IMG/VR virus record: IMGVR_UViG_3300036884_000676
From: a virus
Lineage: Duplodnaviria > Heunggongvirae > Uroviricota > Caudoviricetes
Length of the DNA stretch: 64,000 nt
Direction: 5' to 3' (one strand)
Notes under the pieces: generated by a model
Told to the model about the DNA's origin: nothing
The model's input: the letters and a program-made list of their open reading frames with translations, nothing else
Database searches by the model: none
Position numbers and translations under genes: made by a program
In this document: positions 1 through 64,000 of the stretch, in pieces
How positions within the stretch are numbered: position 1 is the stretch's first letter
How the letters are laid out: the number at the start of each line of letters is the position of its first letter

Positions 1-66
1 AAGGATTTTTTAACATATATAAAGGAAAATCAGGGATCACCCGTAGATGGTCGTTACGGATTCTAT

Positions 67-726
67 ATGTTTTTACACACATTAGATGAAATGAAATTTT
101 CATTTATTAAATCTGGAAATTATTTGAATACTGGAAACTTCCTTTATTTTTTTAGAACCGAGTGGATAAAAAAACCAATAGATGTATTAGATGGATTTGA
201 ATTTAAAGATTCTGTTAAGAATACATTCAGAACATATGGTAAAATCAGTAATGAGAAATTATCTTTTTATTTCGGTATCAGGAATGGTATTTTAGAATAT
301 GGTTTTTATAATGATCTAAAAGATGTTATTTATAAAACTGGACAATTAAATATAAAAGACAATGAATTGAGACAAATAAAATCATATAGTTGTTTAGCTA
401 TGATAAGTGGGGTACTGAGAATAGCATCCACTAAAACATTAACTTTATTACATGAAATCAAAAAAGATCTAAAATATTTCTTTGAAGATAAGACCAGTAA
501 AGGAATAATCATCTTAACAACTATGAGACTCAGAAAAGTCATTTCAAAAGAATTATTAAAAGATAATATGAAAAATTCCGATGATCTAACTAATACTTTT
601 GTTGAATGGTGTAATAAATATCCTTGGGGTAAAAAGATAGAAGCATACATTGATGATTCCGAGGATGATGTTTCTTTCTACATAAAAATAAAATCCAAGA
701 ATAGTGATAAACCTGTTGTCTTATAA
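67..726 (+). CDS. hypothetical protein, possibly truncated at the window start
   Basis: 219-aa ORF from the six-frame track. Its stop overlaps the next gene start. No recognisable motif. Confidence 0.4.
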   Translation: MFLHTLDEMKFSFIKSGNYLNTGNFLYFFRTEWIKKPIDVLDGFEFKDSVKNTFRTYGKISNEKLSFYFGIRNGILEYGFYNDLKDVIYKTGQLNIKDNELRQIKSYSCLAMISGVLRIASTKTLTLLHEIKKDLKYFFEDKTSKGIIILTTMRLRKVISKELLKDNMKNSDDLTNTFVEWCNKYPWGKKIEAYIDDSEDDVSFYIKIKSKNSDKPVVL

Positions 727-1288
727 TAGTTTCATTAATGAATCTAAAATATATGAACATCCATTATTTCATGGTTCTGGCCGTAAATTTGATATCTTTG
801 ACTTTAATAGATTGGGTCAAGATGGTCATTTATTAAGTTTTCTTGGGATTCATTTTACTGAAAATGATACTGTTGCTGAAAGATTTACAAATCCACCTGA
901 TTATATTATCTACGAAATAGAATTGAAATATAACAAATTCTTGAAAATAAAAGAGGGTAATTTAGTCAAAGAAATGTTGAAGTTTGGACTTGAAAAAAAG
1001 ATAATCGATTTATCAATTTTTCCATCAAAAAACATATTTGATTTACCATATTTTGGAACAAAGAATTGTTTAATGAATCAATTATTTAATTTAACAGATG
1101 GAAAAGCAAAAGAAATTTCATTGGAATATAAAAACCACCTAATGAATCAAGGATATGATTGTATTAAGTATATAAATGAAATAGAATCACCAGACATTAA
1201 AAGATTTGATTGGATTATCTTTAAATCAGAACAAATAAAAGTATTAAAAGTGTGGGATTTAAAACCAAGATTGGAAATAAAATGGTAA
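704..1288 (+). CDS. H-G-S motif protein, ART-fold-like paralog 1 with a CTS-like N-terminus
   Basis: N-terminus MINLLSYNSFINE. HPLFHGSG is followed about 27 aa later by LGIHFTEN. Paralogous to the next ORF and to 20452, 35218 and 54197. Confidence 0.55.
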   Translation: MINLLSYNSFINESKIYEHPLFHGSGRKFDIFDFNRLGQDGHLLSFLGIHFTENDTVAERFTNPPDYIIYEIELKYNKFLKIKEGNLVKEMLKFGLEKKIIDLSIFPSKNIFDLPYFGTKNCLMNQLFNLTDGKAKEISLEYKNHLMNQGYDCIKYINEIESPDIKRFDWIIFKSEQIKVLKVWDLKPRLEIKW

Positions 1289-1872
1289 CGAAATTTTACA
1301 TATTTGAAAAAAAAAACAATATAGTTGGTCCATTATATCATGGAAGTGGAATAGTATTCGATAAATTTTCAAATGAAAAATTAGGAAGTAGCCGAAATGT
1401 TGTACATTTAATGGATTTTCTTGGAATTCACTTCACCCCCGATAAAAAAATGGCCGAAAGATTATTCTCAAAACCACCCAATTATGTTGTTTATGAAGTT
1501 GAAATCAAGGTTAACAAGATTTTAAAAAAGAGAGAAAGTCAATTAGTGAGGGATATGCTGAAATGGGGAGGTGAAAATGACTATGTTGACAAGGAATTCA
1601 TTGAAAAGAATTACTTATTATATAGAACATATAGTAATATAACACCATTCGATAGAGAAAATAAAATAATTTCATTGAATCATTTTCTATTAGAAGATAA
1701 CACATTTGATAAAAAGAAATTAACACTTGATTACAAACAATATTTAATTGAACAGGGTTATGATTCCATACATTATTTGAATGAAATAGAATGGTCATCA
1801 GATGAAAGATGGGATTGGATAGTTTTTAATGATAACCAGATAAAAATAATTAATATATACAAGGGTAAATAA
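1282..1872 (+). CDS. H-G-S motif protein, ART-fold-like paralog 2 (tandem duplicate)
   Basis: Aligns over its length with 704..1288: LYHGSG...LGIHFTPD...EQGYDSIHYLNEIE versus NQGYDCIKYINEIE. The likely start is the ATG at 1282, which overlaps the upstream stop in an ATGGTAA junction. Confidence 0.55.
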   Translation: MVTKFYIFEKKNNIVGPLYHGSGIVFDKFSNEKLGSSRNVVHLMDFLGIHFTPDKKMAERLFSKPPNYVVYEVEIKVNKILKKRESQLVRDMLKWGGENDYVDKEFIEKNYLLYRTYSNITPFDRENKIISLNHFLLEDNTFDKKKLTLDYKQYLIEQGYDSIHYLNEIEWSSDERWDWIVFNDNQIKIINIYKGK

Positions 1873-1888
1873 AAAATAAAATCAATAT

Positions 1889-2353
1889 ATGAAACACATT
1901 AAAGAATTTGAATTGAATGAAAATGCAACTCCAGTTGATTCTTTCAGAAAAGAAATTATGGATGCATATATTTGGATAAGAAAAAACAATAGTACCATTC
2001 CAGATGAAGTTTTAGATTTCATGAAAGACGCTGCCATTGAAAAATTAGATTCTAAAACTAAAGAAAGTATACTTTTGCTTAAATTTAGAACAGAAGATAT
2101 TTATCATAATAAACACACTTTGGCTGTTAATCAGAGGTCAGATGATTCAATTGGATATTCATTTTTCTCTGGATGGCAAAGTTCTGGTATGGGTAATGCT
2201 TTGAGTAATATGATGATGAAGAAATCTTTACCATCAAGTGTAAAAGGTTTCTCCAATATAAAACAATTACAAAGTGAAATTCAAAGTTGTATCGATTCTG
2301 GTGTTGGTGAGAAGGTAATGAAAGTTGAAGAAATAAATAAGATAAGGAAATAA
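1889..2353 (+). CDS. hypothetical protein
   Basis: 154-aa ORF, tightly packed with its neighbours. Confidence 0.4.
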   Translation: MKHIKEFELNENATPVDSFRKEIMDAYIWIRKNNSTIPDEVLDFMKDAAIEKLDSKTKESILLLKFRTEDIYHNKHTLAVNQRSDDSIGYSFFSGWQSSGMGNALSNMMMKKSLPSSVKGFSNIKQLQSEIQSCIDSGVGEKVMKVEEINKIRK

Positions 2354-3097
2354 ATGAAGAATATCCTGACATACAATGAATTTATAAATGAAGATTATCG
2401 TGATGTTGTTGGTTGTGGTAGTGGGGGTATACACGCGGATGACCGTCAACAACCTATTATAGCAAGTGGTAAATATAGTAGTGGAAGTATTACCAGTATT
2501 AGTAGTATCGGTGATTGGAACGGAGATAAAAAGGTATTAGGAACAGAAGAAATAAAGGATGTTAAGAGTGATTATTTTAATCAAAGAAGAAGGAGAAAAA
2601 AGAAAGAAACACCAATAGAAGAAGAAAAGAAAAAGAGAATGAGAAGAAAAGTATATAAAAATTTATTAGCTCTTGATAAAGCGGTAGAAGAAGATAAAGA
2701 TAATAATATAACAACAAAATTTGCTGATTTTAAAGAGGATAAAATAAAGAAATTCGACAAGACCAAGGAATTTGATCCCTTATCCGATGATATCATGGTA
2801 TTTCAAGAACTCGAAGATGGTGAAATTGAAAAAGTTAAAGAACCAGTAAAAATTTTACAAGTCACTGGAATCATAACTGATCCAGAAAAGATTAAGAAAC
2901 TTGAATCTGTTAGTGGTGGACCTGTTTTTTCTACCGAATTAAAAGTAAAATCTGTTAAAAGAGGTGATATAATATGGTTAACAGCCTTATTGGAAAGACC
3001 ACATGCAACTACATCTTGGAATGCTCAAACAATGGGTGTAATCAAAGCAAGAGTTGTTGATTACTATTACGGTTTAAATAAATTGAAATATGTATGA
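2354..3097 (+). CDS. basic internal-protein-like protein with CTS-like leader
   Basis: N-terminus MKNILTYNEFINE| followed by a Gly/Ser-rich segment. Highly basic stretch RRRRKKKETPIEEEKKKRMRRK. The ATGA overlap with the upstream ORF is typical of phage gene junctions. Confidence 0.5.
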   Translation: MKNILTYNEFINEDYRDVVGCGSGGIHADDRQQPIIASGKYSSGSITSISSIGDWNGDKKVLGTEEIKDVKSDYFNQRRRRKKKETPIEEEKKKRMRRKVYKNLLALDKAVEEDKDNNITTKFADFKEDKIKKFDKTKEFDPLSDDIMVFQELEDGEIEKVKEPVKILQVTGIITDPEKIKKLESVSGGPVFSTELKVKSVKRGDIIWLTALLERPHATTSWNAQTMGVIKARVVDYYYGLNKLKYV

Positions 3098-3630
3098 TTA
3101 TAAGATTCAAAAAATTTAATGAAAAATTAGATCTTGTTAAAGATGTTGACAAATTGTTGGAAATATCCAAATGCAAAGCTTTTTATATCATTTTCAATAA
3201 TAAAACAAAACAAGAAATTAGTATTCCATTAGATTATTGTAGTGGTGAATATGCCGCACTTCTTAAAGGTTATTCTGTTAAACCATATAAAAAAAGTAAT
3301 TTGATTCCAATTACTGAAAAGAATGCACTCATGTTAATAGTAGATTGGGATTATTCATATGAAATAAAATCAGATCTTGCTGATGAAAAACGTAAAATTC
3401 TTATTATTCAATACGATTTACCAGATAAATTACCAGAAATGAAAGAGAATTTATTAAATGAATCTGATACTCAGACATATAGGAAACTCCAATTCATAAG
3501 AGAACAAATCAGAAATATAACAAAAACTATTCGTGAAGTTGATTGGAAAAAAACTACTGACGGTGAGAAAAGTGATATATCTGATTCTTTGGAAAATTTA
3601 GTTTCTTTGGTAAAAAATAAAGCCAAATAA
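3094..3630 (+). CDS. hypothetical protein
   Basis: 178-aa ORF with an overlapping start. Confidence 0.4.
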   Translation: MIIRFKKFNEKLDLVKDVDKLLEISKCKAFYIIFNNKTKQEISIPLDYCSGEYAALLKGYSVKPYKKSNLIPITEKNALMLIVDWDYSYEIKSDLADEKRKILIIQYDLPDKLPEMKENLLNESDTQTYRKLQFIREQIRNITKTIREVDWKKTTDGEKSDISDSLENLVSLVKNKAK

Positions 3631-3637
3631 TTTTTTT

Positions 3638-5617
3638 ATGTTAGAGAAATATAGTATTTTTGTAGTTCAAATCCCTACCAACATGGAAAAGTCAGATAGA
3701 ATCGTGAGTGATTACCCTACATTTCTCAAAGAAGAAGCCCAAAATCAAGAAGTCGGAATAGGTACTCGATTCTATCATCAGAATGGATGGTGGGTTGTAA
3801 AGAGTAAAGGAATTCCTGACCATTGGGGATGTGTAAGCGAAAAGACTAATGCATTCGTGACCTTTTCTACTCAAGAAATTCTTGATTCTGAAAATCCAGT
3901 TGATGACAATCAGGGTAAAGATATAAAATTATTCTATACCGTAGAAACAAAGAGGATTGAGATTCCTGTTGGTAGTGATACACACAAAAGTAGTGACGAT
4001 AAGAAAAAAACATTTGAAAAAATATTCAGAAGAATAGCGAAAGTATCCAAGTTTATTAAAGTCCCCGAACCCACACTTACTCTTATTGAAAAGAAAAAAT
4101 ATTTCGCCTGTTGTCATCCAAGTGAAAGAGGATTATCATACGACAGGAAAACCGTTTCAAAGAAAGAAAAACCAGAAGAAACAGATAGGGTGGTGATTGT
4201 TTATACAGATATAAACGAAGCCACCGATAGATGTAATTTTCTCAATAAAGATTCTATTGAAAAACAAAAAAAGTCAAAATTGGGAATGGAAGTTTGGAAT
4301 GATGATGAAGATAATAAATTGTTTGAACCTTGGAGAGTAGTATCCAAAGAAGTTGAAGTATATGACCTGAAAATGGCTACCGTCCTTAAACCTGAGGATG
4401 AATGGTTAATTTTGGGTACTATTGATCACAAAGACGGACTTTTGAAAAATGCTCCGGGTCAACAAGTTCCAATTAGTTTAGTTCCTGACCAGATGATAGG
4501 TCATTCATATTGTGATCATTGTAAAAGAACCATATACAGAAACAAGACTGTTTTTGTTCAGAAAATAAAGACAGGTGAGATCCTCAGGGTTGGGGGTTCA
4601 TGTATTCGTAACTATTTGGGATATGATTATGAAAAGGTATTATCCTATTTAACCGATATTTCATTCCTTGATGAAAGTTACGGTGATTTCGATGGTGGTG
4701 GTGATGATTGGGATGAAGGATTTAGTGGTGGTTGGGGTCCAAAATTTGATGTGGAGATCTCAACTAATGAGGTAATCAAGTATTTCTATTGGTTCTACAA
4801 AAAGAATGGATATATGTCCAAAGCAACAGCTGAGAAGATTAATCAAAAAAGAGACCAAGATTATCTCGCTGACCCTGATCATCCAAAAGAAGAATATTAT
4901 AATAAAAAAGAAGTTAAATCAACATCAGGTAGAGTACAAGATGATGTTGATTACGCTCATAACCCCCCTGACAGAAGAAATTATCATGGTAAAAGTTCAT
5001 CAGAATATCAAGAAGATTTTAATAGATGGTCTGATTTTGTCACAATATACAATGAGAGATTAGAAACCACATCCGATGAAGAATTACAATGGGTTATTGA
5101 TTTCATTCACGCCAATCGTGATAATAACTTCATCTTTAACGCCAGTAACATGATTAAGGCCGGTGCCGTTCAGAAACATCTCCTGTATTACATTACAGGT
5201 GCTTGTTCTTGGTACTTCGGTAAACTCTCTCAGGAAGATAGGAAAAGAAGAGAAGCTGAAGAAGCTCTCTCTGGTGGTAAGAAAGAATCAGAATATGTTG
5301 GTACAGTTGGAGAAAAATCAAGACTTGAAAATCTTGAAGTGGTTCATATCAGTGGATACCAAACAGAATGGAATTGGTCAAATGTATATAAATTAAAAGA
5401 CCAGATAGGAAATATTTATACTAAGTTTGGTACTATTGGTTCTCAGTTCATTGTAAAACCTACTGAACAAGGTAGACAAAAAGACGAACAGGGGAATCTC
5501 ATTATTAATGATATTTTAGTAGGTGATGTGGTATCAGCTACAGCTGAAATTAAGAGACATGAGGAATATCAGGGAAAGAAACAAACCACTCTGGGTCGTT
5601 TTTCAAAACTTAAATAA
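3638..5617 (+). CDS. large hypothetical protein
   Basis: 659-aa uninterrupted ORF with a Cys pair (CDHCKRT...GGSC). No family recognised. Confidence 0.5.
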   Translation: MLEKYSIFVVQIPTNMEKSDRIVSDYPTFLKEEAQNQEVGIGTRFYHQNGWWVVKSKGIPDHWGCVSEKTNAFVTFSTQEILDSENPVDDNQGKDIKLFYTVETKRIEIPVGSDTHKSSDDKKKTFEKIFRRIAKVSKFIKVPEPTLTLIEKKKYFACCHPSERGLSYDRKTVSKKEKPEETDRVVIVYTDINEATDRCNFLNKDSIEKQKKSKLGMEVWNDDEDNKLFEPWRVVSKEVEVYDLKMATVLKPEDEWLILGTIDHKDGLLKNAPGQQVPISLVPDQMIGHSYCDHCKRTIYRNKTVFVQKIKTGEILRVGGSCIRNYLGYDYEKVLSYLTDISFLDESYGDFDGGGDDWDEGFSGGWGPKFDVEISTNEVIKYFYWFYKKNGYMSKATAEKINQKRDQDYLADPDHPKEEYYNKKEVKSTSGRVQDDVDYAHNPPDRRNYHGKSSSEYQEDFNRWSDFVTIYNERLETTSDEELQWVIDFIHANRDNNFIFNASNMIKAGAVQKHLLYYITGACSWYFGKLSQEDRKRREAEEALSGGKKESEYVGTVGEKSRLENLEVVHISGYQTEWNWSNVYKLKDQIGNIYTKFGTIGSQFIVKPTEQGRQKDEQGNLIINDILVGDVVSATAEIKRHEEYQGKKQTTLGRFSKLK

Positions 5618-5621
5618 TCAA

Positions 5622-6047
5622 TTAAACTTCATCTATAATTCTATCTGGTGGTATGTTTCTTTCTACATAAACAGCTTTACCATCTTCACCTTTTGAAAAT
5701 TGAGAACTCCATTCACTCATATCACTTGCTTCTTCATCCTTAATTAAATCATAACCTGATAAATCGACTTTCCATATTGTCATCTCTTGTGGATTATATC
5801 CATCTTCTTCATTGAATTCTTTAAACCATTCAGCATATTTCAAATCCAACCAAAAATAATTTCTTATTGGTGACATTTCTTTTTTACCAAGTCTGGAATA
5901 TCTTTCTTTTGGTATCTTTTTAATACCCTCTTTTAAAATTTTGGAATCTAATTTCGATGGAGCTACATGATAACCAACGATTATCTTCTCAGAATTCTCA
6001 TTTATACTTAAATAATCATCAAAGTTCAGAATCATCGTCACCATCAC
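5622..6047 (-). CDS. hypothetical protein
   Basis: 141-aa ORF on the minus strand. Confidence 0.4.
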   Translation of the reverse strand: MMVTMILNFDDYLSINENSEKIIVGYHVAPSKLDSKILKEGIKKIPKERYSRLGKKEMSPIRNYFWLDLKYAEWFKEFNEEDGYNPQEMTIWKVDLSGYDLIKDEEASDMSEWSSQFSKGEDGKAVYVERNIPPDRIIDEV

Positions 6048-6603
6048 TCGTTTGGAAAAAAGTATTTAAATCTTCAATATGAACTTTCTTTCTACCAGAT
6101 GATACGGGTTTTCCCTCTTCTTCTGGTTCTTCTGGAATTAAATCTTCATCATCTGGATCTGGTTTATTCCAAACATCATCTTCTTCTTCCTGTTCATGTT
6201 CTGTATTTTCATCATCAGATAATTCCTTTGGTTTAAATTCTATTTTGTAAATAAGTTCTCCACCGACTTTAGAATGACCTGATGAATCTTTACTTTTTTC
6301 TTTTTCTCTTTCGGTAGCTTCAATTGCCTGAACAAATATTAGAGTAACATCGAATTTTCTTTTCTTTGATGGACCTTCTCCCAATTCCAGTTCAAGATGT
6401 TGTTGAGGATCAACATAATTAAAATCTTCGGGATTAACTTTAAATCTTATCATATCACCATCAAAAGTTTTCTTTAAAGCATGATCAAAATTACCATCTA
6501 CTATGGTCTTTGCACTTTTGGTCACTTCTTCTGGTAATTCGGCTATAGTTGTTTTTTTATTTTCTTTAATGAAGGAATCAAAATTCATAATGAACTTGTT
6601 CAT
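6019..6603 (-). CDS. acidic internal-protein-like protein with CTS-like leader
   Basis: The probable start is the internal Met giving MNKFIMNFDSFIKE|N. The C-terminal half is strongly acidic (EEEDDVWNKPDPDDEDLIPEEPEEEG). The track ORF extends to 6654, but that N-terminal extension looks spurious. Confidence 0.45.
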   Translation of the reverse strand: MNKFIMNFDSFIKENKKTTIAELPEEVTKSAKTIVDGNFDHALKKTFDGDMIRFKVNPEDFNYVDPQQHLELELGEGPSKKRKFDVTLIFVQAIEATEREKEKSKDSSGHSKVGGELIYKIEFKPKELSDDENTEHEQEEEDDVWNKPDPDDEDLIPEEPEEEGKPVSSGRKKVHIEDLNTFFQTSDGDDDSEL

Positions 6604-6658
6604 GACTAATTGGTTTTTCTTTTTATATATTAAAATAAAAAAATCAATTTTCAACCTG

Positions 6659-7111
6659 TCAAATATAATTTACTTGAACTCCACTTTCTTCAAAAAGAAC
6701 CTGAGTTATTTTGAAATCTTCACCCCATCTTTCATCTTCGAAATTAGGCTTACTACAAAAGATAGTTGAAACACCAGATTGAATAATTGCTCTTGCACAA
6801 TCGCAACAAGGATACCATTCAATATACATAACAGAACCTCGTAGTTTTATTCCATTACGAGCCGCATTATAAATAGAGTTCCTTTCAGCGTGTTCGGTGT
6901 ACTTATATTTTACCGATCTTTCGTATCTTTCGTTAATTGAATCATCAACACCACGAGGAAATCCATTATATCCGATTGACAGAATTGCATTACTCTCAGG
7001 ATCTATAATGACAGCCGATGTCTGTGTCGATTTATCCTTACTCCATTTTTTTATAAAAGAGGCGAGATCTAAAAATTTTTTATCCCAATTTTCTAAGACA
7101 TTATTTAGCAT
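6659..7111 (-). CDS. cd: dCMP deaminase
   Basis: Zinc-binding HAE...PCxxC signature of the cytidine/deoxycytidylate deaminase family (HAERNSIYNAA...YPCCDCARAI). Size and context match T4 cd. Confidence 0.85.
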   Translation of the reverse strand: MLNNVLENWDKKFLDLASFIKKWSKDKSTQTSAVIIDPESNAILSIGYNGFPRGVDDSINERYERSVKYKYTEHAERNSIYNAARNGIKLRGSVMYIEWYPCCDCARAIIQSGVSTIFCSKPNFEDERWGEDFKITQVLFEESGVQVNYI

Positions 7112-7126
7112 TATCTAATTATTATT

Positions 7127-7450
7127 TTATTTCACCGTATGGTGCAAGAAGAAATCAAAAGTATCATCATCATAATAATACAATGTAAATACAGCGGTAT
7201 ATTGACGATTCATGTTGAAATCACTCAATTCCAGACCAGATACATCACTAACATTAATAGTATTTTTGAAAAAGACAGTTTCAAGGAATATAATTTCCTC
7301 TGGGGTTAATCCTCTTTTAAATAAATAATTGAAATTTACATGAAATCCCTGCCTTGTGTCTATGACTTTGAACTTGGATTTAAAATCCAAACCGTGCTTT
7401 AATTCTTTATCTTTTTTGTTTTCATCGAGTATATCTTCTAATATATCCAT
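7127..7450 (-). CDS. hypothetical protein
   Basis: 107-aa ORF. Confidence 0.35.
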   Translation of the reverse strand: MDILEDILDENKKDKELKHGLDFKSKFKVIDTRQGFHVNFNYLFKRGLTPEEIIFLETVFFKNTINVSDVSGLELSDFNMNRQYTAVFTLYYYDDDTFDFFLHHTVK

Positions 7451-7497
7451 AATTGTGTTTTCCCTTCAATTATTATAGAAAAAGAAAGGGAATAAGT

Positions 7498-7731
7498 TTA
7501 AGATTTTATTAAAAAATTACCTGTCTGCCACCTACCGTCTGAACATATTTCATTGAGTTGTTCGAGGCTTAGATTATTGGGGTCCCACCCTTTCTTTTTA
7601 GCATATTCTCGTTTAAAGACTTCTCTTAATTCTTCTATCTCTTTTTCCGATAAAGCGGAATCTTTAATTATTTCATATTCTTCTTCCATTTTATTTGTGT
7701 TTATTTTTAGGAACAGATTTAGTAAATACAT
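7498..7731 (-). CDS. hypothetical protein
   Basis: 77-aa ORF. Confidence 0.3.
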   Translation of the reverse strand: MYLLNLFLKINTNKMEEEYEIIKDSALSEKEIEELREVFKREYAKKKGWDPNNLSLEQLNEICSDGRWQTGNFLIKS

Positions 7732-7960
7732 TATATTTTTCGCAAAATAAATATTCTAATCTACTACCCATATCCATTACCCCTAATAAATTTTCTTCAT
7801 TCCCACCTATCATAGATTCATCATAATCTACGAAATCTTTTTTACAAGTTTCAATATCTTCAATCATGTTTTTCAAAAATTGGGATTGGTCCATATTAGC
7901 CGTTTCTATCAAATAAATAAATTCGTTAGTTTTTTTAATTGATTCTTCTTTCGTTATCAT
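7691..7960 (-). CDS. hypothetical protein
   Basis: 89-aa ORF. A tiny upstream ORF overlaps it through an ATGA junction. Confidence 0.35.
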   Translation of the reverse strand: MITKEESIKKTNEFIYLIETANMDQSQFLKNMIEDIETCKKDFVDYDESMIGGNEENLLGVMDMGSRLEYLFCEKYNVFTKSVPKNKHK

Positions 7961-8301
7961 ATTGTTATTTTATTTTTTAATGTTTCAGTACATTCTTGAC
8001 TCATTTTATCTGTGAATTTCATATTATCAATACTTTTTATTTGTATATATTAATTATTCAACATGAATACGAGTGTTTTCATTTTTTTAATTTTTCTGAT
8101 TTGTTCAAAATATATGTCCAATTAATTAAATTTGAATCCCCGATCATATTCTGAATTTCTTCATTTGTGAATCTAATATATTCCTCAGTTGTCAGGTGTT
8201 TCATTATGAATCGGAGGAGCATCAGATAATATTCCTTCTGATTTTAATTTTTCTATTTCTTTTTCCATTTCATCCTTTGTCATAAGATTTTTGATTATTT
8301 T

Positions 8302-8787
8302 TTAGTCAATATGTATACGAGAATGTAAATACATCCTTGGTGTCCATTCCTCTGTTGAAATGATACTTATTGATTGAGCGATGGTTGTAAGATACAAATT
8401 ATTTTTAGTTTCTAATTCTTTGTTTATATAGTCAACTAATTTATCAACTAATATCCTTTCTAACTGTTGAACGATGGTTGAACTATCCAAAGAAGATTCT
8501 TTAATTGCTGTTATTTGAGCACTATCAACCTCAACATCGAAACTTAAAGTTGGTAATCCTTCTTTCAATATAACATTTTTATCCTTTATATTTAATTGAG
8601 ATAGAATTTTTAAAGAAACTGGTAATAAGTTTTGAGCAATATCATCCTCACCAAGTTTTGTTACTATTAAATTTTCAATTTCATGTTTAAGATGAAATTC
8701 AGCGTATTCAGCCATAATTTTTCTAACTTTTTCGTCTGTTACTTTTAGAGCGTCCATAATAGGACTCCATTTTGTGTAAATATCCAT
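8302..8787 (-). CDS. hypothetical protein
   Basis: 161-aa ORF. Confidence 0.4.
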   Translation of the reverse strand: MDIYTKWSPIMDALKVTDEKVRKIMAEYAEFHLKHEIENLIVTKLGEDDIAQNLLPVSLKILSQLNIKDKNVILKEGLPTLSFDVEVDSAQITAIKESSLDSSTIVQQLERILVDKLVDYINKELETKNNLYLTTIAQSISIISTEEWTPRMYLHSRIHID

Positions 8788-8833
8788 AATTGTTATTTAT
8801 TATTTTTTTAATTATATATTACCTAATAATGGT

Positions 8834-9016
8834 TCAAATTATTTCGTTAGTATTTATACCTTTTTCATTCAAATATTTCCTTATAAGATTTTCCACTATC
8901 TTCGATTTATTAACTCCATTATCTTCTGATTCTTTATTTAATAAATCATACAATTTTGGATTGATTGTAACACACAATCCCTTTCTTTTATCTTCATCTT
9001 GTAATTTATGTCTCAT
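8834..9016 (-). CDS. ribbon-helix-helix (CopG/Arc-like) DNA-binding protein
   Basis: 60 aa. The segment LCVTINPKLYDLL has beta-strand-like character and is followed by two short helices. It shares the TINP motif with the divergent small ORF at 9147. Confidence 0.45.
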   Translation of the reverse strand: MRHKLQDEDKRKGLCVTINPKLYDLLNKESEDNGVNKSKIVENLIRKYLNEKGINTNEII

Positions 9017-9146
9017 AAATAAATTTTGTTTTTAGCTTTATACTAAATATTATAAAATTTGTTTTATTTATAAAATAATGTAAAAATAATTCAAAAATAA
9101 CGACTTTTGACTTTTAAATATTTATATATAAGAATAAACAATCATT

Positions 9147-9311
9147 ATGAAACAAGAAAATAAAAAAATAAGAACGACATTCACAATCAATCCCGATATT
9201 GTGAATATTTTAAATGAACAACATATCAGAAATCATTCTAAACTTATTGAATGGTTACTTCTCAACCATTTTAAAGAAGTTGATATGGATGTAAAAAATA
9301 TAATTTTGTGA
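9147..9311 (+). CDS. ribbon-helix-helix-like small protein (not in the ORF track, 54 aa)
   Basis: Manual translation: MKQENKKIRTTFTINPDIVNILNEQHIRNHSKLIEWLLLNHF... Its stop TGA at 9309-9311 lies immediately before the 9313 start. Confidence 0.4.
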   Translation: MKQENKKIRTTFTINPDIVNILNEQHIRNHSKLIEWLLLNHFKEVDMDVKNIIL

Positions 9312-9312
9312 A

Positions 9313-10407
9313 ATGGGAAAAAGTTTAACCCAAGAAGAATTTATTGAAAGATGTAAATTGGCTCACGGTGATAAATATGATTATTCTAAAACTGTTTATA
9401 AAAATAGTTATTCTAAAGTTAAAATAATTTGTAAGAAACATGGAGAGTTCGAACAATTATCATCAGGACATATAGAAGGTCGTGGATGTTCTAAATGTTC
9501 AAATAATAAAAAACTAACAATCGAAGAATTTATTGAAAGATCCATTAAAGTTCATGGAGATATTTATGATTATTCAAAAGTGAATTATATCAATTTGGAT
9601 ACAAAGGTAAATATATTATGCAAAGAACATGGAGAATTTAAACAAATACCAGAACATCATATGAAAGGTCATGGATGTCCGTTTTGTAGTAAAATGGGTA
9701 GAAAAACCACCGAACAATATATAGAAATTGCTAAAAAAGTACATAATAATTTTTATGATTATTCTCAAACGATTTTTATCAATAACAAAAAAAAGGTAAA
9801 AATAATTTGTCCGAAACACGGAGAATTTTTACAAGATCCCAAACATCATTTAAGTGGTTCTGGATGTCCATTTTGTAATATTGTAACAACTGATGATTTT
9901 ATCAAAAAATCAAAAGATATTCACGGTAATCTTTATGATTATTCAAAAGTAAATTATATTAGAGCAAACGAGAAGGTAATTATAATATGCCTTAAACATG
10001 GTGATTTTAAGCAAGTACCAAATAATCACATACAAGGCCGTGGATGTCCAAAATGTAAATTGAGTAACGGTGAAAAAACTATAAATAAATTTTTGTCAGA
10101 TAATGATATTAAATTTGAAATACAGAAAAAATTTAATAAATGTATATTTCAAAAATATTTAAAATTTGATTTTTTCCTATTTGACTATAATATTTGTATT
10201 GAATATGATGGGGAACAACATTTTACACCAATAGATCATTTCGGTGGGAAAGATAGATTTGAAATAACAAAGATAACTGACCAAATAAAAACAACATTTT
10301 GTGAAAAAAATGGTATATTCTTATTGAGAATAAATTATAAAGAAAATATAGAAGAAAGATTACAATGGCTGATGAATTATTTGAAAACACCAATAAAAAA
10401 GAATTAG
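9313..10407 (+). CDS. repeat-containing PD-(D/E)xK (Vsr/DUF559-like) nuclease, homing-endonuclease-like
   Basis: Five tandem repeats of about 48 aa (YDYSK.NY...KV.IIC.KHGEF.Q.P..H..G.GCP.C) and a C-terminal FDFFLFDYNICIEYDGEQHF motif. The C-terminal motif resembles the restriction-endonuclease-like fold of Vsr/DUF559 family nucleases. Confidence 0.5.
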   Translation: MGKSLTQEEFIERCKLAHGDKYDYSKTVYKNSYSKVKIICKKHGEFEQLSSGHIEGRGCSKCSNNKKLTIEEFIERSIKVHGDIYDYSKVNYINLDTKVNILCKEHGEFKQIPEHHMKGHGCPFCSKMGRKTTEQYIEIAKKVHNNFYDYSQTIFINNKKKVKIICPKHGEFLQDPKHHLSGSGCPFCNIVTTDDFIKKSKDIHGNLYDYSKVNYIRANEKVIIICLKHGDFKQVPNNHIQGRGCPKCKLSNGEKTINKFLSDNDIKFEIQKKFNKCIFQKYLKFDFFLFDYNICIEYDGEQHFTPIDHFGGKDRFEITKITDQIKTTFCEKNGIFLLRINYKENIEERLQWLMNYLKTPIKKN

Positions 10408-11582
10408 ACATTAACTACATTGTAAATATTGTTCAAAGTGTCTTAGATAAAGTTCATTCTAATTCTCAAAAAAAAATGTTAAAAATAAGACCCAATGAAC
10501 AAACGCCCAAGGAAATTTCAATGGCCTGTGCAGTATGTGGAGATAGTCATGATAAAATGAATGCCAAGCGTTCACATTTATATTTAAAAAATATGTATGT
10601 GAAGTGCTATAATGAACAATCGTGTAGTATGTTTTTTACTAAATGGTGTGATCATTTTGGTATTAAATTAGATCCAGAAAAAAAACTTCAAATTTATGAT
10701 TACATAAGTCAAAATATTTCCTTTACTTCGAAAGAAGATTTCGCTGTTGAAAACTTAGACAGATTATTAGATGCTAAAGAATACATGGATTTTTTAAATT
10801 CTCGTAAGGGGTGTTTTCTTACTAATATATCACCAATAAAAAAAGGTTCATTTGCTTTTGATTATTTGAAAAAAAGAAAAATTCAGAATTATAGTAATAT
10901 TCTTCAAGGAATCTACCACATTACTAATCGATGGGCTGAGTCTGTCATTATTATATTAAACCGAAGAGGAAACAAGTTACTTGGTTTTCAATTAAGAAAT
11001 TTGAAAGACGATAAAACTAAAAGAATTTATAAGGAATATGAGTTTGAATATTTGTATAACTATAAGAACACGACTGATTCCTTGGATGAACTGGAATCAA
11101 TATCATATAATAAACTATCCCATTTATTCAATATATTGAATGTTGATTTTAATCAACCAATAAACGCCTTCGAGGGTTATTTGGATAGTGTTTTTTTTCC
11201 TAATTCTATATCGTTAATTGGATTGGATACAAATATAGATCTTATTCAGAATGACAATCTGGAACTTCGATTTGTTTTTGATAATGATGAACCGGGATTA
11301 CGAAAAGCTAAGAAAATGTTAGAACAGGGAAAATCCGTCTTTCTGTGGCGAAAACTTATTGATGATTTAGCTAAGGGGGATTATGTTTATCTCAATACCC
11401 TCAATAACATAAAAGATATGAATCAATTAGTTATTTTACTGAATAATCCAAATATTTATTTTGATTTGAATCTGGAAAATTATTTTTCAAGAGATAGATT
11501 TGATATGATTTATTTGGAAGATATTACTAAGAAAAAAACAAAAAAGACTGATCCGTCTCAATGGGATAATATCATTTTGTAA
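10365..11582 (+). CDS. DNA primase (T4 gp61-like)
   Basis: Zinc ribbon CAVCGDSHDKMNAKRSHLYL...VKCYNEQSC, compared with T4 gp61 CPVCGDSKTDQNKARGWYY...IHCYNC. TOPRIM-like motif FVFDNDEPG, compared with T4 VLDNEPRHP. The true start may be the internal Met at 10476, because 10365..10407 overlaps the upstream gene. Confidence 0.8.
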   Translation: MADELFENTNKKELDINYIVNIVQSVLDKVHSNSQKKMLKIRPNEQTPKEISMACAVCGDSHDKMNAKRSHLYLKNMYVKCYNEQSCSMFFTKWCDHFGIKLDPEKKLQIYDYISQNISFTSKEDFAVENLDRLLDAKEYMDFLNSRKGCFLTNISPIKKGSFAFDYLKKRKIQNYSNILQGIYHITNRWAESVIIILNRRGNKLLGFQLRNLKDDKTKRIYKEYEFEYLYNYKNTTDSLDELESISYNKLSHLFNILNVDFNQPINAFEGYLDSVFFPNSISLIGLDTNIDLIQNDNLELRFVFDNDEPGLRKAKKMLEQGKSVFLWRKLIDDLAKGDYVYLNTLNNIKDMNQLVILLNNPNIYFDLNLENYFSRDRFDMIYLEDITKKKTKKTDPSQWDNIIL

Positions 11583-11630
11583 ACTTCTATCCTATTAAAA
11601 TGTATAAAGTAAAAAATATTTCAGAATATA

Positions 11631-12410
11631 ATGGCTAAAAGTGAGAATATTAAATTTGAAATTTCACAATCAAATTTAAAGAAATTATTAGATAAGATAA
11701 AGGATTTGGCTAAGATTCATGAGAAGAAAATTGTCGTAATGAAATTCGAAAAAGACAGTTTAATACTCTTTTCATTTGTCGGAAAAACTTTCAAAAATAT
11801 TTATGCCTTTAAAAATTATATTTTCAAATATGATGAAATTTTTAGTTTTATTACAGATATACCAGAACCAGTTTCATATATAGCAAAGAATGGTATAAAG
11901 CTTTATCATACCATAAATCAGTTTTTAGAATATGATTCGGTAAGTTGTGAAATATCTGTAAGTAATACAGCTCCCGGATTTGCTGATTCGTGGAGAATCC
12001 ATCATGAAGATATTTTCGATACAACATTGATAGCTGGAGATAATCTAATTGTCGGGAAAGACATTAATATGGATGATATTAATCGTCTAATGGACACATC
12101 AACTGCTTTATTTAATTTTAATCTATCCAATGCTAATTATGAAAAGATAAAGAAAATGTCAACGATTGATGTAAAGGAAAATGACATTCTTACAATCACT
12201 GTTGAGAAGAATAAATTATATATGGGTGAAAAATGGAGATTGAAGATTTCTGATAATATAGAACAACCTGATTATACATATACATTTCCAAAAAGATACT
12301 TTAATACCATCTCGACCACAACCGATATTGAGATTTTTGTTTTTGAACAGTATATTCTTACTAAATATGATGATTATAACCTCATGATAGTGTTAGAAAC
12401 CTCAGTATAA
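11631..12410 (+). CDS. hypothetical protein
   Basis: 259-aa ORF downstream of the primase. It shows weak, unverified resemblance to the gp45 sliding-clamp C-terminus. Confidence 0.4.
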   Translation: MAKSENIKFEISQSNLKKLLDKIKDLAKIHEKKIVVMKFEKDSLILFSFVGKTFKNIYAFKNYIFKYDEIFSFITDIPEPVSYIAKNGIKLYHTINQFLEYDSVSCEISVSNTAPGFADSWRIHHEDIFDTTLIAGDNLIVGKDINMDDINRLMDTSTALFNFNLSNANYEKIKKMSTIDVKENDILTITVEKNKLYMGEKWRLKISDNIEQPDYTYTFPKRYFNTISTTTDIEIFVFEQYILTKYDDYNLMIVLETSV

Positions 12411-12464
12411 ATTTTTTTATTCCATAAATTCTTCGTACCTTTGTACTATCAATGTTAATAGTAC

Positions 12465-12902
12465 ATGCAGATGTATAATCTTTTTCTCGATGATGATAGG
12501 TTTCCGTTTAATGGGGGTACAGATGTTCCCGTTGATTTCGAATTAGACAGTGCTTATGATTTGACAAGAGATAAAAGATATAAAGATCTTGATTGGGTAA
12601 TCGTCAGAAGTTTTCCACAGTTTGTTGAGATGATAGAAAAAAGAGGATTACCAGAAATGATTTCTTTTGATCACGATCTTAAAGATGAACATTATTATCA
12701 TTACAGAACATTCACAATATTTACTGGTTGGATTGATTATACCGTAGTAGAGGGAACAGGACATGAATGTGCAAAATGGTTAATTAATTATTTACTTAAT
12801 AACGATTTGGATTGTCCTACAATTCTTATACATACACAAAACACCACAGGTGCAAAAAATATCTGGAAACTATTTGAAAACTTTAATGAAAACAGGAAAT
12901 GA
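12465..12902 (+). CDS. hypothetical protein
   Basis: 145-aa ORF. Conserved-looking motifs are LFLDDDR, ISFDHDL and TGHECAKWL. No family assigned. Confidence 0.4.
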   Translation: MQMYNLFLDDDRFPFNGGTDVPVDFELDSAYDLTRDKRYKDLDWVIVRSFPQFVEMIEKRGLPEMISFDHDLKDEHYYHYRTFTIFTGWIDYTVVEGTGHECAKWLINYLLNNDLDCPTILIHTQNTTGAKNIWKLFENFNENRK

Positions 12903-14392
12903 AAACGACAAATATTTTCGAAGTTGATGTTGACGGTTTACGCCAACTTCAAGAAGGTAAACCGAAATGGTTTATCATTCGTGAACTTCTTCAAAACGCA
13001 ATCGATGAAAACATTACAACCTGTGATATTCATCTGGATTGGCAACGAGGAAAGGCCTTTATTCAGGTCAATGATGATTCACCTACTGGATTTCGTGATT
13101 TATCCGATGCTTATACTCTTTTCAAAGACACATATAAAAGAAGTGATGTCAAGAAAAGAGGAAGATTCAATTTCGGTGAAAAACAGGTATTGTGTCTTTG
13201 TGATTCCGCCACCATTTTAACTACTACGGGTTGTGTTGAGTTCGATATTAAAAAGGGTGTTAAGACCCTTACTAAAAACAAGACACCAAAGGGTAGTATG
13301 GTTTTTGTAACCGTAAAAATGACACACGAAGAATTCGTTGAATGTTGTAAATACTGTGATAGTATCCTTGTTCCTGATAATATTAAAGTTGATATCATTG
13401 TCGGAAATATGGGGGCTGGTATTGAAAAAGTAGATGGTCATGATTGGATGGGAACAGTCGCGAAGGGTACATGGAAAACCTTGTCTTATCAGAAACCTCA
13501 TAAAATCTTCACCACTAAACTCCCAACTGAATTGAAAGAGGGTGATAGAATGAGGAATGTTACAAGGGAAACCGCTGTTCATATTCATAATAAGAACGGT
13601 TCAGCTTATATTTATGAAATGGGTATTCCTATCTGTGAAATCGAATGTGATTATTCAATTGATATTCAACAGAAAGTTCCCCTTTCTAATGATAGGGATA
13701 AAGTGGATGGTAAGTACCTGAAAGTTCTTTATGGTGAAATCCTAAATCATACTCATGAAGAAATTACCGAAGAACAAAGTAGTCGTATCTGGGTAAGAAC
13801 TGGAACTACATCTGATAGAGTAACAAAAGAAACCGTTCAGGATGTTATTACTAAACGATTCGGAGAAAATGCTCTTATCGCTAATCCATTAGATCCAAGA
13901 AGTATGGACGAAGCCATTAGTAACGGACACAATGTTATTTATGGTAGGGAAATGGATAAGGATGAATGGACAAAAGTAAAAGGTTTCGATCTCCTTGAAA
14001 CAACTTCTCAGAAATATAAAGTAGGTATCACCGAAAGTAAAAAGGTAAATCCCTCAGACGATCAGAAAAAAATAGCTGAATTCGCTAAGAAAATATCTAA
14101 AGAATTCTTACACTTTGATCTGAGTGTTGAGTTCATATCATCATCTGATGCTTCAACAGTGGCTGATTTCGGTGGTAATAACCTACGATTTAATGTTCCA
14201 AAGATAACCAAGTCAATGTGGACACCATCAGAAGATGGTTATATCAAACAAACCATGTTAGACCTTCTCATTCATGAAATAGGACATAAGGCTGGATGGC
14301 ATTATGAACACGCTTACCATGAATGTATTACAAAACTTGGTAGTCAGTTAACAATTAAGGCATTAACTGAACCAAATTGGTTCATTTTATAA
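12899..14392 (+). CDS. GHKL/sacsin-like (HATPase_c_3) ATPase domain fused to a C-terminal HExxH metallopeptidase-like module
   Basis: N-box IIRELLQNAIDE, G1-like NDDSPTGF and G2-like RGRFNFGEK. The C-terminus carries HEIGHKAGWHYEHAYHE. Confidence 0.5.
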   Translation: MKTTNIFEVDVDGLRQLQEGKPKWFIIRELLQNAIDENITTCDIHLDWQRGKAFIQVNDDSPTGFRDLSDAYTLFKDTYKRSDVKKRGRFNFGEKQVLCLCDSATILTTTGCVEFDIKKGVKTLTKNKTPKGSMVFVTVKMTHEEFVECCKYCDSILVPDNIKVDIIVGNMGAGIEKVDGHDWMGTVAKGTWKTLSYQKPHKIFTTKLPTELKEGDRMRNVTRETAVHIHNKNGSAYIYEMGIPICEIECDYSIDIQQKVPLSNDRDKVDGKYLKVLYGEILNHTHEEITEEQSSRIWVRTGTTSDRVTKETVQDVITKRFGENALIANPLDPRSMDEAISNGHNVIYGREMDKDEWTKVKGFDLLETTSQKYKVGITESKKVNPSDDQKKIAEFAKKISKEFLHFDLSVEFISSSDASTVADFGGNNLRFNVPKITKSMWTPSEDGYIKQTMLDLLIHEIGHKAGWHYEHAYHECITKLGSQLTIKALTEPNWFIL

Positions 14393-14399
14393 AACACAT

Positions 14400-14648
14400 A
14401 TGTACAAAAGAGAATCATTAAAAACCAGATGTAAAAGGTGGGTTGGATCAATGACAAGATCCGACAGACCAACATGGGTGGAATTATTAAGTGCAGATTT
14501 CTCTTGGTTTCCACCTTTGGTTTCTTCGAGAACTGGAAAGAAATATGAAGAATGGAAAGAGTGTGTTGAAGATGCTACTGATGATGAATTGGAAAAATTA
14601 TGGCATGAAATTGAGGAATACAGAATGAGAAAATTATATGAACATTAA
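14400..14648 (+). CDS. hypothetical protein
   Basis: 82-aa ORF. Confidence 0.3.
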   Translation: MYKRESLKTRCKRWVGSMTRSDRPTWVELLSADFSWFPPLVSSRTGKKYEEWKECVEDATDDELEKLWHEIEEYRMRKLYEH

Positions 14649-14710
14649 GATTATATTTTTTTTATTGAGATTTTTTACTTATTATTGTAATAATTATAAA
14701 TGAAATATTT

Positions 14711-14926
14711 ATGTTAACTGAAGTGATCGAGGCACAAACCTACCTCAAGAAAAAATTCAATGGTAATGATGTCCCAGCTGGAACTTATGCCATTCCAACA
14801 GAAACAAGTAAAGGTAAGGCTTTCATGAAAGTTACAGTAAATCCAGAAGGATATTTGGGTGGATTTGATTTATTTTGGGATGAAGAGTTCACTCAATCTT
14901 GGTATGAAAAGAAAAATAAAAAATAA
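14711..14926 (+). CDS. hypothetical protein
   Basis: 71-aa ORF. TATAAAT lies at 14695..14701, just upstream. Confidence 0.3.
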   Translation: MLTEVIEAQTYLKKKFNGNDVPAGTYAIPTETSKGKAFMKVTVNPEGYLGGFDLFWDEEFTQSWYEKKNKK

Positions 14927-14938
14927 AAATAAATTCAA

Positions 14939-15409
14939 ATGGTAGGAACAATATTAATTATTATCGGTATCATTGTAGTACTTATTGTACTTGGTTGTAT
15001 TTGGGTTTCGAGAATACGAAAGAGAGAATCGGCTAAACCGTTCCCTGAACATCCACCTATACCTTTCTATACAGATCCTTACGCTACTAAAAAATTTCCC
15101 AGCCACACAAACCCACTTCCACCTCCTCCCCAAATAAATCCACTTTCACCCCCACAAGAGGATGATGGATTCACTACTTCTATGGCAATAGGTGCACTTA
15201 CAGATAATGCTTTATTGGGGACAGCCTTGGGTGGTAATATGGCCGGTGCCATGATTGGTCAGGAATTACATGATATAATGGATACTCCACCATCACCACA
15301 AGATGAACAACCCTCAGACATATCTCCTGATACACCCGATACACCCGATACACCCGATACTCCCGATACCGATTTCAATTCGGATTCGACATCAGTTTCA
15401 GATTTTTAA
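14939..15409 (+). CDS. membrane protein with Pro-rich region and DTP repeats
   Basis: N-terminal TM helix (VGTILIIIGIIVVLIVLGCIWV). Pro-rich middle. (DTP)x4 encoded by a 9-nt tandem repeat at 15329..15370. Confidence 0.45.
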   Translation: MVGTILIIIGIIVVLIVLGCIWVSRIRKRESAKPFPEHPPIPFYTDPYATKKFPSHTNPLPPPPQINPLSPPQEDDGFTTSMAIGALTDNALLGTALGGNMAGAMIGQELHDIMDTPPSPQDEQPSDISPDTPDTPDTPDTPDTDFNSDSTSVSDF

Positions 15410-15442
15410 AAATAAAAATTAATTTAACAAAAATAAATTATT

Positions 15443-15658
15443 ATGACAACAAAAACTAAAATTATCATTTGGGCGATAGTACTATTCGTATTATTCGTGA
15501 TTGGTTTCTTCTGGTTATTGAGCCACGCCTTCGTCATCATGACATTCGGAACTATTTTTAAAATTGCCGGAGCCTTTATCCTTGCAGTATTTATTTCTTA
15601 CTGGATTGGTTATGGGGTTTGTCATCATAAAATAACTACGAAAAATGAAAAAGGATAA
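15443..15658 (+). CDS. small membrane protein (2 TM)
   Basis: Two hydrophobic helices. Confidence 0.4.
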   Translation: MTTKTKIIIWAIVLFVLFVIGFFWLLSHAFVIMTFGTIFKIAGAFILAVFISYWIGYGVCHHKITTKNEKG

Positions 15659-16073
15659 AATTAAAGAATGTATTGGAGAATGTAAATTCAATTTATATGT
15701 GAGTTTATTTCTATTCTTCGGATTCTGGTTCATTTTCATGTTTTTCTTGGCCTTCGTAATTAGTTGGTGGTCTATTCCAATTGGGATTTTTATGGGATTA
15801 CTTGTCACAATTACAAGAGGTGGGGATGCTTATTTTACTTATCAGGATTCAACAACAAATGTAAATGTGGGTCAAATGACCAGTTCATCTTCCAAGTTGA
15901 GTTATATCAATTTAAAAATAGTTGGGGATAGTGATGAATTTGGTAAAATGATTTGTAAGGTTGAAAGTATTGATGGTAAATATATTGATGGTGTTACACT
16001 GAAATTACCTAAATCTGAAATTTTCGTGAAGAAAAGATACTTTTGGAAACAAACTTTTAAAGCTATCGGGTAA
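15645..16073 (+). CDS. membrane protein
   Basis: Two or three hydrophobic segments in the N-terminal half. Confidence 0.4.
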   Translation: MKKDKIKECIGECKFNLYVSLFLFFGFWFIFMFFLAFVISWWSIPIGIFMGLLVTITRGGDAYFTYQDSTTNVNVGQMTSSSSKLSYINLKIVGDSDEFGKMICKVESIDGKYIDGVTLKLPKSEIFVKKRYFWKQTFKAIG

Positions 16074-16264
16074 TGAAAATGAAAATACCAGTAGCAATAA
16101 TAGTTTTTGTTACGATGTTATTCGAATTTTTAATGAGTATTTGTTTGTTCATTGTACAGGATTACATTATGTCCATAGTTTTATTCACTATATCTGGAAT
16201 ATTATTTTGGATATTAATAATTTTAATTAAAAAACTAATAAATGAATCTCGAAGAGAAGATTAA
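16073..16264 (+). CDS. small membrane protein
   Basis: 63 aa, two hydrophobic helices. ATGA overlap with the upstream gene. Confidence 0.35.
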   Translation: MKMKIPVAIIVFVTMLFEFLMSICLFIVQDYIMSIVLFTISGILFWILIILIKKLINESRRED

Positions 16265-16688
16265 TTCCGATATCAAAGAATCAATTTTAAGACAAGAAAA
16301 CGAAAAATTAGAGGCTCTTAGATTGATTAAATCTACTATTCAGGTTGAAAAAGCCAAAGATGGTAAAGAACTATTGACTGATGAACAAGTAATGAAAGTT
16401 ATTCAGAAAATGGTTAGTCAGAGTACAGAATCCGCTACTCAATATGCTCAAGGGGGTAGAGTGGATTTGGTTGATCATGAAATGCTTCTTATTACAGTCT
16501 ATAAAACATATCTTCCAGAACAATTATCAGTTGAAGAAATCACTGAAAAAGTGAAAGAAATCATAACTGAAACTGGAGCCACTTCAATTCGTGATATGGG
16601 TAAGGTGATGGGTGTGGCCACCAAATTCTTTTCTGGTCGTGCAGATAATAAAACTATTGGTTCAATCGTAAAAACTATACTATCATAA
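16242..16688 (+). CDS. YqeY/GatB-like domain protein
   Basis: Close match to the GatB_Yqey domain pattern: LRLIKSTIQ...LTDEQVMKVIQKMV...YKTYLPEQLSVEEITEKVKEIITETGATSIRDMGKVMGVATKFFSGRADNKTIGSIVKTIL. Confidence 0.8.
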   Translation: MNLEEKINSDIKESILRQENEKLEALRLIKSTIQVEKAKDGKELLTDEQVMKVIQKMVSQSTESATQYAQGGRVDLVDHEMLLITVYKTYLPEQLSVEEITEKVKEIITETGATSIRDMGKVMGVATKFFSGRADNKTIGSIVKTILS

Positions 16689-16902
16689 CATTTTAAAAAA
16701 TAAAAAATAATCTTATGGAAGATACTTTCAAGTTTCAGATAATGTTGGAGGCAGGAACACATATAAAATATGTAAAACTTACCGATATCGTAAAACATTT
16801 AGATGCTCAAATTAAAGCAATAGATTCAGATGATATAAAAGAAGTGCTCGAGCATATAAGAAGTGAATATATCAAATTATTATAAACTCCATTTAAACTT
16901 TT

Positions 16903-17196
16903 TTGTTCATGAAAATCTGGAAATATAAATTAACCAAAAATCCGAATGATTATGAAGGTGATGGATTCACCATTCAGGAAGAAAATCATGGTAAGAAACC
17001 CAACAAAAAGACTTACAGCATTTGGCACGATCCATTTGAAGGGGGTCAGGCTTATGATTCTGATTGGACTATTGTAAACGAAGAAACATTCCCAAATTTA
17101 AATCTCCCAGATTTAGGTGAATGGAAATCATTCGATGAAGCATACAAATGGATTGTTGATAATTTCGGTGAAATAACAGAAATCGAAATTGATTGA
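16903..17196 (+). CDS. hypothetical protein
   Basis: 97-aa ORF. Confidence 0.35.
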   Translation: MFMKIWKYKLTKNPNDYEGDGFTIQEENHGKKPNKKTYSIWHDPFEGGQAYDSDWTIVNEETFPNLNLPDLGEWKSFDEAYKWIVDNFGEITEIEID

Positions 17197-17227
17197 TTTT
17201 GTTAGAATAAATTAAAGTTGATTGATT

Positions 17228-17398
17228 ATGAGTAAAGAAGATTTATTAAAAATATGGCAACAAAGGGCAAAAGAATTACACGAAATTGCTGATAATGAGA
17301 GGATAAATTTTCCAGATAGAATTGAAGCCGGTGCAAAAGCAAATCAATTATTACAATGTATGCTCGATATAAAACAATTTTTAGAGGAAAAAATATGA
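17228..17398 (+). CDS. small hypothetical protein (56 aa, not in the ORF track)
   Basis: Manual translation: MSKEDLLKIWQQRAKELHEIADNERINFPDRIEAGAKANQLLQCMLDIKQFLEEKI. Its stop overlaps the PPK2 ATG in an ATGA junction. Confidence 0.3.
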   Translation: MSKEDLLKIWQQRAKELHEIADNERINFPDRIEAGAKANQLLQCMLDIKQFLEEKI

Positions 17399-18237
17399 AT
17401 ATAAAACAATTTGAAATAAACGGTAAGGGAAAAGTTGATATTAATTTAAATGATATTGATTTGAATGATGTCGATTCCGATATTACCGAACAAATAGAGG
17501 GGAACATAAAAAGCCTCATTGATTTACAGGATAAGTTATATGCTGATGGTAAATATTCAATACTATTAATTATTCAAGCGCTTGATACGGCTGGTAAAGA
17601 CGGAATCGTTAAGCATGTAATGTCGGGTCTTAATCCCCAAGCAACTCAGGTTTATAGTTTTAAACAACCCACTTCAGAGGAATTGAATCATGATTTCTTA
17701 TGGAAAGCTCACAAAAGTTTACCAGAGAGAGGACACATTGGTATCTTTAATCGTTCCTATTATGAAGAAGTTCTCGTAGTTAAGGTTCATGATCTGATAA
17801 AATTTCAGAGAATTCCAACCGTTTTGATTCATAAGGATATCTTTGAAGAAAGATATGAACAGATAAGAAATTTTGAAAAGATGCTTCATAAAAATGGAAC
17901 AGTCGTTATAAAAATATTCTTGAACATATCCAAAAAAGAACAAAAAGAAAGATTACTGGAGAGGATTGATGATAAATCTAAGAATTGGAAATTTTCGGAA
18001 TCTGACTTAAAAGAGCGTCAGTTCTGGGGTGATTATATGAAATGTTATGAAGATCTGATTAATGAAACATCCACCGATGATTGTCCTTGGTATGTTGTTC
18101 CGGCCAATCATAAAAAAACATCACGACTTATTGTTTCGAAAATTTTGGTTGAGAGAATGAAAAAATTAAATCTGGAATATCCTCAATTAACAAAAGAGCA
18201 AGAACAGAATTTATTGAAATGTAAGGAACAATTATAA
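17395..18237 (+). CDS. ppk2: polyphosphate kinase 2 (PPK2)
   Basis: PPK2 Walker A-like motif ALDTAGKDG and a conserved core (SFKQPTSEELNHDFLWKAHKSLPERGHIGIFNRSYYEEVLVVKVH). The probable start is the ATG at 17395 (MNIKQFE) rather than the track start at 17356. Confidence 0.85.
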   Translation: MNIKQFEINGKGKVDINLNDIDLNDVDSDITEQIEGNIKSLIDLQDKLYADGKYSILLIIQALDTAGKDGIVKHVMSGLNPQATQVYSFKQPTSEELNHDFLWKAHKSLPERGHIGIFNRSYYEEVLVVKVHDLIKFQRIPTVLIHKDIFEERYEQIRNFEKMLHKNGTVVIKIFLNISKKEQKERLLERIDDKSKNWKFSESDLKERQFWGDYMKCYEDLINETSTDDCPWYVVPANHKKTSRLIVSKILVERMKKLNLEYPQLTKEQEQNLLKCKEQL

Positions 18238-18240
18238 AAG

Positions 18241-18272
18241 AAAAAGGGGTGTCAACGACATCCCTTTTCTTT
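18241..18272. terminator. bidirectional rho-independent terminator
   Basis: An 8-bp stem (GGGGTGTC / GACATCCC, with one G.T wobble) and a 3-nt loop. Flanked by an A-tract upstream and TTTTCTTT downstream. It lies between convergent genes. Confidence 0.6.
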
Positions 18273-18287
18273 AAAGTTTATTGAGAA

Positions 18288-18536
18288 TTACTTCTTCACA
18301 ACTTTCTTTGTTTTCTTTGTACATTTCTTTGTACATTTGGTAATAGAATCAGCCTTCTTAATAGAATCAGCCTTTTGAGTTAAAACTAAAACCTTCTGAA
18401 TTGAATCTTTCTTAATAGAATCAACTCTGATAGAATCTGTTTTTGCTTTAGCCACAGCTTCCTCTTTGACTGTGTTGTTACAAGCCGTAAAAGAAACAAT
18501 CATTAAAATACTTAAAATTGCAATTAACTTTTTCAT
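18288..18536 (-). CDS. small lipoprotein with K/DSI repeats (possible o-spanin-like)
   Basis: Signal peptide with lipobox MKKLIAILSILMIVSFTAC. Repeated DSIKK/ADSI units. C-terminal KCTKKCTKK arises from a 12-nt direct repeat at 18313..18336. Confidence 0.45.
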   Translation of the reverse strand: MKKLIAILSILMIVSFTACNNTVKEEAVAKAKTDSIRVDSIKKDSIQKVLVLTQKADSIKKADSITKCTKKCTKKTKKVVKK

Positions 18537-18703
18537 AATTTTTATTTGTTTTATTATTTTTTATACCTGTTATATCACAGGTTTCAATATTTGTTTTAAA
18601 AAATTTTAACATTTTTTAACATTTGTATATATATTATAATTTTTCCAAAAATTTTCCAAATTGGAAAACAATATATATTCTAATAAAACTAATCAGTGTT
18701 TTT

Positions 18704-19525
18704 ATGATAAGATATACTCAAATAAAAGAAATGTTAGACAAGAAGATAAATCAAAGAGAATACAACGATGTACTCAAGCAAATGGGAGTAATGAGCGAGG
18801 ATGGTAAGGTGGATCTTCAAAACATGAAGAAAAAAATCGGTGATTTCTTAGAAGTTGAATCCAATAGAACTAAATTTTTAAAAGAAGTTGAAGAAAATGA
18901 CATAGAGGGAGAAAAGGTCAAAATAAGGGCTAAGAAACTCAATCCCGGTCAGACAACCATTTACTTGGACCAAATTATATCAAGGATTCTAAGTAACGCA
19001 GAATTCGTCAAGGATGTTATTAAAGGTAAGTATAATGACAGAGATATCTTAATCAGTTCAGATAACTATATTATTGATGGTCATCACCGATGGGGTTCTG
19101 TATTTATCCTAAACCCAAAATGTAAAATTAAATGTACCAAAATTAATCTTCCAATAGAAAAGGCACTACCTATTTTGAATGCTATTTTAAAAGAATATCA
19201 ATCCAGAACTCAAGATCAAACTGGTGAACAGAAGTACAATCTTTATAAATTAGCAAAAGAGGAAAAATTACCAGATAAACTTCAAAAGATAATTAAAAAA
19301 ATGGCTGATGAAGATCCTTGGAGAACAGGTAAGGATAAAACTAAAATGGTTGAAGATCTCTATGAAAAAATCTTTCATAAAGATAAGAAAAAATTAAGTC
19401 CAACTGAATATCTAGCTAAAAACATTAAAAAAATTCCAAGTCCTCATAGTGAATTCACCGAGAGAAAGGAAATGCCACAATTAAAGAAAAAAGATGTTGA
19501 AAAAATAGTTAAGGAAAAAGATTAA
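18704..19525 (+). CDS. ParB-like nuclease domain protein
   Basis: ParB/Srx-fold motif DNYIIDGHHRW. The start is probably the internal Met at 18704, since the track start at 18623 adds an implausible hydrophobic leader. Confidence 0.5.
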   Translation: MIRYTQIKEMLDKKINQREYNDVLKQMGVMSEDGKVDLQNMKKKIGDFLEVESNRTKFLKEVEENDIEGEKVKIRAKKLNPGQTTIYLDQIISRILSNAEFVKDVIKGKYNDRDILISSDNYIIDGHHRWGSVFILNPKCKIKCTKINLPIEKALPILNAILKEYQSRTQDQTGEQKYNLYKLAKEEKLPDKLQKIIKKMADEDPWRTGKDKTKMVEDLYEKIFHKDKKKLSPTEYLAKNIKKIPSPHSEFTERKEMPQLKKKDVEKIVKEKD

Positions 19526-19555
19526 TGATGTCCCTTACCTTTATAATCAATCAAT

Positions 19556-20455
19556 CTAAAATTTTCTAATTTTTTCTACGAAGCTGAATAATTTTCTAAT
19601 ATATTCATCTTTCTTATATGAACTGGTCATTAAATAAACACAATAAACAAAATACATCATTTTATTAATTACAATATTTTCATTTATATTTTCTCCACCA
19701 ACTTGACGAAATTCTACATAGTTTTTATTGAATAATTTCCAAAAATTAATATTATAAGTTTTTTGAGTGGATGTAAATATTTTTTGAATAATTTGTTCAA
19801 TAAGGTTCTCTATTTGATTCTTATTCATGTCAGTTATATTTCTATTATTAGATGTCTTTTGATAATTTTTATCATTGTTTATTATCATCATAAAAATCTC
19901 AGTCTTTAAACTACTACAATATCCACAGGTTTTTCGAGCTTCAATGTTTTTAAATGTATAATCATCCGATAACATCATAACACCTTTAACAACATTCCAT
20001 CTTGATTTCGGTTTTTTTGTACCGATATTAATATGAATACTTGTTTTATCATTAAAAAACCATTTATTTTGTTTTTCAAAATCTTCGAAAAATATTTTAA
20101 TGAATTCTTTAGATTCTTGTAAGCTATGAAATGGTGGAGTTACAAATTCCATTCCAGATGAAACTGTCCCTTCATAATGATATTCCAAAATATCGAAATA
20201 TTTTCGGAAGAAATTTGGAAAATTATTTTTGATATCCATCACTTTTCTTCTATCCTGAATCGATAATACATTTAATTTCTTCGATTCATTGGTTATTATT
20301 TTTGGGGGAGTAGGTAGACTTCTAATTCTTCTATGGTCAGTGTCCATTTCAATTTCAAATCCGATGGTAAAATAGTCATCCAAAGTCTCTAACAACGAAA
20401 CATCTTTTTTCTGAAATTCCAAGAGAAATTCATCATATGTTCTAAAATTTTTCAT
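19556..20455 (-). CDS. CTS-leader protein (putative virion-packaged internal protein)
   Basis: N-terminus MKNFRTYDEFLLE|FQKK. 299 aa. First gene of a minus-strand operon with overlapping stops and starts. Confidence 0.5.
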   Translation of the reverse strand: MKNFRTYDEFLLEFQKKDVSLLETLDDYFTIGFEIEMDTDHRRIRSLPTPPKIITNESKKLNVLSIQDRRKVMDIKNNFPNFFRKYFDILEYHYEGTVSSGMEFVTPPFHSLQESKEFIKIFFEDFEKQNKWFFNDKTSIHINIGTKKPKSRWNVVKGVMMLSDDYTFKNIEARKTCGYCSSLKTEIFMMIINNDKNYQKTSNNRNITDMNKNQIENLIEQIIQKIFTSTQKTYNINFWKLFNKNYVEFRQVGGENINENIVINKMMYFVYCVYLMTSSYKKDEYIRKLFSFVEKIRKF

Positions 20456-20892
20456 AAATATCTTATTGATGTTTCTTTTGTTATTTTTTCTTTGAATACT
20501 TCTTTAAATTTACTTGAATCAATTCCCATAATTACAAATGTTCCTACTGCATTGTAAGAATCTAACCATGTTTCAAAAAATGATCTGTTCCCATCATCAT
20601 CATCAACTACCCATTCTAAATTTAATATTTCTTCATCTATCACAATTTCAAACACGACAGCCGTTAATTTATCGTATTCCTTATCCCCATTATGTATCAT
20701 TCCCTCTGTTCGACTTATAGCGTGATATTGAGCATGTTCTTCTTCATCTGTTACAAATAAATAACTTTTCTCCAATTCTCTCCAAGTTTCTAAGGTAGTA
20801 CCATGATACATTTTTTTACCAAATAATTCTTCTTTGGTTTTTATGTTGGTAGATTCAAGTAAAAAGTCTTTAAATGTTTTAAAATGGTCCAT
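20452..20892 (-). CDS. CTS-leader H-G-T motif protein (ART-fold-like paralog)
   Basis: N-terminus MDHFKTFKDFLLE|S, then KKMYHGTT. Confidence 0.5.
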   Translation of the reverse strand: MDHFKTFKDFLLESTNIKTKEELFGKKMYHGTTLETWRELEKSYLFVTDEEEHAQYHAISRTEGMIHNGDKEYDKLTAVVFEIVIDEEILNLEWVVDDDDGNRSFFETWLDSYNAVGTFVIMGIDSSKFKEVFKEKITKETSIRYL

Positions 20893-21472
20893 CTATGAAT
20901 TTTATATTCTTTTTATCATATACTCCATATGATATGCCATAATCCTCTTTTTCAGTTATATAATCTGTTAAAGAATTTTGAAAATATTGAAATGAATTGT
21001 ATTTCAAATAATTATGTATGAAATAATCGAAATACTTACTTGATTCTACATGACGAGTGTATATGGTATCAAAAAATTCTCCCATCTGAATAGTATCTTT
21101 AAATTCACTTTCAAAATTATAATTCTGTAATTCTCTCAAATATGTTGGATTCTTATTCTCTAATATGATACGAAAATCATTTAAAAGACGGTTCGCTTCA
21201 AATACTGGTATCTCACGATTCATGTCCAATAAAGGTTCTTCCAATGTTATTTCAAATTTACAAGTATATATTTTTTTACCTCCCCTCATCGGATAAAATC
21301 TTATATCTGGACTGCTGGAAAAATAAATGGCACGACCAAATATGGAAATATCACTACTATGGTCCATTTTGAAATCAGCTTTTAACATATGTTCCAATTG
21401 GTTAGATAAGTGATAAGCTATTACTTTCTTACCCCCCTTAGCTTCCAATAAAAATTCAGTAAATGTTTTCAT
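20879..21472 (-). CDS. CTS-leader protein
   Basis: N-terminus MKTFTEFLLE|AKGG, nearly identical to the T4 internal-protein CTS MKTYQEFIAE. Downstream AYHLSN...GRAIYFSSSPD resembles the H-G-[ST] paralog family. Confidence 0.55.
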   Translation of the reverse strand: MKTFTEFLLEAKGGKKVIAYHLSNQLEHMLKADFKMDHSSDISIFGRAIYFSSSPDIRFYPMRGGKKIYTCKFEITLEEPLLDMNREIPVFEANRLLNDFRIILENKNPTYLRELQNYNFESEFKDTIQMGEFFDTIYTRHVESSKYFDYFIHNYLKYNSFQYFQNSLTDYITEKEDYGISYGVYDKKNIKFIDGPF

Positions 21473-21717
21473 ATTTTGTATTTATCAATTACATCTTGTA
21501 ATTCTTTCTTAAATTGTTCTATGGTATCACCAGCTATTACACAAATTGTTCCCTCACTTACCACTCTTACTTCAGTATCAGAAACCTCACTACCATACAA
21601 ATCAGAAATGAGTTCCACTTCAACACCAGTTATTTCAGTTCCGAAATGAAATCTATCAGTTCTGGCTTTTGCTCTGTACTCTTTTTCTTCTTTTACAAAT
21701 TGAGTAAATCTTTTCAT
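21469..21717 (-). CDS. CTS-leader small protein
   Basis: N-terminus MKRFTQFVKE|E. 82 aa. Confidence 0.45.
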   Translation of the reverse strand: MKRFTQFVKEEKEYRAKARTDRFHFGTEITGVEVELISDLYGSEVSDTEVRVVSEGTICVIAGDTIEQFKKELQDVIDKYKI

Positions 21718-21729
21718 AATAATTATCCT

Positions 21730-21927
21730 TTATTTTTCAATGAAATTTTTACGGATGTAATCAGCCGCGTCATATAATCCAAAATGATTGGCTACATGAT
21801 ATAAATCTTGCATTTGTTCAGATAGTGAATCCTGTCTTTGTGGAAGTTTTTGGATTTTTTTTAATTCCTTATGACCCAACCATTCGGAATTTTCCTTGAG
21901 TAAATCTGAAAATTTATCCATAAACAC
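21730..21927 (-). CDS. hypothetical protein
   Basis: 65-aa ORF at the head of the minus-strand cluster. Confidence 0.3.
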   Translation of the reverse strand: MFMDKFSDLLKENSEWLGHKELKKIQKLPQRQDSLSEQMQDLYHVANHFGLYDAADYIRKNFIEK

Positions 21928-21991
21928 TAAATTTATTTCGCTTTATATATTAAAATGTTAAACCAGTAATTAGTTTTCATCTATAAAAAGA

Positions 21992-22513
21992 ATGAGGACT
22001 TTATTAATTATATTACTATTAATGTTTTGTATCACTACAAAATCACAAACGGGATTGGGTGATTTTAAATTAAACAAAACGAAAGTGGATTTTGTTATTT
22101 CTAAATATCCATGTATTAAAGAAATAACAGATTCTACGGATTGCCCTCTTGTTAGAAAATTTGTATGTCAAAGATACAAGATGCTAAATATTGATATATT
22201 GAATATACGATTGATTTTTTATAATGATATTCTTATTGATTTCAAATGTGATAGAGATCCATTAATTGAAAAATATTTTGTTTCTAAACATGGTAGACCC
22301 CACATAAAGCAAGATAACCATTCAGTTATCTTCGAAAATGTTTCTTATTCAGAAGAAATTAACGAATTTAAATGGATTGATAAAAATATAACTACTATTT
22401 CTACTTATACTAAACAATTTAATGAATTTTTTAATATCATAGTAGATAGTTATTTTAATATATATATCAAAGACATAGAAAAAATAACAAATTGTAATGG
22501 ACATAACAATTGA
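21992..22513 (+). CDS. secreted hypothetical protein
   Basis: N-terminal signal peptide MRTLLIILLLMFCITTKSQ. Confidence 0.45.
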   Translation: MRTLLIILLLMFCITTKSQTGLGDFKLNKTKVDFVISKYPCIKEITDSTDCPLVRKFVCQRYKMLNIDILNIRLIFYNDILIDFKCDRDPLIEKYFVSKHGRPHIKQDNHSVIFENVSYSEEINEFKWIDKNITTISTYTKQFNEFFNIIVDSYFNIYIKDIEKITNCNGHNN

Positions 22514-22904
22514 ACAACTTCAAAAAGATACCGAATTAACCCTTGAATTCATATATTCAGTAAGAATAGTTGAATCCTTATCTAAGGTAAATCTCAAAAC
22601 TGATTGTGATAAACAAGAAGCTATAAAAATGTTGGAAAGAACATTTTTGGAATACAAAGAGAAACTGAATAAGTAAAACAATCTTTCTGTTTTTTCCTAT
22701 AATGATATTATGAGTGAAAGGGAATCAAATATTTCAATTCTTTATGATGGAAAATTTTTTGATAACGAAGAAGAATTTCAAAATTATACAAGAAAAGAAA
22801 AATTAGATAATATTTTAAGATAATAAAGAACTCCCAGAAAATAAAGGTATTTGGGTAAATAATTCTATTGTTAGAATTACAAAAGTTCCAGAATATGATA
22901 TAAC

Positions 22905-23114
22905 ATGACAGAAGAAGATAAAATAAACGATTCATTTCTTTTCACGAAGAAAAAGAAGTTTTTTATGGTATTTTATAAAGGGATTACATTCACCGATGAA
23001 GAATCACTTTTAAATTTTGAAAGAAAAGAAAAGTTAGATAATATCTTGGATGATAAAGAATTGAAAGATGGATACCAATATAATTTTGAATTTCCAGATA
23101 ATTTAGATTTATGA
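22905..23114 (+). CDS. small hypothetical protein (partial duplicate of the upstream mini-ORF)
   Basis: Shares ...F.....EE....F.RKEKLDNIL with a 37-aa ORF at about 22707..22820. Confidence 0.3.
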   Translation: MTEEDKINDSFLFTKKKKFFMVFYKGITFTDEESLLNFERKEKLDNILDDKELKDGYQYNFEFPDNLDL

Positions 23115-24199
23115 TAGATGAATTATACATATCTAAATCGTTTTGTTGTATAGGTCGAAATACTAAGAATTGTTTGGGTTGTGCCTTTTGTAGAGTATCC
23201 CAGAATAATACTGAATTCGAATATTCATGTCTACCATCCAAAATCAATAAAAATTTCATCAATCTACCCATTTCAATTAATTTATTTTATGGTGATCCAT
23301 TGATTCAAAGAGACAAAACACTAAAGTATTTACATAAATTAGAAAAAGAAAATCATAAAGGTCCGGTTGTTATAATTACAAAGGGTGAATTATTAGATTT
23401 CGATTTACCGAATGATATCAATCTTGATTTACATTTGGCTTTTTCAACTTTTGGTATTGATCATGAGTTTGATAGATATTCAAACAAACGATTATCATAT
23501 AATTTACGAGTAGCAAATTTTAGAAAATATAAATATCATAAATCCATTGAATTTAGGCCAATTTGTTATGGAATAAACGATTCATTTGAAACTATTAAAA
23601 ATGTATTCAGTATTGCTAAAGATTTTAATATTGCAATTGGTTATTCTGGATTACAAGGTATTCCTGAGGTAGTAAAATATTGGGAAGAAAGCAATATAGA
23701 TTTGAAACCATATCCCGGATTTAAATTTGGACATAAGAAATCAATTTCTAATGATGTTCAACAGATATTTGATGAGTTATCAGATTTATACAATATTCCA
23801 ATATTTAGAAAAACATCCTGTTTAATATCTTATACACACGATTTAGAAAGAGATTACAATGCTCATTATTATCGTCCCACTGAAATGAATTGTGAAAAAT
23901 GTGTGATGAAAGATAAATGTTTTGGTTTTAAAAATAATCAACCAACTGATATTAAACATTTGATTCCTTTTGATTTTGAAATTAAGATGAAAACTAATCA
24001 TGAATGTATCTTAAAGAAAAAAGGTATATGTGAATTTCCATCGGATGATTGTTCAAGAATTTCAGGAAATATTTTAGTTATCAAGGAAAAATTGACAACT
24101 GCGGATGTCAGAGTTATTAAATGGTTAACAGGATTTACAGTGGATGCTGATTTTTATGAAAGTTCATTATTGAATGATAAATGGAGAATGAAAAAATAA
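23111..24199 (+). CDS. Cys-rich protein, possible Fe-S enzyme
   Basis: N-terminal CCIGRNTKNCLGCAFC cluster (CxxCxxC) and C-terminal CEKCVMKDKC and CEFPSDDC. There is no canonical radical-SAM CxxxCxxC. Confidence 0.4.
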   Translation: MIDELYISKSFCCIGRNTKNCLGCAFCRVSQNNTEFEYSCLPSKINKNFINLPISINLFYGDPLIQRDKTLKYLHKLEKENHKGPVVIITKGELLDFDLPNDINLDLHLAFSTFGIDHEFDRYSNKRLSYNLRVANFRKYKYHKSIEFRPICYGINDSFETIKNVFSIAKDFNIAIGYSGLQGIPEVVKYWEESNIDLKPYPGFKFGHKKSISNDVQQIFDELSDLYNIPIFRKTSCLISYTHDLERDYNAHYYRPTEMNCEKCVMKDKCFGFKNNQPTDIKHLIPFDFEIKMKTNHECILKKKGICEFPSDDCSRISGNILVIKEKLTTADVRVIKWLTGFTVDADFYESSLLNDKWRMKK

Positions 24200-24208
24200 A
24201 ATAGAAAT

Positions 24209-24427
24209 ATGAAAGAAGAAATAGAAAATTCGATTGAAAAAGAATGGGAAGAAATAACTCGAATCAGAGAAGAAAAAATAGTTCATCCTGACGGTACATG
24301 CAGTGGTAGTATTGGTTATGGTGGTGTAACTGGTAGTGATGGAAAAGAAATGAAGATTGAAGATTTCGTTAATCATAAAAGGTCAGAAAGACTTGATGAA
24401 ATATTAGATACAGAAAAAGATGATTGA
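24209..24427 (+). CDS. hypothetical protein
   Basis: 72-aa ORF. Confidence 0.3.
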   Translation: MKEEIENSIEKEWEEITRIREEKIVHPDGTCSGSIGYGGVTGSDGKEMKIEDFVNHKRSERLDEILDTEKDD

Positions 24428-24644
24428 AAAATGCGATGAATTAACTGGTGTATTTAATATTCCAATATATAAAGATCAATATGCTGAGAAGAATACTTTT
24501 CTCATTGGTAGACAAACTGGAGGTAAAGCCAATTTTATAGTAATGAACTCTGAAACTTGTGACCAAATGGTTGAGTTATGGAACGAACAGTTTATTAATG
24601 ATGAAAGATTTAAAAAATTAAAAGAAATTTTAGAAGAATTATGA
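24420..24644 (+). CDS. hypothetical protein
   Basis: 74-aa ORF with an overlapping start. Confidence 0.3.
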   Translation: MIEKCDELTGVFNIPIYKDQYAEKNTFLIGRQTGGKANFIVMNSETCDQMVELWNEQFINDERFKKLKEILEEL

Positions 24645-24958
24645 CAACACAAATAAATCAAACACGAGAAGAACATTTAAAGATTATCGAAAAAAATAAC
24701 AATGTAAAGGGGGTCGGTGTACTTCTTTTCGATAATTCATTTACTATTGATGATAAATATTTACATAAACAAATTGAAGGTCAATCTTTTACTAAGTATA
24801 TCATTCCAGATATTAACTATCAAGATATTATTGATATGGGTGAAAAATCAATCTGTTTTAAATTCATTCCATATAATGTAACAATAAAAATAGGTGGTGT
24901 TGAATATGAATTTAATTCATATAATGATATTCCGAAAGATCAATGGTTTTGTAGATAA
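24641..24958 (+). CDS. hypothetical protein
   Basis: 105-aa ORF. Confidence 0.35.
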   Translation: MTTQINQTREEHLKIIEKNNNVKGVGVLLFDNSFTIDDKYLHKQIEGQSFTKYIIPDINYQDIIDMGEKSICFKFIPYNVTIKIGGVEYEFNSYNDIPKDQWFCR

Positions 24959-24979
24959 TTTTTTAATTCAAAAAAATTT

Positions 24980-25010
24980 GTTAACTTCGTAAGTTAACCT
25001 AAATATAAAT
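24980..25010 (+). promoter_or_regulatory. perfect palindrome GTTAACTTCGTAAGTTAAC followed by a TATAAAT box upstream of PTH2
   Basis: 8-bp arms with a 3-nt centre. TATAAAT at 25004..25010 is a T4 late-promoter-like TATAAATA lookalike. The motif AACTTCGTAA plus ATATAAAT recurs at 35741..35760 upstream of csp. Confidence 0.35.
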
Positions 25011-25014
25011 TTTT

Positions 25015-25431
25015 ATGGAAAAACCGAAACAAGTAATTGTTATGAGGAAAGACCTCAATATGAGAAAAGGTAAAATGGTATCTCAGGGCGCTCATGCCTC
25101 TTTTAAAGCCTTTTTGGATTTATGTGAAAAAGAAAACAGAATAAATTTGGAAACTGGTGAATGGAAGATGATTATCTTTCGATATAGAGGGGATGGTCCT
25201 TGGGATCAATGGTTGAATGGTATATTCACAAAAGTTGTTGTTAGTTGTGATAGTGAATCAGAATTACTTGATTTATATCAAAAATCCAAAGATAAAGGAT
25301 TACCTTGTTCTTTGATTACGGACTCTGGTCTGACCGAATTTGATGGTGTTCCAACGAATACTTGTATTGCAATAGGGCCATCTTATCCAGAAACAATAGA
25401 TGAAATAACAGGACATTTGAAATTATTATGA
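25015..25431 (+). CDS. pth2: peptidyl-tRNA hydrolase, PTH2 family
   Basis: VIVMRKDLNMRKGKMVSQGAHAS matches the PTH2 N-terminal signature (V.V.R.DL.MGKGK.AAQ..HA). Confidence 0.75.
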   Translation: MEKPKQVIVMRKDLNMRKGKMVSQGAHASFKAFLDLCEKENRINLETGEWKMIIFRYRGDGPWDQWLNGIFTKVVVSCDSESELLDLYQKSKDKGLPCSLITDSGLTEFDGVPTNTCIAIGPSYPETIDEITGHLKLL

Positions 25432-25811
25432 AAAACATCGAAGTTGATTTAAAATTCTATGCCGTCAGAAGTAAAGACGGAAAATGGCTGAGGACTAAGG
25501 GATATAGTGGTAGTGGAGATAGTTGGGTAGATGATATAAAGAAAGCTAAGATATATCCAAGGATAGGCCCTGCAAGAAGTCAAGTTACTTGGTGGTCGAA
25601 TAATTATCCTGATTATGGTATTCCAGAACTGATAGAATTACATTGTACCAATGGTATCATTCTGGAAGAAAAGGAAAGGGTTCAAAAGGCCATTGAAAAA
25701 AAGAAACAGGATATAATCAATGCCGAGATAAGTCATAGAGAATGGGAAATAGAACAAGCCCAAAACCAATTGAAAAAAGCTCAGAAAAAATTGAAGGAAT
25801 TGAAAAAATGA
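25428..25811 (+). CDS. hypothetical protein with C-terminal coiled coil
   Basis: 127 aa, ending in K/E/Q-rich heptads. Confidence 0.35.
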   Translation: MKNIEVDLKFYAVRSKDGKWLRTKGYSGSGDSWVDDIKKAKIYPRIGPARSQVTWWSNNYPDYGIPELIELHCTNGIILEEKERVQKAIEKKKQDIINAEISHREWEIEQAQNQLKKAQKKLKELKK

Positions 25812-26266
25812 TACGAAAATCGGGGAAAAATATAACCACAACCGAAAGTGAAGAAGAATTAGAATTAAATCAATTTATCAATAACTTTCTTTCAAGGGAT
25901 ATACCATTCAAAGATAAAATTTTGGATTCTTTTCTGAGTGATAAATTAGATCCCCAGAGTAAAATTATAATTCGAGGATATGATAAGAAAAATGATAGAA
26001 TTTTACATGAACAATCGGATAATATCGGTGAAGTAGAAACATCGAGTAAATTTTTAGGATGTCGTTTCAGAAAAGTAAAATTACAAATTAGATTAGAAAC
26101 AATCGATGATATCAATAATCTAATTAAATTTTTAGAATATATAAGGCCGTGTTTAGGTGAGGATTCAGATGAACAGAATATCAATGAAAACAGAAAAAGA
26201 ACACTAAAAAAGATATTAAATGAACCAGATAACTTTCCAAAAATTAATTGGAACGGGGGATATTGA
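25808..26266 (+). CDS. hypothetical protein
   Basis: The likely start is the ATG at 25808 (MIRKSGKN), which forms an ATGA junction with the upstream stop. The track ORF begins at 25742. Confidence 0.35.
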   Translation: MIRKSGKNITTTESEEELELNQFINNFLSRDIPFKDKILDSFLSDKLDPQSKIIIRGYDKKNDRILHEQSDNIGEVETSSKFLGCRFRKVKLQIRLETIDDINNLIKFLEYIRPCLGEDSDEQNINENRKRTLKKILNEPDNFPKINWNGGY

Positions 26267-27143
26267 TTATTTTTTAGAATGATGATTGTGTGGTTCAACA
26301 TGAATAGTCACATCAGTAAAGGGTTGAACCTTTTTTATTTTTTCTTCTAAATCATCAGATATTTCATGTGCCTCAACCAATGTAATACATCCAACATGAA
26401 TGGTGACATCAACATAGTAGATATGTCCAGATTGTCTTATTTTAAATCCATGATAACATTTAATATCATCTCCATAATTCTTTATGACATCTTCAATATC
26501 TTTAGCTACATCAAAGGGTACTTTATCAAGTAAAGAATCTACGGCTTTTCTTCCAAGTCGGTATGATACATGAATAACAATCAATGCGACAAACAAAGCG
26601 GCAACGGAGTCAGCATAGAACAACCATCTCATACCAACCAACTTACCTATCGTCACACATATCAAACCGAAAAGAACAACCGATGAACTCCATATGTCTG
26701 TTGAAAAATGAATGGCGTCGGCTTCCAATGCTGGACTGTTGTATTTTTTAGCTGTCCTATGAAGTTTACGGGATCTCCAAAGATGTTATGACGATGATAT
26801 AACTGAATACACTTATCTTTATATCAACATTTCCATTGATTAATCGGTGAATAGATTCCCAACAAATCCAGAAACAGGTTATAAACAGAAGGAATGTTTC
26901 AATTAGGGCTGAAAAATTTTCAATCTTACCATGTCCATAATGATGATCCTTATCGGCCTCTTTAACTGACGCCTTGACAGCATATAAGGTAATCAAAGCG
27001 GCGACTAAATCCAATCCCGAATGGAGTGCCTCGGATAAAATACCCAAACTGTTTGTCCAAGTTCCTATCCCCAATTTAAATGTGGTTAGAAAAATGGCCG
27101 CAAATACAGAAATGAGAGCTACTTTTCGTTTCTCGTGTTTCAT
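26267..27143 (-). pseudogene. cation diffusion facilitator (CDF) transporter gene interrupted by a frameshift
   Basis: Two adjacent minus-strand ORFs in different frames. The N-terminal ORF (26766..27143) has the TM2 motif SEALHSGLD. The C-terminal ORF (26267..26728) has the TM5 motif ADAIHFSTD and the cytoplasmic domain. The 37-nt gap contains a T6 homopolymer. Confidence 0.6.
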
Positions 27144-27451
27144 TTCTTTCTCTTTTTTATGGGAGTGGCTGGCTTCCTGAATTCTCTTTTCTGATATCTA
27201 CTTTTTCTACTATCAGTAAAAAAATTATAATCAGAAATGTTTATTACTGGTAAAGGTGGAAGTGATCTTAATTCCATGATTGGTTCATTACTGATAACCA
27301 GATCTCCGACTATTCCTTTTTCTTTTAATTCATTTAAATTTTCAACATGGATAATTTCGATTTCGGCACCATCCAACTTTCCAACGATTTCAAGAGTACG
27401 GAGTTGTGCACTACCAATTGGTCCGATTCCGATTACTATAATATTATCCAT
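27140..27451 (-). CDS. small Rossmann-like (TrkA-N/RCK-like) domain protein
   Basis: NIIVIGIGPIGSA glycine-rich dinucleotide-binding motif. Its stop overlaps the CDF start. Confidence 0.35.
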   Translation of the reverse strand: MDNIIVIGIGPIGSAQLRTLEIVGKLDGAEIEIIHVENLNELKEKGIVGDLVISNEPIMELRSLPPLPVINISDYNFFTDSRKSRYQKREFRKPATPIKKRKK

Positions 27452-27840
27452 TATTTAAGGATTTCGAGATCTTTATCTGTTGGTTTGTTCGATACCATAT
27501 ACAAAATGGGAATCACTTTGAGAAAGTATATTGTGGTTTCTTTTGAAAAAGATTCGATTTTATCCAATGAACCATCGACAAGCTTGAATTTACTTTCGTA
27601 ATTGGTTACTGTATGGAACAGGGATAACAGGGGTTTGAAAAGGAATTGAAGTGTAATCTGACAACGAATTTTAAACCTCATTAATGGTTTGAAATTTATT
27701 AATACAAAATCAGACTTCATTTTCTGGTTAAACTCCTTATAGAGTTTGAAATACATCGGATAACCACCATTCCTGTTGGTCTGTTTATTCCGAATCTCTT
27801 TTTCAATGATTTCTCTTTTATAAATTCCGGGAAGTTCCAT
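27451..27840 (-). CDS. hypothetical protein
   Basis: 129-aa ORF. Confidence 0.35.
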   Translation of the reverse strand: MELPGIYKREIIEKEIRNKQTNRNGGYPMYFKLYKEFNQKMKSDFVLINFKPLMRFKIRCQITLQFLFKPLLSLFHTVTNYESKFKLVDGSLDKIESFSKETTIYFLKVIPILYMVSNKPTDKDLEILK

Positions 27841-27930
27841 TGTTTTTGATTTTTATGACTACAAAATTACGGCTTTTTTGTGAAATAAAAAAATTTCAAC
27901 AAACATAAATTGATAAAATATATAAAAATA

Positions 27931-36522: not shown

Positions 36523-36975
36523 TTACCTTATCCTTTTTAATTTTGAGACTTCTTCATTTGATAAGGTCATATAATATCCGGGATCTATTCCGAAATAATG
36601 TGTGAGTAAACTACCCACTCCCTTTATCTCTGGTTTTTGATACTGAAAAACAACTTTATGGATTATTATTTTTTCAGCCAACCAAACATTGGAATTACTG
36701 TGTTCTTTCTTCCATACTTTATTTACCGATACAAGAACAACTGCTTTATTTTGAATGTTTTTAAATCTTTTCAGATATCTAATAGATTCATTCAGATTCT
36801 CCATAATATGGAATCCTGATAAATATTCCGTCCCTTTACCATCACTCACCATTTTTTTAGTGGCGGTTAACCATTTACCAGTAGGTAATACTCGACTGCC
36901 ATTTAATCCATGAAATAAGGTTTTTATTTTCCCGTTCTCAAGATCTACTATTTTATACCATTGTTTATTCTTCAT
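36523..36975 (-). CDS. hypothetical protein
   Basis: 150-aa ORF. Confidence 0.4.
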   Translation of the reverse strand: MKNKQWYKIVDLENGKIKTLFHGLNGSRVLPTGKWLTATKKMVSDGKGTEYLSGFHIMENLNESIRYLKRFKNIQNKAVVLVSVNKVWKKEHSNSNVWLAEKIIIHKVVFQYQKPEIKGVGSLLTHYFGIDPGYYMTLSNEEVSKLKRIR

Positions 36976-37386
36976 CAGATATTTATTAATTTAGTTTATT
37001 GATTAATTTGTTTGGAATATCAAACCAACCCTCATCTGACATCATCAGCAGAGCAATGATTCCTACAATGACAACTCCAAGAATTGTCAAAATTACTGTG
37101 ACCAATAACCATAATAGGAAGAAAATACAAATAGCAATATTTTTCATAATTCGATTTATTAATGTATATTCGAATATAGGAAAAATTATTCAATTAAAAA
37201 AATGAAAATGGGAAATTTATCTATTTACAATAATATAACGAATGTACCAAACAGAATAACACAAACACAATAAAAAAACTGGAATCCAAATGAATAAATG
37301 TGTGTGTTTAAAAAGTGCATTCCCAGACATACCAAGAAGTAAACCCATTGGTAGATTAATTCCCCCTAAAATATTTTTAAGTTTTC

Positions 37387-37932
37387 TCATAGTTTTCCTC
37401 TAACTTCTTGAACAATCGTACCTTTTGGTACATGAATTTCAATAATTTCATCATCATCTTTGACCTCTGTTCTTTTCATTTCAAGAATCCAATTTTTCCA
37501 CTTCGGGTTGATGATAATAACCACTTTATTTTTAAGAATATAAGGTTGAATTTCTTCATCTTCTATGATAACGGTATTTTTAGATCGTACATCATCAAGT
37601 ATAAATCCACTTGTTTTACCATACTTTACATAATAAGAATAACGGTATTCCTTATCAATATTTCCACATCCAATGACGAATGATCCTCCACGAATTGTTG
37701 TTTCCTTATTGATACCGTAAATCATTGTTTTGAGAGGTACTTCTTTCTTATTAGCAATTCCTCTGAATACTTCAGTCAAAAAAATCACAATCAATGCCAC
37801 AACGCACCAATAGAGGAGTGTGAGAATAATGGCCCCGCCAATTCTCCCCCAAATAGAATCGTTGATATTTATTGATGTCCAAATGGCTAGTACAATGGCA
37901 ATAATCATTAAAATTAACATTAATGTTCCCAT
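37387..37932 (-). CDS. membrane protein
   Basis: N-terminal hydrophobic helices (MGTLMLILMIIAIVLAIW..., IILTLLYWCVVALIVIFL). Two further small membrane mini-ORFs follow on the minus strand (about 37217..37390 and 36989..37150). Confidence 0.45.
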   Translation of the reverse strand: MGTLMLILMIIAIVLAIWTSININDSIWGRIGGAIILTLLYWCVVALIVIFLTEVFRGIANKKEVPLKTMIYGINKETTIRGGSFVIGCGNIDKEYRYSYYVKYGKTSGFILDDVRSKNTVIIEDEEIQPYILKNKVVIIINPKWKNWILEMKRTEVKDDDEIIEIHVPKGTIVQEVRGKL

Positions 37933-38073
37933 AATTTTTTTTTATTATAATTCATAAAATAAATATTACTATGATAAGGATAAAGATAAGGATGATGTAA
38001 TAACCACCCCCAATATTACCCTCTTTTACATATTTGTGGAAATTTAGGTTCATTCATTTTTGATTAATTAAAA

Positions 38074-38556
38074 TTAATCCATTTCTTCCAGTTCCTCTTT
38101 TGTGATTTCGATACCACCGATTTTATCTCTACAATCTTCAAGAAAGATATGTAAGAAAGGTTCATTTTTTCTCGGCCTCAATCCCCTGACCAATGTGTGT
38201 CCGAATTCATTCAGATATTTCCAACAAGGAACATTGAATTTACCCATTGGATGATTACCCATCCAAACTTCTTCTTCATCGAATTTTTCGTAAATTTCTA
38301 TTTTCAACTGTTGTTCGTCACCGAAGGAACAACCAAGACGATTAAAACCTTTCGGCATCCCAGAAAAAATCTTACCTTGGAAAGATACAGCAGTTCCAGC
38401 GTGATGTCCACTACAACCAACACTCAAATCACTTTTCTTATAACAGGTTATATTAGAACCACACATACAACCGGGACACTGGTATTCTTTAACGGCTTTT
38501 TTGATTTTATCATTCATATAATTCGATTTTTGACAAATATAAGAAGAAGTTTCCAA
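38074..38556 (-). CDS. Cys-rich hypothetical protein
   Basis: CPGCMCGS...CYKK...GCSGHH suggests metal binding. Confidence 0.4.
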   Translation of the reverse strand: METSSYICQKSNYMNDKIKKAVKEYQCPGCMCGSNITCYKKSDLSVGCSGHHAGTAVSFQGKIFSGMPKGFNRLGCSFGDEQQLKIEIYEKFDEEEVWMGNHPMGKFNVPCWKYLNEFGHTLVRGLRPRKNEPFLHIFLEDCRDKIGGIEITKEELEEMD

Positions 38557-38565
38557 ATAAAAAAA

Positions 38566-39471
38566 TTAAATACGAAGTCCGTTACTGGTTATGTCTAAAT
38601 CTCTCATATTGAGATCAAACATCAATGAATCTGGAATTAATATACATTTACTATCTGTCCATACTTCAGGAACACCTCCAGATGTTTTTACTTTTTTATT
38701 CAAAAGTCCTTTATAACTGAGAACTTCAAATCCATTTCTTATTGGTGAAAGTAAATCTTCAAGAACAGACAGTAATGATTTATTTTTTGTAACTATTTGG
38801 TCAGATATATAATTAAAGAATTTCTTATAATATTCCTTACCAGTTCTTCCGAAATCAACATAATCATCATAAGAACCACGATAATATTGAGATATTTTCT
38901 TCGATGAACCGTTAGGATCTTTTTTAATTTCATCTTCTATTTTTTTCACCTGTTTTACAAATATATTATAAACAAGATTATTCAGTTTCTTTTCATCAAA
39001 CAAAGCTTGATGAAAATCATCAATCAAAATATCGAAATAATTTAATTCATCAATACCAGTTTTGGATTGTAAATAATCAAATGATTGCCACATATCTCCC
39101 TGTGAAACAACACCAAATTTGGCACCATCAAAAGGTATTACTCTAAAAACAGTTCCATAAGGTACGGCTTGATAATACATAAGTGTACCAATCAAAGCGT
39201 GTTTTCTTTTCGGGTAATCTTTCCATAAAATTGAATTATCTACAATCATATTATAATAATTATCAGCGTTTGCGGAAAGGCGATGATATTTTTTGGGATC
39301 TATTAAATATGGGTTTTGTTCAAGATATATTCCACGATAAATTTTCTTATCATTATAATCGAAATCTTTACAGTTTTCTTCAATAATTCGTTTTACATCA
39401 TCTTTTGATAATGTGGTAGTATCAATACGATTATTCTCTAATATGAATGTATTAAAAGTAGTTATCATCAA
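38566..39471 (-). CDS. CTS-leader protein
   Basis: N-terminus MMITTFNTFILE|NNR. 301 aa. Confidence 0.45.
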   Translation of the reverse strand: MMITTFNTFILENNRIDTTTLSKDDVKRIIEENCKDFDYNDKKIYRGIYLEQNPYLIDPKKYHRLSANADNYYNMIVDNSILWKDYPKRKHALIGTLMYYQAVPYGTVFRVIPFDGAKFGVVSQGDMWQSFDYLQSKTGIDELNYFDILIDDFHQALFDEKKLNNLVYNIFVKQVKKIEDEIKKDPNGSSKKISQYYRGSYDDYVDFGRTGKEYYKKFFNYISDQIVTKNKSLLSVLEDLLSPIRNGFEVLSYKGLLNKKVKTSGGVPEVWTDSKCILIPDSLMFDLNMRDLDITSNGLRI

Positions 39472-39524
39472 TGGTTATATATTAATTTTTAAAACAAAAA
39501 CCCCTCAATCATGATATAATTTAA

Positions 39525-40190
39525 GTGGACGAAATTTACAAGAAATATTTTGGAATCGAGTGGTATGAAGAATTGAATGAAATCCTACATTCGGAATATT
39601 TTAACAATCTCAAATTATTTTTAAAAGAAGAAAAAGAAACTAAGATTATATATCCAGAAAAAATGGAATTAGCTTTTCGATCTTTTCGTGAAACTCCATT
39701 TAATAAAGTTAAGGTTGTGATTATAGGTCAGGATATTTATCACGATAATAGTTTCGATGGATTAGCTTTTAGTAATGGAACAAAGACATCAGGATTCAGT
39801 CCATCGCTTATCAATATAATGAAAGAAGTTAAATCGGATGTCGGTGGTCAGGTAAAATATAATTTAACTGATTGGTCAAGACAGGGTGTTTTTTTAATTA
39901 ATACTGGTTTAACAGTAGTCAAAGGAAAACCGGGAAGTCATACAGATAAATGGAAGCCTTTCATGTATAATGTAATAAAAGTATTAAGAAAAAGACAGAA
40001 TTTAGTTTATCTACTTTGGGGTAGTTTCGCTCAAAATTTTAGGCAGTTCATGGACGATGAAAATAATTTGATTCTTTGTTGTGGTCATCCCTCACCATTA
40101 AATACGAGTAGACCATTCACTGGAAATAAACATTTTAGTAAAACTAACATATATTTAGAGGAACATAATATTGAAAAAATAAACTGGTAA
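39525..40190 (+). CDS. ung: uracil-DNA glycosylase (family 1, Ung)
   Basis: GTG start. VVIIGQDIYHDNSFDGLAFS matches the GQDPYH water-activating loop, and GHPSPLN matches the HPSPLS motif. Collinear with E. coli Ung. Confidence 0.85.
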   Translation: MDEIYKKYFGIEWYEELNEILHSEYFNNLKLFLKEEKETKIIYPEKMELAFRSFRETPFNKVKVVIIGQDIYHDNSFDGLAFSNGTKTSGFSPSLINIMKEVKSDVGGQVKYNLTDWSRQGVFLINTGLTVVKGKPGSHTDKWKPFMYNVIKVLRKRQNLVYLLWGSFAQNFRQFMDDENNLILCCGHPSPLNTSRPFTGNKHFSKTNIYLEEHNIEKINW

Positions 40191-40192
40191 GA

Positions 40193-41413
40193 ATGAAAAA
40201 TTTTCCACATCAATTCAGTGATTTAAAAAAATTAACAAAATCATTAGAAATAGCTAAACAATTAATAGATAATGGAGATCCTTTAACAGACGAAAAGTTT
40301 GGAGAACAGTTAACGAGAAAAGGTATTTATACATATAGAGAAACTTCTCTTTCAACAGATGAATTTTTACAAAAGGAAAATCAAAAATTGATTCAAAATA
40401 GGGGGTATCTTACTGTATCAAGGGAAATTAGAAGATTTTTGGATTTGTTAGGATTTATTGTTGTTCATCCAGACAAAACAGCAAAATTAACAACGATGGG
40501 GAATGAAATATTAAAATTCCCGAATGATCAAGAATTATGGAAGAATGCTTTATCACAATTAAGGCTCGAATCCACAAATGGAGAAATTAGTCACCCATAT
40601 AGAATTTTACTTAAACTTGTGAGTACTTTTTCGGGAATAGAAATAAAAAAATTAATGTTGGCTTTGGAAGCTGAAAATGACTCAGACGATGAATTTGAGA
40701 GAATATCAAATTTGGTTAACAAAGATATTGATTATATTATTCAACTTCTTAATATAACAGAATCAATAGCTGACAATTCAGTTAAAATATTACCAAGTAT
40801 TGCTGAACAATTGGGTAATATAGAAAAAATAAAAAATAAGATATATCTAACTGGCCATGTTATAATTACCGAAGATGGCATTATATCATCTGATAGTTAT
40901 AAAAAAGAGAAAATAAAAATAAATTTTGTAAGTGCCCAAGAAATAGCAAAAGCACCATTTTTTAAAAATTTACCATCTCTTTATATCGATCCAACTGAAT
41001 CTAATAGAATCAGAGAAAAAAGAACCGATCATCATCATAAAGATCTTCGTGATCTTTCTTTCTTACTCGAAAAATATGGATTTAAATTTCGTCAAAATCC
41101 CTTTGATTTATTAGCTGTAAATAATGATATTGTTCTTCTTTATGAAATGAAAACGATTTCAAATGATTTATCTGATGAAATGGAACAATCAATCAAGGGT
41201 CTTGGTCAGTTGAGAGCATATAATTATTTTCAACTATTAAAAAAGGGATATGAAAATGCTAAAAAAATAATTGTATTTTCCCAGAAACCATCAAATGAAA
41301 TAATAGATTTTTTTATAAGTGAAAATATTTCAACTATTTGGAAAAATAATGAGAATTTTGAGATATTTAATTCAACAACGAGAATGATAGAAATATATAA
41401 TCCAATGATATGA
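40193..41413 (+). CDS. hypothetical protein with C-terminal PD-(D/E)xK-like motif
   Basis: PFDLLAVNNDIVLLYEMKT matches D...(h)hE(h)K. Otherwise unassigned. Confidence 0.35.
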   Translation: MKNFPHQFSDLKKLTKSLEIAKQLIDNGDPLTDEKFGEQLTRKGIYTYRETSLSTDEFLQKENQKLIQNRGYLTVSREIRRFLDLLGFIVVHPDKTAKLTTMGNEILKFPNDQELWKNALSQLRLESTNGEISHPYRILLKLVSTFSGIEIKKLMLALEAENDSDDEFERISNLVNKDIDYIIQLLNITESIADNSVKILPSIAEQLGNIEKIKNKIYLTGHVIITEDGIISSDSYKKEKIKINFVSAQEIAKAPFFKNLPSLYIDPTESNRIREKRTDHHHKDLRDLSFLLEKYGFKFRQNPFDLLAVNNDIVLLYEMKTISNDLSDEMEQSIKGLGQLRAYNYFQLLKKGYENAKKIIVFSQKPSNEIIDFFISENISTIWKNNENFEIFNSTTRMIEIYNPMI

Positions 41414-41522
41414 AAAGAAAAAAGATGATATCATTCATTCAATGTCTGAGGAAATTAACCTTTGGAGAAAAAATTTTAATGAATCTCAGGGAACAATAAA
41501 AATTTAACTGAAAATAATAACA

Positions 41523-41939
41523 ATGGAAAACAATGATTTAATAGCTGAATTCATGGGTTACGAGAAAGTGACAGTTGGTTATTTTGGAACCGATGATGAA
41601 ACAGAATGGCAAAAAGAACATGATTATTGGATGTTTGATGTAGGATTGACAGAAATTGGTGATTACTATGTGAATGTACCAAAGAAAGAATTCTATAAAA
41701 TTGAAAATATGGAATTGTGGTATGGTGAATGGAATAAACTGATGAATGTGATAGAAAAAATTGAAAACATGGGTTATGAAGTTTCTATAATAAACAATGA
41801 ATGTGAAATAGGAGAAGATGTAGATGCTGAACATTATGTGGGTTTAGTATGTAAACAAGAAAAATATAAAATCACATCAGTATATTCAGCAATAGTTGAA
41901 TTTATTAATTGGTATAATAATAAAGAAAAGAAATTATGA
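41523..41939 (+). CDS. hypothetical protein
   Basis: 138-aa ORF. Confidence 0.35.
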   Translation: MENNDLIAEFMGYEKVTVGYFGTDDETEWQKEHDYWMFDVGLTEIGDYYVNVPKKEFYKIENMELWYGEWNKLMNVIEKIENMGYEVSIINNECEIGEDVDAEHYVGLVCKQEKYKITSVYSAIVEFINWYNNKEKKL

Positions 41940-42262
41940 GATGTCCATATTGTAACTCCGACCTCATCTATGAGGAAGAATATTATAGAGGAAAACCCGG
42001 TAGAAATGTAAATGGAAGTCAACCATATCCTATTGGATATTACTCTGAACCATCTTCAAATTATAAAGTATTGGGAGAAATATTCCGTTGTCCAAACGCT
42101 AATGGATTTGAAGATGAATCCGAAGCGATTGAATATGCTAAAAATAATGACATAGAATATTCAGAAGTAAGTGAAATTGTATGTGAAAGTAATTGTCATC
42201 ATGTCTGTGGATCTTTTTATACAGATGAAGATGGAAATCTACATAATGGATTTCCTTGTTGA
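41936..42262 (+). CDS. Cys-rich small protein
   Basis: CPYCNS...CPNANG...CESNCHHVCG. Confidence 0.35.
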   Translation: MRCPYCNSDLIYEEEYYRGKPGRNVNGSQPYPIGYYSEPSSNYKVLGEIFRCPNANGFEDESEAIEYAKNNDIEYSEVSEIVCESNCHHVCGSFYTDEDGNLHNGFPC

Positions 42263-42279
42263 AAAAATAAAAAAATATT

Positions 42280-42474
42280 ATGAATATATTGGAAAACGCT
42301 TCGAATGAAGATATATTGAAATTTAAATTATTATGTAAGGATGATAAACAAACAGATGAACAGGTAGAACTTGTTTTTTTAAATATTGAAATATGTAATG
42401 AATGGGAAATAAATGAAGTTGTTAGTATTTTGGAACAATACCGACCAAATATTTTCAATAAATATAATATTTAG
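42280..42474 (+). CDS. hypothetical protein
   Basis: 64-aa ORF. Confidence 0.3.
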   Translation: MNILENASNEDILKFKLLCKDDKQTDEQVELVFLNIEICNEWEINEVVSILEQYRPNIFNKYNI

Positions 42475-42475
42475 A

Positions 42476-42988
42476 ATGAAAATCAATATAAAGATTGTTC
42501 CATTGATAAATAATTTTTCAAGAGATTTAGTTGAGAAAGATAAAGAATACATTTATTTGTTTACGGATAACTCTGGTAGAACATCTGGAAAAATTCCAAT
42601 CCAAGATGGATGGTATAAAAACAAATATGGTAAAAATAAAATACTAAAATATCCAACCATGACTCAAGCTGTTATCAGGGGGTTGGATAACGCTTATCCG
42701 ATAACAACAACTGTTGATGATAAACGAACACAATGGAAAGACTATATGTTTGAAGAATATAAATCTATTATAGATGATGAAATAGATCAAATTATAAATA
42801 TTCTAAAAACAGAAAAGTATATAGGAATTAAATTCTCAGCAATAATGACATTTGGAAAAGGGAAAATATCCAACATGAAAGAAACATCTCCGTTATGTTG
42901 GAATTATCTCAATACCAAATTAATGAAAATTAAAATAGATAATACTGGTGAGAAACCAATATTTTCAATAAAAAATACTAATATATAA
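42476..42988 (+). CDS. hypothetical protein
   Basis: The probable start is MKINIKIVPL, immediately after the upstream stop. The track ORF begins at 42413. Confidence 0.35.
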   Translation: MKINIKIVPLINNFSRDLVEKDKEYIYLFTDNSGRTSGKIPIQDGWYKNKYGKNKILKYPTMTQAVIRGLDNAYPITTTVDDKRTQWKDYMFEEYKSIIDDEIDQIINILKTEKYIGIKFSAIMTFGKGKISNMKETSPLCWNYLNTKLMKIKIDNTGEKPIFSIKNTNI

Positions 42989-43004
42989 AAATAAACTAAG
43001 GACT

Positions 43005-43337
43005 ATGAAAATTGATGATTTTATCAAACAAGAACTACTTTCCTCTTTCCAAAAACAATATAAAAAAAGTGAACTTTTATCTCATTTAGAATCTGATACA
43101 ACCAGAATCATTGATTTTATAGTAGAAGAATTTTCTCCAAAATCTGCAACTATCAGATTTAATGATAATTTTGCTTTCCTATCAATTCTATATGATAGTA
43201 AAATACTATATTTATATGTTCAGTTTTATCAAAACAGAAAAACAGCAGTTAAAATTGTATCCACAGATGGTAAAAAAGAAAAAGCCGTTTTTAAGGGTGA
43301 TATAGATGAATTTATTGATTTATACCGTAAAAAATGA
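43005..43337 (+). CDS. hypothetical protein
   Basis: 110-aa ORF with N-terminus MKIDDFIKQE. Confidence 0.35.
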   Translation: MKIDDFIKQELLSSFQKQYKKSELLSHLESDTTRIIDFIVEEFSPKSATIRFNDNFAFLSILYDSKILYLYVQFYQNRKTAVKIVSTDGKKEKAVFKGDIDEFIDLYRKK

Positions 43338-43918
43338 AAATAGTTAGACCGTGTAATGTTTTATATTGTGGAATGGCTGATGATATTCTACATCCTTTGT
43401 TACTTGTTCCAGAATTAACCAAATTATTTGTTATTGATTATTTCGATTCAGCTTTTGCTAAAAATGGAACTTGGGAAGGTCAAAAGAAAGATATATTAGA
43501 AATTCTGACCTCTGGTAACAATAAAAACTCACGTCATAGAGAGGTTTATTCTCATTATTATAAAAAAGTTCCTATTTATTATTTAGATGATCCATGTAAA
43601 ATAATAAAACAATTAGATGAAAATAAATGCTGGGAGGTGGATTTTATGTATAAGGGAATCAAAAGAGAATTGAATTATTTTCATCATACAAATTTTATAT
43701 CTAAATGGAATAAAGATATTAGTGATATCTCTCATGTTATGAGTATGGGAGCTGTGTTTCCAATTTCAGATAAAAAACTAAAAAAAATGTTGATTGAAAG
43801 AACAACCCCCGATTGTAAATATTATGATGAATTTTTTGAAGAAAAAGATACTGTAAAGAAAGAAGTATTAGGTAGAACCATTTATATAAACGAACTAAAT
43901 TCGGTGATTAAAAATTAA
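43334..43918 (+). CDS. hypothetical protein
   Basis: 194-aa ORF. Confidence 0.35.
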   Translation: MKIVRPCNVLYCGMADDILHPLLLVPELTKLFVIDYFDSAFAKNGTWEGQKKDILEILTSGNNKNSRHREVYSHYYKKVPIYYLDDPCKIIKQLDENKCWEVDFMYKGIKRELNYFHHTNFISKWNKDISDISHVMSMGAVFPISDKKLKKMLIERTTPDCKYYDEFFEEKDTVKKEVLGRTIYINELNSVIKN

Positions 43919-43946
43919 TATATACGGAAAAAGAATACTGAATTAA

Positions 43947-44693
43947 ATGGAAGAATTCAAAATACCAGATAATATTCCTGTCATTGACAAACCAGAAGAA
44001 TATGAGAAAGTAATAGGTGTACAACCAGAACAAACTCCACCACCAGCCATTACCCAGCAACCAGTAGAATTAAAGCCGGGAATTTCGATTGTTGAAAGAT
44101 CCTTTGAGGGATTTAATATACCAGATAACATCTCTGTTTATGAAAAACCAGAAGATGCTTATCAAGTTCCAAGTAATGTTCCAGTAGTCGAGAATACGAA
44201 ATCAGAAGAAAAACCTGAAATTAAAATTTCAGAAGAAGAATTGGATATTTGGAAACGAATTGAAGAAGAATTAGGTGATGTCACCACTTCTAATAAATTC
44301 GTATCTTTTGATGGGGAAATCAATAAAATAGATGAAAAAAAACTTTGTGAATGGTTAAAAGAAAAACTTTCAGGAATTTCATTTTGTCAAACATATCTCA
44401 CCGATAAAATAGATGGTGATAATGGTATAGTAAAAGAAAATTCCACTTTGATGTTAAAAACTGATAAAGGAAGTAAATTTTTCCTCAACAAGGCCGGAAA
44501 ATATCACCGTTTAGATGGACCTGCAATCGAATGGATGTATGGAGCCAATGAATACTTTAAGAATGGCATAAGACACAGAATTGGGGGGCCAGCCTATGAA
44601 AATAAAGATGAAAAACAATTTTGGTTCGAGGGAAAACAATATAGTGAAGTAGAATATTGGAAAATTTCTCAGGAAATAGAAAACTTAAAGTAA
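43947..44693 (+). CDS. Pro-rich protein with MORN-variant-like repeats
   Basis: The N-terminal half is Pro/Glu-rich. The C-terminus carries YHRLDGPAIEW...YFKNGIRHRIGGPAYE...FWFEGKQYS repeats resembling the MORN-variant/YwqK family. Confidence 0.4.
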   Translation: MEEFKIPDNIPVIDKPEEYEKVIGVQPEQTPPPAITQQPVELKPGISIVERSFEGFNIPDNISVYEKPEDAYQVPSNVPVVENTKSEEKPEIKISEEELDIWKRIEEELGDVTTSNKFVSFDGEINKIDEKKLCEWLKEKLSGISFCQTYLTDKIDGDNGIVKENSTLMLKTDKGSKFFLNKAGKYHRLDGPAIEWMYGANEYFKNGIRHRIGGPAYENKDEKQFWFEGKQYSEVEYWKISQEIENLK

Positions 44694-44725
44694 TTTTATT
44701 CATATAATATCTAAAAAGATATATT

Positions 44726-45205
44726 GTGGATTTTCAAACACCATCCGAAGTTTGTGATTATATGGTTTCGTTAATGAAATCAGATAATTTAAAAAATCAT
44801 CTTAAAATTTTAGAACCAACTCCCGGTGAAGGAAATTTAGTAAATGCTCTTAGAAGATTAACATTCAATGAAGTTATAGCACCAGATGATTTTTGGAATA
44901 TAGATGAAACAGAATACTTTGATTATATAATTATGAATCCACCGTTTAGTCCAATGGAAATGGGTTATAAAATATTATATCGTTGTATGAATATGAGTAA
45001 TAGAATCATAGCTTTAATGCCTTGGTTAACAATAATAAACAGTGAAAAAAGAACAAAAGATATAATGAATTTCGGTTTAAGATCAATTACACATTTACCA
45101 AGAAATGTATTTAAAGGAAGTAGGGTACAATGTTGTGTATTGGAAATGGAAAAAGATTTTCGTGAGGAAACAAAATTTAAAACATTTAATTTTAAAAATG
45201 AATAA
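44726..45205 (+). CDS. small N6-adenine methyltransferase-like protein (possibly truncated)
   Basis: GTG start. Motif I ILEPTPGEGNL and motif IV IIMNPPF. Only 159 aa, with no obvious target-recognition domain. Confidence 0.45.
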   Translation: MDFQTPSEVCDYMVSLMKSDNLKNHLKILEPTPGEGNLVNALRRLTFNEVIAPDDFWNIDETEYFDYIIMNPPFSPMEMGYKILYRCMNMSNRIIALMPWLTIINSEKRTKDIMNFGLRSITHLPRNVFKGSRVQCCVLEMEKDFREETKFKTFNFKNE

Positions 45206-45297
45206 TATGAAAGATAATTATAGAATATGGTATAATTTAGATCATGGAATAAGAGTTGTAAAATTTTTTACAATACTTACTTATCCATTATTTCCAA

Positions 45298-45534
45298 TTG
45301 ATGAAAATCAATTTAAAAAATAATAAAAATAAGATGAGATATTCAGAAACATTTAAAAAAAGTCAAACCAAAACAGTTGCTAATGGATTTGAGATTGCAG
45401 TAGAATGTAATAAAGTTCTTAATGTTGAAAATGAAAATAGTGAACTTATTAAGTTTCAATATGATAAGAAAAACGGAACATTAACAGTTTTGGAGGGTTT
45501 TAAATTAGTAACAGTAACTTACGAAGGAAAATAA
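45298..45534 (+). CDS. hypothetical protein
   Basis: 78-aa ORF. Confidence 0.3.
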   Translation: MMKINLKNNKNKMRYSETFKKSQTKTVANGFEIAVECNKVLNVENENSELIKFQYDKKNGTLTVLEGFKLVTVTYEGK

Positions 45535-45983
45535 TGTTTGAAAAAAGTATAGATATTGGTCAGAATGGAGAAATCGTTGTTGAAGATGTATCCTTGCTTC
45601 CAAAAGTAAAGAATATAAGTTCTAAAACAATAGGAAGTGATATAGTAGGATTCAAACCAAACAGCGAACTCCCACCTGATTATGATACTTGGAAAGAACC
45701 AGATATTGATTATTTGAAAATCAATGATTTGTCAGAACTGAAAGATTATATAAATAACTGGTTCAAGGAACATCCAAAAGTTCCTAAGGAATGGTTACAG
45801 GTTACTAAGATAGCACAATATTCCTTTTTTGAAAAAACAAAACCAGCCTCTTTTATTCAGATTTTTGTTGATTCACCAGTTGAAAACTTTTTAGATGATA
45901 TTCGTTTTAATCATCAAGAAGTTGGAAAATTACCAATAACTTATGATATAAAAGAAGTTGAAAATATTCTGAAAAATGTATAG
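45534..45983 (+). CDS. hypothetical protein
   Basis: 149-aa ORF. Confidence 0.35.
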   Translation: MFEKSIDIGQNGEIVVEDVSLLPKVKNISSKTIGSDIVGFKPNSELPPDYDTWKEPDIDYLKINDLSELKDYINNWFKEHPKVPKEWLQVTKIAQYSFFEKTKPASFIQIFVDSPVENFLDDIRFNHQEVGKLPITYDIKEVENILKNV

Positions 45984-46191
45984 ATGTGGTTATTGTGGAA
46001 CACCTACCGATGAACATGGTGTACCATTGAATAATTGTAGTGAAATAAGTGAATCGGAATTGGACAATGCAACTCTAACTCAGGGTGAGTGTTGTAGAGA
46101 ACAGGAAGAAGAAAAATATGTCATTATAACAAGAGATATGGCCATTGACGCGGGTGACCCATCTCTCGAAGGTCAAAGATGGAAATGGTAA
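45976..46191 (+). CDS. hypothetical protein
   Basis: 71-aa ORF with CGYCGT...C. Confidence 0.3.
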   Translation: MYRCGYCGTPTDEHGVPLNNCSEISESELDNATLTQGECCREQEEEKYVIITRDMAIDAGDPSLEGQRWKW

Positions 46192-46299
46192 AAATTAAAT
46201 GAAATAAAATGCAAACACTTATTTTTTCTATAATGGTAATAATTGGTATTTATGCCGTTTATTGTATAATCGATATATTCAGAATTCACAAAAAGATTT

Positions 46300-46485
46300 T
46301 TGGTAAAAATTCAAAATCAGATGAAGAAAAAATCTAAAAAATACTATTATATAATCACTGAGACAGAATGTGTTCTTTGTGGTCGTGGTAAAACAACAAG
46401 AGAAAGAGTCTATGGTAAAAAACCGAAAGACCCTTGGAAAACCCACATATTTGAACAGTATGCTTGTGGTGAACATTTTATTTAA
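46300..46485 (+). CDS. small zinc-ribbon-like protein
   Basis: CVLCGRG...ACGEH. Confidence 0.3.
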   Translation: MVKIQNQMKKKSKKYYYIITETECVLCGRGKTTRERVYGKKPKDPWKTHIFEQYACGEHFI

Positions 46486-46490
46486 AAAAT

Positions 46491-47258
46491 ATGGAGCCTC
46501 ATATAATTTCAGTAAGTCGTAGAGAAGATATTCCCGCATTCCGTGGCGATTGGTTCATGGAGAAAATAAAAAAGGGGTATGTTAATATGGTAAATCCTTG
46601 GTCAACATATACCATATCTTTCGAAAAAGTGAAATTGGCTGTATTCTGGTCGAAGAATCCAAGACCTTTTATGAAATATCTGGATTCTTTACCATTCAAA
46701 TATTATTTCCAATTTACATTAAATGGATATCCAGAATATGAATTAGAAGTCCCACCGATATTAGAAAGAATTGAAACTTTCAAGGAATTATCAGATAAAA
46801 TAGGTAGGGAGTGTGTAATATGGAGATTTGACCCGATTATTATTTCTGATAAAATAACAGAAGAAAAACTTTTAAGAAGAATTGAAAAAATTGGGAATGA
46901 AATACATAATTATACAGAAAAACTTGTATTTAGTTATATTGATCCCTATAAAAAATTGGGTAATAAATTCAAAGAAGTTCCTGATGATGTTAAAATTAGA
47001 ATTTCTAAACAATTAATAGAATTCAATAAAGATTGGGGATTGAAATTAGCCACCTGTGCCGAATCAATTAATTTGGATGGTATAGAACATAATAAATGTG
47101 TAGATCCTGAATTAATTGAACGAATATGTGGAAAACAAAGATGGATAACGAGTACAAAGGATAAAAATCAAAGAACTGAATGTGGATGTATCCAAAGTGG
47201 AGATATAGGAACATTTAAAACCTGTAAGCATCATTGTACATACTGTTACGCTTGTTAA
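46491..47258 (+). CDS. DUF1848-like protein with C-terminal Cys cluster
   Basis: The N-terminus HIISVSRREDIPAFRGDWFMEKIKKGYV resembles the DUF1848 signature (IISASRRTDIPAFY.EWF). C-terminal CKHHCTYCYAC. Confidence 0.5.
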   Translation: MEPHIISVSRREDIPAFRGDWFMEKIKKGYVNMVNPWSTYTISFEKVKLAVFWSKNPRPFMKYLDSLPFKYYFQFTLNGYPEYELEVPPILERIETFKELSDKIGRECVIWRFDPIIISDKITEEKLLRRIEKIGNEIHNYTEKLVFSYIDPYKKLGNKFKEVPDDVKIRISKQLIEFNKDWGLKLATCAESINLDGIEHNKCVDPELIERICGKQRWITSTKDKNQRTECGCIQSGDIGTFKTCKHHCTYCYAC

Positions 47259-47272
47259 ATAAAATATGAAAT

Positions 47273-47482
47273 ATGAGAGAATTATTAGATAATAAATGGA
47301 TTATCGATTTTGACCAAGAAAGTATTGATATTCGAGATTTACAGATTATAATTCTTGATGCTCTTTCTAATGGTTATAAGACAGTTAAACTATCAATAGA
47401 ACAGGATTCTATTACTGAGGATAACGAGGAAGGTACAATTAACTATTATCCTACTGCTAAATTGATATTTGAAAAATTTTAA
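47273..47482 (+). CDS. hypothetical protein
   Basis: 69-aa ORF. Confidence 0.3.
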   Translation: MRELLDNKWIIDFDQESIDIRDLQIIILDALSNGYKTVKLSIEQDSITEDNEEGTINYYPTAKLIFEKF

Positions 47483-47487
47483 TATAA

Positions 47488-48072
47488 TTGAAGATGGAAA
47501 ATAAAAAATTAGATGAATTAAATGAATTATTAACAAATAATTCTTTACCAGAAATTTTAGTAGAATTTTTAAAGGAATATTCGTACTATGTTCCAGAGAG
47601 GGTAAAACCGTATGATATTTTTCAACAAATATTAAAAAAGAAAGTATCTTATTTAAATAGTCAGAACAATCCGAACTTTGAAATTTTAAGTTTTTATACA
47701 AATAAAAAACATGAATGGATTTCTACCAAAAAAGGATTTTTCGGGAATGTAAAAGAAAAAAAGAACTATACAAACGAAAAAATAGTGATTAGTAAAGGTA
47801 CTGATGAATTTAATAATATAATTTCCAATAATATCGGAGATTTTAGAATTTATTCGGTATTAAGAAAAAATGATAATACTATATTGACCGTTGAGGATAA
47901 AACTACATATCATAATTCATTCGACCCCCCTGATTATTTTGAAAAAATAGGTAGATTTTGTTTGGATGGTGAATATTATATGAATTGGGAATTAAAAAGT
48001 GAATCTGGAATTCAAGTTGCTTTTGGTGGTGGAACATTTATTGATATAAAAAATATAATTCTAAAGAATTAA
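47488..48072 (+). CDS. hypothetical protein
   Basis: 194-aa ORF. Confidence 0.35.
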   Translation: MKMENKKLDELNELLTNNSLPEILVEFLKEYSYYVPERVKPYDIFQQILKKKVSYLNSQNNPNFEILSFYTNKKHEWISTKKGFFGNVKEKKNYTNEKIVISKGTDEFNNIISNNIGDFRIYSVLRKNDNTILTVEDKTTYHNSFDPPDYFEKIGRFCLDGEYYMNWELKSESGIQVAFGGGTFIDIKNIILKN

Positions 48073-48076
48073 AATT

Positions 48077-48607
48077 ATGAAAATTTATGATGATGATGAA
48101 ATAAGAAGAATGGCTGGTCATCCAGACTGTGTTGATATATATGAAGTCAATGGGTTTCTAAGAGGATTTAGAAAAGCCCAAGAATTACTTTTATTTAAAA
48201 ATGAATTTTTGGATAATAGTAGAAATCAATATCTGGATAATAGTAGAAATCAATATTCAAAAAATGGACTTCCATTCATGTACCCACATTTAGAAGAAGA
48301 TAAAATTTTTAATGATAATTTTGATGAAATTGAAAAATATGCTAAGGAATGTCAGATAAATCAATATGGAGATTTTGGTAAACCGAAAAGTAATAATTAT
48401 CCAGAATTCAGATTTCAATATAAAGGAATCATTCATCCCACACATTATGATTTCACATTCAAAAATGCTTTATTTCGTTATTGTTGGGTAGAACCATTTG
48501 AAGAATATAGGATGGGTAATCAAGTAGATATTTTTTATAGAACTGGTAGTTATTATGTAATTTTTGATTATGAAAAAGAAGGTTATGATGATTATAAGTT
48601 AAAATGA
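48077..48607 (+). CDS. hypothetical protein with internal 24-nt tandem duplication
   Basis: LDNSRNQY occurs twice, from the direct repeat at 48209..48256. Confidence 0.35.
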   Translation: MKIYDDDEIRRMAGHPDCVDIYEVNGFLRGFRKAQELLLFKNEFLDNSRNQYLDNSRNQYSKNGLPFMYPHLEEDKIFNDNFDEIEKYAKECQINQYGDFGKPKSNNYPEFRFQYKGIIHPTHYDFTFKNALFRYCWVEPFEEYRMGNQVDIFYRTGSYYVIFDYEKEGYDDYKLK

Positions 48608-48614
48608 AATAATT

Positions 48615-49160
48615 ATGAAAAAAAGAAATATAAAAACATATCAAGATTGGGAAAAATCCGAACTCAATTTGAGTGAATTCTTATCCGAAAATGACGAAAT
48701 AGATTATGAAATTTATGAACATATATTGTGTGAATACTGTCCGCCTAATTATGATGATGAAATTATTGGTCAATGTGGTGAAGCATGGGATGAAAGGGAT
48801 GGAGTATTCTATTACGAAACAGTAAAACAAAAAGATGATAAATACTTCTATCTTGGTATTCTTCCTGATAAAAATATTAAAACAAAAACTAAACCAGAAA
48901 AATCAGTAAAAGAAGAATTAAAAATCGGAGATCCTGTTCAGGTAATGGATAGTGGTCTATTAATGTTTCAGTCATTTGCCCCGAAGAACTCCTTTCCAAA
49001 CAATTATGGTCGAATAAGTGAAATATGGGAACAGGATTATTTGATTGAATTTCCATTAACTGGTGGATCGAAAAATAAATTGGGGTATGATGAACACAGT
49101 CAAGTTGCACCATATCCGAAACATCTGGTACATAAACGAGAATTATTCAAAAAATTATAA
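48615..49160 (+). CDS. hypothetical protein
   Basis: 181-aa ORF. Confidence 0.35.
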   Translation: MKKRNIKTYQDWEKSELNLSEFLSENDEIDYEIYEHILCEYCPPNYDDEIIGQCGEAWDERDGVFYYETVKQKDDKYFYLGILPDKNIKTKTKPEKSVKEELKIGDPVQVMDSGLLMFQSFAPKNSFPNNYGRISEIWEQDYLIEFPLTGGSKNKLGYDEHSQVAPYPKHLVHKRELFKKL

Positions 49161-49165
49161 TATTT

Positions 49166-49639
49166 ATGACAGAAAATGATATTTTAGCACTAAGTTGGAA
49201 ACAACCATTTGCTAGTCTGATGTTATGTGGGAAAATTGAAACCAGAGTATGGAAAACTAAATACAGGGGTGAAGTATTGATATGTGCTTCTAAGAAGTCA
49301 TATTCATTAAAGGAATTAAATGATATTTGTGGACAGTATCAATTGTATAGAATATTTGACACTTTACATTGTGATCTTGGTTGTGTAGATGATCTTTGTG
49401 GATTGGCTATAGCCATTGGAAGATTAGTTGATTGTAGACCAATGCAAAAAACAGATGAAGATAATTGTTTCGCTTTATACAATCCTGATTTGTGGTGCCA
49501 TGTTTATGAGGATGTTAGAGAAATAAAACCATTTCCATTCAGGGGAAAACAAGGTTGGTCTAAATTGGATAAGACAACTTTTGACAAAATTGAGTATATA
49601 AATTATGAAAAGGATCTAAGAGAATGGCTAAAGAAATAA
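49166..49639 (+). CDS. ASCH domain protein
   Basis: SWKQPFASLMLCGKIETRVWKTKYRGEVLICAS matches the ASCH GxKxxExR...yrG..l.ihA pattern. Confidence 0.5.
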   Translation: MTENDILALSWKQPFASLMLCGKIETRVWKTKYRGEVLICASKKSYSLKELNDICGQYQLYRIFDTLHCDLGCVDDLCGLAIAIGRLVDCRPMQKTDEDNCFALYNPDLWCHVYEDVREIKPFPFRGKQGWSKLDKTTFDKIEYINYEKDLREWLKK

Positions 49640-50001
49640 CAATTAAAGAACTTATTGAGATTTTACAACATCATTTAAGTATGTTGAAAGAAGAATCTAC
49701 ACTTTTTGATGTAGGTACTACTATTGGAATATCTACAAGTCTTTCACTTCAAGATGTGAATGGTTGGAGAAAAGAAGATTTGGAATGGGGTATAAAGTAT
49801 GGATTGGGTTGGAAAGATGGTACAAGTGATCAAGTCATAAAAGATTATGAACTTCATAAAAAAGCTAGTTCACTGTCAAGATCTGTTCATGATCTTATTG
49901 GGTTAGAAAAGGATTTAAAGAATCTTGAAGATGAAGAAAAAAGAATAAGGGCTATTGAATCGATTGAGGATAATTCTCATGATGATATTCCCTTTCTTTA
50001 A
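49624..50001 (+). CDS. hypothetical protein
   Basis: 125-aa ORF. Confidence 0.3.
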   Translation: MAKEITIKELIEILQHHLSMLKEESTLFDVGTTIGISTSLSLQDVNGWRKEDLEWGIKYGLGWKDGTSDQVIKDYELHKKASSLSRSVHDLIGLEKDLKNLEDEEKRIRAIESIEDNSHDDIPFL

Positions 50002-50003
50002 GA

Positions 50004-50477
50004 ATGACATACAAAATTATATTTTTGGATTTTGATGGTGTGTTAATTCCAGCCAGTGCCAAGGGATTCAATATGAGAAATATTGACAATCTCAATGAAC
50101 TTATTCGTAAAACGGGGGCTAAAATAGTTGTAACCTCAGATTGGAAAAGAAAACACGATGTTACAAAAATTTTATATGATAATGGTGTTAAAGGTGAAAT
50201 ACTTGGAATCACTCCGAATTTTTCGATTAAAGAAGATGAAACCATTAAAGTTCCCAAAGGATTAGAAATTAAAGAATGGTTAAATAAGTTTAATTCATTC
50301 GATGGTGAAAATGAACTAAAATATGTTACGAATTATGTTATCTTAGATGACCATCATATTGATATGTTAGTTGAACAAATAGACAATATGGTGGAAATAG
50401 ATCAGACTAAAGGATTCGATGGTAAAGCTCTGAAAGACGCTATATCCATATTAATAAGAGATGAAATAATTATTTAA
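50004..50477 (+). CDS. HAD-superfamily phosphatase-like protein
   Basis: Motif I FLDFDGVL (DxDG). Later VVTSDW and DDHHID. Confidence 0.4.
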   Translation: MTYKIIFLDFDGVLIPASAKGFNMRNIDNLNELIRKTGAKIVVTSDWKRKHDVTKILYDNGVKGEILGITPNFSIKEDETIKVPKGLEIKEWLNKFNSFDGENELKYVTNYVILDDHHIDMLVEQIDNMVEIDQTKGFDGKALKDAISILIRDEIII

Positions 50478-50495
50478 AAAAGAAATACTACACGG

Positions 50496-51380
50496 ATGGA
50501 ATGGGATGCAATAAAATGGGCACAAACCTATAAAACTTCAAATCTTAACAGAAGAAAAGAACTTTTGATTGATGTTTGGGAAAACACGATTAAAATCGTT
50601 AAGAATGGAAAATACTTCTCGGATGGAGAAGTTATCATTGACAACTCGAAAGTGTGCCAGAACTCTTTATTTACTGAAAATGGCCCAATTTATGACCCAA
50701 CGGGGATAAATGACTTTAAAACTGAAATATTGGTCATGGATGCTGATTGTTTGGATGTAGCAAGAACGATGGAAAATCCGATAGTTTTAAATATGGCCAG
50801 TTATAAGAATCCCGGTGGTGGTGTAATAAATGGTTCATCGGCACAGGAAGAAAATTTATTCAGAAGAACCAATTTATTTAAATCTCTTTATCAATATGTT
50901 GATTATGCTCATCAGTATGGAATAGAACAAAATTCTAAATACAAATATCCATTGGGTGATTATGGTGCAATCTATTCAAAAGATATAACCGTTTTTCGTG
51001 GTTCTGAAAAAAATGGATATTATTTACTCTCCCATCCATTCAAATGTGCTTTTATATCTGTACCTGCAATAAAAAGACCAGAATTGAAGAATAGAAGAAT
51101 GAATGAAAATGACTTCTCCAAAACCAAACAAAAAATAAGAAGGATTTTTCAATTCGCTCATGAGAATGGACATAGAGATTTAGTTCTTTCCGCTTTTGGT
51201 TGTGGTGCTTATGGAAATCCACCCGAACAGATAGCTTCAATCTTTAAAGAATTATTAGATACTGAATATAAAGGGGTTTTTCATAAGATAGTATTCGCTA
51301 TCTATGATGATCATAACTCATATAAAGAACACAATCCAGATGGAAATTTAAAACCATTCAAGAAAATATTTAATATATAA
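50496..51380 (+). CDS. bacterial-type poly(ADP-ribose) glycohydrolase (DUF2263 macrodomain)
   Basis: NMASYKNPGGGVINGSSAQEENLFRRTNLFKSL carries the PARG GGG-X7-QEE catalytic signature. The C-terminal LVLSAFGCGAYGNP also matches bacterial PARGs. Confidence 0.75.
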   Translation: MEWDAIKWAQTYKTSNLNRRKELLIDVWENTIKIVKNGKYFSDGEVIIDNSKVCQNSLFTENGPIYDPTGINDFKTEILVMDADCLDVARTMENPIVLNMASYKNPGGGVINGSSAQEENLFRRTNLFKSLYQYVDYAHQYGIEQNSKYKYPLGDYGAIYSKDITVFRGSEKNGYYLLSHPFKCAFISVPAIKRPELKNRRMNENDFSKTKQKIRRIFQFAHENGHRDLVLSAFGCGAYGNPPEQIASIFKELLDTEYKGVFHKIVFAIYDDHNSYKEHNPDGNLKPFKKIFNI

Positions 51381-51387
51381 TCACATT

Positions 51388-51972
51388 ATGACAAATTTAT
51401 ACATTGATGAATTGGATTTCGAAGATGATGAAAATATCAAAATTATTGATTTTCCAATAACAAGACAAGCCTATTCATATACTTGTGGTTGTGATATAGT
51501 AGAAAGAACAATGGAATTTTATGGTGAAAATTTTCGTGAATCTGATTTAGTTGAAATTTTGAAAACTAACGAAGAAGAAGGAACACTTGTAAAAAACATA
51601 GTGAAATTTTTTCATTATCATGATCTAAAGACTGAATTACAACAAGATATGACAATTGATGATCTGATTAAATATGTGGATAAGAACATTCCAGTAATTG
51701 TTTTGATACAAGCTTGGGGAACTGATTTTAAATTCAAAAGAAAATATAAAGAAACTTGGGGAGATGGACATTTTGTGGCTGTAATTGGATACACAGATAA
51801 ACTTTTATTAATTAGTGATCCGTCTTTATTTAATGTCGGATATATACCAAAATCTGAATTTATGAACAGATGGCATGACATTGATGATGGACTTGAAACA
51901 TATCAACTCGGATTGGCTGTTTTTGGAAGAAAAGCAATATTTGATAAAGATAAGTTAGAAAGAGTCAGATGA
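51388..51972 (+). CDS. papain-like cysteine peptidase (C39/C1-like)
   Basis: Q...YSYTCGCDIV is a nucleophile Cys context. DGHFVAVIGY resembles papain DHAVAAVGY around the catalytic His. Confidence 0.5.
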   Translation: MTNLYIDELDFEDDENIKIIDFPITRQAYSYTCGCDIVERTMEFYGENFRESDLVEILKTNEEEGTLVKNIVKFFHYHDLKTELQQDMTIDDLIKYVDKNIPVIVLIQAWGTDFKFKRKYKETWGDGHFVAVIGYTDKLLLISDPSLFNVGYIPKSEFMNRWHDIDDGLETYQLGLAVFGRKAIFDKDKLERVR

Positions 51973-52166
51973 TTTCAAAAGAATTTTGGACAGAGATCGA
52001 AAAAGAACTTAACGATGCTTATCACAATCCTCAGTTAATAGAAAAAAATGACATTAATACTTTTACTGATTCAATAGTATCAAGAATTATCAATGAAGAT
52101 AGGTCAGATAAACTTCAAATCATTTTAGATGAAAAGGATGATAAAAAAACCCAATTTGATAAATAG
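51969..52166 (+). CDS. hypothetical protein
   Basis: 65-aa ORF. Confidence 0.3.
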   Translation: MISKEFWTEIEKELNDAYHNPQLIEKNDINTFTDSIVSRIINEDRSDKLQIILDEKDDKKTQFDK

Positions 52167-52404
52167 TATACATAGACTAAGACGAATAAATAAAGAATAT
52201 TATAAGAATATGTATAATCTAAATTGGGACTTATGGGATGATTGTATAAAAGGAAAAAATCGTCCTGATCTTTTAAGTTCAAATTTAATAAAAAATAATT
52301 TTACAATATTTGATTGGGATTTAGATGATTATTTTGTTATGTCAGAAGCAATAACAAAAAACAAAGACAGATCAAATACACTTAAAACTATTTTAGATGA
52401 ATGA
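52129..52404 (+). CDS. hypothetical protein
   Basis: 91-aa ORF. Confidence 0.3.
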   Translation: MKRMIKKPNLINSIHRLRRINKEYYKNMYNLNWDLWDDCIKGKNRPDLLSSNLIKNNFTIFDWDLDDYFVMSEAITKNKDRSNTLKTILDE

Positions 52405-52732
52405 AAATGAATTTAATTGGGATAATTTCTGGAAAGAATATCATGATTTTGAATTGGATAAAAGAAAATCCGAATCTATTGAGACAGGTTTAAGTTTTTT
52501 AGATAATTTATTTAAGAAAGGAATATCCAAGAATAAAATAACTATTATAACTGGAAAATCCGAATATAATTATAATTATTTATCAGAATTCGTGGATTTA
52601 TATAATTCAAGACAAAATAATACATTTAAAGTGTTTTTTGGAAATGACACAGATATATTAGAAGCCAGATTAATAAATTACATAAGATCTGAAAAACTCA
52701 ATGATATTTTGAATGATGGATTTCCTGGATAA
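52397..52732 (+). CDS. hypothetical protein (paralog family member 1)
   Basis: C-terminus YIRSEKLNDILND shared with the next two ORFs. Confidence 0.35.
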   Translation: MNENEFNWDNFWKEYHDFELDKRKSESIETGLSFLDNLFKKGISKNKITIITGKSEYNYNYLSEFVDLYNSRQNNTFKVFFGNDTDILEARLINYIRSEKLNDILNDGFPG

Positions 52733-53084
52733 ATTTTTGATCGGAAAATCTGAATCTATGATTCAGGATGTTAATAATATTAGAAATGATATTATTGAGA
52801 TTGATGATGAAACCTTAGAATTTTTAAATGAAGAGAATCAAAGATATTCTCGTGAAATGGATTTTGACTATATCCCACCACCTTATAAACCACTATTCGG
52901 AGAAACGATTTTAGGAATTAGACTATGGCACGAACATTCTTGTGAATTATTTACAACTGAGTTTAATCTGGAAAATATTAATGTTAGTGGATTAGCAACT
53001 CGTGTTTTTCGTGGAATTGATTTAGTTGCAAAACTACAAAATCATATTAGATACAAAAAATTAGAAAAAATATTAAATGATTGA
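52713..53084 (+). CDS. hypothetical protein (paralog family member 2)
   Basis: MMDFLDKFLIGKSE...FGETILGI...IRYKKLEKILND. Confidence 0.4.
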   Translation: MMDFLDKFLIGKSESMIQDVNNIRNDIIEIDDETLEFLNEENQRYSREMDFDYIPPPYKPLFGETILGIRLWHEHSCELFTTEFNLENINVSGLATRVFRGIDLVAKLQNHIRYKKLEKILND

Positions 53085-53475
53085 TATGAATTTTTTAGAT
53101 AAATTTTTGATTGGGAAATCGGTTGAACCAGATATTAAAAATCATATTTGGTGTAATTTATTTGAAACCAATGAAAAAGATATTGATGGAATTTTGGAAT
53201 TTTTATCTCAAGAAAATAAAAAATATTGTGAAGAAATGAATTGGGATTCATGGAAATTTAATTATAGAAAACCAAAATTCGGGGAAACAATAATCGGAAT
53301 TGGAACAAAAAGTGCAGCTGGTACTGAAATGTATAATTCTTGTTATATAATTACAACTGACTTTATGAATAGACCAGATGGATTCGTATCTCATTGTTAT
53401 TCGGGTCATGAAATATCAGAAAAAATACAAAATTTCATTAGATCTCAAAAATTAAAATCGTTGTTAAATGATTGA
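53077..53475 (+). CDS. hypothetical protein (paralog family member 3)
   Basis: MIDMNFLDKFLIGKSVE...FGETIIGI...IRSQKLKSLLND. A tandem duplicate of the previous ORF. Confidence 0.4.
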   Translation: MIDMNFLDKFLIGKSVEPDIKNHIWCNLFETNEKDIDGILEFLSQENKKYCEEMNWDSWKFNYRKPKFGETIIGIGTKSAAGTEMYNSCYIITTDFMNRPDGFVSHCYSGHEISEKIQNFIRSQKLKSLLND

Positions 53476-54202
53476 TATAAATAAAATATATTTCGATAAT
53501 TGTTTACATCTAATGCCTGATATTGATACTCATATTGTTGATATGATTCTTGCTGATTTACCATACGGAGTCACAAGAAACAAGAAAGATATTATGATCC
53601 CATTTGAATTACTCTGGAAGAACTACAATCGAATTATAAAACCGAATGGATGTATTGCTTTATTCGCTCAGGGAATGTTCGCTCACAAACTTGCTTTATC
53701 TAATGAGAAAATGTATCGTTATGATTTGATATGGAAAAAAGGAGAAAGGGTCACTGGATTTTTAAATGCAAAAAAACAAATACTTAGAAACCATGAGCAA
53801 ATTTTGATTTTCTATAAAAAACAACCAACTTACCATCCACAATTTACAGAGGGGACACCTCAGCATTCAAAAGGTAACGCTTTTTCTTTCAAAGAAGGAA
53901 AAAATCAAAATTATGGTTATTTTGATTCGAAAATTCCAGATATAAGAAAAGGAACTACACAAAAATATCCGAAAAGTGTTTTAAACTTCGAAAAACCTTG
54001 GCCACCTGTACATAGAACCCAAAAACCAGTAAAATTGTGTGAATGGTTAATATTGACCTTTACGAATCCCGGAGAATTAGTACTGGATAACACTTGTGGT
54101 ATTGGAACAACCTGTATAGCAGCTAAGAATACAGGAAGAAATTTCATAGGAATTGAAAATGATGAAGAATTTTATAATATGGATTATTATCATTTGTTAT
54201 GA
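53468..54202 (+). CDS. DNA N6-adenine/N4-cytosine methyltransferase (beta class)
   Basis: Motif IV ILADLPYG (DPPY-like) precedes motif I VLDNTCGIGTT. The C-terminal GRNFIGIE is typical of N-methyltransferases with the circularly permuted beta-class architecture. Confidence 0.75.
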   Translation: MIDINKIYFDNCLHLMPDIDTHIVDMILADLPYGVTRNKKDIMIPFELLWKNYNRIIKPNGCIALFAQGMFAHKLALSNEKMYRYDLIWKKGERVTGFLNAKKQILRNHEQILIFYKKQPTYHPQFTEGTPQHSKGNAFSFKEGKNQNYGYFDSKIPDIRKGTTQKYPKSVLNFEKPWPPVHRTQKPVKLCEWLILTFTNPGELVLDNTCGIGTTCIAAKNTGRNFIGIENDEEFYNMDYYHLL

Positions 54203-54706
54203 ATAAATATTAGAATCATCTATATCCCAACTTCCATCATTTTTAATATTCTTAATATAATTCGGGTAAAACATAATAAAATCTTTTCTAATTACATCAA
54301 TATCAGTATTGGACTTTTCAATAATTATACCATCATAATTTAACAATATCTTATTCTTTATATTAATTATCTCACTCTTCCATTCCTTAACATCATTCAT
54401 ATAATCAAACCAAGTTTCATAAATCTTTGGATTTTCTATTTTCAAATAAACTTTTAAAATTTTCGGATTTAATTTATTGTGTGTAAAAACTTTAGCAACC
54501 TTTAATGATTCAGTAAACCAACACCCTTTACTACAATCAAATATTTTATCAATAGTTGATTTATAATATTCACCTGTTCCGTGATAAGCAATTAATGGAT
54601 GATTATTTTCATCTACGACTTTACTTTCATCAAACCATTTATAAAAATTAGGATTTAAATTTTTATATTCTTCAAACATTTTTAGATATTTCATAGAATT
54701 TACCAT
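54197..54706 (-). CDS. H-G-T motif protein (ART-fold-like paralog)
   Basis: MVNSMKYLKMFEE... then PLIAYHGTGEY...KGCWFTESLKV. C-terminal ILLNYDGIIIEKS aligns with the other paralogs. Confidence 0.5.
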   Translation of the reverse strand: MVNSMKYLKMFEEYKNLNPNFYKWFDESKVVDENNHPLIAYHGTGEYYKSTIDKIFDCSKGCWFTESLKVAKVFTHNKLNPKILKVYLKIENPKIYETWFDYMNDVKEWKSEIINIKNKILLNYDGIIIEKSNTDIDVIRKDFIMFYPNYIKNIKNDGSWDIDDSNIYS

Positions 54707-56019
54707 CTTTTAGTATTAGATATCTTAAAATCTTTTATTCTATTTAAATTTTCTTCGGTTGGCATAGGATCTACATTGAATTTCTTCTTAAATTCACGCC
54801 TCGATATTCCCCAACTTTCATATCCTTTCGAATCTAAATTATTAAATACGATTCCACCACTTGTATTACTTCTCCAAACATACTGAGATTCTATTCTTAT
54901 TCCATCTAATTCATAGTTGGCCTTTTTATCATCATGATCGAAGAATTGAACCGATAATGGACTATTTGCTCCGATCCAATAATCGCCATCCACAATTTCT
55001 ATATCATCTATGGTAAATTTGTAATTTACTGGAATTTCTATGATATATTCTTTTTCTTTTTTACCAGAAACATAATCTACTTCTCCAAAAAATTCTTCTG
55101 TCTTTGGTGAAGTGACTATTTTTACCTTAGTCGGATCAACTCTCAAAATAATACCCTCTTTATTTGCGAAATAAGCAGCTATATCCCTTGATTCGGTAAA
55201 AGATAAGAATTTTCCATCCGATATTTTTGACATTCCTTTCTCAACGATAAATTGAATCAAATTATCAATGAAAGTTTTGACCCAAGTAGTATGTTTATCA
55301 TCAATCCCTTTAGCTTGTTCTTGTGATACTTTTCTTAATTGTTCAATTTCTTTACCTTTTAATCCTTGGAATACCCTTATTCCCCTATATAAATTCTTTG
55401 GAAGTTTCGGTTTATCTTTTTTTATTTTATAATGGTGATAGAAGGAATATAACCAAACATATTGAACTATGTTATTAACTTTCTTAATTGATAAATTATT
55501 TGTTATCGTATAGGCTGGAATACCATCAAAATCAACCCATCTTTTCACGACATCCTTGTGGAGATCAAAATCATATTTAGTACTTTTAGGGTTTGTATTT
55601 TTAATTTTTTCAAGATCCGTAAATCTATTTAAAAATCTAAGTCCATTTGTAGAATTCACATCACCAAACACATTTCTACTTTCTAATCCACCAGAGGCAA
55701 CAATTAACATAGCTGTTTGTTGTCTGAGATCTTTAAAAATGCTAGCTCCCTCCTTTGGAATTTTTTGTCCTATCTGAGCGACAGTATGTAATAAAGATTT
55801 ACTAACTGAATCCTTCCAATTAAGAATCATATTCTCTCTGATTTGAGTATATTTATTAAAGTCCATTCCCATCAAATTAACGAGTTCTTCTTCAGTATTA
55901 AAACCAGTTTTTATGGAATTTTTTAACTTTTCCTTAAATTCTGACCAATCAGTAAATTTTATCGAATCATTGAATTGACCATATCTTTCATTCAAAAATT
56001 CTGAGAATGAATACAACAT
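54700..56019 (-). CDS. Alt-like ADP-ribosyltransferase (R-S-E clade) with CTS-like leader
   Basis: The probable start is the internal Met at 56019, giving MLYSFSEFLNE|R. The R motif is NLYRGIRV, the S-x-S/T motif is FLSFTESRDIA and the E-x-E motif is KEKEYIIEI. The upstream part of the 569-aa track ORF overlaps a plus-strand ORF and is probably spurious. Confidence 0.5.
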   Translation of the reverse strand: MLYSFSEFLNERYGQFNDSIKFTDWSEFKEKLKNSIKTGFNTEEELVNLMGMDFNKYTQIRENMILNWKDSVSKSLLHTVAQIGQKIPKEGASIFKDLRQQTAMLIVASGGLESRNVFGDVNSTNGLRFLNRFTDLEKIKNTNPKSTKYDFDLHKDVVKRWVDFDGIPAYTITNNLSIKKVNNIVQYVWLYSFYHHYKIKKDKPKLPKNLYRGIRVFQGLKGKEIEQLRKVSQEQAKGIDDKHTTWVKTFIDNLIQFIVEKGMSKISDGKFLSFTESRDIAAYFANKEGIILRVDPTKVKIVTSPKTEEFFGEVDYVSGKKEKEYIIEIPVNYKFTIDDIEIVDGDYWIGANSPLSVQFFDHDDKKANYELDGIRIESQYVWRSNTSGGIVFNNLDSKGYESWGISRREFKKKFNVDPMPTEENLNRIKDFKISNTKRW

Positions 56020-56074
56020 AAGAAAGATTTTTTCTTTATATATTAAAAATTTTTGTAACCTTTTTGAATATCTG

Positions 56075-56350
56075 ATGTCAAATGGACAAAACAAAAAAGA
56101 GATTATGAAAAAAATTATAGTATTTTTGATGTTAATGTTTATTGGAAGTATAACATTAGCTGATGGAGACAAATCAACAAAATCAGAAGTAATTATTACC
56201 ACTACTATAACAAAAGAAATCAACATTGATATATTGAAGCCAATAGTACCATTGGAAGCCACCTTTGATGAGGATTCTCTTGATTCGATTAATATATATT
56301 CTTTAAGACCAACAACCCCAAAAGAAGCAACCTTTGATGATGAAAAATAA
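56075..56350 (+). CDS. secreted small protein with PxEATFD repeats
   Basis: Signal peptide MKKIIVFLMLMFIGSITLA. Repeated PLEATFDEDS / PKEATFDDEK. Confidence 0.35.
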   Translation: MSNGQNKKEIMKKIIVFLMLMFIGSITLADGDKSTKSEVIITTTITKEINIDILKPIVPLEATFDEDSLDSINIYSLRPTTPKEATFDDEK

Positions 56351-56612
56351 AGATCTAAATGATGATTTTTTAAAAAACCTTTTTCAAAAAACACCAGAAT
56401 GTTGTCCATCTGATGATTTTGTAGAAAAGGTTATGAATGCTTGTTGTACCGTTGAAGTAAAACAAACATTCAATATTTTTGTGTGGTTAAGAGAAAAACA
56501 ATCTAAGCTGGTGATAAGTATGACTACTGGTATAATACATTCTTTCGATAATATGTTGAAAGACTATAAACTGGTCACTCAAATTCCCCAACCAATTCAG
56601 CAATCAATTTAG
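56334..56612 (+). CDS. hypothetical protein
   Basis: 92-aa ORF with CCPSDD and ACC. Confidence 0.3.
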   Translation: MMMKNKDLNDDFLKNLFQKTPECCPSDDFVEKVMNACCTVEVKQTFNIFVWLREKQSKLVISMTTGIIHSFDNMLKDYKLVTQIPQPIQQSI

Positions 56613-58050
56613 ATTCCTCACTTTTTAATTCATCCAGAACAGCCCCATCTTTTAACATGAATTTTTTATATTTCTGTCTATCGTCATAGATAAGGCTCAT
56701 AACCTGATTTACTACTCCAATTTCATTACGGAATACAGCCCCATTTAATAGAACAATGTCGGTTGGTTCAATTTCAATTTTCTTATTATTGAATATGGCA
56801 TATTTCTTATCACTCGAAATGATACCTTTATAACTATCGACAGAGATATTGAACATTATCATACAGGTTGGATACAAACTCTTAAAGTCATAACAGGGTG
56901 TCCAATGGCTCATACCTTTAACTGGTTCTTTAACATAACCACCCAAAACACCTTCAACATCCACTACATTTTCAGAACGGTCTAATCTACAAAGAACAAC
57001 ATTCTTCTCTTTTTTCAGTTTTCTTCTTAAAATTCCCTCTGTTACAGGTAAGGTACTGTATGAATCCCCAATTTTTACTCTCGAAAGAGTTGAAATACCA
57101 TATAAAATATTGATCAATTTTGTCTTTTCATGAATCTTTTGAACAAGTACGGAGTCAACCGCGTTATAATAAACGAATTTCTTATAATCTGTATTATATA
57201 AGGTTTTAAGACTTCCTTCATAATTAACTTTCTTAACTCCAAGAACATTATCAGATACGAAGTCCAGACTAATTGATTCCTTAACTCTAATGGATGTATC
57301 CCATTTTTTGAATAGTTCCATATAGTCAACAACCATTCGATGAGCTGGTAATTCACAATATGTCTTTTTTTCCATATCCCAAGGTTCTCTCAGTAATTTT
57401 GTTACTGAAGCTACACTCGGATCTATTCCAAGTTTACGAGCTCTATTAACAAGAAAAACCCAGTCATATTCGGTAAAATTCCAACCAGTTAAAACTGGCA
57501 TTCTCGGAACAAATTTCACAAAGAAATTCAATAACATTTCATATTCACTTTTGAAATGAATATATTTGAACTGATAAATAGTTCCGAATTTGGCGAAATA
57601 ATTATTTATATCTTCTTCAATGGATTTGGAAATAACTTCAGATAATTCCTGAGTCCCCATTACCAGAACTTTATCTTTATTGACAATGGAAATGGATTGT
57701 ATGGCACTTTCAGCTAAATGAGGAGCTGGTTTTTTGTCTATAATTTCATTTTCAATATCGATGAAAAATATATCAGGTTCATTATATTGAAAAATAATAT
57801 CCTGTTCTTCCTGAGGTAATTCATCTATGTAATCATAGACGGAATAACGATTTGGATTTTTGGTGGGAACTGATTTAACTGATCGCCCATCCCATGTAAC
57901 ATACTTTCCATCTCTTTGATGGTCATCGTCATCACAGGTAATATATTTGGTGGCATTGGGCCACTTATAATATCTTAATTTTACTTGTTTACTACTATCT
58001 ACATGAGATACAATAAGTGTATTATTTCTGTATTCGTAATCTACTAACAA
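56575..58050 (-). CDS. family B DNA polymerase, N-terminal (43A-like) fragment of a split T4-type gp43
   Basis: Exo I FFIDIENE (T4 gp43 ISIETVG region), exo II TGWNFTEYDWVFLVNR (T4 TGWNIEGFDVPYIMNR), exo III YNAVDSVLV (T4 YNIIDVESV), motif A CYDFKSLYPTCMIMFNIS (T4 SFDLTSLYPSIIRQVNIS). The ORF stops about 100 aa after motif A. Motifs B (KxxxNSxYG) and C (YGDTDS) are absent. Confidence 0.85.
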   Translation of the reverse strand: MLVDYEYRNNTLIVSHVDSSKQVKLRYYKWPNATKYITCDDDDHQRDGKYVTWDGRSVKSVPTKNPNRYSVYDYIDELPQEEQDIIFQYNEPDIFFIDIENEIIDKKPAPHLAESAIQSISIVNKDKVLVMGTQELSEVISKSIEEDINNYFAKFGTIYQFKYIHFKSEYEMLLNFFVKFVPRMPVLTGWNFTEYDWVFLVNRARKLGIDPSVASVTKLLREPWDMEKKTYCELPAHRMVVDYMELFKKWDTSIRVKESISLDFVSDNVLGVKKVNYEGSLKTLYNTDYKKFVYYNAVDSVLVQKIHEKTKLINILYGISTLSRVKIGDSYSTLPVTEGILRRKLKKEKNVVLCRLDRSENVVDVEGVLGGYVKEPVKGMSHWTPCYDFKSLYPTCMIMFNISVDSYKGIISSDKKYAIFNNKKIEIEPTDIVLLNGAVFRNEIGVVNQVMSLIYDDRQKYKKFMLKDGAVLDELKSEESKLIAELVGEFE

Positions 58051-58089
58051 TCATTCGGTTATTATTTTTTGGAATTTATTAATTAAAAC

Positions 58090-58497
58090 TTAGACTTTTA
58101 TATCCAAATCTTTAACCTTTTGTTTTAATAATTTTGGAAAAAGTTTCATTTGTACCCAGAAATCATTTTCAAGATCATCATATTCTTTCAAGTCATATTC
58201 GGCTTCTAATATCATATTATTAATCTTTTCATCCTTGGGTAAATCATTCAACTTTTTTAATATTATTTTAATATTATTCTTTTGTGTTTGAATTGTTGAA
58301 TATGTATTAAAAAAAGATGGAAAATCATTATTGATTTTTTTGGAATTTATAAGGTCATTCAATACTCCACATTTCTCATATTCTTCAGTTTCTATGAATA
58401 TTTTATATGAATAAATCAGATCTTGCTCGTTTAACAAAAACTTATTTTCTTTTATAAGCAATATAATATAATTCGCTATATCTAATTCTTTATCCAT
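58090..58497 (-). CDS. hypothetical protein (paralog of 58645..59109)
   Basis: Shared segment DLIYSYKIFIETEEYEKCGVLNDLI versus DLIFAYNYFLELEEYEKCSILNEFI. Confidence 0.4.
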   Translation of the reverse strand: MDKELDIANYIILLIKENKFLLNEQDLIYSYKIFIETEEYEKCGVLNDLINSKKINNDFPSFFNTYSTIQTQKNNIKIILKKLNDLPKDEKINNMILEAEYDLKEYDDLENDFWVQMKLFPKLLKQKVKDLDIKV

Positions 58498-58644
58498 TTT
58501 TATGAAGTATTACTGGTTCAAGTTCAATAAGTCTTTCTCTCAATTCGAGATTCAACTTATAATATTCTCTTAATCGTTCTTCGAGTTCTTCCCTTGTCAT
58601 TTCAGGTAAAAGAAGTTCGAATGTATCCATTTCTTCTTTCTGGT

Positions 58645-59109
58645 TCATTTTTCAGATTTTTCTATTTCGTCAATTTCTTTTTGTTTCAATATGATAAGAT
58701 TATCTATTTCTTTCAATTCATTTTTTATTTTTATCATCTCTTTTATATCTTCTTGAATAGAATGAATATTATCCCAAAAATCTTTTTCGTACTTTTGAAG
58801 ATCATTCAATATTTTTTCAATTTTCAATATAAGATTCTTTTTATCTTCGAAATCCTCTGAATTTTTTAATTCATTAAGATCTTTTAATTGTCTATTACAT
58901 ATATTTCTCTGTTCATTGATCCATGTATATTCATCAATATATGATTCCTCCTCACTATCGAATTCTTTAATCTTTATGAATTCATTCAAAATAGAGCATT
59001 TTTCATATTCCTCTAATTCGAGGAAATAATTATATGCAAAAATTAAATCCTTTTCACTTACAGTTGTAACCTTTGATAATGAAAAAATGAAATTTATTAA
59101 TTCGTTCAT
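58645..59109 (-). CDS. hypothetical protein (paralog of 58090..58497)
   Basis: See above. C-terminal coiled coil. Confidence 0.4.
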   Translation of the reverse strand: MNELINFIFSLSKVTTVSEKDLIFAYNYFLELEEYEKCSILNEFIKIKEFDSEEESYIDEYTWINEQRNICNRQLKDLNELKNSEDFEDKKNLILKIEKILNDLQKYEKDFWDNIHSIQEDIKEMIKIKNELKEIDNLIILKQKEIDEIEKSEK

Positions 59110-59483
59110 TTCAATAAACTTTTAAACAAATCCAATTTCTTTTTAGCATTTACTTCACCAGAATTAAAATCACCAGCCAATTCACTTCCGTAACTATTCC
59201 ATGCTGATACAGCGGAATCATGTTCTTTTTCATATTCTTTTTCCAATTTTGGAATTTCTATTTCTATATGAGTACGGAAATGTTTTTGTAATAATATTTT
59301 TAACTCTTTACTGAATTTCTCAGAACATCTATATTCGGTATCAATTACCTCGATATTAGTAAATTGTTTTTCCTCTAACATTTTATTTAAAATCTTATCG
59401 GATTGAATCGAATTATTTTTTGTTTGAGTGTAAAGATTGATCAGATCTTCAAATGCTGTAGTTTCTTTTGTTTCTTTTTCCAT
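59106..59483 (-). CDS. hypothetical protein
   Basis: 125-aa ORF with overlapping stop/start. Confidence 0.35.
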   Translation of the reverse strand: MEKETKETTAFEDLINLYTQTKNNSIQSDKILNKMLEEKQFTNIEVIDTEYRCSEKFSKELKILLQKHFRTHIEIEIPKLEKEYEKEHDSAVSAWNSYGSELAGDFNSGEVNAKKKLDLFKSLLK

Positions 59484-59487
59484 ATTA

Positions 59488-59730
59488 TTATTGATATATT
59501 TTTATCACCGATGATTTAAATTCTTCGATAGATTGAAATTGGACATTATGACCACCAACTCTAAAATCAAGTAAATCATCTTTGATATTAAAAGTATGAG
59601 TGAACAACATAGTTTCTTTATCGAAAACACCAGATTGTTTTTTCATATACCAAATTTTATTATTCTTAAATTGTGGTGTTTGGATTTGACATTCGATTAA
59701 TTGTTTATCTGGAATTTCTATGTTCTTCAT
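59488..59730 (-). CDS. hypothetical protein
   Basis: 80-aa ORF. Confidence 0.3.
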   Translation of the reverse strand: MKNIEIPDKQLIECQIQTPQFKNNKIWYMKKQSGVFDKETMLFTHTFNIKDDLLDFRVGGHNVQFQSIEEFKSSVIKIYQ

Positions 59731-59944
59731 ATGCTTTAATTATTTTATTGAGAATAAATGCTTCCATATCTATCATACATTTTCCATATCCATCTGGAGT
59801 TTTTTCAGTAAAATTAGAAGCGGTATCAGCTACGGCATCATGTGAGATAGACATTGTAAAATCATTTATAGTAAAATGAAACATTCCGAATTGATATGGA
59901 TCAAAAAGAATTTTATATCCACCAAATTCAATTTCTTTTTTCAT
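59705..59944 (-). CDS. hypothetical protein
   Basis: 79-aa ORF. Confidence 0.3.
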   Translation of the reverse strand: MKKEIEFGGYKILFDPYQFGMFHFTINDFTMSISHDAVADTASNFTEKTPDGYGKCMIDMEAFILNKIIKAYEEHRNSR

Positions 59945-60456
59945 TTACTTTTTTTATTTTTCGCTGTTATAAGATCATGAATAGCCTTAATAATTTTGGC
60001 ATAAAATTTATCCAAATTGTAAACTATTTCTTGTTCTGGTCTTGCTAATTTGGTTTGAATTTCGACATCGGATATTCTCTCATATTCTTCATCACAACCT
60101 ATTACTATTTTTGTCGGTTGAGATGTACCATGTTTACCAAGTTCATATAATACAATTGGATTTAGAGATCCTTTGGAGAACCAAAAAACAATAATATCAG
60201 ATTCTCTTAATCCCTTGTATTCCCATGTTATTTGTTCTACACTGGCATTGGGATCATCAATCGGGAAATTTTTTCTACGGGGGTTAAGTACTGTAACTTG
60301 ATCTAATAAATATTTATCATATTCTTTTTTTTCAGCTTTCATTTTTTCAATGAGTTCAGCCTGCCAATCTGGACAATTGGTTATACCACCAGCCAAAAAT
60401 AATTTTAATTCATTTTCTTCCTGTGGCTTATTCGGGGCTTCTATAATTTCTAACAT
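59941..60456 (-). CDS. nucleoside 2-deoxyribosyltransferase-like protein
   Basis: LKLFLAGGITNCPDWQ and IIVFWF...NPIVLYELGK resemble the Nuc_deoxyrib_tr / DUF4406 fold (LAGPI...W, E.G.A). Confidence 0.4.
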   Translation of the reverse strand: MLEIIEAPNKPQEENELKLFLAGGITNCPDWQAELIEKMKAEKKEYDKYLLDQVTVLNPRRKNFPIDDPNASVEQITWEYKGLRESDIIVFWFSKGSLNPIVLYELGKHGTSQPTKIVIGCDEEYERISDVEIQTKLARPEQEIVYNLDKFYAKIIKAIHDLITAKNKKSK

Positions 60457-60499
60457 ATTTAATATTTTTTGTTTTTATATTCGAAATATGTCGAAATGT

Positions 60500-60937
60500 T
60501 TATTTTAATATTAAATACAAAAAATTAATTATGGCTGATATGATAATAGTAACTGAACAAAGTGTCGGAATATATATTCCTATTACTTTTCTTCTTCCAT
60601 TTCCTGATAAATCATCTATGATTGTAGCTGGGTGTGATTCGTCTTTATGTAGGTCATCGATTATGAAATTCAATTTCTTCTGATTCCATCTGAGTACACC
60701 AGAGAACATAGTTGTAATTATGGCCCCAAAAATAAGTATCACTTCACCAATCCACACACTTTTAGCACCACTAAAACCAGCTATCGTAATAGAAAAAAAG
60801 ATCAAAAAGTAGTTAAATCTTTGACATAAAAGATTTTCAATGAACATTCTCTCTTGGCTCATATCCCATACTGGAGATAATTTATCTCTATCAGAAGCCT
60901 TGATTGGTTTATGTTCTCTTAGTTCATTCATCATCAT
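60500..60937 (-). CDS. membrane protein (2 TM)
   Basis: FNYFLIFFSITIAGFS and VILIFGAIITTMFSGVL helices. Confidence 0.4.
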   Translation of the reverse strand: MMMNELREHKPIKASDRDKLSPVWDMSQERMFIENLLCQRFNYFLIFFSITIAGFSGAKSVWIGEVILIFGAIITTMFSGVLRWNQKKLNFIIDDLHKDESHPATIIDDLSGNGRRKVIGIYIPTLCSVTIIISAIINFLYLILK

Positions 60938-61235
60938 CTGGATTAAAACTCACGACATCACTCGGTATTTCTTCTGTCAAATCTTTAAAATCTTCATTTT
61001 CTTGGTCGTAAGTACAACAAATAGCAATTAAATCAAAACGAAGATTCTCCAAATCTTTTTCGATATCTTGAGCTTCTATCTTAACATTTTTAGATTTATA
61101 ACTACTCAGTTCCTCCAAATAATCTTTCCTCAAAGAATTATTTAATTTTTCAACAAGACTGATATAATTAAAAAGAGCTTGTTTTCTTACATTATTAAAA
61201 TTTATATTCATTCCTACTGTTTTCTTTTCGATCAT
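60924..61235 (-). CDS. hypothetical protein
   Basis: 103-aa ORF. Confidence 0.35.
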   Translation of the reverse strand: MIEKKTVGMNINFNNVRKQALFNYISLVEKLNNSLRKDYLEELSSYKSKNVKIEAQDIEKDLENLRFDLIAICCTYDQENEDFKDLTEEIPSDVVSFNPDDDE

Positions 61236-61561
61236 ACAAACATTTTTAAAACATCAAAACCACTATCATAACGGACACCACAACGAATCAGATAAATGAT
61301 TTCATTTTCTATTCGTGTAATATTATCAGACCAATCTATCCATTTTAATTCCTGTAATTCCATTAAATATATTTCATCGTGTTCCGCCCCTCTGATAATA
61401 TCTTTATTTCTATGTTCATCCTTTAATAATAAATTAGAAATAAGTTTGAATGCACATAAATCGGGAGATTCCGAAAATTTTTCATCAAGAGGAATTCTAT
61501 CAAATTTCAGATACTCATCCTCGTGTTTTTTAAATAGTTCAATAATTTTTTCTCGTTCCAT
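61232..61561 (-). CDS. hypothetical protein
   Basis: 109-aa ORF. Confidence 0.35.
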   Translation of the reverse strand: MEREKIIELFKKHEDEYLKFDRIPLDEKFSESPDLCAFKLISNLLLKDEHRNKDIIRGAEHDEIYLMELQELKWIDWSDNITRIENEIIYLIRCGVRYDSGFDVLKMFV

Positions 61562-61562
61562 A

Positions 61563-61958
61563 TTATTTCATATTTATAGACCAACATGAAGTTTTCATAT
61601 TTAATTGTCCTGTTTTATTTTTTATTTTTAACCACACAGAATCTTTTAATCGTCTTGATTTTTTACCAATAATTAGATGAAATATATTTTTATATTTTTT
61701 CACAGTAACATCTTCCACTGTTCTTCCATCTAAATCATAGTCTTTTAACCACGAATCATTCCACCAATAATAACCCATTCCATAATAATAAAAATGACGA
61801 TAATAAGTTTTTATGGCTGTAACTTCAAGTATACCATTATCATCATTTATAGTGACATTTTCCAAGACTTCTTCATTGTAATATTTTTTATCACTTAATA
61901 GAAAACAATCTTGTCCACCATGAAAATCATATATTCCGTACTTAGTTTGTTTAATCAT
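61563..61958 (-). CDS. hypothetical protein
   Basis: 131-aa ORF. Confidence 0.35.
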   Translation of the reverse strand: MIKQTKYGIYDFHGGQDCFLLSDKKYYNEEVLENVTINDDNGILEVTAIKTYYRHFYYYGMGYYWWNDSWLKDYDLDGRTVEDVTVKKYKNIFHLIIGKKSRRLKDSVWLKIKNKTGQLNMKTSCWSINMK

Positions 61959-62341
61959 ATATTATTATTTAAAATTTCACCTAAATTTCTACTTCTTTTC
62001 TGATTCACTCTAGCTTCATCCTCAATCCAATAATCATAAAAATCACCATCGTCCAGAATGTAATTCATAATTGCTTGATGATGATAATAATCGAAATTTA
62101 TAACACTTCTTATCATTTCATCATCTGACCACGGCTGTTCCTTATCACGAATTATTCTTTTAGATACTCCAACTATTGTATCTCCGGGTGTTGTAGGGGT
62201 AACACTGAACCAACCAAATAATTCACCTTCTTGTATATCATTCTTATCCTGAGTCTTAAATAACTTACCATCCCTCACCACATATTTCCATCTGTATCCA
62301 TCAAATGGTCTATCATTCATATTTAATACCTCGACTATCAT
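61955..62341 (-). CDS. hypothetical protein
   Basis: 128-aa ORF. Confidence 0.35.
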   Translation of the reverse strand: MIVEVLNMNDRPFDGYRWKYVVRDGKLFKTQDKNDIQEGELFGWFSVTPTTPGDTIVGVSKRIIRDKEQPWSDDEMIRSVINFDYYHHQAIMNYILDDGDFYDYWIEDEARVNQKRSRNLGEILNNNI

Positions 62342-62856
62342 ACTAATTTCATTTTTAATCCCATTTTTTGCATTTTCAAAACCACTTCTGCGTTTCCCAT
62401 AGCATCATCTACTGGATGATGTGAATGTTTTGTTTCTCTCAGATGTTTCCATTGTGTATAAACATCCATTTTCATACCACAATATAAATCACCGATCCTT
62501 CTTCCACTCCATCCAAAAGGATTATCTTCTAAATACCAATGAAAATACCAATCAATCCATTTCCAATCATAGGCTAAATTATCTGACATGAAAACTGGTT
62601 TACCCACATTGGTTTTTTTAATCCATTCGAAGAATTTTATCATTGTTTCTTTTGGATCATCAAATTTCAAATGTTCTTCTCTGGAAAAACCACTTATCGC
62701 CAAGGCGTCTGGTTTCCATAATTCAGAGATTGGTTTAGTCGTTCCATAGAAAGTATCAGATAATCCAATTTTTACTTTAACTACACCAAAACATACCATT
62801 GAATACTTCGGTGGAATTGGTCCATCTGATTCAACATCTATTACATAAAAACTCAT
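62338..62856 (-). CDS. DEDDh 3'-5' exonuclease (T4 dexA-like)
   Basis: Exo I FYVIDVESDG (DxE), and the C-terminal HHPVDDAMGNA (H-x4-D) of DnaQ-like exonucleases. Confidence 0.65.
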   Translation of the reverse strand: MSFYVIDVESDGPIPPKYSMVCFGVVKVKIGLSDTFYGTTKPISELWKPDALAISGFSREEHLKFDDPKETMIKFFEWIKKTNVGKPVFMSDNLAYDWKWIDWYFHWYLEDNPFGWSGRRIGDLYCGMKMDVYTQWKHLRETKHSHHPVDDAMGNAEVVLKMQKMGLKMKLV

Positions 62857-62861
62857 AACTC

Positions 62862-63107
62862 TTAATAATTAAATGACCTAAATTGATTTAATTGAGTGTC
62901 CCAATCCATTGAAAGATTATACACTTCCATAACACTTTGCATGTCTTTTCCATTGTATTCTTCCTTTACTTTATGGACATCTTCATTCGAATGAACAAAA
63001 ACTGGATAATCATCATAATCGAAAGTATCACATACTACAATCATGTGAGTTGCTTTTTCTTTTTTCCCTCTTTTTAACCATCCTTTAATTTCTTCTTGTG
63101 TTGTCAT
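62862..63107 (-). CDS. hypothetical protein
   Basis: 81-aa ORF. Confidence 0.3.
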   Translation of the reverse strand: MTTQEEIKGWLKRGKKEKATHMIVVCDTFDYDDYPVFVHSNEDVHKVKEEYNGKDMQSVMEVYNLSMDWDTQLNQFRSFNY

Positions 63108-63580
63108 AATTCATTTTCCTTTTTTGCTATTAAATCACCTAAAATATAAATTCTATCCCCATCAGCTGGATGTTTGTCAATTATAAAGAAATACCATTCA
63201 TTCAATTTATTCTTTATATCCGCTTTTATCATAAACTCTATTGATTCTTTGGTATATTTATTCCATCTTTCTAATTCTAATTCTTTTGTTAAACCATAGA
63301 AAAAATTTATCAATTCTTTTTCTTTTTCCTTAGAATAATCCCCAATTTTAAATTTACGAGAATAAATGGGGTTTGTCATATAATATAGACCTAATGATAG
63401 TGGTGATACTTCCGTAAAATTATATTCTTTAAGTATTCTGTTTTTATTGTTCAGAAACCATTCCCAATCTTCGGCCTCTGTTTCATTTAAGAATCTTTTT
63501 TCATCTTTGGTAATGAAGTAATCAGTTATGATTGGTTTAAAAAACCAGCCTCTACTTTTCTTTTCTGTTATTTTTTTCAT
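63104..63580 (-). CDS. hypothetical protein
   Basis: 158-aa ORF. Confidence 0.35.
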   Translation of the reverse strand: MKKITEKKSRGWFFKPIITDYFITKDEKRFLNETEAEDWEWFLNNKNRILKEYNFTEVSPLSLGLYYMTNPIYSRKFKIGDYSKEKEKELINFFYGLTKELELERWNKYTKESIEFMIKADIKNKLNEWYFFIIDKHPADGDRIYILGDLIAKKENEL

Positions 63581-63583
63581 AAA

Positions 63584-64000: not shown

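Follow-up and report, generated by a model that had tools for sequence, protein, structure and literature searches.

The window analysed here, a stretch of 64,000 nucleotides, is part of the ~736-kb genome of an uncultivated Mahaphage-type megaphage with a G+C content of 29%. Genes encoding a short N-terminal leader are found along most of its length. The leader consensus spans 9–14 residues and reads M-x(2-6)-[FY]-x-x-[FY]-[ILV]-x-E or, in a compressed form, [FY]-x-[ILV]-F-E; below, a slash separates the leader from the mature part. At the left edge, gene 1..726 (+) is cut by the window border and starts 5 nt outside it, with TTAATATATAC directly upstream (seen in L025). Its product begins with MIKDFLTYIKE/NQG, and the mature part of ~232 aa had no family match. 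The two genes that follow are paralogues (BLASTP E = 2e-40) with ART-PolyVal cargo. The ADP-ribosyltransferase encoded by 704..1288 (+; leader (V/M)INLLSYNSFINE, followed by SKIYEHPLFHGSG) matched PF18760 with E = 4.9e-7 and 31.0 bits (cutoff, 31.2 bits), and the product of 1282..1872 (+; variant leader MVTKFYIFE/KKNNIVGPLYHGSG; public gene call of 196 aa) matched it above the cutoff (E = 4.4e-10). A promoter-like motif at 1850-1860 (+) heads the same-strand run 1889..5617 (+), in which the canonical leader gene 2354..3097 (+; MKNILTYNEFINE/DYRD) is accompanied by weak leaders in 1889-2353 (+; MKHIKEFELNE), 3094-3630 (+; MIIRFKKFNE) and 3638-5617 (+; DYPTFLKE at residues 25-31, with a possible later start). 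A leaderless homologue of the C-terminal domain of 2354..3097 exists in LR756501, a complete 735-kb relative. On the opposite strand, 6019..6603 (−; MNKFIMNFDSFIKE/NKK) encodes an acidic cargo and has a promoter-like motif 20 nt upstream (6623..6633, −); its LR756501 orthologue, m_163538, retains the leader MDILRKYRHFINE. The weak candidate (M)MVTMILNFDDYLSINE lies downstream of it (5622..6047, −) and had no family match.

In the middle part of the window, a five-gene run extends from 21927 to 19556. Its first gene, 21730..21927 (−), has the weak leader (M)FMDKFSDLLKE and is preceded at 16 nt by TTAATATATAA (21943-21953). It is followed by 21469..21717 (−; MKRFTQFVKE/EKE; mature part of 72 aa), by 20879..21472 (−; MKTFTEFLLE/AKGG), the leader of which is the closest in the window to MKTYQEFIAE of T4, and by 20452..20892 (−; MDHFKTFKDFLLE/STN), the cargo of which contains YHGT and had no Pfam match. 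The last gene, 19556..20455 (−; MKNFRTYDEFLLE/FQKKD), encodes a cargo with a glutamine-synthetase-like (amidoligase-type) fold: in its AF2 model, pLDDT was 84.7 overall and below 50 for residues 1-12, and Foldseek matched glutamine synthetases with a best E of 2e-5. In P0006, a module homologous to 20452..20892 forms a fusion with the amidoligase-like domain and precedes it.

Further to the right, 29893..30714 (−; MRIKNYKEFITE/NVD) has the promoter-like motif 27 nt upstream, and 34434..35225 (+; MITDFTDFLNE/NFQ), with the motif 5 nt upstream, encodes a SprT-like zinc metallopeptidase (PF10263, E = 4.1e-8, above the cutoff). The adjoining gene 35218..35718 (+; variant leader MIKKFKIFE/EQS) has an ART-PolyVal-like cargo with LYHGT (PF18760, E = 3.6e-6, below the cutoff). 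A DnaJ J-domain occupies residues 62-115 of the product of 36102..36452 (−; MENLLTFEKFITE/MAG; motif 20 nt upstream; PF00226, E = 7.9e-20), and the cargo of 38566..39468 (−; MITTFNTFILE/NNR) belongs to a conserved 290-aa family that possibly has a divergent ART fold. The rightmost leader gene, 54700..56019 (−; MLYSFSEFLNE/RYG), encodes a cargo of 428 aa. Its start is an internal ATG of a 569-aa longest ORF; public gene calls of 439 aa speak for this start, as does TTAATATATAA located 17 nt upstream (56036-56046). The co-directional gene immediately downstream, 54197..54706 (−), combines the weak or atypical leader MVNSMKYLKMFEE with an ART-PolyVal cargo (PF18760, E = 3e-15).

The first-pass annotation of this DNA had proposed at least 13 leader proteins, and all 13 N-termini that it quoted are present in the sequence. 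This number proved to be an undercount: with the Tyr and compressed forms included, the window holds 15 firm and 6 weak leader genes (weak candidates starting at 1889, 3094, 3638, 6047, 21927, and 54706), and ORFs 1-726 and 1282-1872 had been missed. Plus-strand genes had been designated by their start, and for most minus-strand genes the position given was the lower one, where the ORF stops; these genes in fact start at 20455, 20892, 21472, 21717, 30714, 36452, 39468 (ATG; TTG at 39471), and 56019. Pfam confirmed the J-domain and the SprT-like domain that had been named among the cargo. The suggestion of an Alt-like ART was not confirmed, as T4 Alt, ModA, and ModB had no phmmer match in the window and the ARTs belong to the ART-PolyVal family; for the further proteins described as “H-G-T” ART-fold-like (20892, 21472, and 6047), no ART family could be assigned.

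For the statistical analysis, the strict motif [FY]-x-x-F-[ILV]-x-E was used. A six-frame scan of the window detected it 12 times in long real ORFs at 3-7 residues past the start codon, compared with 0.12 matches expected from amino acid composition at nine N-terminal positions of 121 genes, an approximately 100-fold excess (Poisson P < 1e-15). Across all 20,397 residues, 2.2 matches were expected; a single real gene had a match away from the N-terminus (residue 25 of the 659-aa ORF 3638-5617), and the remaining ones fell in short non-coding frames only. The same was observed in LR756501, where 41 strict N-terminal matches stood against 0.66 expected and 19 internal ones against 16 expected; the compressed form [FY].[ILV]FE was found at 21 N-termini (0.66 expected), and it stands in for the canonical form in orthologues. 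Internal matches were thus at chance level in both sequences, and the leader observation was confirmed as real and far beyond chance. As a positive control, the same expression recovered the maturation site of T4 gp23, FGSFLTE/A. That the leader set is unusually large, as the first reading had suggested, was borne out by the same scan: 12–15 of 121 genes carry it in the window and, counting the Tyr and compressed forms, ~83 of 1,056 in LR756501, vs. 3 of 258 T4 ORFs in a scan of 158 of the 169 kb of T4. At the conserved leader positions, TTT and TTC, TAT and TAC, and six different Ile, Leu, and Val codons are all in use, and this synonymous variation indicates selection at the protein level.

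The leader is portable across unrelated folds. By BLASTP, the mature parts are mutually unrelated, with the sole exception of the paralogues 704 and 1282-1872, and the Pfam families recognized among the window cargo were ART-PolyVal (four proteins), SprT-like, and DnaJ. In two independent cargo families the leader was kept at the extreme N-terminus at identities down to 31% and 25%, its Glu being invariant in one family and at least 90% conserved in the other. In the case of 19556..20455, all 35 homologues (31–64% identity) had the N-terminal leader, with Glu13 invariant. Canonical and compressed leaders interchange between members of cargo families, and in AF2 models the leader lies outside the fold (pLDDT < 50). 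In a few two-domain fusions among the metagenomic homologues, one full leader stands at the N-terminus, and the domain junction retains only [LV]-N-E, the processing part.

In addition to the leaders, a common upstream element was detected. The promoter-like sequence TTAATATATA[ACT] occurs 12 times in the window vs. 2.9 expected, a number reached in none of 100 shuffles, and its copies at 1850-1860 (+), 21943-21953 (−), 30741-30751 (−), 36472-36482 (−), 39475-39485 (−), and 56036-56046 (−) head runs of leader genes. T[TA]ATATATA lies at most 80 nt upstream of 6 of 13 leader genes and 8 of 108 other genes (P = 9e-4), and all leader genes of the window are behind it, either directly or via a same-strand run. 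In LR756501 it was found upstream of 35 of 83 leader genes vs. 169 of 973 others (17%; P = 5e-7), and copies also stand ahead of the genes for portal, terminase, and protease-scaffold. A search for homologues of gp55 or gp33 gave no match, and the genes have no Shine-Dalgarno sequences.

A gp21-like prohead protease and a major capsid gene, for which the first-pass annotation had recommended a search elsewhere in the genome, were both found just beyond the window end. In contigs identical to the window, the 7 kb beyond the right end hold a T4-type portal gene (Portal_T4), then the gene of a protein of 818 aa, and then a Gp23-type capsid gene; the group starts 254 nt past the window end. The 818-aa protein joins a gp21-type protease domain to about ten 14-residue repeats in tandem, each of them with Y-x-x-Y-[IV]-A-E. 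Its N-terminal 188 residues matched T4 gp21 (BLASTP E = 3e-9), GEFDHP and VSSRAAG aligning with GELNHP and VSSRGLG, and the Pfam match to Peptidase_S77 (E = 3e-5) scored 23.9 bits, below the gathering score of 27 bits. A tblastn search matched 622 phage records, among them genes annotated as “prohead core scaffold and protease”; the repeats number 13 in LR756501 and are present in LR756504 too. With a profile built from the repeats alone, 9 of the best 30 window matches were leader sites, so that the profile is not exclusive for leaders. The repeats carry Tyr as the second aromatic residue and Ala before Glu, where leaders prefer Phe and N, L, T, or K; leaders and repeats have a pattern in common rather than a sequence.

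The closest counterpart is the capsid-targeting sequence (CTS) of T4, in which residues 4 and 7 were shown experimentally to act in targeting and 8 and 10 in processing (PMC9026906). T4 ipII and ipIII begin with MKTYQEFIAE, as read from the T4 genome, and the near-identity noted at first reading is exact at these four residues: an aromatic at 4, Phe at 7, Ile or Leu at 8, and Glu at 10. Both systems have a propeptide of ~10 residues on unrelated mature proteins, ADP-ribosyltransferases among the cargo, and, encoded in the same genome, a protease of the gp21 family, a capsid protein of the Gp23 family, and a portal of the T4 type. However, at least 15 leader genes in 64 kb, and ~83 in LR756501, compare with 3 N-terminal matches in T4; the cargo families differ, and none showed homology to IPI-III, Alt, or Mod; and the leaders are 9–14 residues long and include the compressed variant. 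Moreover, T4 has gp21 and gp22 as two proteins, whereas here the protease and a scaffold of CTS-like 14-mers in tandem form a single one; a number of cargo proteins are acidic, in contrast to the basic internal proteins of T4; and the presumed host is a member of the Bacteroidota.

In the giant phages phiKZ, 201phi2-1, and SPN3US, ejection or inner-body proteins are processed by gp175/gp245: a gp21-related protease cuts many head-internal proteins on the C-terminal side of Glu, and these proteins enter the host by ejection (PMC5694885). In contrast to the system described here, cleavage there takes place at S/A/G-x-E, most propeptides measure 80–130 residues and no short tag is common to them, only ~8 of the ~50 head proteins of SPN3US undergo processing, and no scaffold counterpart has been identified in them (PMC5694885). 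ART-PolyVal and SprT/MPTase-type domains also occur in polyvalent proteins, which are predicted to be co-injected with DNA (Iyer et al., 2017, PMC5512222); the SprT-like zinc peptidase is taken to correspond to the MPTase-type domains. The effector families are the same, but polyvalent proteins unite 2–15 domains per polypeptide (PMC5512222), whereas separate small tagged proteins are encoded here. The two-domain fusions with [LV]-N-E at the junction are found among few metagenomic homologues. The Dar anti-restriction proteins of phage P1 are also packaged in the head and directed against the host, and their incorporation depends on N-terminal regions; unlike the leader system, it is ordered and interdependent and takes place in an unrelated head type. 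To our knowledge, they have no common short tag.

Taken together, these data make it likely that the leaders represent a much enlarged version of a T4-type capsid-targeting propeptide system, whose cargo would be packaged and ejected with the DNA. The leader genes would be transcribed from the T[TA]ATATATA promoter class common to the portal, terminase, and protease-scaffold genes. The scaffold repeats bear the four-position pattern of the leader, and the leader thus looks like one free scaffold repeat; during prohead assembly it may dock the protein onto a scaffold core of ~10–13 tandem 14-residue repeats. The serine protease domain at the N-terminus of the scaffold would then cleave each repeat and each leader behind its Glu, destroying the scaffold and freeing the mature cargo within the head. 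From the sequence data we infer that this cargo, which would include ART-PolyVal ADP-ribosyltransferases, the SprT-like metallopeptidase, the J-domain protein, the amidoligase-like enzyme with a glutamine-synthetase fold, and others, is present in virions and, ejected with the DNA, may act on the host or its defences ahead of any phage gene expression. Cargo of 30–50 kDa would have to unfold to pass the tail tube, which argues against injection. Also weighing against the proposed system are the Pfam score of the protease domain below the gathering score, the differences in residues between leaders and scaffold repeats, the presence of the upstream motif at 17% of other genes in LR756501, and the acidity of several cargo proteins.

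Alternatively, the leader could be a prohead protease site that serves zymogen control or a head-internal structural role, the proteins being packaged or processed with no ejection or no action on the host. The large size of some cargo (34–50 kDa) speaks for this reading, the sequence offers no more than co-occurrence with head genes and a motif of the cleavage type, and the roles of T4 IPII and IPIII are still unclear (PMC9026906). We nevertheless consider this explanation unlikely, since ART, SprT-like peptidase, and J-domain are host-directed classes predicted or known to be injected (T4 Alt, polyvalent proteins) and it is hard to see what purpose enzymes would serve inside a DNA-filled head. 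Even less probable is an N-terminal signal unrelated to the capsid, for example a degron, an intracellular localization tag, or a sequence favoured in translation initiation. The lack of Shine-Dalgarno sequences means that early coding sequence could affect initiation, and elsewhere short N-terminal peptides of amphipathic character are used for targeting; however, the synonymous variation argues against an RNA-level signal, only ~8–12% of genes have the leader, its hydrophobicity is too low for secretion, and its pattern coincides with the mapped CTS residues of T4 and with the phage's own scaffold repeats beside a gp21-type protease. Common descent or DNA-level cassette shuffling, with the 5′ end as a recombination handle lacking protein function, is very improbable: leader genes do form islands, 704 and 1282-1872 are true paralogues, and T4 relatives are known to have hyperplastic internal-protein loci (PMC9026906), yet the leader DNA is not conserved, the folds are unrelated, and four key residues are kept at 25–31% identity while their neighbours drift, so that shuffling could plausibly have spread the tag but leaves its conservation unexplained. 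Compositional chance, conceivable because the genome is AT-rich and F, Y, I, N, K, and E are common in its proteins, was refuted by the six-frame scan and the composition-based expectation in the window and again in LR756501, and its probability is negligible.

In conclusion, the presence of a T4-type head-loading tag on at least 15 unrelated proteins of the window suggests that these giant phages inject a very large set of enzymes into their hosts.

A six-frame scan of the window with the strict leader pattern, [FY]-x-x-F-[ILV]-x-E, returned 29 matches. Twelve of these lay in long, real ORFs, each three to seven codons past the start codon and with the leader Glu at residues 10–14; one fell at residue 25 of the 659-aa ORF 3638–5617, and the remaining matches were in short ORFs in non-coding frames. 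From composition, 2.2 matches would be expected over all 20,397 residues, and 0.12 when only the nine most N-terminal positions of the 121 genes are counted. The N-terminal excess of the strict motif was ~100-fold, and no excess was observed elsewhere. The form with Tyr at the second aromatic position and the compressed form [FY]-x-[ILV]-F-E, found in MIKKFKIFEE at 35218 and MVTKFYIFE at 1282, were N-terminal like the strict form. All 13 N-termini quoted in the first-pass annotation were present in the sequence; its coordinates, however, gave the low end of the ORF instead of the start for most minus-strand genes. ORF 1–726 is a further leader gene (MIKDFLTYIKE), truncated by the window edge and with its true start outside, and more leader genes (MIILRFDEFLLE, MKMKKFNEFVNE, and MIVNFKVFEG) were located directly to the left of the window. 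The window itself contained 15 firm and 6 weak cases. The leader was thus carried by ~12% of the window genes, compared with ~8% in LR756501, a complete ~735-kb uncultured phage relative, and ~1% in T4.

The codons at the conserved aromatic positions were mixed (TTT:TTC, 7:5; TAT:TAC, 2:2), and six different codons were used at the aliphatic position. As read from the sequence, selection on the leader is at the protein level, not at the DNA level. The mature parts were unrelated to each other by BLASTP, with the exception of the paralogues 704 and 1252 (the 1282–1872 gene); the leader therefore behaves as a portable tag, with one leader type attached to unrelated mature proteins.

The likeness to the T4 capsid targeting sequence (CTS), proposed in the first-pass annotation, held at the level of single residues: the conserved positions of the leader correspond to Y4, F7, I8, and E10 in the T4 stretch Y4-Q-E-F7-I8-A-E10. 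In the T4 genome, ipII and ipIII start with MKTYQEFIAE and ipI with MKTFKEF. The first ten residues of IPIII are enough for head incorporation; residues 4 and 7 of the CTS chiefly serve targeting and residues 8 and 10 processing, and Asp at position 10 blocks processing while targeting is kept (PMC9026906, a review of Black’s work). The same scan was applied as a control to 158 kb of T4, where N-terminal matches were obtained for 3 of 258 ORFs, namely ipII, ipIII, and gp61.1. The last encodes a 54-aa hypothetical protein (AF158101, 18966–19130, minus strand) with the CTS-like start MKTFKEFIKE. The control also recovered FGSFLTE|AEIGG, the known maturation site of T4 gp23. Since both ipII and ipIII and the gp23 site were recovered, the pattern picks up genuine gp21 substrates. 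No homologues of the T4 internal proteins were detected in the window.

Contigs identical to the window extend past its right end, where the head genes are all encoded on the minus strand. In window-equivalent coordinates, these are a Gp23-family capsid gene at 64254–66083 (Pfam Gp23, E=1.4e-27), a gene for an 818-aa protease-scaffold protein at 66188–68644, ~2.2 kb beyond the window (assigned by BLASTP, Pfam, and tblastn), and a Portal_T4 gene at 69103–70917 (precomputed annotation). Over its N-terminal 188 residues, the 818-aa protein matched T4 gp21 in BLASTP (E=3e-9), and its GEFDHP and VSSRAAG stretches aligned with GELNHP and VSSRGLG of gp21, motifs that presumably hold the catalytic His and Ser. 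The match to Pfam Peptidase_S77 (E=3e-5) was below the cutoff, and tblastn with the 818-aa protein returned 622 phage records, many of them annotated as prohead core protease. The gp21 match, the aligned motifs, and the annotated prohead proteases bear out the expectation of the first-pass annotation that a T4-type (gp21-family) protease is encoded in this genome. Together with the Gp23 capsid, Portal_T4, and a scaffold with tandem x-E repeats, the prohead is of the T4 type. The repeats occupy residues ~316–480, where ten tandem 14-residue units, I-x-Y-x-x-Y-[IV]-A-E-x-[LVT]-D-x-x, were found. Given the stretch I-x-Y-x-x-Y-[IV]-A-E, the four-position pattern of the leader (aromatic, two residues, aromatic, aliphatic, one residue, Glu) is therefore present in each repeat. 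Having the protease on the same chain as a scaffold built of such tag-like tandem units sets this system apart from the T4 mechanism.

LR756501 had the identical gene order (portal, protease-scaffold, capsid) and 13 repeats; the repeats were similar in the comparison phage LR756504 and degenerate in LR756500. Several additional head-related genes were observed. The 161-aa product of 8302–8787 (minus strand), a “mini capsid protein,” matched parts of the Gp23-type capsid protein, namely its N-terminal arm (E=1e-15), a segment from the middle, and its C-terminal strand, and T[TA]ATATATA was located 25 nt upstream of its gene. LR756501 also encodes several small proteins paralogous to fragments of the capsid and portal proteins, along with a prohead protease domain paralogue of 178 aa (11314–11850, minus strand). 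This paralogue is probably inactive, because its motifs are changed to GELGYPD and FRPRAAG; a diverged protease paralogue has been reported for SPN3US-like giant phages as well.

The window is densely coding, with 29% G+C; the regions upstream of its genes are A-rich, Shine-Dalgarno sites were absent from them, and no tRNA genes were found in it. When 11 kb of the window were searched by megablast, none of 50,697 phage records matched at the nucleotide level, and relatives were detected at the protein level only. The family-B DNA polymerase fragment at 56575–58050 showed 67% identity to LR756501/LR756503 (735-kb uncultured phage), 35–40% to the 462–642-kb genomes of the LR756501 study (40% to those of 634–642 kb), and ~25% to Lak phages. 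The polymerase is split: this 491-aa minus-strand ORF comprises the exonuclease domain and only the beginning of the polymerase domain; it matched a PHROG family of ~500-aa polymerase pieces. Several metagenomic contigs carry window proteins with identical sequence, the longest being 736,551 bp. On the basis of this contig and of the polymerase relatives, the closest of which are genomes of >630 kb and comparable size, we infer that the window is part of a ~736-kb Mahaphage-type genome. The Mahaphage clade includes all >634-kb genomes of that study, and its predicted hosts are Bacteroidetes (PMC7162821). The auxiliary genes of the window encode a dCMP deaminase (6659–7111, minus strand), a polyphosphate kinase 2 (17356–18237, plus strand), a MazG-cytidylyltransferase fusion (28644–29543, minus strand), and a 775-aa membrane protein with an SPFH/Band 7 domain (30849–33176, plus strand).

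The whole sequence of LR756501, put together from 15 pieces and containing 1,056 genes, was scanned in the same way. Strict matches at the N-terminus were found in 41 genes (0.66 expected), and internal matches numbered 19 (16 expected). When Tyr was allowed at the second aromatic position, the N-terminal count, strict cases included, rose to 62 genes; 21 genes had the compressed form. The resulting 83 leader genes were clustered, and the clusters were distributed genome-wide. Leaders and repeats were also compared across clades in samples of structural and replication modules whose size does not allow reliable counts: LR756504, with similar repeats, had one variant leader in 42 kb; LR756500, with degenerate repeats, had zero leaders in 41 kb; and Lak-A1, a Prevotella phage, had zero repeats and zero canonical leaders in 40 kb. 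In Lak-A1 (169078–209560), the protease carries a fused acidic region that lacks Y..YIAE repeats. Three ORFs near this protease begin with MIKEINKLLESLFDDD, MNKNIKILMESLFDEE, and MNKNIKHLLEYIVNEE, resembling the T4 Alt N-terminus MELITELFDED, and four small ORFs begin with MIKF[KR][KE]K. A separate motif, DPYGEExW, was observed in 106 copies in ~95 proteins throughout the LR756501 genome, usually 10 residues from the C-terminus or 10–20 from the N-terminus, with several copies in some proteins; some of its carriers also bear a leader. This motif was absent from the window and its flanks.

The leader was also conserved within cargo families. The 19556–20455 protein had 35 metagenomic homologues, with identity down to 31%, and a leader was found at the N-terminus of every homologue inspected. 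Closer homologues had canonical forms (MDHFKTYTDFLLE, MITFEEFLLE, MITNYYNYINE) and distant ones compressed forms (MKHLIKFNLFEE); the leader Glu was among the 28 invariant columns of the family. The 38566–39468 family (16 homologues, 25–69% identity) conserved the leader likewise. In AlphaFold models of the two proteins (pLDDT 84.7 and 83.1, respectively), the leader lay outside the fold, with pLDDT <50 at residues 1–12 and 1–7. Two-domain cargo was found only in the metagenomic homologues P0005, P0006, and P0026, in one arrangement of which the amidoligase-like domain is preceded by a ParB-like or YHGT module. These fusions have one full N-terminal leader, and the junction before the second domain keeps [LV]-N-E only, as expected if targeting is needed once and cleavage at each junction.

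Among the cargo, ART-PolyVal ADP-ribosyltransferases are encoded by the genes starting at 704, 1282, 35218, and 54706, two above the Pfam cutoff and two just below it. Pfam also identified a SprT-like zinc peptidase (start 34434) and a DnaJ J-domain (start 36452). For the protein starting at 20455, a glutamine-synthetase-like fold was assigned from the AF2 model and a fold match, not from Pfam, and this predicted fold is consistent with an amidoligase. One distant homologue of this protein carries Pfam Amidoligase_2; scanned member by member, the family gave scattered weak Pfam matches, including one to Amidoligase_2 at E=0.0015. The other cargo proteins had no family match, and nothing usable came from searching PDB sequences with three of the cargo proteins and one family profile. 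The earlier label “Alt-like ART” was not borne out, because T4 Alt, ModA, and ModB have no detectable homologue in the window (phmmer against 350 ORFs of at least 50 aa, no match at E≤1); the transferases match PF18760, ART-PolyVal. The other “H-G-T” proteins were not picked up when jackhmmer was started from the four ART-PolyVal paralogues.

ART-PolyVal is named after the “polyvalent proteins,” which are predicted to enter with phage or plasmid DNA and of which metallopeptidase domains are also typical (PMC5512222). No window cargo protein had more than one Pfam domain. Whereas polyvalent proteins combine at least two disparate effector domains in one polypeptide, such domains occur here singly, each on a protein that bears a tag of its own. 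A PARG-type poly(ADP-ribose) glycohydrolase-like gene (50496–51380, plus strand) adjoins a C39-like peptidase gene (51388–51972, plus strand; precomputed Pfam), and the same region holds at least four ADP-ribosyltransferase genes.

The leader genes shared an upstream, promoter-like motif. TTAATATATA[ACT] occurred in 12 copies in the window (2.9 expected), seven of which precede, by 4–29 nt, either a leader gene or the gene that opens a same-strand run containing leader genes; counting a copy just outside the window, all its leader genes were covered. Near-variants were located upstream of the capsid, protease-scaffold, and portal genes. In LR756501, T[TA]ATATATA was found upstream of the portal gene, two terminase fragments, and the protease-scaffold gene; 35 of 83 leader genes had it in the 80 nt before their start, versus 169 of 973 others (P=5e-7). 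The 289 copies in that genome showed a sharply bimodal distance to the start codon, 5–8 or 21–26 nt, which suggests near-leaderless and short-leader mRNAs. The motif resembles the T4 late promoter, TATAAATA. However, phmmer searches found no homologue of T4 gp55, gp33, gp45, gp22, gp24, Inh, or Alt in LR756501, and the motif therefore could not be linked to a T4-type late sigma factor. For this reason, and because 17% of the other genes also carry it, the motif is only consistent with co-expression with the head genes.

Taken together, these results make it highly probable that the leader is a T4-type capsid-targeting propeptide removed by the scaffold-fused gp21-type protease. Enzymes unrelated to each other would enter the prohead by means of the leader, which probably associates with the scaffold of same-pattern repeats, and the protease would then cut the leader off after the Glu. 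Ejection of the cargo into the host with the DNA is predicted from the cargo domain types. The first rival, processing by the protease without ejection, we consider unlikely in view of those domain types. A tag serving some other purpose is less likely still, and a recombination handle appears very improbable. The codon data, the coincidence of the leader with the T4-mapped residues and the scaffold repeats, and the statistics contradict both of these as well as chance, which merits hardly any credence.

T4 already provides the mechanism of the capsid-targeting propeptide. What is new is the lineage that carries it (the largest known phages), its scale, and its architecture, which combines a protease fused to a tandem tag-like repeat scaffold with polyvalent-type effector domains as separately tagged proteins. 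In the library searched, no paper linked huge phages with capsid targeting sequences. A broader reading, which we advance tentatively, is that the T4 CTS has become a general-purpose address tag in Mahaphage-type megaphages. In this view, tag-like 14-mers joined end to end and fused to the protease that cuts them up would form the scaffold, any protein with one free copy of the tag would co-assemble with it, and ~8% of the proteome (~80 proteins, mostly enzymes) would be preloaded and delivered with the DNA.

The recognition or binding partner of the CTS is, to our knowledge, still unsettled even for T4; the protease-scaffold fusion with tag-like repeats suggests a concrete model of recognition and, if the broader reading is true, a possible answer to what the T4 CTS binds. 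Because the tag matches that of T4 at the key residues, the prediction is testable in T4 with existing CTS-fusion assays, and such leaders (MKTFTEFLLE, MKNILTYNEFINE) could widen the T4 protein-packaging toolbox. For the largest known phages, whose genomes consist mostly of unannotated genes, the leader offers a simple sequence rule predicting head-carried proteins, and it singles out dozens of enzymes as candidates for host takeover or anti-defence, among them several confidently predicted folds without a known relative. If the broader reading is true, the preloaded set would far exceed any phage “injectome” known so far and be on par with the protein cargo of giant eukaryotic viruses.

Follow-up and report, generated by a model that had tools for sequence, protein, structure and literature searches.

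Stand-alone ART-PolyVal proteins with T4-like N-terminal leaders in a huge phage of the Mahaphage group

Genes for small proteins resembling ADP-ribosyltransferases (ARTs) recur in the viral DNA stretch of 64,000 nucleotides analysed here (IMG/VR record IMGVR_UViG_3300036884_000676, hereafter the window), and profile searches place four of them (ORFs 704, 1252/1282, 35218 and 54197) in the ART-PolyVal family. ART-PolyVal is an H-Y-[D/E]-type branch of ARTs with a fold nearest to diphtheria toxin and the PARPs; it was described as an H-Y-D ART and as the commonest enzyme of the virion-delivered polyvalent proteins of phages (Iyer et al. 2017, PMC5512222). Together with two further ORFs that would be more distant relatives of the family, these genes probably encode stand-alone ARTs of a Mahaphage-type phage that are packaged via a leader, injected and used to ADP-ribosylate host targets.

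The source is a huge phage of the Mahaphage group, with Bacteroidota-type hosts, and the polB of the window is 67% identical to polB of a 735-kb Mahaphage genome. The first-pass annotation of the DNA had spoken of a T4-like phage, which is apt for the head module of this relative but not for the phage as such, which is not classically T4-like. The module was seen in the relative (LR756501, 67% polB identity) rather than in the window's own sequence and comprises, in T4 gene order, Portal_T4 (1e-69), Gp23 (1.9e-25) and an S77-like protease fused to the scaffold. The Peptidase_S77 match of the latter (E 6.7e-5, 22.9 bits) lies under the Pfam cut-off of 27, and the assignment further draws on a weak tblastn match to T4 gp21 (E 3.8e-4) and on the gene order.

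All six ORFs proposed as a paralogous family are present. ART1 (704..1288, plus strand, 194 aa, GTG start) and ART2 (1282..1872, plus strand, 196 aa) form a tandem pair of 43% identity, in which the ATG of the second gene overlaps the stop codon of the first (ATGGTAA); in related contigs, the pair and an upstream leader-bearing ORF are kept together. The remaining four are ORF 20452..20892 (minus strand, 146 aa), ORF 20879..21472 (minus strand, 197 aa), ORF 35218..35718 (plus strand, 166 aa) and ORF 54197..54706 (minus strand, 169 aa). Public gene calls begin the second ORF at GTG 1252 (206 aa) and the last at ATG 54694 (165 aa).

The [YF]-H-G-[ST] motif on which the family was proposed occurs in five of these ORFs, while ORF 20879, already singled out as divergent, carries YHLS instead. 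A residue-by-residue check likewise recovered the second motif in five ORFs, i.e. GIHFT in ORFs 704 and 1282, GIYTS in 35218, GCWFT in 54197 and AIYFS in 20879, but ORF 20452 reads YLFVT. We found a third element that had escaped earlier notice, an Ala eight residues past the aromatic residue or His, followed 3-4 residues on by another aromatic residue or His (AERF, AERLF, AKDY, AKVF or HAQYH; five of six ORFs), which we take to be the equivalent of A62/Y65 of diphtheria toxin. In a window of 29% G+C with abundant short ORFs, and with most pairwise identities among the six at merely 11-27%, such sharing could be imagined as chance resemblance among unrelated small AT-rich ORFs. This is exceedingly improbable: the 20,524 aa of 121 non-overlapping ORFs contain [YF]-H-G-[ST] five times against 0.22 expected from composition, each time 20-41 residues from the N-terminus, and there are Pfam matches, conserved homologues in public data and fold matches besides. 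For five of the six, chance can be regarded as refuted.

Family membership rests on the Pfam profile PF18760 (ART-PolyVal; gathering score 31.2 bits), which matches ORF 54197, a canonical stand-alone member, at E 3e-15 (57.6 bits, profile positions 1-137 of 140) and ART2, taken as 1252-1872, at E 4e-10 (40.9 bits). ART1 is borderline with respect to the cut-off (31.0 bits, E 4.9e-7) and ORF 35218 falls under it (28.2 bits, E 3.6e-6); the latter also matches DUF3990 in Pfam (E 0.009) and can be aligned with the tandem-pair/ART-PolyVal subfamily. PF18760 was found in all homologues of ART2 and of ORF 54197, and ORF 54197 additionally matches phrog_21376 (E 1.4e-17) and, by tblastn, 18 phage records. 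A tblastn search of 50,697 phage records with ART2 found nothing, and the Pfam profile search returned no PF18760 match for ORFs 20879 and 20452. Profile-profile runs on full-length alignments matched the shared leader alone, through a read-through extension of sequence P0010, and leaders were trimmed thereafter. With leaders trimmed, the sole significant comparison was that of the tandem-pair subfamily with the 54197-like proteins (hhalign 97.5%, E 8e-12); the comparisons of 20879 and 20452 gave E 0.001-0.04.

Structure models extend this picture. The model of ART2 shows the split β-sheet fold of ARTs, and the best BFVD matches are ART-PolyVal proteins. ORF 20879 appears, less firmly, to share this fold, as its model (pLDDT 71) returns the same list of ART fold matches despite having no sequence match. 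The ART-fold reading of the first-pass annotation thus stands for five ORFs, four by Pfam and 20879 by model, and is unproven for ORF 20452. Among the fold matches are the pseudo-PARP domains of TASOR, RCD1 and SRO1 as well as MbcT, RES toxins, Tpt1 and AcrIF11. DarT, to which a resemblance had also been claimed, is missing from the 60 best fold matches, and no specific similarity to it was found in fold or sequence.

At the sequence level, the family profiles had no significant match among PDB chains. The 54197-like profile does weakly align YHGT...GxYxT with Tpt1 (E 0.03) and diphtheria toxin (E 0.19), reproducing the motif register originally suggested. With Tpt1/KptA of the H-H-h clade, the alignable stretch is LYHGT...x-V-H-L-S against YHGT...G-I-H-F-T, and the tandem pair shares the His at the second position, yet a significant profile match to Tpt1/KptA was not found. 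Diphtheria toxin and the PARPs of the H-Y-E clade likewise lack a significant sequence match (best PARP Pfam E 0.02, for one homologue) and differ in that the ORFs described here have Asp for Glu, carry a large helical insert that separates strand 4 from strand 5, and possess neither translocation nor regulatory domains.

ORF 20452 is possibly a minimal ART-like domain whose membership is unproven. Its 24 representative homologues, found and aligned, keep D97, W109, S112 and G117 invariant, but no link to ARTs emerged from Pfam, PHROG or significant profile matches. Pfam searches with 17 members of the family gave no match save Tpt1 at E 0.19 for one, the family profile reached Tpt1 in the PDB at E 0.36, and the comparison with the 54197-like profile (hhalign E 0.0013) covers strands 1-3 only. 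Sequence P0049, in which an ART-PolyVal fragment and a 20452-like domain are combined, was considered as a bridge between the families and rejected, since its second part opens with a leader and it is therefore probably two adjacent units.

To locate the NAD site, residues were mapped by motif register and strand order rather than by structural superposition. The pocket positions are conserved, namely a strand-1 His, a strand-2 Gly-x-[H/Y/W]-F-[S/T] motif and an Ala plus an aromatic residue in the next helix. The strand-1 His is present in all six ORFs and invariant in every family alignment (H23 in ART1, H20 in ART2, H30 in 20452, H21 in 20879, H22 in 35218 and H42 in 54197). The strand-2 position is His in ART1 and ART2 (H50 in both), Tyr in 35218 (Y43) and 20879 (Y50), Trp in 54197 (W63) and Phe in 20452 (F46); bona fide PF18760 homologues have Y, F, H or W here, and the His is at least 90% conserved in the tandem-pair subfamily. 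The helix pair would be A58/F61 in ART1, A58/F62 in ART2, A51/Y54 in 35218, A71/F74 in 54197 and A54/H57 in 20452. In the tandem-pair subfamily, H, G, G and A are invariant and H50, Y71 and D178 (ART2 numbering) near-invariant.

The putative catalytic acid of ART1, ART2 and ORF 54197 is an Asp directly before strand 5 (D169, D178 and D142, respectively; WDWIVF, cf. NEYIVY of PARP1). A candidate for the β5 catalytic residue, the check originally recommended for this family, is seen by register in these three, but the same position is Ala148 in 35218 and Ser181 in 20879 and could not be located in 20452. We infer the catalytic positions H-H-D for the tandem pair, H-W-D for 54197, H-Y-A for 35218 and H-Y-S for 20879. 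ORF 35218, having Ala148 at the acid position, is therefore either an H-Y-A variant or inactive, and both it and 20879 would be acid-less mono-transferases or non-catalytic. One could go further and regard 35218, 20879 and 20452 as dead ART-fold proteins, either packaged binders or inhibitors like T4 IPI* or decoys binding NAD or ADP-ribose. Ala148 and Ser181 do align with the catalytic Asp, pseudo-PARPs are among the fold matches, and T4 internal proteins are diverse anti-restriction inhibitors that have the targeting sequence alone in common (PMC3012670). Nevertheless, we rate this as quite unlikely. The 20879 family shows no variation in the His, the Gly-x-Tyr-Phe-Ser motif and further residues of the pocket, which suggests that NAD binding is retained, and the acid position varies among E, D, L, A and S in bona fide ART-PolyVal homologues. 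Moreover, several human PARPs without the Glu are active mono-transferases.

The second hallmark of these proteins is the N-terminal leader. Several copies had earlier been said to carry a capsid-targeting leader; a form of this leader, which resembles the T4 capsid targeting sequence, is found on all six ORFs. The match is closest in ORF 20879 (MKTFTEFLLEA), to be compared with the T4 signal MKTYQEFIAE, which is cut after Glu (PMC8442874); FKDFLLE of 20452 and SYNSFINE of ART1 (residues 6-13) share with MKTFTEFLLE the T4 likeness and the [LI]-x-E end. The leaders of ART2 (KFYIFE, degenerate), 35218 (KFKIFEE) and 54197 (YLKMFEE) represent a shortened F-K-I-F-E-E form without the [ILV]-x-E spacing. 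Within the window, the leader is present on at least 15 unrelated ORFs. A loose pattern of it occurs in the first 25 residues of 17 of 121 ORFs, about a dozen of them clear, vs only 3.5% of internal 25-residue windows. The domains that follow it are unrelated (ARTs, an SprT zincin, a DnaJ protein), and it is conserved as protein with synonymous codon variation. In the relative, about 25 of 307 ORFs across 246 kb carry the leader, and it matches the 14-residue repeat of the protease-scaffold protein, of which there are 12 consecutive YSEYIAE-like copies. In T4, cleavage of core and internal proteins falls on the C-terminal side of Glu, and the targeting sequence mediates their association with the core (PMC5694885); head packaging of ART-PolyVal domains was predicted by Iyer et al. 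(2017, PMC5512222; 2022). For huge phages, the literature searched contained no account of such a leader. Because the leader is like the T4 signal, sits on many unrelated ORFs and matches the scaffold repeat, we infer that packaging and injection of the leader-bearing proteins are plausible.

Some leader-bearing genes lie behind promoter-like motifs. The motif TTAATATATA, of which the window holds 12 sites where 1.29 would be expected, is found at 21944..21953 (minus strand) ahead of a five-gene leader-bearing cluster running from 21921 to 19556 that includes 20879 and 20452, and at 56037..56046 (minus strand) ahead of a 439-aa leader ORF (54700-56019) and ART 54197. A variant, TTTTATATATA, at 34418..34428 (plus strand), precedes ART 35218 and an SprT-like zincin metallopeptidase gene (34434..35225, plus strand; Pfam SprT-like E 4.1e-8), which bears the leader MITDFTDFLNEN and overlaps ART 35218 directly downstream. 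Iyer et al. (2017, PMC5512222) name both metallopeptidase and ART as hubs among the domains that make up polyvalent proteins.

TTAATATATA stands ahead of non-leader genes, too, three of the ART leaders are degenerate, and structural genes adjoining the ART genes are absent from the window. These observations, and the precedent of T4 ARTs that act after synthesis, would suit active ART-PolyVal enzymes that are not packaged but, as with T4 ModA and ModB, are newly made in the infected cell and work in its cytoplasm. Another role would then have to be assigned to the common N-terminus, for example in translation initiation, in folding or in targeting to a different compartment. We consider this unlikely, given that the leader is kept at the protein level, that it corresponds to the T4 signal as well as to the relative's scaffold repeat, that its end is the [ILV]-x-E motif of gp21-type proteases and that it is spread over so many unrelated proteins in two genomes.

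According to the packaging model, which we deem the probable one, each ART would be made with a leader of ~10 residues ([FY]-x-x-[FY]-[ILV]-x-E) that imitates a scaffold-core repeat, leading to co-assembly into the prohead. A T4 gp21-type protease would cut off the leader after Glu, and the bare ART domain would be retained in the head and injected with the DNA. Once inside the cell, it would draw on the NAD+ of the host and ADP-ribosylate host targets as soon as infection begins, a parallel to T4 Alt and to the ART domains found within polyvalent proteins. The several paralogues, which differ in acceptor loops and catalytic triads, would act on different targets.

Two further genes of the window bear on ADP-ribose and NAD+. 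A microbial-type PARG/macro-domain protein (50496..51380, plus strand; Pfam PARG_cat_microb E 1.5e-26, TIGR02452 E 2.7e-43) is a candidate ADP-ribose eraser in the same region, and a fusion of MazG to a NadD-like nicotinate/nicotinamide mononucleotide adenylyltransferase (28644..29543, minus strand; Pfam CTP_transf_like E 2.3e-17 plus MazG; TIGR00482 E 3.4e-28, under that model's cut-off) is a candidate for NAD+ supply. Their presence, the fold matches to MbcT, RES toxins, Tpt1 and AcrIF11, and the NADase-type phage ARTs noted by Iyer et al. (2022) would also suit ARTs whose main substrates are small molecules or nucleic acids, be it as NAD+ glycohydrolases, as signal-degrading anti-defence enzymes or as DNA/RNA ARTs within a phage NAD+/ADP-ribose network; this we regard as very unlikely. 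A toxin-antitoxin or defence function was rejected, there being no antitoxin-like partner and the genomic context being that of a phage.

Such a family had been expected to be new to T4-like phages, an expectation that does not survive comparison with the literature: ART-PolyVal was described in 2017 (Iyer et al., PMC5512222), stand-alone copies of jumbo myoviruses are named in UniProt/BFVD, and jumbo phages with multiple ARTs are known. A biochemical study of PF18760 was not found in the literature searched. The likeness to known ART-PolyVal domains comprises the direct profile matches of four ORFs, the strand-1 His, the strand-2 aromatic residue of some ORFs, the putative catalytic Asp before strand 5 in three of them, a helical insert, the flanks FYKWF...SKVVD and NDGSWD...NIYS of ORF 54197, phage origin and predicted delivery with DNA. 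Unlike the known domains, which are modules of proteins of >1000 aa fused to MuF, metallopeptidase or virion RNA polymerase, the proteins described here are stand-alone, 146-206 aa long and equipped with their own T4-type leader. The strand-2 Tyr is replaced by His in the tandem pair and by Trp in 54197, and the Asp is missing in two paralogues. Similarly, polyvalent proteins combine 2-15 unrelated effector domains in one large polypeptide (Iyer et al. 2017), whereas the six ORFs are single-domain.

With T4 Alt and the targeted internal proteins, the likeness is one of concept, namely prohead-core loading, gp21 trimming after Glu and injection, the packaging being predicted in the present case. 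T4 Alt, ModA and ModB are of the R-S-E clade, in contrast to the H-Y-D type seen here, and the R-S-E signature (strand-1 Arg, strand-2 Ser-x-Ser, Glu-x-Glu) is absent from our ORFs. T4 also tags only a handful of cargo proteins, whereas the Mahaphage clade apparently tags dozens. The best match among solved structures is a pre-ejectosome protein of cyanopodophage A4 (PDB 9k3a chain B, probably gp28; identity 10-17%), an ejection protein physically seen inside the A4 capsid which, unlike the ORFs, has about 1071 residues with lytic transglycosylase and M23 peptidase domains. The A4 paper names no domain of this protein an ART.

Taken further, and only tentatively, modular cargo may have taken the place of the giant polyvalent protein in Mahaphage-type phages, with a scaffold-repeat-copying leader of ~10 residues on dozens of small effectors (at least five ARTs, the SprT zincin, DnaJ) that would load them for injection. 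The ARTs would form a diversified set of weapons, each aimed at its own host target and exchangeable one by one, with the phage PARG as eraser and the NAD+ synthesis enzyme as supply. The ART assignment itself provides a testable function for five genes that had lacked annotation in this uncultured huge phage. It would also enlarge ART-PolyVal by a subfamily of H-H-D type and, with the 20879 family, by a branch that lacks the acid and escapes the Pfam profile. If true, a T4-like leader on many unrelated small enzymes that matches a scaffold repeat would allow the proteins injected by huge phages to be predicted from sequence by a simple rule, and the leader could be used as a ready-made tag to bring foreign proteins into capsids of this kind.

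Three other proteins were considered as further ARTs and set aside as motif leads only, without sequence support from Pfam, NCBIfam or the PDB: the 439-aa ORF 54700-56019 (LYRGIRV / FLSFTES / EKEYIIE), ORF 5622-6044 (GYHVAPS) and a 185-aa ORF that lies upstream of the window. A 518-aa protein encoded just before the start of the window contains an ART-PolyVal domain together with a second domain and, internally, a stretch resembling the leader.

All six ORFs that the first-pass annotation grouped as a paralogous family exist in the window, at 704-1288(+), 1282-1872(+), 20452-20892(-), 20879-21472(-), 35218-35718(+) and 54197-54706(-). The first two, hereafter ART1 and ART2 (for ADP-ribosyltransferase, ART), are a tandem pair sharing 43% identity: ART1 starts with GTG, and the ATG of ART2 overlaps the stop of its predecessor (ATGGTAA). 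Public gene calls give the same ART1 (194 aa), a longer ART2 starting at a GTG at 1252 (206 aa) and 165 aa for ORF 54197. The extension preceding the ART2 leader (1252-1281) reads MGFKTKIGNK, runs in a different frame over the 3′-terminal part of ART1 and corresponds to MGSKTN(I/V)K in the homologues P0012, P0013, P0014 and P0016; this conservation may mean that it is translated, or may simply follow from conservation at the 3′ end of the preceding gene.

The [YF]-H-G-[ST] motif held to unite these ORFs occurs five times in 121 non-overlapping ORFs of the window (20,524 residues), against 0.22 expected, and is always found 20-41 residues into the protein; at residue 20 of ORF 20879, YHLS stands in its place. 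When checked residue by residue, the second motif was recovered as GIHFT (two ORFs), GIYTS, GCWFT and AIYFS, but not in ORF 20452, which reads YLFVT. Five of the six ORFs share a third element, an Ala eight residues past the aromatic/His position followed by an aromatic residue or His (AERF, AERLF, AKDY, AKVF or HAQYH).

Four of the ORFs can be assigned with high confidence to ART-PolyVal (Pfam PF18760; cut-off 31.2 bits), a phage ART family. ORF 54197 (E 3e-15, 57.6 bits) and ART2 as 1252-1872 (E 4.4e-10, 40.9 bits) score above the cut-off, and ART1 (E 4.9e-7, 31.0 bits) and ORF 35218 (E 3.6e-6, 28.2 bits) below it. Precomputed PF18760 matches are present in 18/18 public homologues of ART2 and 8/8 of ORF 54197, and the tandem-pair and 54197 subfamilies align to each other with leaders trimmed (hhalign probability 97.5%, E 8e-12). 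An AlphaFold2 model of ART2 from a 20-sequence alignment (pLDDT 86, pTM 0.83), searched with Foldseek against viral models, returned ART-PolyVal-like proteins, among them polyvalent proteins of more than 1000 aa and stand-alone ones (129-232 aa), the latter encoded by Tenacibaculum phage pT24, Dickeya JA11, Yersinia fHe-Yen9-03, BcepSauron, Atu_ph07 and others. ORF 20879 had no match in Pfam or PHROG; its 14 homologues keep Y-H-x-S and G-x-A-I-Y-F-S invariant, and its model (pLDDT 71) has the strand order and helical insert of ART2, from which we regard it, with moderate confidence, as a probable divergent ART fold. The ART-type fold proposed from the motifs is hence retained for five ORFs, by PF18760 in four and by the model in ORF 20879, but not for ORF 20452, whose matches are weak: to Tpt1 at E 0.36 and E 0.19, and to ARTs by hhalign at E 0.0013 over strands 1-3 only. 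Across 24 representative homologues of ORF 20452, YHGT, A54, D97, W109, S112 and G117 are invariant; the motif register is right, and from sequence the chances of an ART fold appear evenly balanced.

In a profile of 54197-like proteins, YHGT and G-x-Y-x-T line up with SYHGT...KGFYST of diphtheria toxin (E 0.19) and with LYHGT...YVHLS of Tpt1 (E 0.03), which fixes the first two catalytic positions. In the ART2 model, a strand at residues 177-181 (WDWIV) is followed by NQIKIINIY, and we take NEYIVY...QVNLKYLL of PARP1 to be its counterpart; since WDWIV mirrors NEYIVY, D178 would occupy the Glu position. The predicted triads are then H-H-D in ART1 (H23, H50, D169) and ART2 (H20, H50, D178), H-W-D in ORF 54197 (H42, W63, D142), H-Y-A in ORF 35218 and H-Y-S in ORF 20879. 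By this register, the acid or His expected at the ART catalytic position is found as Asp in the first three, but gives way to Ala and Ser in the last two. Bona fide ART-PolyVal homologues have Y, F, H or W at the second position and E, D, L, A or S at the third; the family was defined as H-Y-D by Iyer et al. (PMC5512222).

That such injected enzymes would be novel for T4-like phages can no longer be upheld. In 2017, ART-PolyVal was introduced as the protein-modifying domain seen most often in polyvalent proteins delivered by virions, with T4 Alt as the model of action (PMC5512222). A 2022 survey found ARTs in >40% of jumbo phages; a genome could hold as many as 10, and packaging contexts were frequent. 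Viral structure databases already name stand-alone ART-PolyVal proteins. Neither the family nor the idea that phages inject ARTs of this clade is therefore new. The locus contributes additional members, among them an H-H-D subfamily and a branch that lacks the acid and is invisible to Pfam, and, if real, delivery of single-domain proteins by means of a T4-type leader, whereas in polyvalent proteins the ART is fused into a large protein.

Nor is the phage (window G+C 29%) a classical T4-like one. No close DNA relative of the window was found; its family-B DNA polymerase shares 67% identity with its counterpart in the 735-kb genome LR756501 (Al-Shayeb et al.) and 40% with those of the 634-642-kb genomes, all of them Mahaphages with Bacteroidetes as predicted hosts. 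A 597-kb contig carries the exact protein of ORF 54197. The head machinery of the relative LR756501 is nevertheless T4-type, with genes in T4 order, including Portal_T4 (E 1e-69) and a Gp23-type capsid protein (E 1.9e-25). Between these two genes lies that of an 807-aa protein (24913-27336 of L012, the LR756501 segment 49001-99000), whose N-terminus matches Peptidase_S77 below the cut-off (E 6.7e-5) and T4 gp21 (tblastn E 3.8e-4). Within the window, the 161-aa ORF 8302-8787(-) matches three separate parts of the LR756501 capsid protein (the N-terminal propeptide region at 37% identity, E 8e-14; a middle segment; the C-terminus at 52%) and looks like a miniature capsid-protein paralogue.

A form of the leader noticed on several copies, which resembles the T4 capsid-targeting sequence, is present on all six ORFs. 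The pattern M-x(1-5)-[FY]-x-x-[FY]-[ILV]-x-E begins at least 15 otherwise unrelated ORFs of the window, further ones being 2354, 5622(-), 6019(-), 19556(-), 21469(-), 21730(-), 29893(-), 34434, 36102(-), 38566(-) and 54700-56019(-); a SprT-like zincin and a DnaJ-domain protein are among the leader-bearing products. A loose form occurs at 17/121 N-termini against 3.5% of internal windows, and codon usage differs between copies, so that conservation is at the protein level. Of the 307 ORFs in the opening 246 kb of LR756501, about 25 bear the strict leader. In T4, internal proteins join the scaffold core via the targeting sequence and gp21 cleaves C-terminal to Glu (PMC5694885); the sequence MKTYQEFIAE is cut once, after Glu (PMC8442874). 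ORF 20879 begins MKTFTEFLLE. In the LR756501 807-aa protease-scaffold protein, a 14-residue repeat (YSEYIAE, YAEYIAE and similar) stands 12 times in succession, and two further copies are present; it matches both the leader and the core of the T4 signal, and the leader resembles one unit of it. These data support, but do not prove, that the leader-bearing proteins assemble together with the scaffold and are cut after Glu, and we lean slightly towards the proteins being packaged and injected.

The element TTAATATATA has 12 sites in the window against 1.29 expected (1850, 6624(-), 8044(-), 21944(-), 22455, 30742(-), 36473(-), 39476(-), 43915, 51370, 56037(-) and 56289), at distances of 5-27 nt ahead of start codons, and is probably a phage promoter element. 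Half of the sites precede the first gene of leader-bearing clusters (six clusters), including those of ORFs 20879/20452 and ORF 54197, and a variant lies upstream of the SprT-ART 35218 pair. Just upstream of the window on the same contig, TTAATATATA stands ahead of a leader ORF of 243 aa, after which come ART1 and ART2, a three-gene order kept in related contigs. The element is also enriched in that upstream flank (L004) and in LR756501 (L006).

The window further encodes a microbial-type PARG/macro protein (50496-51380(+), TIGR02452 E 2.7e-43) as well as a fusion of MazG with a NadD-like NMN adenylyltransferase (28644-29543(-), TIGR00482 E 3.4e-28), which together with the ARTs suggests a phage set of NAD+/ADP-ribose writers, eraser and supply. 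The SprT-like zincin and ART-PolyVal genes at 34434-35718(+) are adjacent, overlap and have separate leaders; metallopeptidase and ART are hub domains of polyvalent proteins and fused in some (PMC5512222), and the pair looks like an unbundled version of such a fusion.

Several other ORFs have ART-like features. Directly upstream of ORF 54197, the 439-aa ORF 54700-56019(-) (leader MLYSFSEFLNE) had no match in Pfam, NCBIfam or PDB sequences; its R-S-E-like motifs (LYRGIRV, FLSFTES, EKEYIIE) make it a possible Alt-type ART. A 185-aa ORF in the flank (L004 1996-2553(-)) combines a leader with the R-S-E-like motifs VYRGES, ISWSYE and SEKEILVF. A 518-aa protein of the same flank (L004 2700-4256(+)) carries an ART-PolyVal domain at its N-terminus (E 1.5e-9) and a LYHACP...RIYMSTN domain at its C-terminus, with a stretch resembling the leader (MIINFGEFEFVLLE) in its interior. 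The 140-aa leader ORF 5622-6044(-) (GYHVAPS...NYFWLD...AVYVERNIP), for which database searches gave no support, resembles this C-terminal domain and, loosely, Tpt1-like ARTs. Near ORF 54197 lie a Peptidase_C39-like protein (51388-51972(+)), an N6/N4 DNA methyltransferase (53468-54202(+)) and the family-B DNA polymerase (56575-58050(-)).

Follow-up and report, generated by a model that had tools for sequence, protein, structure and literature searches.

A phage protein combining a GHKL-type ATP-binding domain with a predicted zincin metallopeptidase domain, and its relatives in phages, prophage-like regions and plasmids

Related ATPases and metallopeptidases

The Hsp90 proteins (HtpG, TRAP1 and GRP94) and the sacsin SRR contain a Bergerat-fold (GHKL) ATP-binding domain. 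To our knowledge, no Hsp90 or sacsin carries a C-terminal zinc peptidase and no rIIA protein carries a zincin domain. The well-studied ATP-dependent proteases (Lon, FtsH, Clp, HslUV and the proteasome) are, as far as we know, all AAA+-driven. In phage T4, the rIIA protein joins an N-terminal GHKL module to a variable C-terminal region and is seen as a counter-defence factor that is still poorly understood (PMC7824862). Among the zincins, Wss1 and Spartan are DNA-dependent proteases (PMC4559962, PMC5128727). ArdC, an anti-restriction factor of conjugative plasmids, is an establishment protein of mobile elements that acts in the newly entered cell and carries a Spartan-like metallopeptidase domain, a gluzincin whose third ligand is a Glu, behind an N-terminal ssDNA-binding module (PMC7213743).

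The protein described here joins an ATP-binding domain of the former type to a domain of the latter type. It is encoded in the window, i.e. the whole stretch of 64,000 nucleotides that was analysed (IMG/VR record IMGVR_UViG_3300036884_000676), which comes from a very large phage. Conservation is given throughout for a set of 133 distinct relatives sharing 25-64% identity.

The gene and its product

The ORF list contains exactly the gene announced in the preliminary description, and the motifs quoted there all translate at the expected places.

12899..14392, + strand: whole gene (ATG start, 497 aa) of the GHKL-zincin protein, the founding window member of the family

The gene product is a soluble protein of four domains, namely a Bergerat ATP-binding, a beta-rich, an alpha/beta and a zincin domain. 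It contains no hydrophobic segment, and the net charge of every domain is acidic, in the query as in the family median. The preliminary description had judged that this was no standard T4-like gene, and indeed a tblastn search of 50,697 GenBank phage records returned a single uncultured 485-kb phage.

The ATP-binding domain

12899..13372, + strand: Bergerat-fold (GHKL) ATP-binding domain, residues 1-158
12980..13009, + strand: motif I, RELLQNAIDE (residues 28-37), with E29 as putative general base and N33 as putative Mg ligand, from conservation and alignment to motif I of MutL and HtpG
13070..13093, + strand: variant motif II, NDDSPTGF (residues 58-65), with D59 as putative adenine-binding Asp, from conservation
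13157..13183, + strand: motif III, RGRFNFGEK (residues 87-95), end of the ATP lid, from conservation and alignment with GQFGVGFYS of HtpG
13223..13231, + strand: motif IV, T109-T-G111, from conservation

The N-terminal domain has the alpha/beta sandwich of the Bergerat fold, and structure models were obtained with pLDDT of 87 and 91. RELLQNAIDE fits the GHKL motif I pattern ExxxNxxD; E29 is kept in 93% of the relatives and otherwise replaced by D, N33 in 99% and D36 in 100%. The Asp and Gly of motif II (DxGxG) are present in the variant form D59-D-S-P-x-G64, in which D59 and G64 are both 100% conserved and the following F65 95%. In the glycine-rich motif III, R87, G88, R89, G93, E94 and K95 are each 99-100% conserved (G88, G93 and K95 100%), and the Thr-x-Gly of motif IV is less constant (T109 83%, G111 89%). 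All the catalytic motifs of a Bergerat domain are intact, and ATP binding and hydrolysis are predicted from them.

The nearest relative of this domain is Hsp90 by profile and MutL and ParE by fold. The best profile match is HtpG (hhalign E 3.5e-6, probability 87.6%, over HtpG residues 27-211), which disposes of a non-GHKL fold for the N-terminal region, and the motifs follow one another in the same order as in Hsp90 and the sacsin SRR. The protein is nevertheless no member of the Hsp90 family: PF00183 gave no match at E<=1, the N-domain alone aligns to HtpG, and there is no significant sequence match to Hsp90 beyond it. Its ATPase part is also shorter (about 385 aa against about 620 in Hsp90), and its second domain is nearly all beta, unlike those of Hsp90 and sacsin. 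Of the named families, Pfam SACS and NCBIfam sacsin score best. The label 'Sacsin/MORC-like' and the HATPase_c_3 assignment of the preliminary description hold as far as the Bergerat motifs and fold are concerned, but denote a resemblance and not a membership, since the protein falls short of the curated thresholds for HATPase_c_3, SACS and NCBIfam sacsin (21.0, 18.1 and 27.2 bits against 25 for PF13589, 32.8 for PF25794 and 50 for NF047352).

Membership of the MutL family was likewise rejected, as the likeness is at the level of the fold only: TIGR00585 scored 12 bits against a cut-off of 180, and hhalign aligned motif I only (probability 6.9%). Sequence searches of the PDB with the single sequence and with a profile returned only a marginal match to MutL motif I (E 0.5). 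Compared with MutL, GyrB and ParE, the phage protein has no Toprim, endonuclease or DNA-binding domain, and all its domains are acidic. Foldseek also matched rIIA proteins (E 3e-8 to 1e-6), which in the list obtained are 615-1,054 aa long, against 497 aa here; the TM score of only about 0.3 limits this match to the N-terminal module. No rIIA PHROG matched, and orthology with rIIA was not retained.

The middle domains and a candidate sensor loop

13373..13684, + strand: beta-rich second domain, residues 159-262, occupying the place of a transducer or middle domain
13670..13696, + strand: loop QKVPLSNDR between the last strand of the second domain and a long helix, candidate gamma-phosphate sensor, from conservation and the secondary structure of the model
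13685..14053, + strand: helical and alpha/beta middle domain, residues 263-385, with W298, G322, D332, A339 and G343 conserved

The second domain contains an invariant YEMGIP motif (E240, G242). It also contains an insert modelled with low confidence (residues 169-190, nt 13403-13468). This insert reaches its greatest length in this phage, and 30 aligned relatives lack it or have a shorter one. With the second domain included, the score exceeded that of the N-domain alone by just about one Z unit, which makes the label 'transducer-like' tentative. The domain that follows weakly resembles the C-terminal dimerisation domain of Hsp90.

In the loop after the second domain, Q258 and R266 are 100% conserved, position 259 is always K or R and P261 is kept in 97% of the relatives. 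By analogy with the Lys of the GyrB QTK loop or the catalytic Arg of Hsp90, we infer that it may sense the gamma-phosphate. The invariant R266, with Q258 and K259, could not be aligned by sequence to the PLNVSRE loop of HtpG. Residues 150-400 gave no significant hhalign match to the M and C domains of HtpG (E 0.42), and the equivalence of the PLSxDR loop with the PLNxSRE loop of Hsp90 is therefore kept hypothetical.

The zincin domain

14054..14389, + strand: minimal zincin-fold metallopeptidase domain, residues 386-497
14273..14302, + strand: predicted metal-binding and catalytic motif HEIGHKAGWH, of the form HExxHx4H, from conservation

The C-terminal domain is made of a backing helix, a three-stranded sheet, an active-site helix and a C-terminal helix. 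With the HExxH borne by the active-site helix and followed by a third metal ligand, this arrangement is that of the zincin clan. The preliminary description had pointed to an HExxH with additional His and Glu residues in the stretch HEIGHKAGWHYEHAYHE (residues 459-475, nt 14273-14323). The HExxHx4H part proved conserved (H459 96%, E460 97%, H463 97%, H468 97%), with an aromatic residue at position 473 in 95% of the relatives, whereas H471, H474 and E475 are not conserved and Gly466 is kept among the closer relatives only. The C-terminal tail of the protein holds a conserved PxWF. The motif thus does not lie in a variable, unstructured tail; its losses are few and mostly concern truncated ORFs.

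Assignment to a particular zincin family is less direct. Neither Pfam WLM (PF08325) nor SprT-like (PF10263) matched the protein at E<=1; as a positive control, a SprT-like ORF of the window (34434-35225) matched PF10263 with E 4.1e-8. The top matches of the domain are Wss1 and Spartan. However, the spacing of the third His is x4 in 97% of the members, whereas the WLM motif is HExxHx5H, with a spacing one residue longer. Compared with the WLM/Wss1 and SprT/Spartan zincins and the archaeal minigluzincins, the phage protein has no zinc-binding or basic DNA-binding subdomain and no SUMO- or ubiquitin-binding motifs, and it is fused to an ATPase. ArdC offers a parallel in general layout, as it too places an N-terminal targeting or handling module before a metallopeptidase and ArdC-type genes, like this family, occur in phages and T4SS-associated regions; its module nevertheless binds ssDNA and is no ATPase, and no homology was detected between the two proteins.

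Distribution and conservation of the family

A word index gave 1,104 matches to the 497-aa protein, and a profile search returned 2,074 representatives at E<=1e-3 (1,061 at E<=1e-30), that is about 2,000 matching clusters counted at 50% identity. Nearly all of the best 150 of the 2,074 representatives match end to end, are 465-515 aa long and share the same architecture. The association of ATPase and zincin is fixed across this large family. Strong purifying selection acts on both catalytic sites: N33, D36, D59, G64, G88, G93, K95, Q258 and R266 are 99-100% conserved in the 133 relatives and the residues of HExxHx4H 96-97%.

Homologous fusions, a search for which had been proposed, are carried by phages (many of them larger than 200 kb), prophage-like regions and plasmids. 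They include 80 IMG/VR loci, on contigs of up to 417 kb, and members in the cultured bacteria Picosynechococcus PCC 7002 (plasmid pAQ6) and Methylibium petroleiphilum PM1. Among the Pfam, NCBIfam and PHROG models, none was above its cut-off for the window protein or named a function; the only PHROG hit was a weak one to phrog_6077, whose function is unassigned. Some homologues have precomputed matches to PF13589 or PF25794. WP_011831646.1 and WP_012308608.1 are among the members of the family. GenBank product names hold no functional annotation for the family, and no description of a family combining GHKL with a zincin, metalloprotease or SprT domain was found in the literature, subscription journals being mostly outside reach.

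Genomic context

12465..12902, + strand: cREC_REC gene, 145 aa (Pfam PF20274, E 5.9e-18), whose stop overlaps the start of the GHKL-zincin gene (ATGA)
14368..14394, + strand: terminator-like hairpin and T-run across the stop codon, read directly from the sequence and in a consensus scan

The gene had been placed between a primase and a cluster of small membrane proteins, which is roughly right. A primase-like gene lies upstream (10365-11582; phrog_21887, E 6e-7), with two genes in between, a 259-aa ORF without assignment (11631-12410) and the cREC_REC gene, and ORFs with obvious hydrophobic segments lie downstream (14939-16264). The cREC_REC and GHKL-zincin genes are probably co-transcribed in this phage. 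The transcription unit may end at the hairpin, although the evidence is weak since the consensus scan gave 6 sites where 3.6 +/- 2.3 were expected. The promoter scan was uninformative, as it found fewer sites than in shuffled sequence.

A role of cREC as a component of the system was rejected, as a phmmer search (E up to 10) of the ORFs of 164 related loci found it only in the four copies of this same phage. More generally, all-versus-all BLAST clustering of 2,918 ORFs from the 164 loci gave no conserved partner gene, none being present in more than 7 of about 150 loci. A cluster of antisense-ORF artefacts in 9 loci was set aside from this count. In a Pfam and PHROG scan of 103 immediate same-strand neighbours, no family occurred more than twice. 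The GHKL-zincin family has no obligate partner gene. The genes around its members encode DNA methyltransferases, UvsX/RecA, clamp, dNMP and thymidylate kinases and HNH nucleases, together with series of small ORFs without assignment. In chromosomes, the copies have T4SS pilin, RadC, SNase and IS genes nearby, and the Methylibium plasmid copy is surrounded by methylases, phage Gp37/Gp68, dut and NADAR. The window, for its part, is accessory, conflict-rich DNA carrying four ART-PolyVal ORFs, PARG, PPK2 and RNA-repair genes.

Possible functions

At slightly less than an even chance, we tentatively favour a protein acting as an ATP-gated clamp, probably dimeric, that controls a metallopeptidase directed against proteins of the host or of the phage, in takeover or in counter-defence. 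The dimer would be held through the middle domain, as in the GHL ATPases Hsp90, MutL, GyrB and MORC, and the N-domains would close once ATP is bound, the gamma-phosphate being sensed by R266 or K259. This cycle would capture or position a protein substrate and gate its access to the attached zinc peptidase, leading to its cleavage. Made in the infected or recipient cell, the protein could in this way destroy or process particular host proteins, or possibly phage proteins. This reading draws on the structure models and the HtpG match, the joint retention of both active sites, the fixed architecture and the setting on mobile elements, mostly outside structural modules. We infer the coupling of ATPase and protease solely from their fusion and joint conservation. 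The variable neighbourhoods point directly to no substrate or pathway. ArdC offers a precedent for a Spartan-like protease domain on a mobile-element protein, but its protease activity was dispensable for its known phenotype (PMC7213743), so the zincin of a mobile-element protein need not be its business end.

The kinship of the top zincin matches with DNA-dependent proteolysis (PMC4559962, PMC5128727), the over-representation of genes for DNA replication, recombination and methylation among the neighbours and the precedent of ArdC (PMC7213743) raise the alternative of a DNA-coupled protease. The GHL module would then clamp DNA in the manner of MutL, GyrB or MORC, and the Wss1/Spartan-like domain would remove DNA-bound or crosslinked proteins, possible targets being DNA-protein crosslinks, stalled topoisomerases, restriction enzymes and nucleoid proteins. 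We consider this unlikely, as every domain is acidic, profile scans detected no DNA-binding domain, the hhalign probabilities favour Hsp90 over MutL (87.6% against 6.9%) and the window already encodes a canonical SprT-like protein. Some cellular copies lie in defence-like islands, where a defence role fits as well as counter-defence. The GHKL domain would sense an invader and activate the protease, as in MORC-like or GHKL-based bacterial immunity, making the protein an effector of defence or superinfection exclusion to the benefit of the resident element or host. The family is indeed present in many copies in chromosomes and mobile elements; the pAQ6 member of Picosynechococcus, SYNPCC7002_RS15015, lies between a DisA_N-domain gene and the gene of a 1,378-aa CHAT protease, and a Rhodovastum plasmid copy lies near a SIR2-HerA island, adjoining a 3-kb helicase and a GIY-YIG nuclease. 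A PADLOC match to the N-terminus of Tiamat TmtA (E 1.6e-3) is weak, spans the generic ATP-binding region only and does not evidence membership of Tiamat. With many members on large phage contigs amid early or accessory genes and no conserved sensor or partner gene, we hold such an effector to be quite improbable.

It is very unlikely that the protein is mainly an Hsp90- or sacsin-like chaperone for phage proteins, with a zincin serving only self-processing or a maturation cleavage in the assembly of virion or replisome. The profile match of the N-domain to HtpG, the sacsin-type signatures, the resemblance to the Hsp90 C-terminal domain and two head scaffolding proteins among the 103 immediate neighbours would agree with a chaperone. 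However, the gene lies mostly outside structural modules and is also found where no capsids are made, on plasmids and in T4SS-associated regions, and the Glu and His of the peptidase are as conserved as the ATPase residues. The same conservation weighs on the notion that the C-terminal domain is a YbeY-like metal-dependent nuclease working with the RNA-repair genes (cREC, RtcB), to which we give hardly any credence: the YbeY motif, HxxxHx5H, is not known to contain a general-base Glu, and the Glu of HExxH, the general base of peptidases, is 97% conserved here. In its favour, a homologue sharing 62% identity has RtcB 5 kb downstream of it, and the overlapping upstream cREC_REC is a predicted cyclic-phosphate-processing domain (PMC7824862), but cREC adjoins the gene in this phage only.

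If carried further, the ATP-gated clamp that we favour could represent a new class of energy-dependent protease, in which a GHKL dimeric clamp of the Hsp90/MutL type, in place of an AAA+ ring, would bind and hydrolyse ATP to capture specific folded proteins and pass them on to its own zinc peptidase, and by which phages and other mobile elements would eliminate host defence or housekeeping proteins; this broader proposal is speculative and we regard it as doubtful. If true, a GHKL clamp hard-wired to a zincin, with both sites conserved over about 2,000 clusters, would be a different solution from the AAA+ machines and would equip jumbo phages and conjugative elements with a further proteolytic weapon or tool. 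Defining the GHKL-zincin family would in itself annotate thousands of 'hypothetical proteins'. Although the phage of the window is uncultured, the members in cultured bacteria make the question directly testable, Picosynechococcus PCC 7002 being genetically tractable.

The ATPase-zincin protein

The gene at 12899-14392 (+) starts with an ATG overlapping the stop codon of the upstream cREC_REC gene (ATGA) and encodes 497 residues, as given in the preliminary description, whose four quoted sequence strings were all recovered by translation (residues 28-37, 58-65, 87-95 and 459-475). The protein is net acidic and no hydrophobic segment was found in it (maximum 19-residue Kyte-Doolittle mean 1.3). 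A terminator-like hairpin at 14368-14394 (+), TGAACCAAATTGGTTCA then TTTTATAAAA, spans the last codons and the stop codon of the gene.

No curated Pfam or NCBIfam model reaches its cut-off for this protein. The closest are Pfam HATPase_c_3 (21 bits for a cut-off of 25 bits), SACS (18.1 for 32.8 bits) and HATPase_c (14.7 for 26.4 bits), and the NCBIfam sacsin N-terminal model (27.2 for 50 bits). These matches are confined to residues 25-143, and the C-terminal 350 residues had none in the curated-model scans. PHROGs returned a weak match to phrog_6077, of unknown function, PADLOC a weak N-terminal match to Tiamat TmtA, and a sequence search of the PDB nothing useful.

The predicted model shows a Bergerat-fold ATPase and a zincin among its domains. 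In structure comparisons, residues 1 to about 260 matched TRAP1 (11.8, 276 aa), GRP94 (11.4, 287 aa), MORC2 (10.7), sacsin SR1 (10.6) and the N-domains of Hsp90 and HtpG (about 10). The original designation as Sacsin/MORC-like, of HATPase_c_3 type, holds as a resemblance, the curated cut-offs being missed. The broader assignment to GHKL is borne out by profile comparison, the family alignment matching the entire N-domain of Escherichia coli HtpG (probability 87.6%, E 3.5e-6) with RGRFNxGEK opposite GQFGVGFYS. Against E. coli MutL, motif I alone aligns (probability 6.9%), and the profile therefore appears nearer to Hsp90 than to MutL. Sequence similarity to HtpG was not detectable beyond the N-domain. 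The beta-rich domain 2 (residues 159-262) is only tentatively called transducer-like because it adds only about one Z unit to the N-domain-only matches. Among viral models (BFVD), Foldseek found one clear relative, A0A1B1ITP9 (E 2.7e-30), followed by rIIA proteins and phage topoisomerase II ATPase subunits (E 1e-8 to 1e-6, TM about 0.3), whose likeness is limited to the N-terminal module.

The protein is a member of the GHKL superfamily and of the zincin clan. Membership of Hsp90, sacsin and MORC (HATPase_c_3), MutL, WLM, SprT and rIIA was rejected, the respective tests having failed.

Conservation of the two active sites

Conservation was first assessed among 31 relatives sharing 43-64% identity, and afterwards among 133 distinct ones that came from 164 loci and go down to about 25% identity.

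Conserved residues of the family (numbering of the window protein)
Motif I: E29 93% (otherwise D), N33 99%, D36 100%
Motif II: D59 100%, G64 100%
Motif III: R87, G88, R89, G93, E94, K95 99-100%
Motif IV: T109 83%, G111 89%
Domain 2: E240 and G242 100% (YEMGIP motif)
Loop after domain 2: Q258 100%, K259 (K or R) 100%, P261 97%, R266 100%
Middle domain: W298, G322, D332, A339, G343 93-98%
Zincin: H459 96%, E460 97%, H463 97%, H468 97%, aromatic at 473

From the last of these rows, the metal motif is HExxHx4H; the Gly of HExxHxxGxH is common to the closer relatives and is not kept family-wide. An HExxH with extra His/Glu had been proposed, of which the HExxH stands (96-97% conserved), whereas the extra His/Glu vary across the family. 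ATPase residues are never lost among relatives and zincin residues rarely, mostly in truncated ORFs, so that both sites are under joint selection. The Q-K...R loop joins domain 2, at its last strand, to a long helix. The gamma-phosphate sensor of GyrB (QTK loop), that of MutL (Lys) and that of Hsp90 (Arg) sit at such a position, and by analogy this loop is a candidate gamma-phosphate sensor.

Distribution and gene neighbourhoods

A word-index search retrieved 1,104 relatives, every one labelled 'hypothetical protein', and 1.84 billion representatives, searched exhaustively with the profile, gave 2,074 matches at E<=1e-3, of which 1,061 reached E<=1e-30. The search for homologous fusions suggested in the preliminary description showed nearly all of the best 150 listed profile matches to be full length (end to end, 465-515 aa). 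The identical protein occurs on contigs of up to 736,551 bp and the locus was met again in several samples; a very large phage is therefore the source of the window.

In IMG/VR the gene is present at 94 or more loci; contigs of 226-417 kb account for several of these and contigs of 25-60 kb for others. At least 88 were found in GTDB genomes, including Planctomycetota, Dehalococcoidia, Verrucomicrobiota, Acetobacteraceae and Solirubrobacterales, together with archaeal and CPR bins in which phage contigs may have been mis-binned. The sole match among GenBank phages is the uncultured 485-kb phage LR745208.1; no match was found at the DNA level. Plasmid members in PLSDB comprise three typical ones (Rhodovastum, Methylibium, Bosea) and three divergent ones from Picosynechococcus. 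One of the latter, WP_012308608.1 (519 aa, annotated 'ATP-binding protein'), aligns over its full length (hhalign probability 99.9%) and retains HEAAHAMNMH.

No conserved neighbour gene was found across the related loci. Immediate same-strand neighbours (n=103) are heterogeneous and lean to DNA and nucleotide metabolism, with DNA methyltransferases, UvsX/RecA, sliding clamp, thymidylate and dNMP kinases, HNH nucleases, a sigma factor and HTH proteins; head scaffolding proteins account for only two of the 103. The gene lies, in related large phages, within long runs of small unknown ORFs, with RtcB, PhoH and PolB, or NAD synthase at 5-7 kb or less. Chromosomal copies have T4SS pilin (4), SNase (3), RadC, UvrD, IS transposase and HTH_17 genes nearby, which points to integrated mobile elements. 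The Methylibium plasmid copy has DNA methylases and a phage Gp37/Gp68 gene on one side and dut, DUF4326 and NADAR on the other. That of Rhodovastum adjoins a 3-kb DEAD/DEAH helicase and a GIY-YIG nuclease, with a SIR2-HerA pair nearby. On plasmid pAQ6 of Picosynechococcus sp. PCC 7002 (5385-11856), WP_012308608.1 is the middle member of a same-strand trio, flanked by a DisA_N-domain protein (169 aa) and a CHAT-domain protease (1,378 aa); plasmids of PCC 7003 and PCC 7117 carry matching regions. In this cultured model cyanobacterium, the trio may form an operon of defence-like type.

Proposed mechanism

Both catalytic sites are conserved, the architecture is fixed, the distribution is that of mobile elements and there is no partner gene. 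The protein could act like other GHL ATPases, as a dimer whose N-domains close upon ATP; this clamp cycle would capture a protein substrate and gate the fused zincin, cleaving specific host or phage proteins once the element is inside the cell. We give this reading slightly under even chances.

Its main rival, a DNA-coupled protease resembling Wss1/Spartan/ArdC, is rather unlikely: the DNA-metabolism genes around it and the nature of its best structural neighbours speak for it, but the charge is acidic throughout, no DNA-binding domain was detected, the profile leans to Hsp90 and the same phage has a separate SprT gene. A defence or exclusion effector is less probable still, a chaperone with a self-processing zincin is improbable, and a YbeY-like nuclease very improbable.

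GHKL-effector fusions are familiar in general; a description of a GHKL-zincin fusion was not found in the searchable literature, whose coverage was incomplete. The family is large and unannotated, an unreported pairing of two well-known catalytic modules, with a clear architecture that is open to testing. Should the ATPase drive proteolysis, which we consider unlikely, the family would represent a new class of energy-dependent protease.

Other genes of the window

Conflict and accessory genes are numerous in the window (four ART-PolyVal ORFs, PARG, PPK2, YqeY, PTH2, HAD_SAK_2, DnaJ, Band_7).

9313-10407 (+), HNH/homing-endonuclease-like, 364 aa (phrog_559, E 1e-88)
12465-12902 (+), cREC_REC, 145 aa (PF20274, E 5.9e-18; phrog_1479)
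14939-16264 (+), four small ORFs (156, 71, 142, 63 aa) with obvious transmembrane segments
16242-16688 (+), YqeY-like, just downstream of the membrane-protein cluster
17356-18237 (+), PPK2 polyphosphate kinase, just downstream of the same cluster
30849-33176 (+), SPFH/Band_7 protein, 775 aa (domain at residues 458-628, E 6.8e-23)
34434-35225 (+), canonical SprT-like metallopeptidase, 263 aa, HEMIH at residue 91 (PF10263, E 4.1e-8)
50496-51380 (+), microbial-type PARG (PF10021, E 1.5e-26)
54700-56409 (-), 569-aa ORF adjoining the polymerase ORF, no Pfam match
56575-58050 (-), family B DNA polymerase, 491-aa ORF with the exonuclease domain and just the start of the polymerase domain

With the separate SprT-like ORF, the phage has two different Wss1/SprT-type zincins. 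cREC is a receiver domain of jumbo phages that is predicted to process cyclic phosphates (PMC7824862); its gene stands beside the ATPase-zincin gene only at this phage's own copies. On a 223-kb contig carrying a 62%-identical homologue, an RtcB RNA ligase gene (13797-15173) follows on the same strand, 5.3 kb downstream. Taken with the cREC gene of the window, it hints faintly that RNA-repair genes may tend to be close by. The four ART-PolyVal ADP-ribosyltransferase ORFs (best E 3e-15, count-mode scan) and PARG form an ADP-ribosylation writer/eraser set in the accessory region of a huge phage. Judging from the last two ORFs listed, the family B DNA polymerase seems to be either split or highly divergent. 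The four small membrane ORFs had no family match; the 156-aa one has a tail of PDT repeats that is Pro-rich and acidic. The size of the Band_7 protein is unusual for a phage protein of this kind. The HNH-like protein has four DUF4379 treble-clef repeats and a DUF723-like C-terminus, and the 3' end of its gene overlaps the start of a primase-like gene (10365-11582) by 43 nt.

Follow-up and report, generated by a model that had tools for sequence, protein, structure and literature searches.

The ORF at 56575-58050 of the stretch of DNA analysed here (64,000 nucleotides; henceforth, the window) encodes a subunit of a DNA polymerase, and is neither a truncated nor a disrupted polymerase gene. Our preferred reading, to which we give a probability of about 0.85, is that the gene is intact and specifies the N-terminal one of two subunits that make up the family B replicative polymerase (PolB) of a huge phage from the Mahaphage clade, and that the partner subunit is encoded by an unlinked gene. 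A two-piece enzyme of this kind is known; what is unusual is how widely its genes are scattered.

The gene and its end point

From the N-terminal domain onward, the protein runs through the three exonuclease motifs and motif A to the first finger helix (Table 1). Its N-terminus, MLVDYEYR, read from a TTG start, matches that of homologues. Pfam recognizes the PolB exonuclease domain (PF03104, E = 2.7e-9), and the match to the PolB profile itself (PF00136) covers positions 20-140 only of 453. The top PHROG is phrog_2062, a 502-position profile labeled 'DNA polymerase'. Identity to RB69 gp43 is about 20-25%: residues 158-467 align to residues 183-491 of gp43, and, by alignment, the protein ends at about RB69 residue 515, that is, at the tip of the fingers and ahead of motif B (K560). 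Motif A holds one of the two catalytic aspartates of the polymerase. Since motifs B and C are absent, the ORF specifies a subunit and not a complete polymerase. This bears out the earlier note on this DNA, which had recognized only the exonuclease plus motif A half of a T4-type polymerase, and had compared it to 43A, with the break placed in the fingers.

The AlphaFold2 model of the protein (mean pLDDT 79.8) ends in a helix of 45 residues, and its closest solved structures are chains of RB69 gp43 (E = 4.6e-22; TM score normalized to the query, 0.56-0.60). The AlphaFold2 models used here are of single chains and of moderate confidence. Two of the alignments, and the first of these models, were made from 56575-58047, without the first codon, which puts their residue numbers one below those given here.

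Table 1. Positions in the window of the polymerase gene, its motifs and its neighbors
Feature	Position	Strand	Remarks
N-half gene (split family B DNA polymerase, N-terminal subunit)	56575..58050	-	491 aa; TTG start; TGA stop at 56575-56577
Exo I, FFIDIENE	57745..57768	-	residues 95-102; catalytic D98 and E100; invariant in 45 homologues
Exo II, GWNFTEYD	57463..57486	-	residues 189-196; N191 and D196; invariant in 45 homologues
Exo III, YYNAVDS	57151..57171	-	residues 294-300; Y295 and D299; invariant in 45 homologues
Motif A, DFKSLYP	56869..56889	-	residues 388-394; invariant in homologues; aligns with RB69 DLTSLYP
Long C-terminal helix	56578..56718	-	residues ~445-491; counterpart of first finger helix of RB69 gp43; acidic tail ...LDELKSEESKLIAELVGEFE
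DNA past the stop	56020..56574	.	no minus-strand polymerase coding capacity; two small plus-strand ORFs
Small ORF, 91 aa	56337-56612	+	38-nt overlap with the polymerase gene
Small ORF, 73 aa	56129-56350	+	converges, like the 91-aa ORF, on the polymerase 3′ end
439-aa ORF	54700-56019	-	next same-strand gene; no Pfam, PHROG or PDB match
ART-PolyVal gene	54197-54706		confirmed
Methyltransferase gene	53468-54202		confirmed
PARG gene	50496-51380		confirmed

Surroundings and the search for the back half

A relative with an N-half of 74% identity also has the two small ORFs that face the end of the gene, and their order is conserved. The next gene on the polymerase strand had been called an Alt-like ART; the databases lend that call no support, which does not disprove it. 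The ART, methyltransferase and PARG genes said to lie nearby are indeed there. Scanning for promoters and terminators gave matches at chance level only, and megablast against phage records gave none.

The back half (C-half) was sought by several routes. No frame of the window contains a pattern for motif B (Kx3NSxYG) or motif C (YGDTDS). Ten C-half queries run by tblastn against the window returned no E value better than 0.8, and neither did the same ten against 4 kb past its 3′ end. In the 7.6 kb past its 5′ end, none of the called genes has a Pfam match to PolB. The C-half is thus absent from about 64 kb downstream and 10 kb upstream of the N-half (the window plus about 12 kb of flank). Farther afield, the searches used a C-half and a thumb piece as queries, and reached about 10 kb of flank and the best 120 matches. 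Among the matches listed, which included the members of 30 protein clusters, no C-half or thumb homologue came from the 736,551-bp contig that carries the same N-half protein, and no C-half candidate came from the samples holding the window. The JGI metagenome contigs that matched the search included none from metagenome 3300036885. Only nine ORFs of the window were matched, at scattered positions, in the three stretches examined of the related genome LR756501; with gene order so poorly conserved, the position of the partner is not predictable from synteny. Judging by all the relatives examined, the C-terminal cistron of this genome probably lies outside the window, as the earlier note supposed.

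The partner gene in relatives

A separate C-half gene is present in every relative that is complete or has enough sequence. These stand-alone genes encode 450-570 aa, with motif B (LNATYG or LNGSYG), motif C (DTDS) and the thumb. The two halves divide the PF00136 profile between them, the C-half proteins matching from about position 124-149 onward, and the C-half profile aligns to RB69 residues 524-605. Unsplit relatives also exist. In P0418 (949 aa, 46% identical to the N-half), a short turn joins the tail of the N-half and the head of the C-half in one continuous sequence, and Flavobacterium phage MaF61 likewise has an unsplit gene, of 994 aa.

In four curated "Mahaphage" genomes of 634-735 kb, the halves are 115 kb (LR756501, 735 kb), 132 kb (LR756502, 642 kb), 101 kb (LR745206, 635 kb) and 281 kb apart (LR756504, 636 kb). 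In eight metagenomic contigs of 34-676 kb, the separations are 7.8, 7.8, 30.6, 51.5, 81.5, 86.5, 118 and 118 kb. The halves lie on opposite strands, 30-281 kb apart, in six of these contigs and in every curated huge-phage genome. In the other two contigs and in Lak-B2 (550 kb) both halves are on one strand and the C-half is the upstream gene; in Lak-B2 the distance is 6.9 kb.

Cultured relatives are more compact. Tenacibaculum phage pT24 (235 kb; BPT24_165 and BPT24_168) and Chryseobacterium phages MA9V-1 (214 kb; MA9V1_135 and MA9V1_138) and MA9V-2, which are large myophages associated with Bacteroidota, have a homologous N-half (28% identity) and a separate C-half. Their N-halves end at the same alignment position as the one studied here. 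Their halves are adjacent and collinear, with two small genes (1.2-2.2 kb) in between, and the records label both half genes 'DNA polymerase'.

Such an arrangement is a plausible starting state for a large insertion within the polymerase locus, as had been proposed for the window: a contiguous locus would have been broken, leaving the equivalent of 43B collinear, on the same strand and just past the window. That this genome's own C-half was not located in the searches run also fits. However, the roughly 64 kb downstream is free of a C-half and carries ordinary phage genes on both strands, and the opposite-strand and C-then-N layouts of relatives could not be produced by simple insertion. We consider this explanation unlikely. 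As the halves in relatives are not collinear pieces of one locus, the ART, methyltransferase and PARG genes are neighbors of the polymerase gene, not an insert between its cistrons.

The same failure to find the partner would suit an orphan N-half, left behind by loss of the C-half and serving as a lone 3′-5′ exonuclease or as partner of some other polymerase. Group 2.2 jumbo phages do have an additional, split minimal PolIII-like enzyme (PMC7824862). But no polymerase besides the N-half was seen in the window, and the C-half is there in every complete relative. Moreover, motif A and the finger helix, of no use to a lone exonuclease, are strictly conserved with the closest relatives, and the reach of the searches is enough to explain a missing partner. 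The chance of an orphan is therefore small.

Comparison with known split polymerases

The nearest precedent is the split gene 43 of Aeromonas phages 25, 31, 44RR and 65, and of Acinetobacter phage 133 (PMC3061061; PMC2988022). The earlier note had named the Aeh1 group as the example; these two papers cite Aeh1 for its split nrdA instead. The 43A and 43B products make up the same RB69/T4-like PolB, broken at the same place, between the two finger helices at their tip, with the exonuclease and motif A on the N piece, and motifs B and C and the thumb on the C piece (PMC3061061; PMC2988022; PMC2677866). The difference is in the layout: in the T4-related phages one cistron follows the other collinearly, with 2 bp to 3 kb between them, whereas the N-half here has no partner for about 64 kb downstream and 10 kb upstream.

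Unlinked halves have a precedent in archaea. The PolB of Methanothermobacter thermautotrophicus is, as cited in PMC3061061 and PMC2677866, the product of two genes about 85 kb apart and free of an intein; it is split in the palm, some 83 residues C-terminal to the finger-tip position. Among jumbo phages, the chimallivirus PhiKZ also has a PolB of two separately encoded subunits, DNAP-N and DNAP-C (gp82 and gp50), the N subunit bearing motif A and the C subunit motif C, as we propose here (PMC13648687). The PhiKZ enzyme belongs to a different, highly divergent PolB clade, however, and its split falls inside a large insertion domain of the palm, not at the finger tip (PMC13648687).

The Nanoarchaeum equitans PolB, with its split intein, stands for a different solution, the 'fractured genes' of Dassa et al. 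(2009; PMC2677866), and suggests that the halves here might be joined covalently after expression, by a split intein or by RNA splicing at the finger-tip junction. Inteins do occur in the polymerase of relatives, at motif C of the C-half, either as a mini-intein or as a split intein with an endonuclease gene between its parts. In the latter case the layout is that of the fractured genes, an extein-IntN gene and an IntC-extein gene flanking a small endonuclease-like gene. The finger-tip junction, in contrast, has no intein parts. The tail of the N-half is a helix that extends 24 residues beyond the aligned finger helix, with neither an intein N-fragment nor a Pfam intein match. The N-termini of the C-halves lack an intein C-fragment (...HN followed by S, T or C) and have instead a TPR-like hairpin or helices; the hairpin is extra to the C-half head in the LR756501 and P0150 groups. 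These two C-half groups also go with an acidic C-terminal tail, which is missing with the 453-aa and ~535-aa types. As to RNA, Rfam detected no intron or ribozyme at E <= 1 within 53000-60000, there is no downstream exon within 64 kb, and cis-splicing is ruled out by partners that lie on the opposite strand or in permuted order. Joining of the halves by either route thus seems very improbable. Since there is no intein in the T4-related 43A/43B pair or at the finger tip here, assembly of the halves would be non-covalent.

Integrity of the reading frame

The identical 491-aa protein is encoded on 13 contigs from independent samples, the 736,551-bp contig among them, and a Logan contig matches the window at 100% identity across 17.4 kb. 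Homologues have the same length, about 480-510 aa in the best 120 of 1,186 (bar one partial of 359 aa), and the split length is shared by about 105 of the 150 top-ranking representatives of clusters at 50% identity. They also stop at the same place: 15 of 15 aligned homologues end within about eight residues of one another. The D, S, L, Y and P of motif A, residues that serve only a polymerase, are invariant in 45 sequences. These observations contradict the suggestion that the gene is disrupted, and the 13 identical copies, together with the absence of polymerase homology downstream, speak against a frameshift at its end.

An ORF cut short by an assembly or frameshift error, by decay into a pseudogene, or by misreading of a stop that an alternative code would read through hardly merits credence, even though some phages of the Mahaphage clade (Lak) have an alternative code (PMC7824862) and TAG stops are rare in the window (4 of 86 long ORFs), because the protein and its end point are conserved as above, the actual stop is TGA (used by 30 of the 86), code 11 ORFs 100 aa or longer take up 85% of the window, and in the 60 or so codons past the stop the frame meets TAG, TAG, TGA and TAA, while polymerase homology is seen in no frame. 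Recoding of the stop at the end of the N-half was rejected on the same grounds, the normal use of TGA and the presence of all stop types downstream.

A proposed two-subunit polymerase

On the two-subunit reading that we prefer, the N-half would contribute the N-terminal domain, the 3′-5′ proofreading exonuclease, the first finger helix and the first palm segment, in which the motif A aspartate sits. Its partner chain, from an unlinked gene outside the window, would bring motif B on the second finger helix, motif C on the remainder of the palm, and the thumb. The two would pair non-covalently, through the divided finger tip and the palm sheet they have in common, and so form one active site.

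Other systems make such an association credible. The 43A and 43B proteins of phage 25 co-purify and polymerise, as PMC2988022 relates in citing Petrov (2010). Pfu polymerase engineered to be split at the finger tip retains full activity (PMC3061061), and PhiKZ DNAP-N and DNAP-C form a stable 1:1 complex, as seen by cryo-EM (PMC13648687). When the halves are folded alone, model confidence is low at motif A of the N-half, and at motif B and the primer-binding region of the C-half; that the low-confidence segments belong to the active site may hint, weakly, at mutual dependence of the halves.

More tentatively, it is conceivable that the largest known phages always build their replicative polymerase from two unlinked products, or three in some relatives by way of the split intein at motif C. 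At the finger tip, chain continuity would then have given way to a lineage-specific clasp, in which the N-half's acidic terminal helix binds the TPR-like hairpin at the C-half head, and the partner in this genome may be fragmented or too divergent for detection. If so, the unlinking of the genes could give the exonuclease half and the polymerase half each its own dose or timing.

Implications

The annotation should be corrected from a truncated or disrupted polymerase to a polymerase subunit. More generally, a split at the finger tip, first seen in a few T4-like phages, prevails in a very large and mostly uncultured clade that includes the biggest known phage genomes, where the two pieces (in some genomes three) are scattered over tens to hundreds of kb. 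Our search of the literature found no description of a finger-tip PolB split that prevails, in scattered form, in a clade of huge phages. The finding is relevant to phylogenies and to checks of genome completeness in which PolB serves as a marker. The clade also offers a natural series for asking how an essential enzyme withstands the fission and unlinking of its genes and their fracture by inteins.

A polymerase gene that ends at the finger tip

The minus-strand ORF at 56575-58050 (491 aa; start TTG, stop TGA) encodes the front piece (N-half) of a T4-type family B DNA polymerase, whose back piece (C-half) is a separate gene in relatives. If TTG is translated as Met, the protein starts with MLVDYEYR, matching its homologues. 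It matches the PolB exonuclease domain (PF03104) and, of the polymerase domain (PF00136), profile positions 20-140 of 453 only; its top PHROG is phrog_2062, a 502-position 'DNA polymerase' family. Since RB69 gp43 residues 183-491 align to N-half residues 158-467, the chain ends at about RB69 residue 515, at the finger tip. From 45 homologues AlphaFold2 gave a model with mean pLDDT 79.8; the value exceeds 90 in the greater part of the N-terminal and exonuclease domains but is only 30-42 around motif A, and the C-terminal end is a 45-residue helix. The top solved-structure matches to the model are all RB69 gp43 (E = 4.6e-22).

Thirteen contigs, drawn from several samples and up to 736,551 bp long, encode the identical protein (P0001). 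The best 120 of 1,186 homologues are about 480-510 aa each, save one 359-aa partial. When 15 are aligned, their C-termini lie no more than about 8 residues apart, and that of Chryseobacterium phage MA9V-1 (28% identity) is among them. The earlier note's claim of a split gene is thus borne out, with Exo I-III and motif A present (see table) and the chain ending before motif B; the disrupted gene that it also entertained does not fit the recurrence on 13 contigs or the length and end point common to the homologues.

An exhaustive search of cluster representatives (50% identity) found the split length in about 105 of the best 150 and unsplit proteins of 740-980 aa in about 30, a patchiness that implies repeated fission or re-fusion. 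The unsplit P0418 (949 aa; 46% identity to the N-half) is continuous here: a short turn joins its counterparts of the N-half tail and the C-half head, so that the break falls precisely at the helix-turn-helix that forms the finger tip. In LR756502-type genomes the split N-halves share 40% identity with the N-half, which makes P0418 the nearer relative. The polymerase gene of Flavobacterium phage MaF61 is also unsplit (994 aa).

Features of the split polymerase, its relatives and the window
Feature	Sequence	Position (strand)	Remark
Exo I	N-half	residues 95-102	FFIDIENE
Exo II	N-half	residues 189-196	GWNFTEYD
Exo III	N-half	residues 294-300	YYNAVDS
Motif A	N-half	residues 388-394	DFKSLYP
Small ORF, 73 aa	window	56129-56350 (+)	converges on polymerase gene
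Small ORF, 91 aa	window	56337-56612 (+)	covers last 38 nt of polymerase gene
Microbial-type PARG	window	50496-51380	
C39-type peptidase	window	51388-51972	beside ADP-ribosylation genes
N6/N4 DNA methyltransferase	window	53468-54202	beside ADP-ribosylation genes
ADP-ribosylation genes	window	704-1872, 54197-54706	
ADP-ribosylation genes	L063/L064 (loci reaching past window start)	5601-9519	in the 7.6 kb before window start
Accessory genes	window	17356-18237, 28644-29543, 30849-33176, 33290-34093, 34434-35225, 39525-40190, 46491-47258	
N-half; C-half	LR756501, 735,411 bp	90.2-91.7 kb (-); 709.6-710.9 kb (+)	115 kb apart
N-half; C-half	LR756502, 642,428 bp	253.9-255.4 kb (+); 120.5-121.9 kb (-)	132 kb apart
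N-half; C-half	LR745206, 634,780 bp	232.8-234.3 kb (+); 130.6-131.9 kb (-)	101 kb apart
N-half; C-half	LR756504, 636,363 bp	255.9-257.3 kb (+); 538.0-539.1 kb (-)	281 kb apart
N-half; C-half	Lak-B2, 549,839 bp	510.7-512.2 kb (-); middle 522.7 kb, thumb 519.8 kb (-)	6.9 kb, C-half upstream
N-half; C-half	eight metagenomic contigs, 33,576-675,678 bp		7.8, 7.8, 30.6, 51.5, 81.5, 86.5, 118, 118 kb apart
N-half; C-half	pT24, 234,670 bp; MA9V-1, 213,507 bp		collinear, 1.2-2.2 kb apart
Intein/fractured C-halves	L047; L052 (other contigs)	3001-5537; 48-3855	proteins P0146, P0154, P0157, P0169, P0233

Location of the back half

The records nearest to the N-half are curated, circular huge-phage genomes of the Mahaphage clade, with Bacteroidetes as predicted hosts (Al-Shayeb et al., 2020; PMC7162821); identity to the LR756501 N-half is 67%. 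Every one of these genomes encodes motifs B and C on a separate C-half ORF, which in LR756501 is 566 aa long (KTVLNATYG and YGDTDS). In both metagenomic contigs with a 7.8-kb separation the halves share a strand with the C-half upstream, and in the remaining six of the eight they are on opposite strands. For this clade there is nothing unusual in the layout of the window, where no C-half lies within 64 kb to one side of the N-half or 10 kb to the other.

In the window, motif B and motif C patterns are absent from all six frames, and ten C-half, middle-piece and thumb queries gave a best tblastn match of only E = 0.8; they gave nothing better in a 100%-identical Logan contig reaching 4 kb beyond the window end. 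In loci reaching 7.6 kb beyond the window start, no called gene has a PolB Pfam match. Read on past its TGA stop, the N-half frame is closed by TAG, TAG, TGA and TAA in the next 60 or so codons. Rfam found no intron or ribozyme in 53000-60000. Stop-codon recoding was rejected: TGA closes 30 of the 86 long ORFs (TAA 52, TAG 4), and 85% of the window lies in code-11 ORFs that are 100 aa or longer.

None of the C-half and thumb matches and cluster members listed lies on a 736,551-bp contig, and no candidate C-half was traced to samples holding the window; the JGI contigs returned in a scan for it include none from metagenome 3300036885. Synteny with LR756501 is too weak to predict the partner's position. 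By analogy with relatives, in which fragmentation is common, the partner may itself be in pieces, and such fragments would rank below the best 120 matches listed. That the genome has no C-half at all, leaving the N-half an orphan, is unlikely, given that motif A is conserved. Both the motif A and the exonuclease residues are invariant across 45 N-half sequences, and motif A is needed for polymerisation only, which argues that the N-half works within a polymerase. A large insertion within the polymerase locus is not supported: one such event between collinear cistrons could not produce the opposite-strand and C-half-upstream layouts of relatives. Of the earlier note's interpretation the split stands, and the disruption and insertion are not supported; the partner most probably lies elsewhere in the window's genome.

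Gene neighborhood

The 555 bp after the N-half stop hold two small plus-strand ORFs, followed by a 439-aa minus-strand ORF (54700-56019), an order kept in a relative with a 74%-identical N-half. The small ORFs are 42-48% identical to those in the same place in the relative and are, on that conservation, probably real genes. For the 439-aa ORF, which the earlier note called an Alt-like ART, Pfam, PHROG and PDB sequence searches gave no match; a syntenic ORF in L015, a locus from another contig, shares 68% identity with it. A longer reading of 569 aa (to 56409) probably just continues through non-coding sequence.

ADP-ribosylation genes are plentiful in the region (see table), with several ART-PolyVal genes at and just before the window start and one more at 54197-54706. 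The accessory genes encode polyphosphate kinase 2, a fusion of MazG with a cytidylyltransferase, an SPFH/Band 7 protein of 775 aa, a radical SAM protein, a SprT-like protease, a uracil-DNA glycosylase-superfamily protein and a DUF1848 protein. The 64-kb window yielded no tRNA genes. About 6 kb past the window end there is a major capsid gene of the gp23 type (L001 1968-3797). Megablast of the window against the phage collection gave no match and few window ORFs match the examined parts of LR756501; thus the window seemingly comes from a distinct, similarly huge phage. At 736,551 bp, the longest contig with P0001 slightly exceeds the phage genome reported to be the largest (735,411 bp).

A probable polymerase of two or more chains

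PF00136 continues on the C-half from about position 124-149 onward, and the C-half profile aligns to RB69 residues 524-605. Together, the two chains would rebuild a complete PolB. The catalytic aspartates would be shared out, motif A coming from the N-half and motif C from the C-half. Since no intein parts flank the finger-tip break, the association should be non-covalent. Single-chain models give the active-site segments of both halves low confidence, which may hint, weakly, at mutual dependence.

The LR756501 and P0150 groups of C-halves have a conserved N-terminal hairpin that resembles one TPR (sub-threshold Pfam TPR_1 matches, consensus-TPR PDB chains and two confident model helices). It spans residues about 16-45 (P0150; LR756501 ORF L007 2785-4485), just ahead of the second finger helix, and is absent from the 453-aa C-half type; RB69 gp43 has no counterpart. 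Speculatively, it may serve as a heterodimerisation clasp that grips the N-half by its acidic terminal helix.

Finger-tip splits are compatible with full activity: the 43A and 43B proteins of Aeromonas phage 25 purify together and polymerise (PMC2988022), and a Pfu enzyme divided at the finger tip performs like the wild type (PMC3061061). The separately encoded PhiKZ DNAP-N/C divides motifs A and C in the same way and forms a stable 1:1 complex (PMC13648687). In T4-related phages the finger-tip split is known with cistrons 2 bp to 3 kb apart; the unlinked halves of M. thermautotrophicus PolB are about 85 kb apart and split in the palm (PMC3061061, PMC2677866). Public databases already contain the family, whose cultured members have two CDSs, both labelled 'DNA polymerase'; our literature search found no paper on the split or its dispersal in the Mahaphage/Lak clade.

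Some relatives carry a 167-aa mini-intein inside motif C of the C-half (DTD|S...HN|S). In other relatives the C-half is a fractured gene, in which the middle piece (extein)-IntN is followed by an endonuclease-like ORF or IS605 TnpB and then by IntC-thumb. The small endonuclease-like ORF between the intein pieces is 119-127 aa long, with IS605 TnpB beside it in L052. Thumb-only proteins of about 323-329 aa are also numerous. Phages with a fractured C-half would assemble their polymerase from three gene products.
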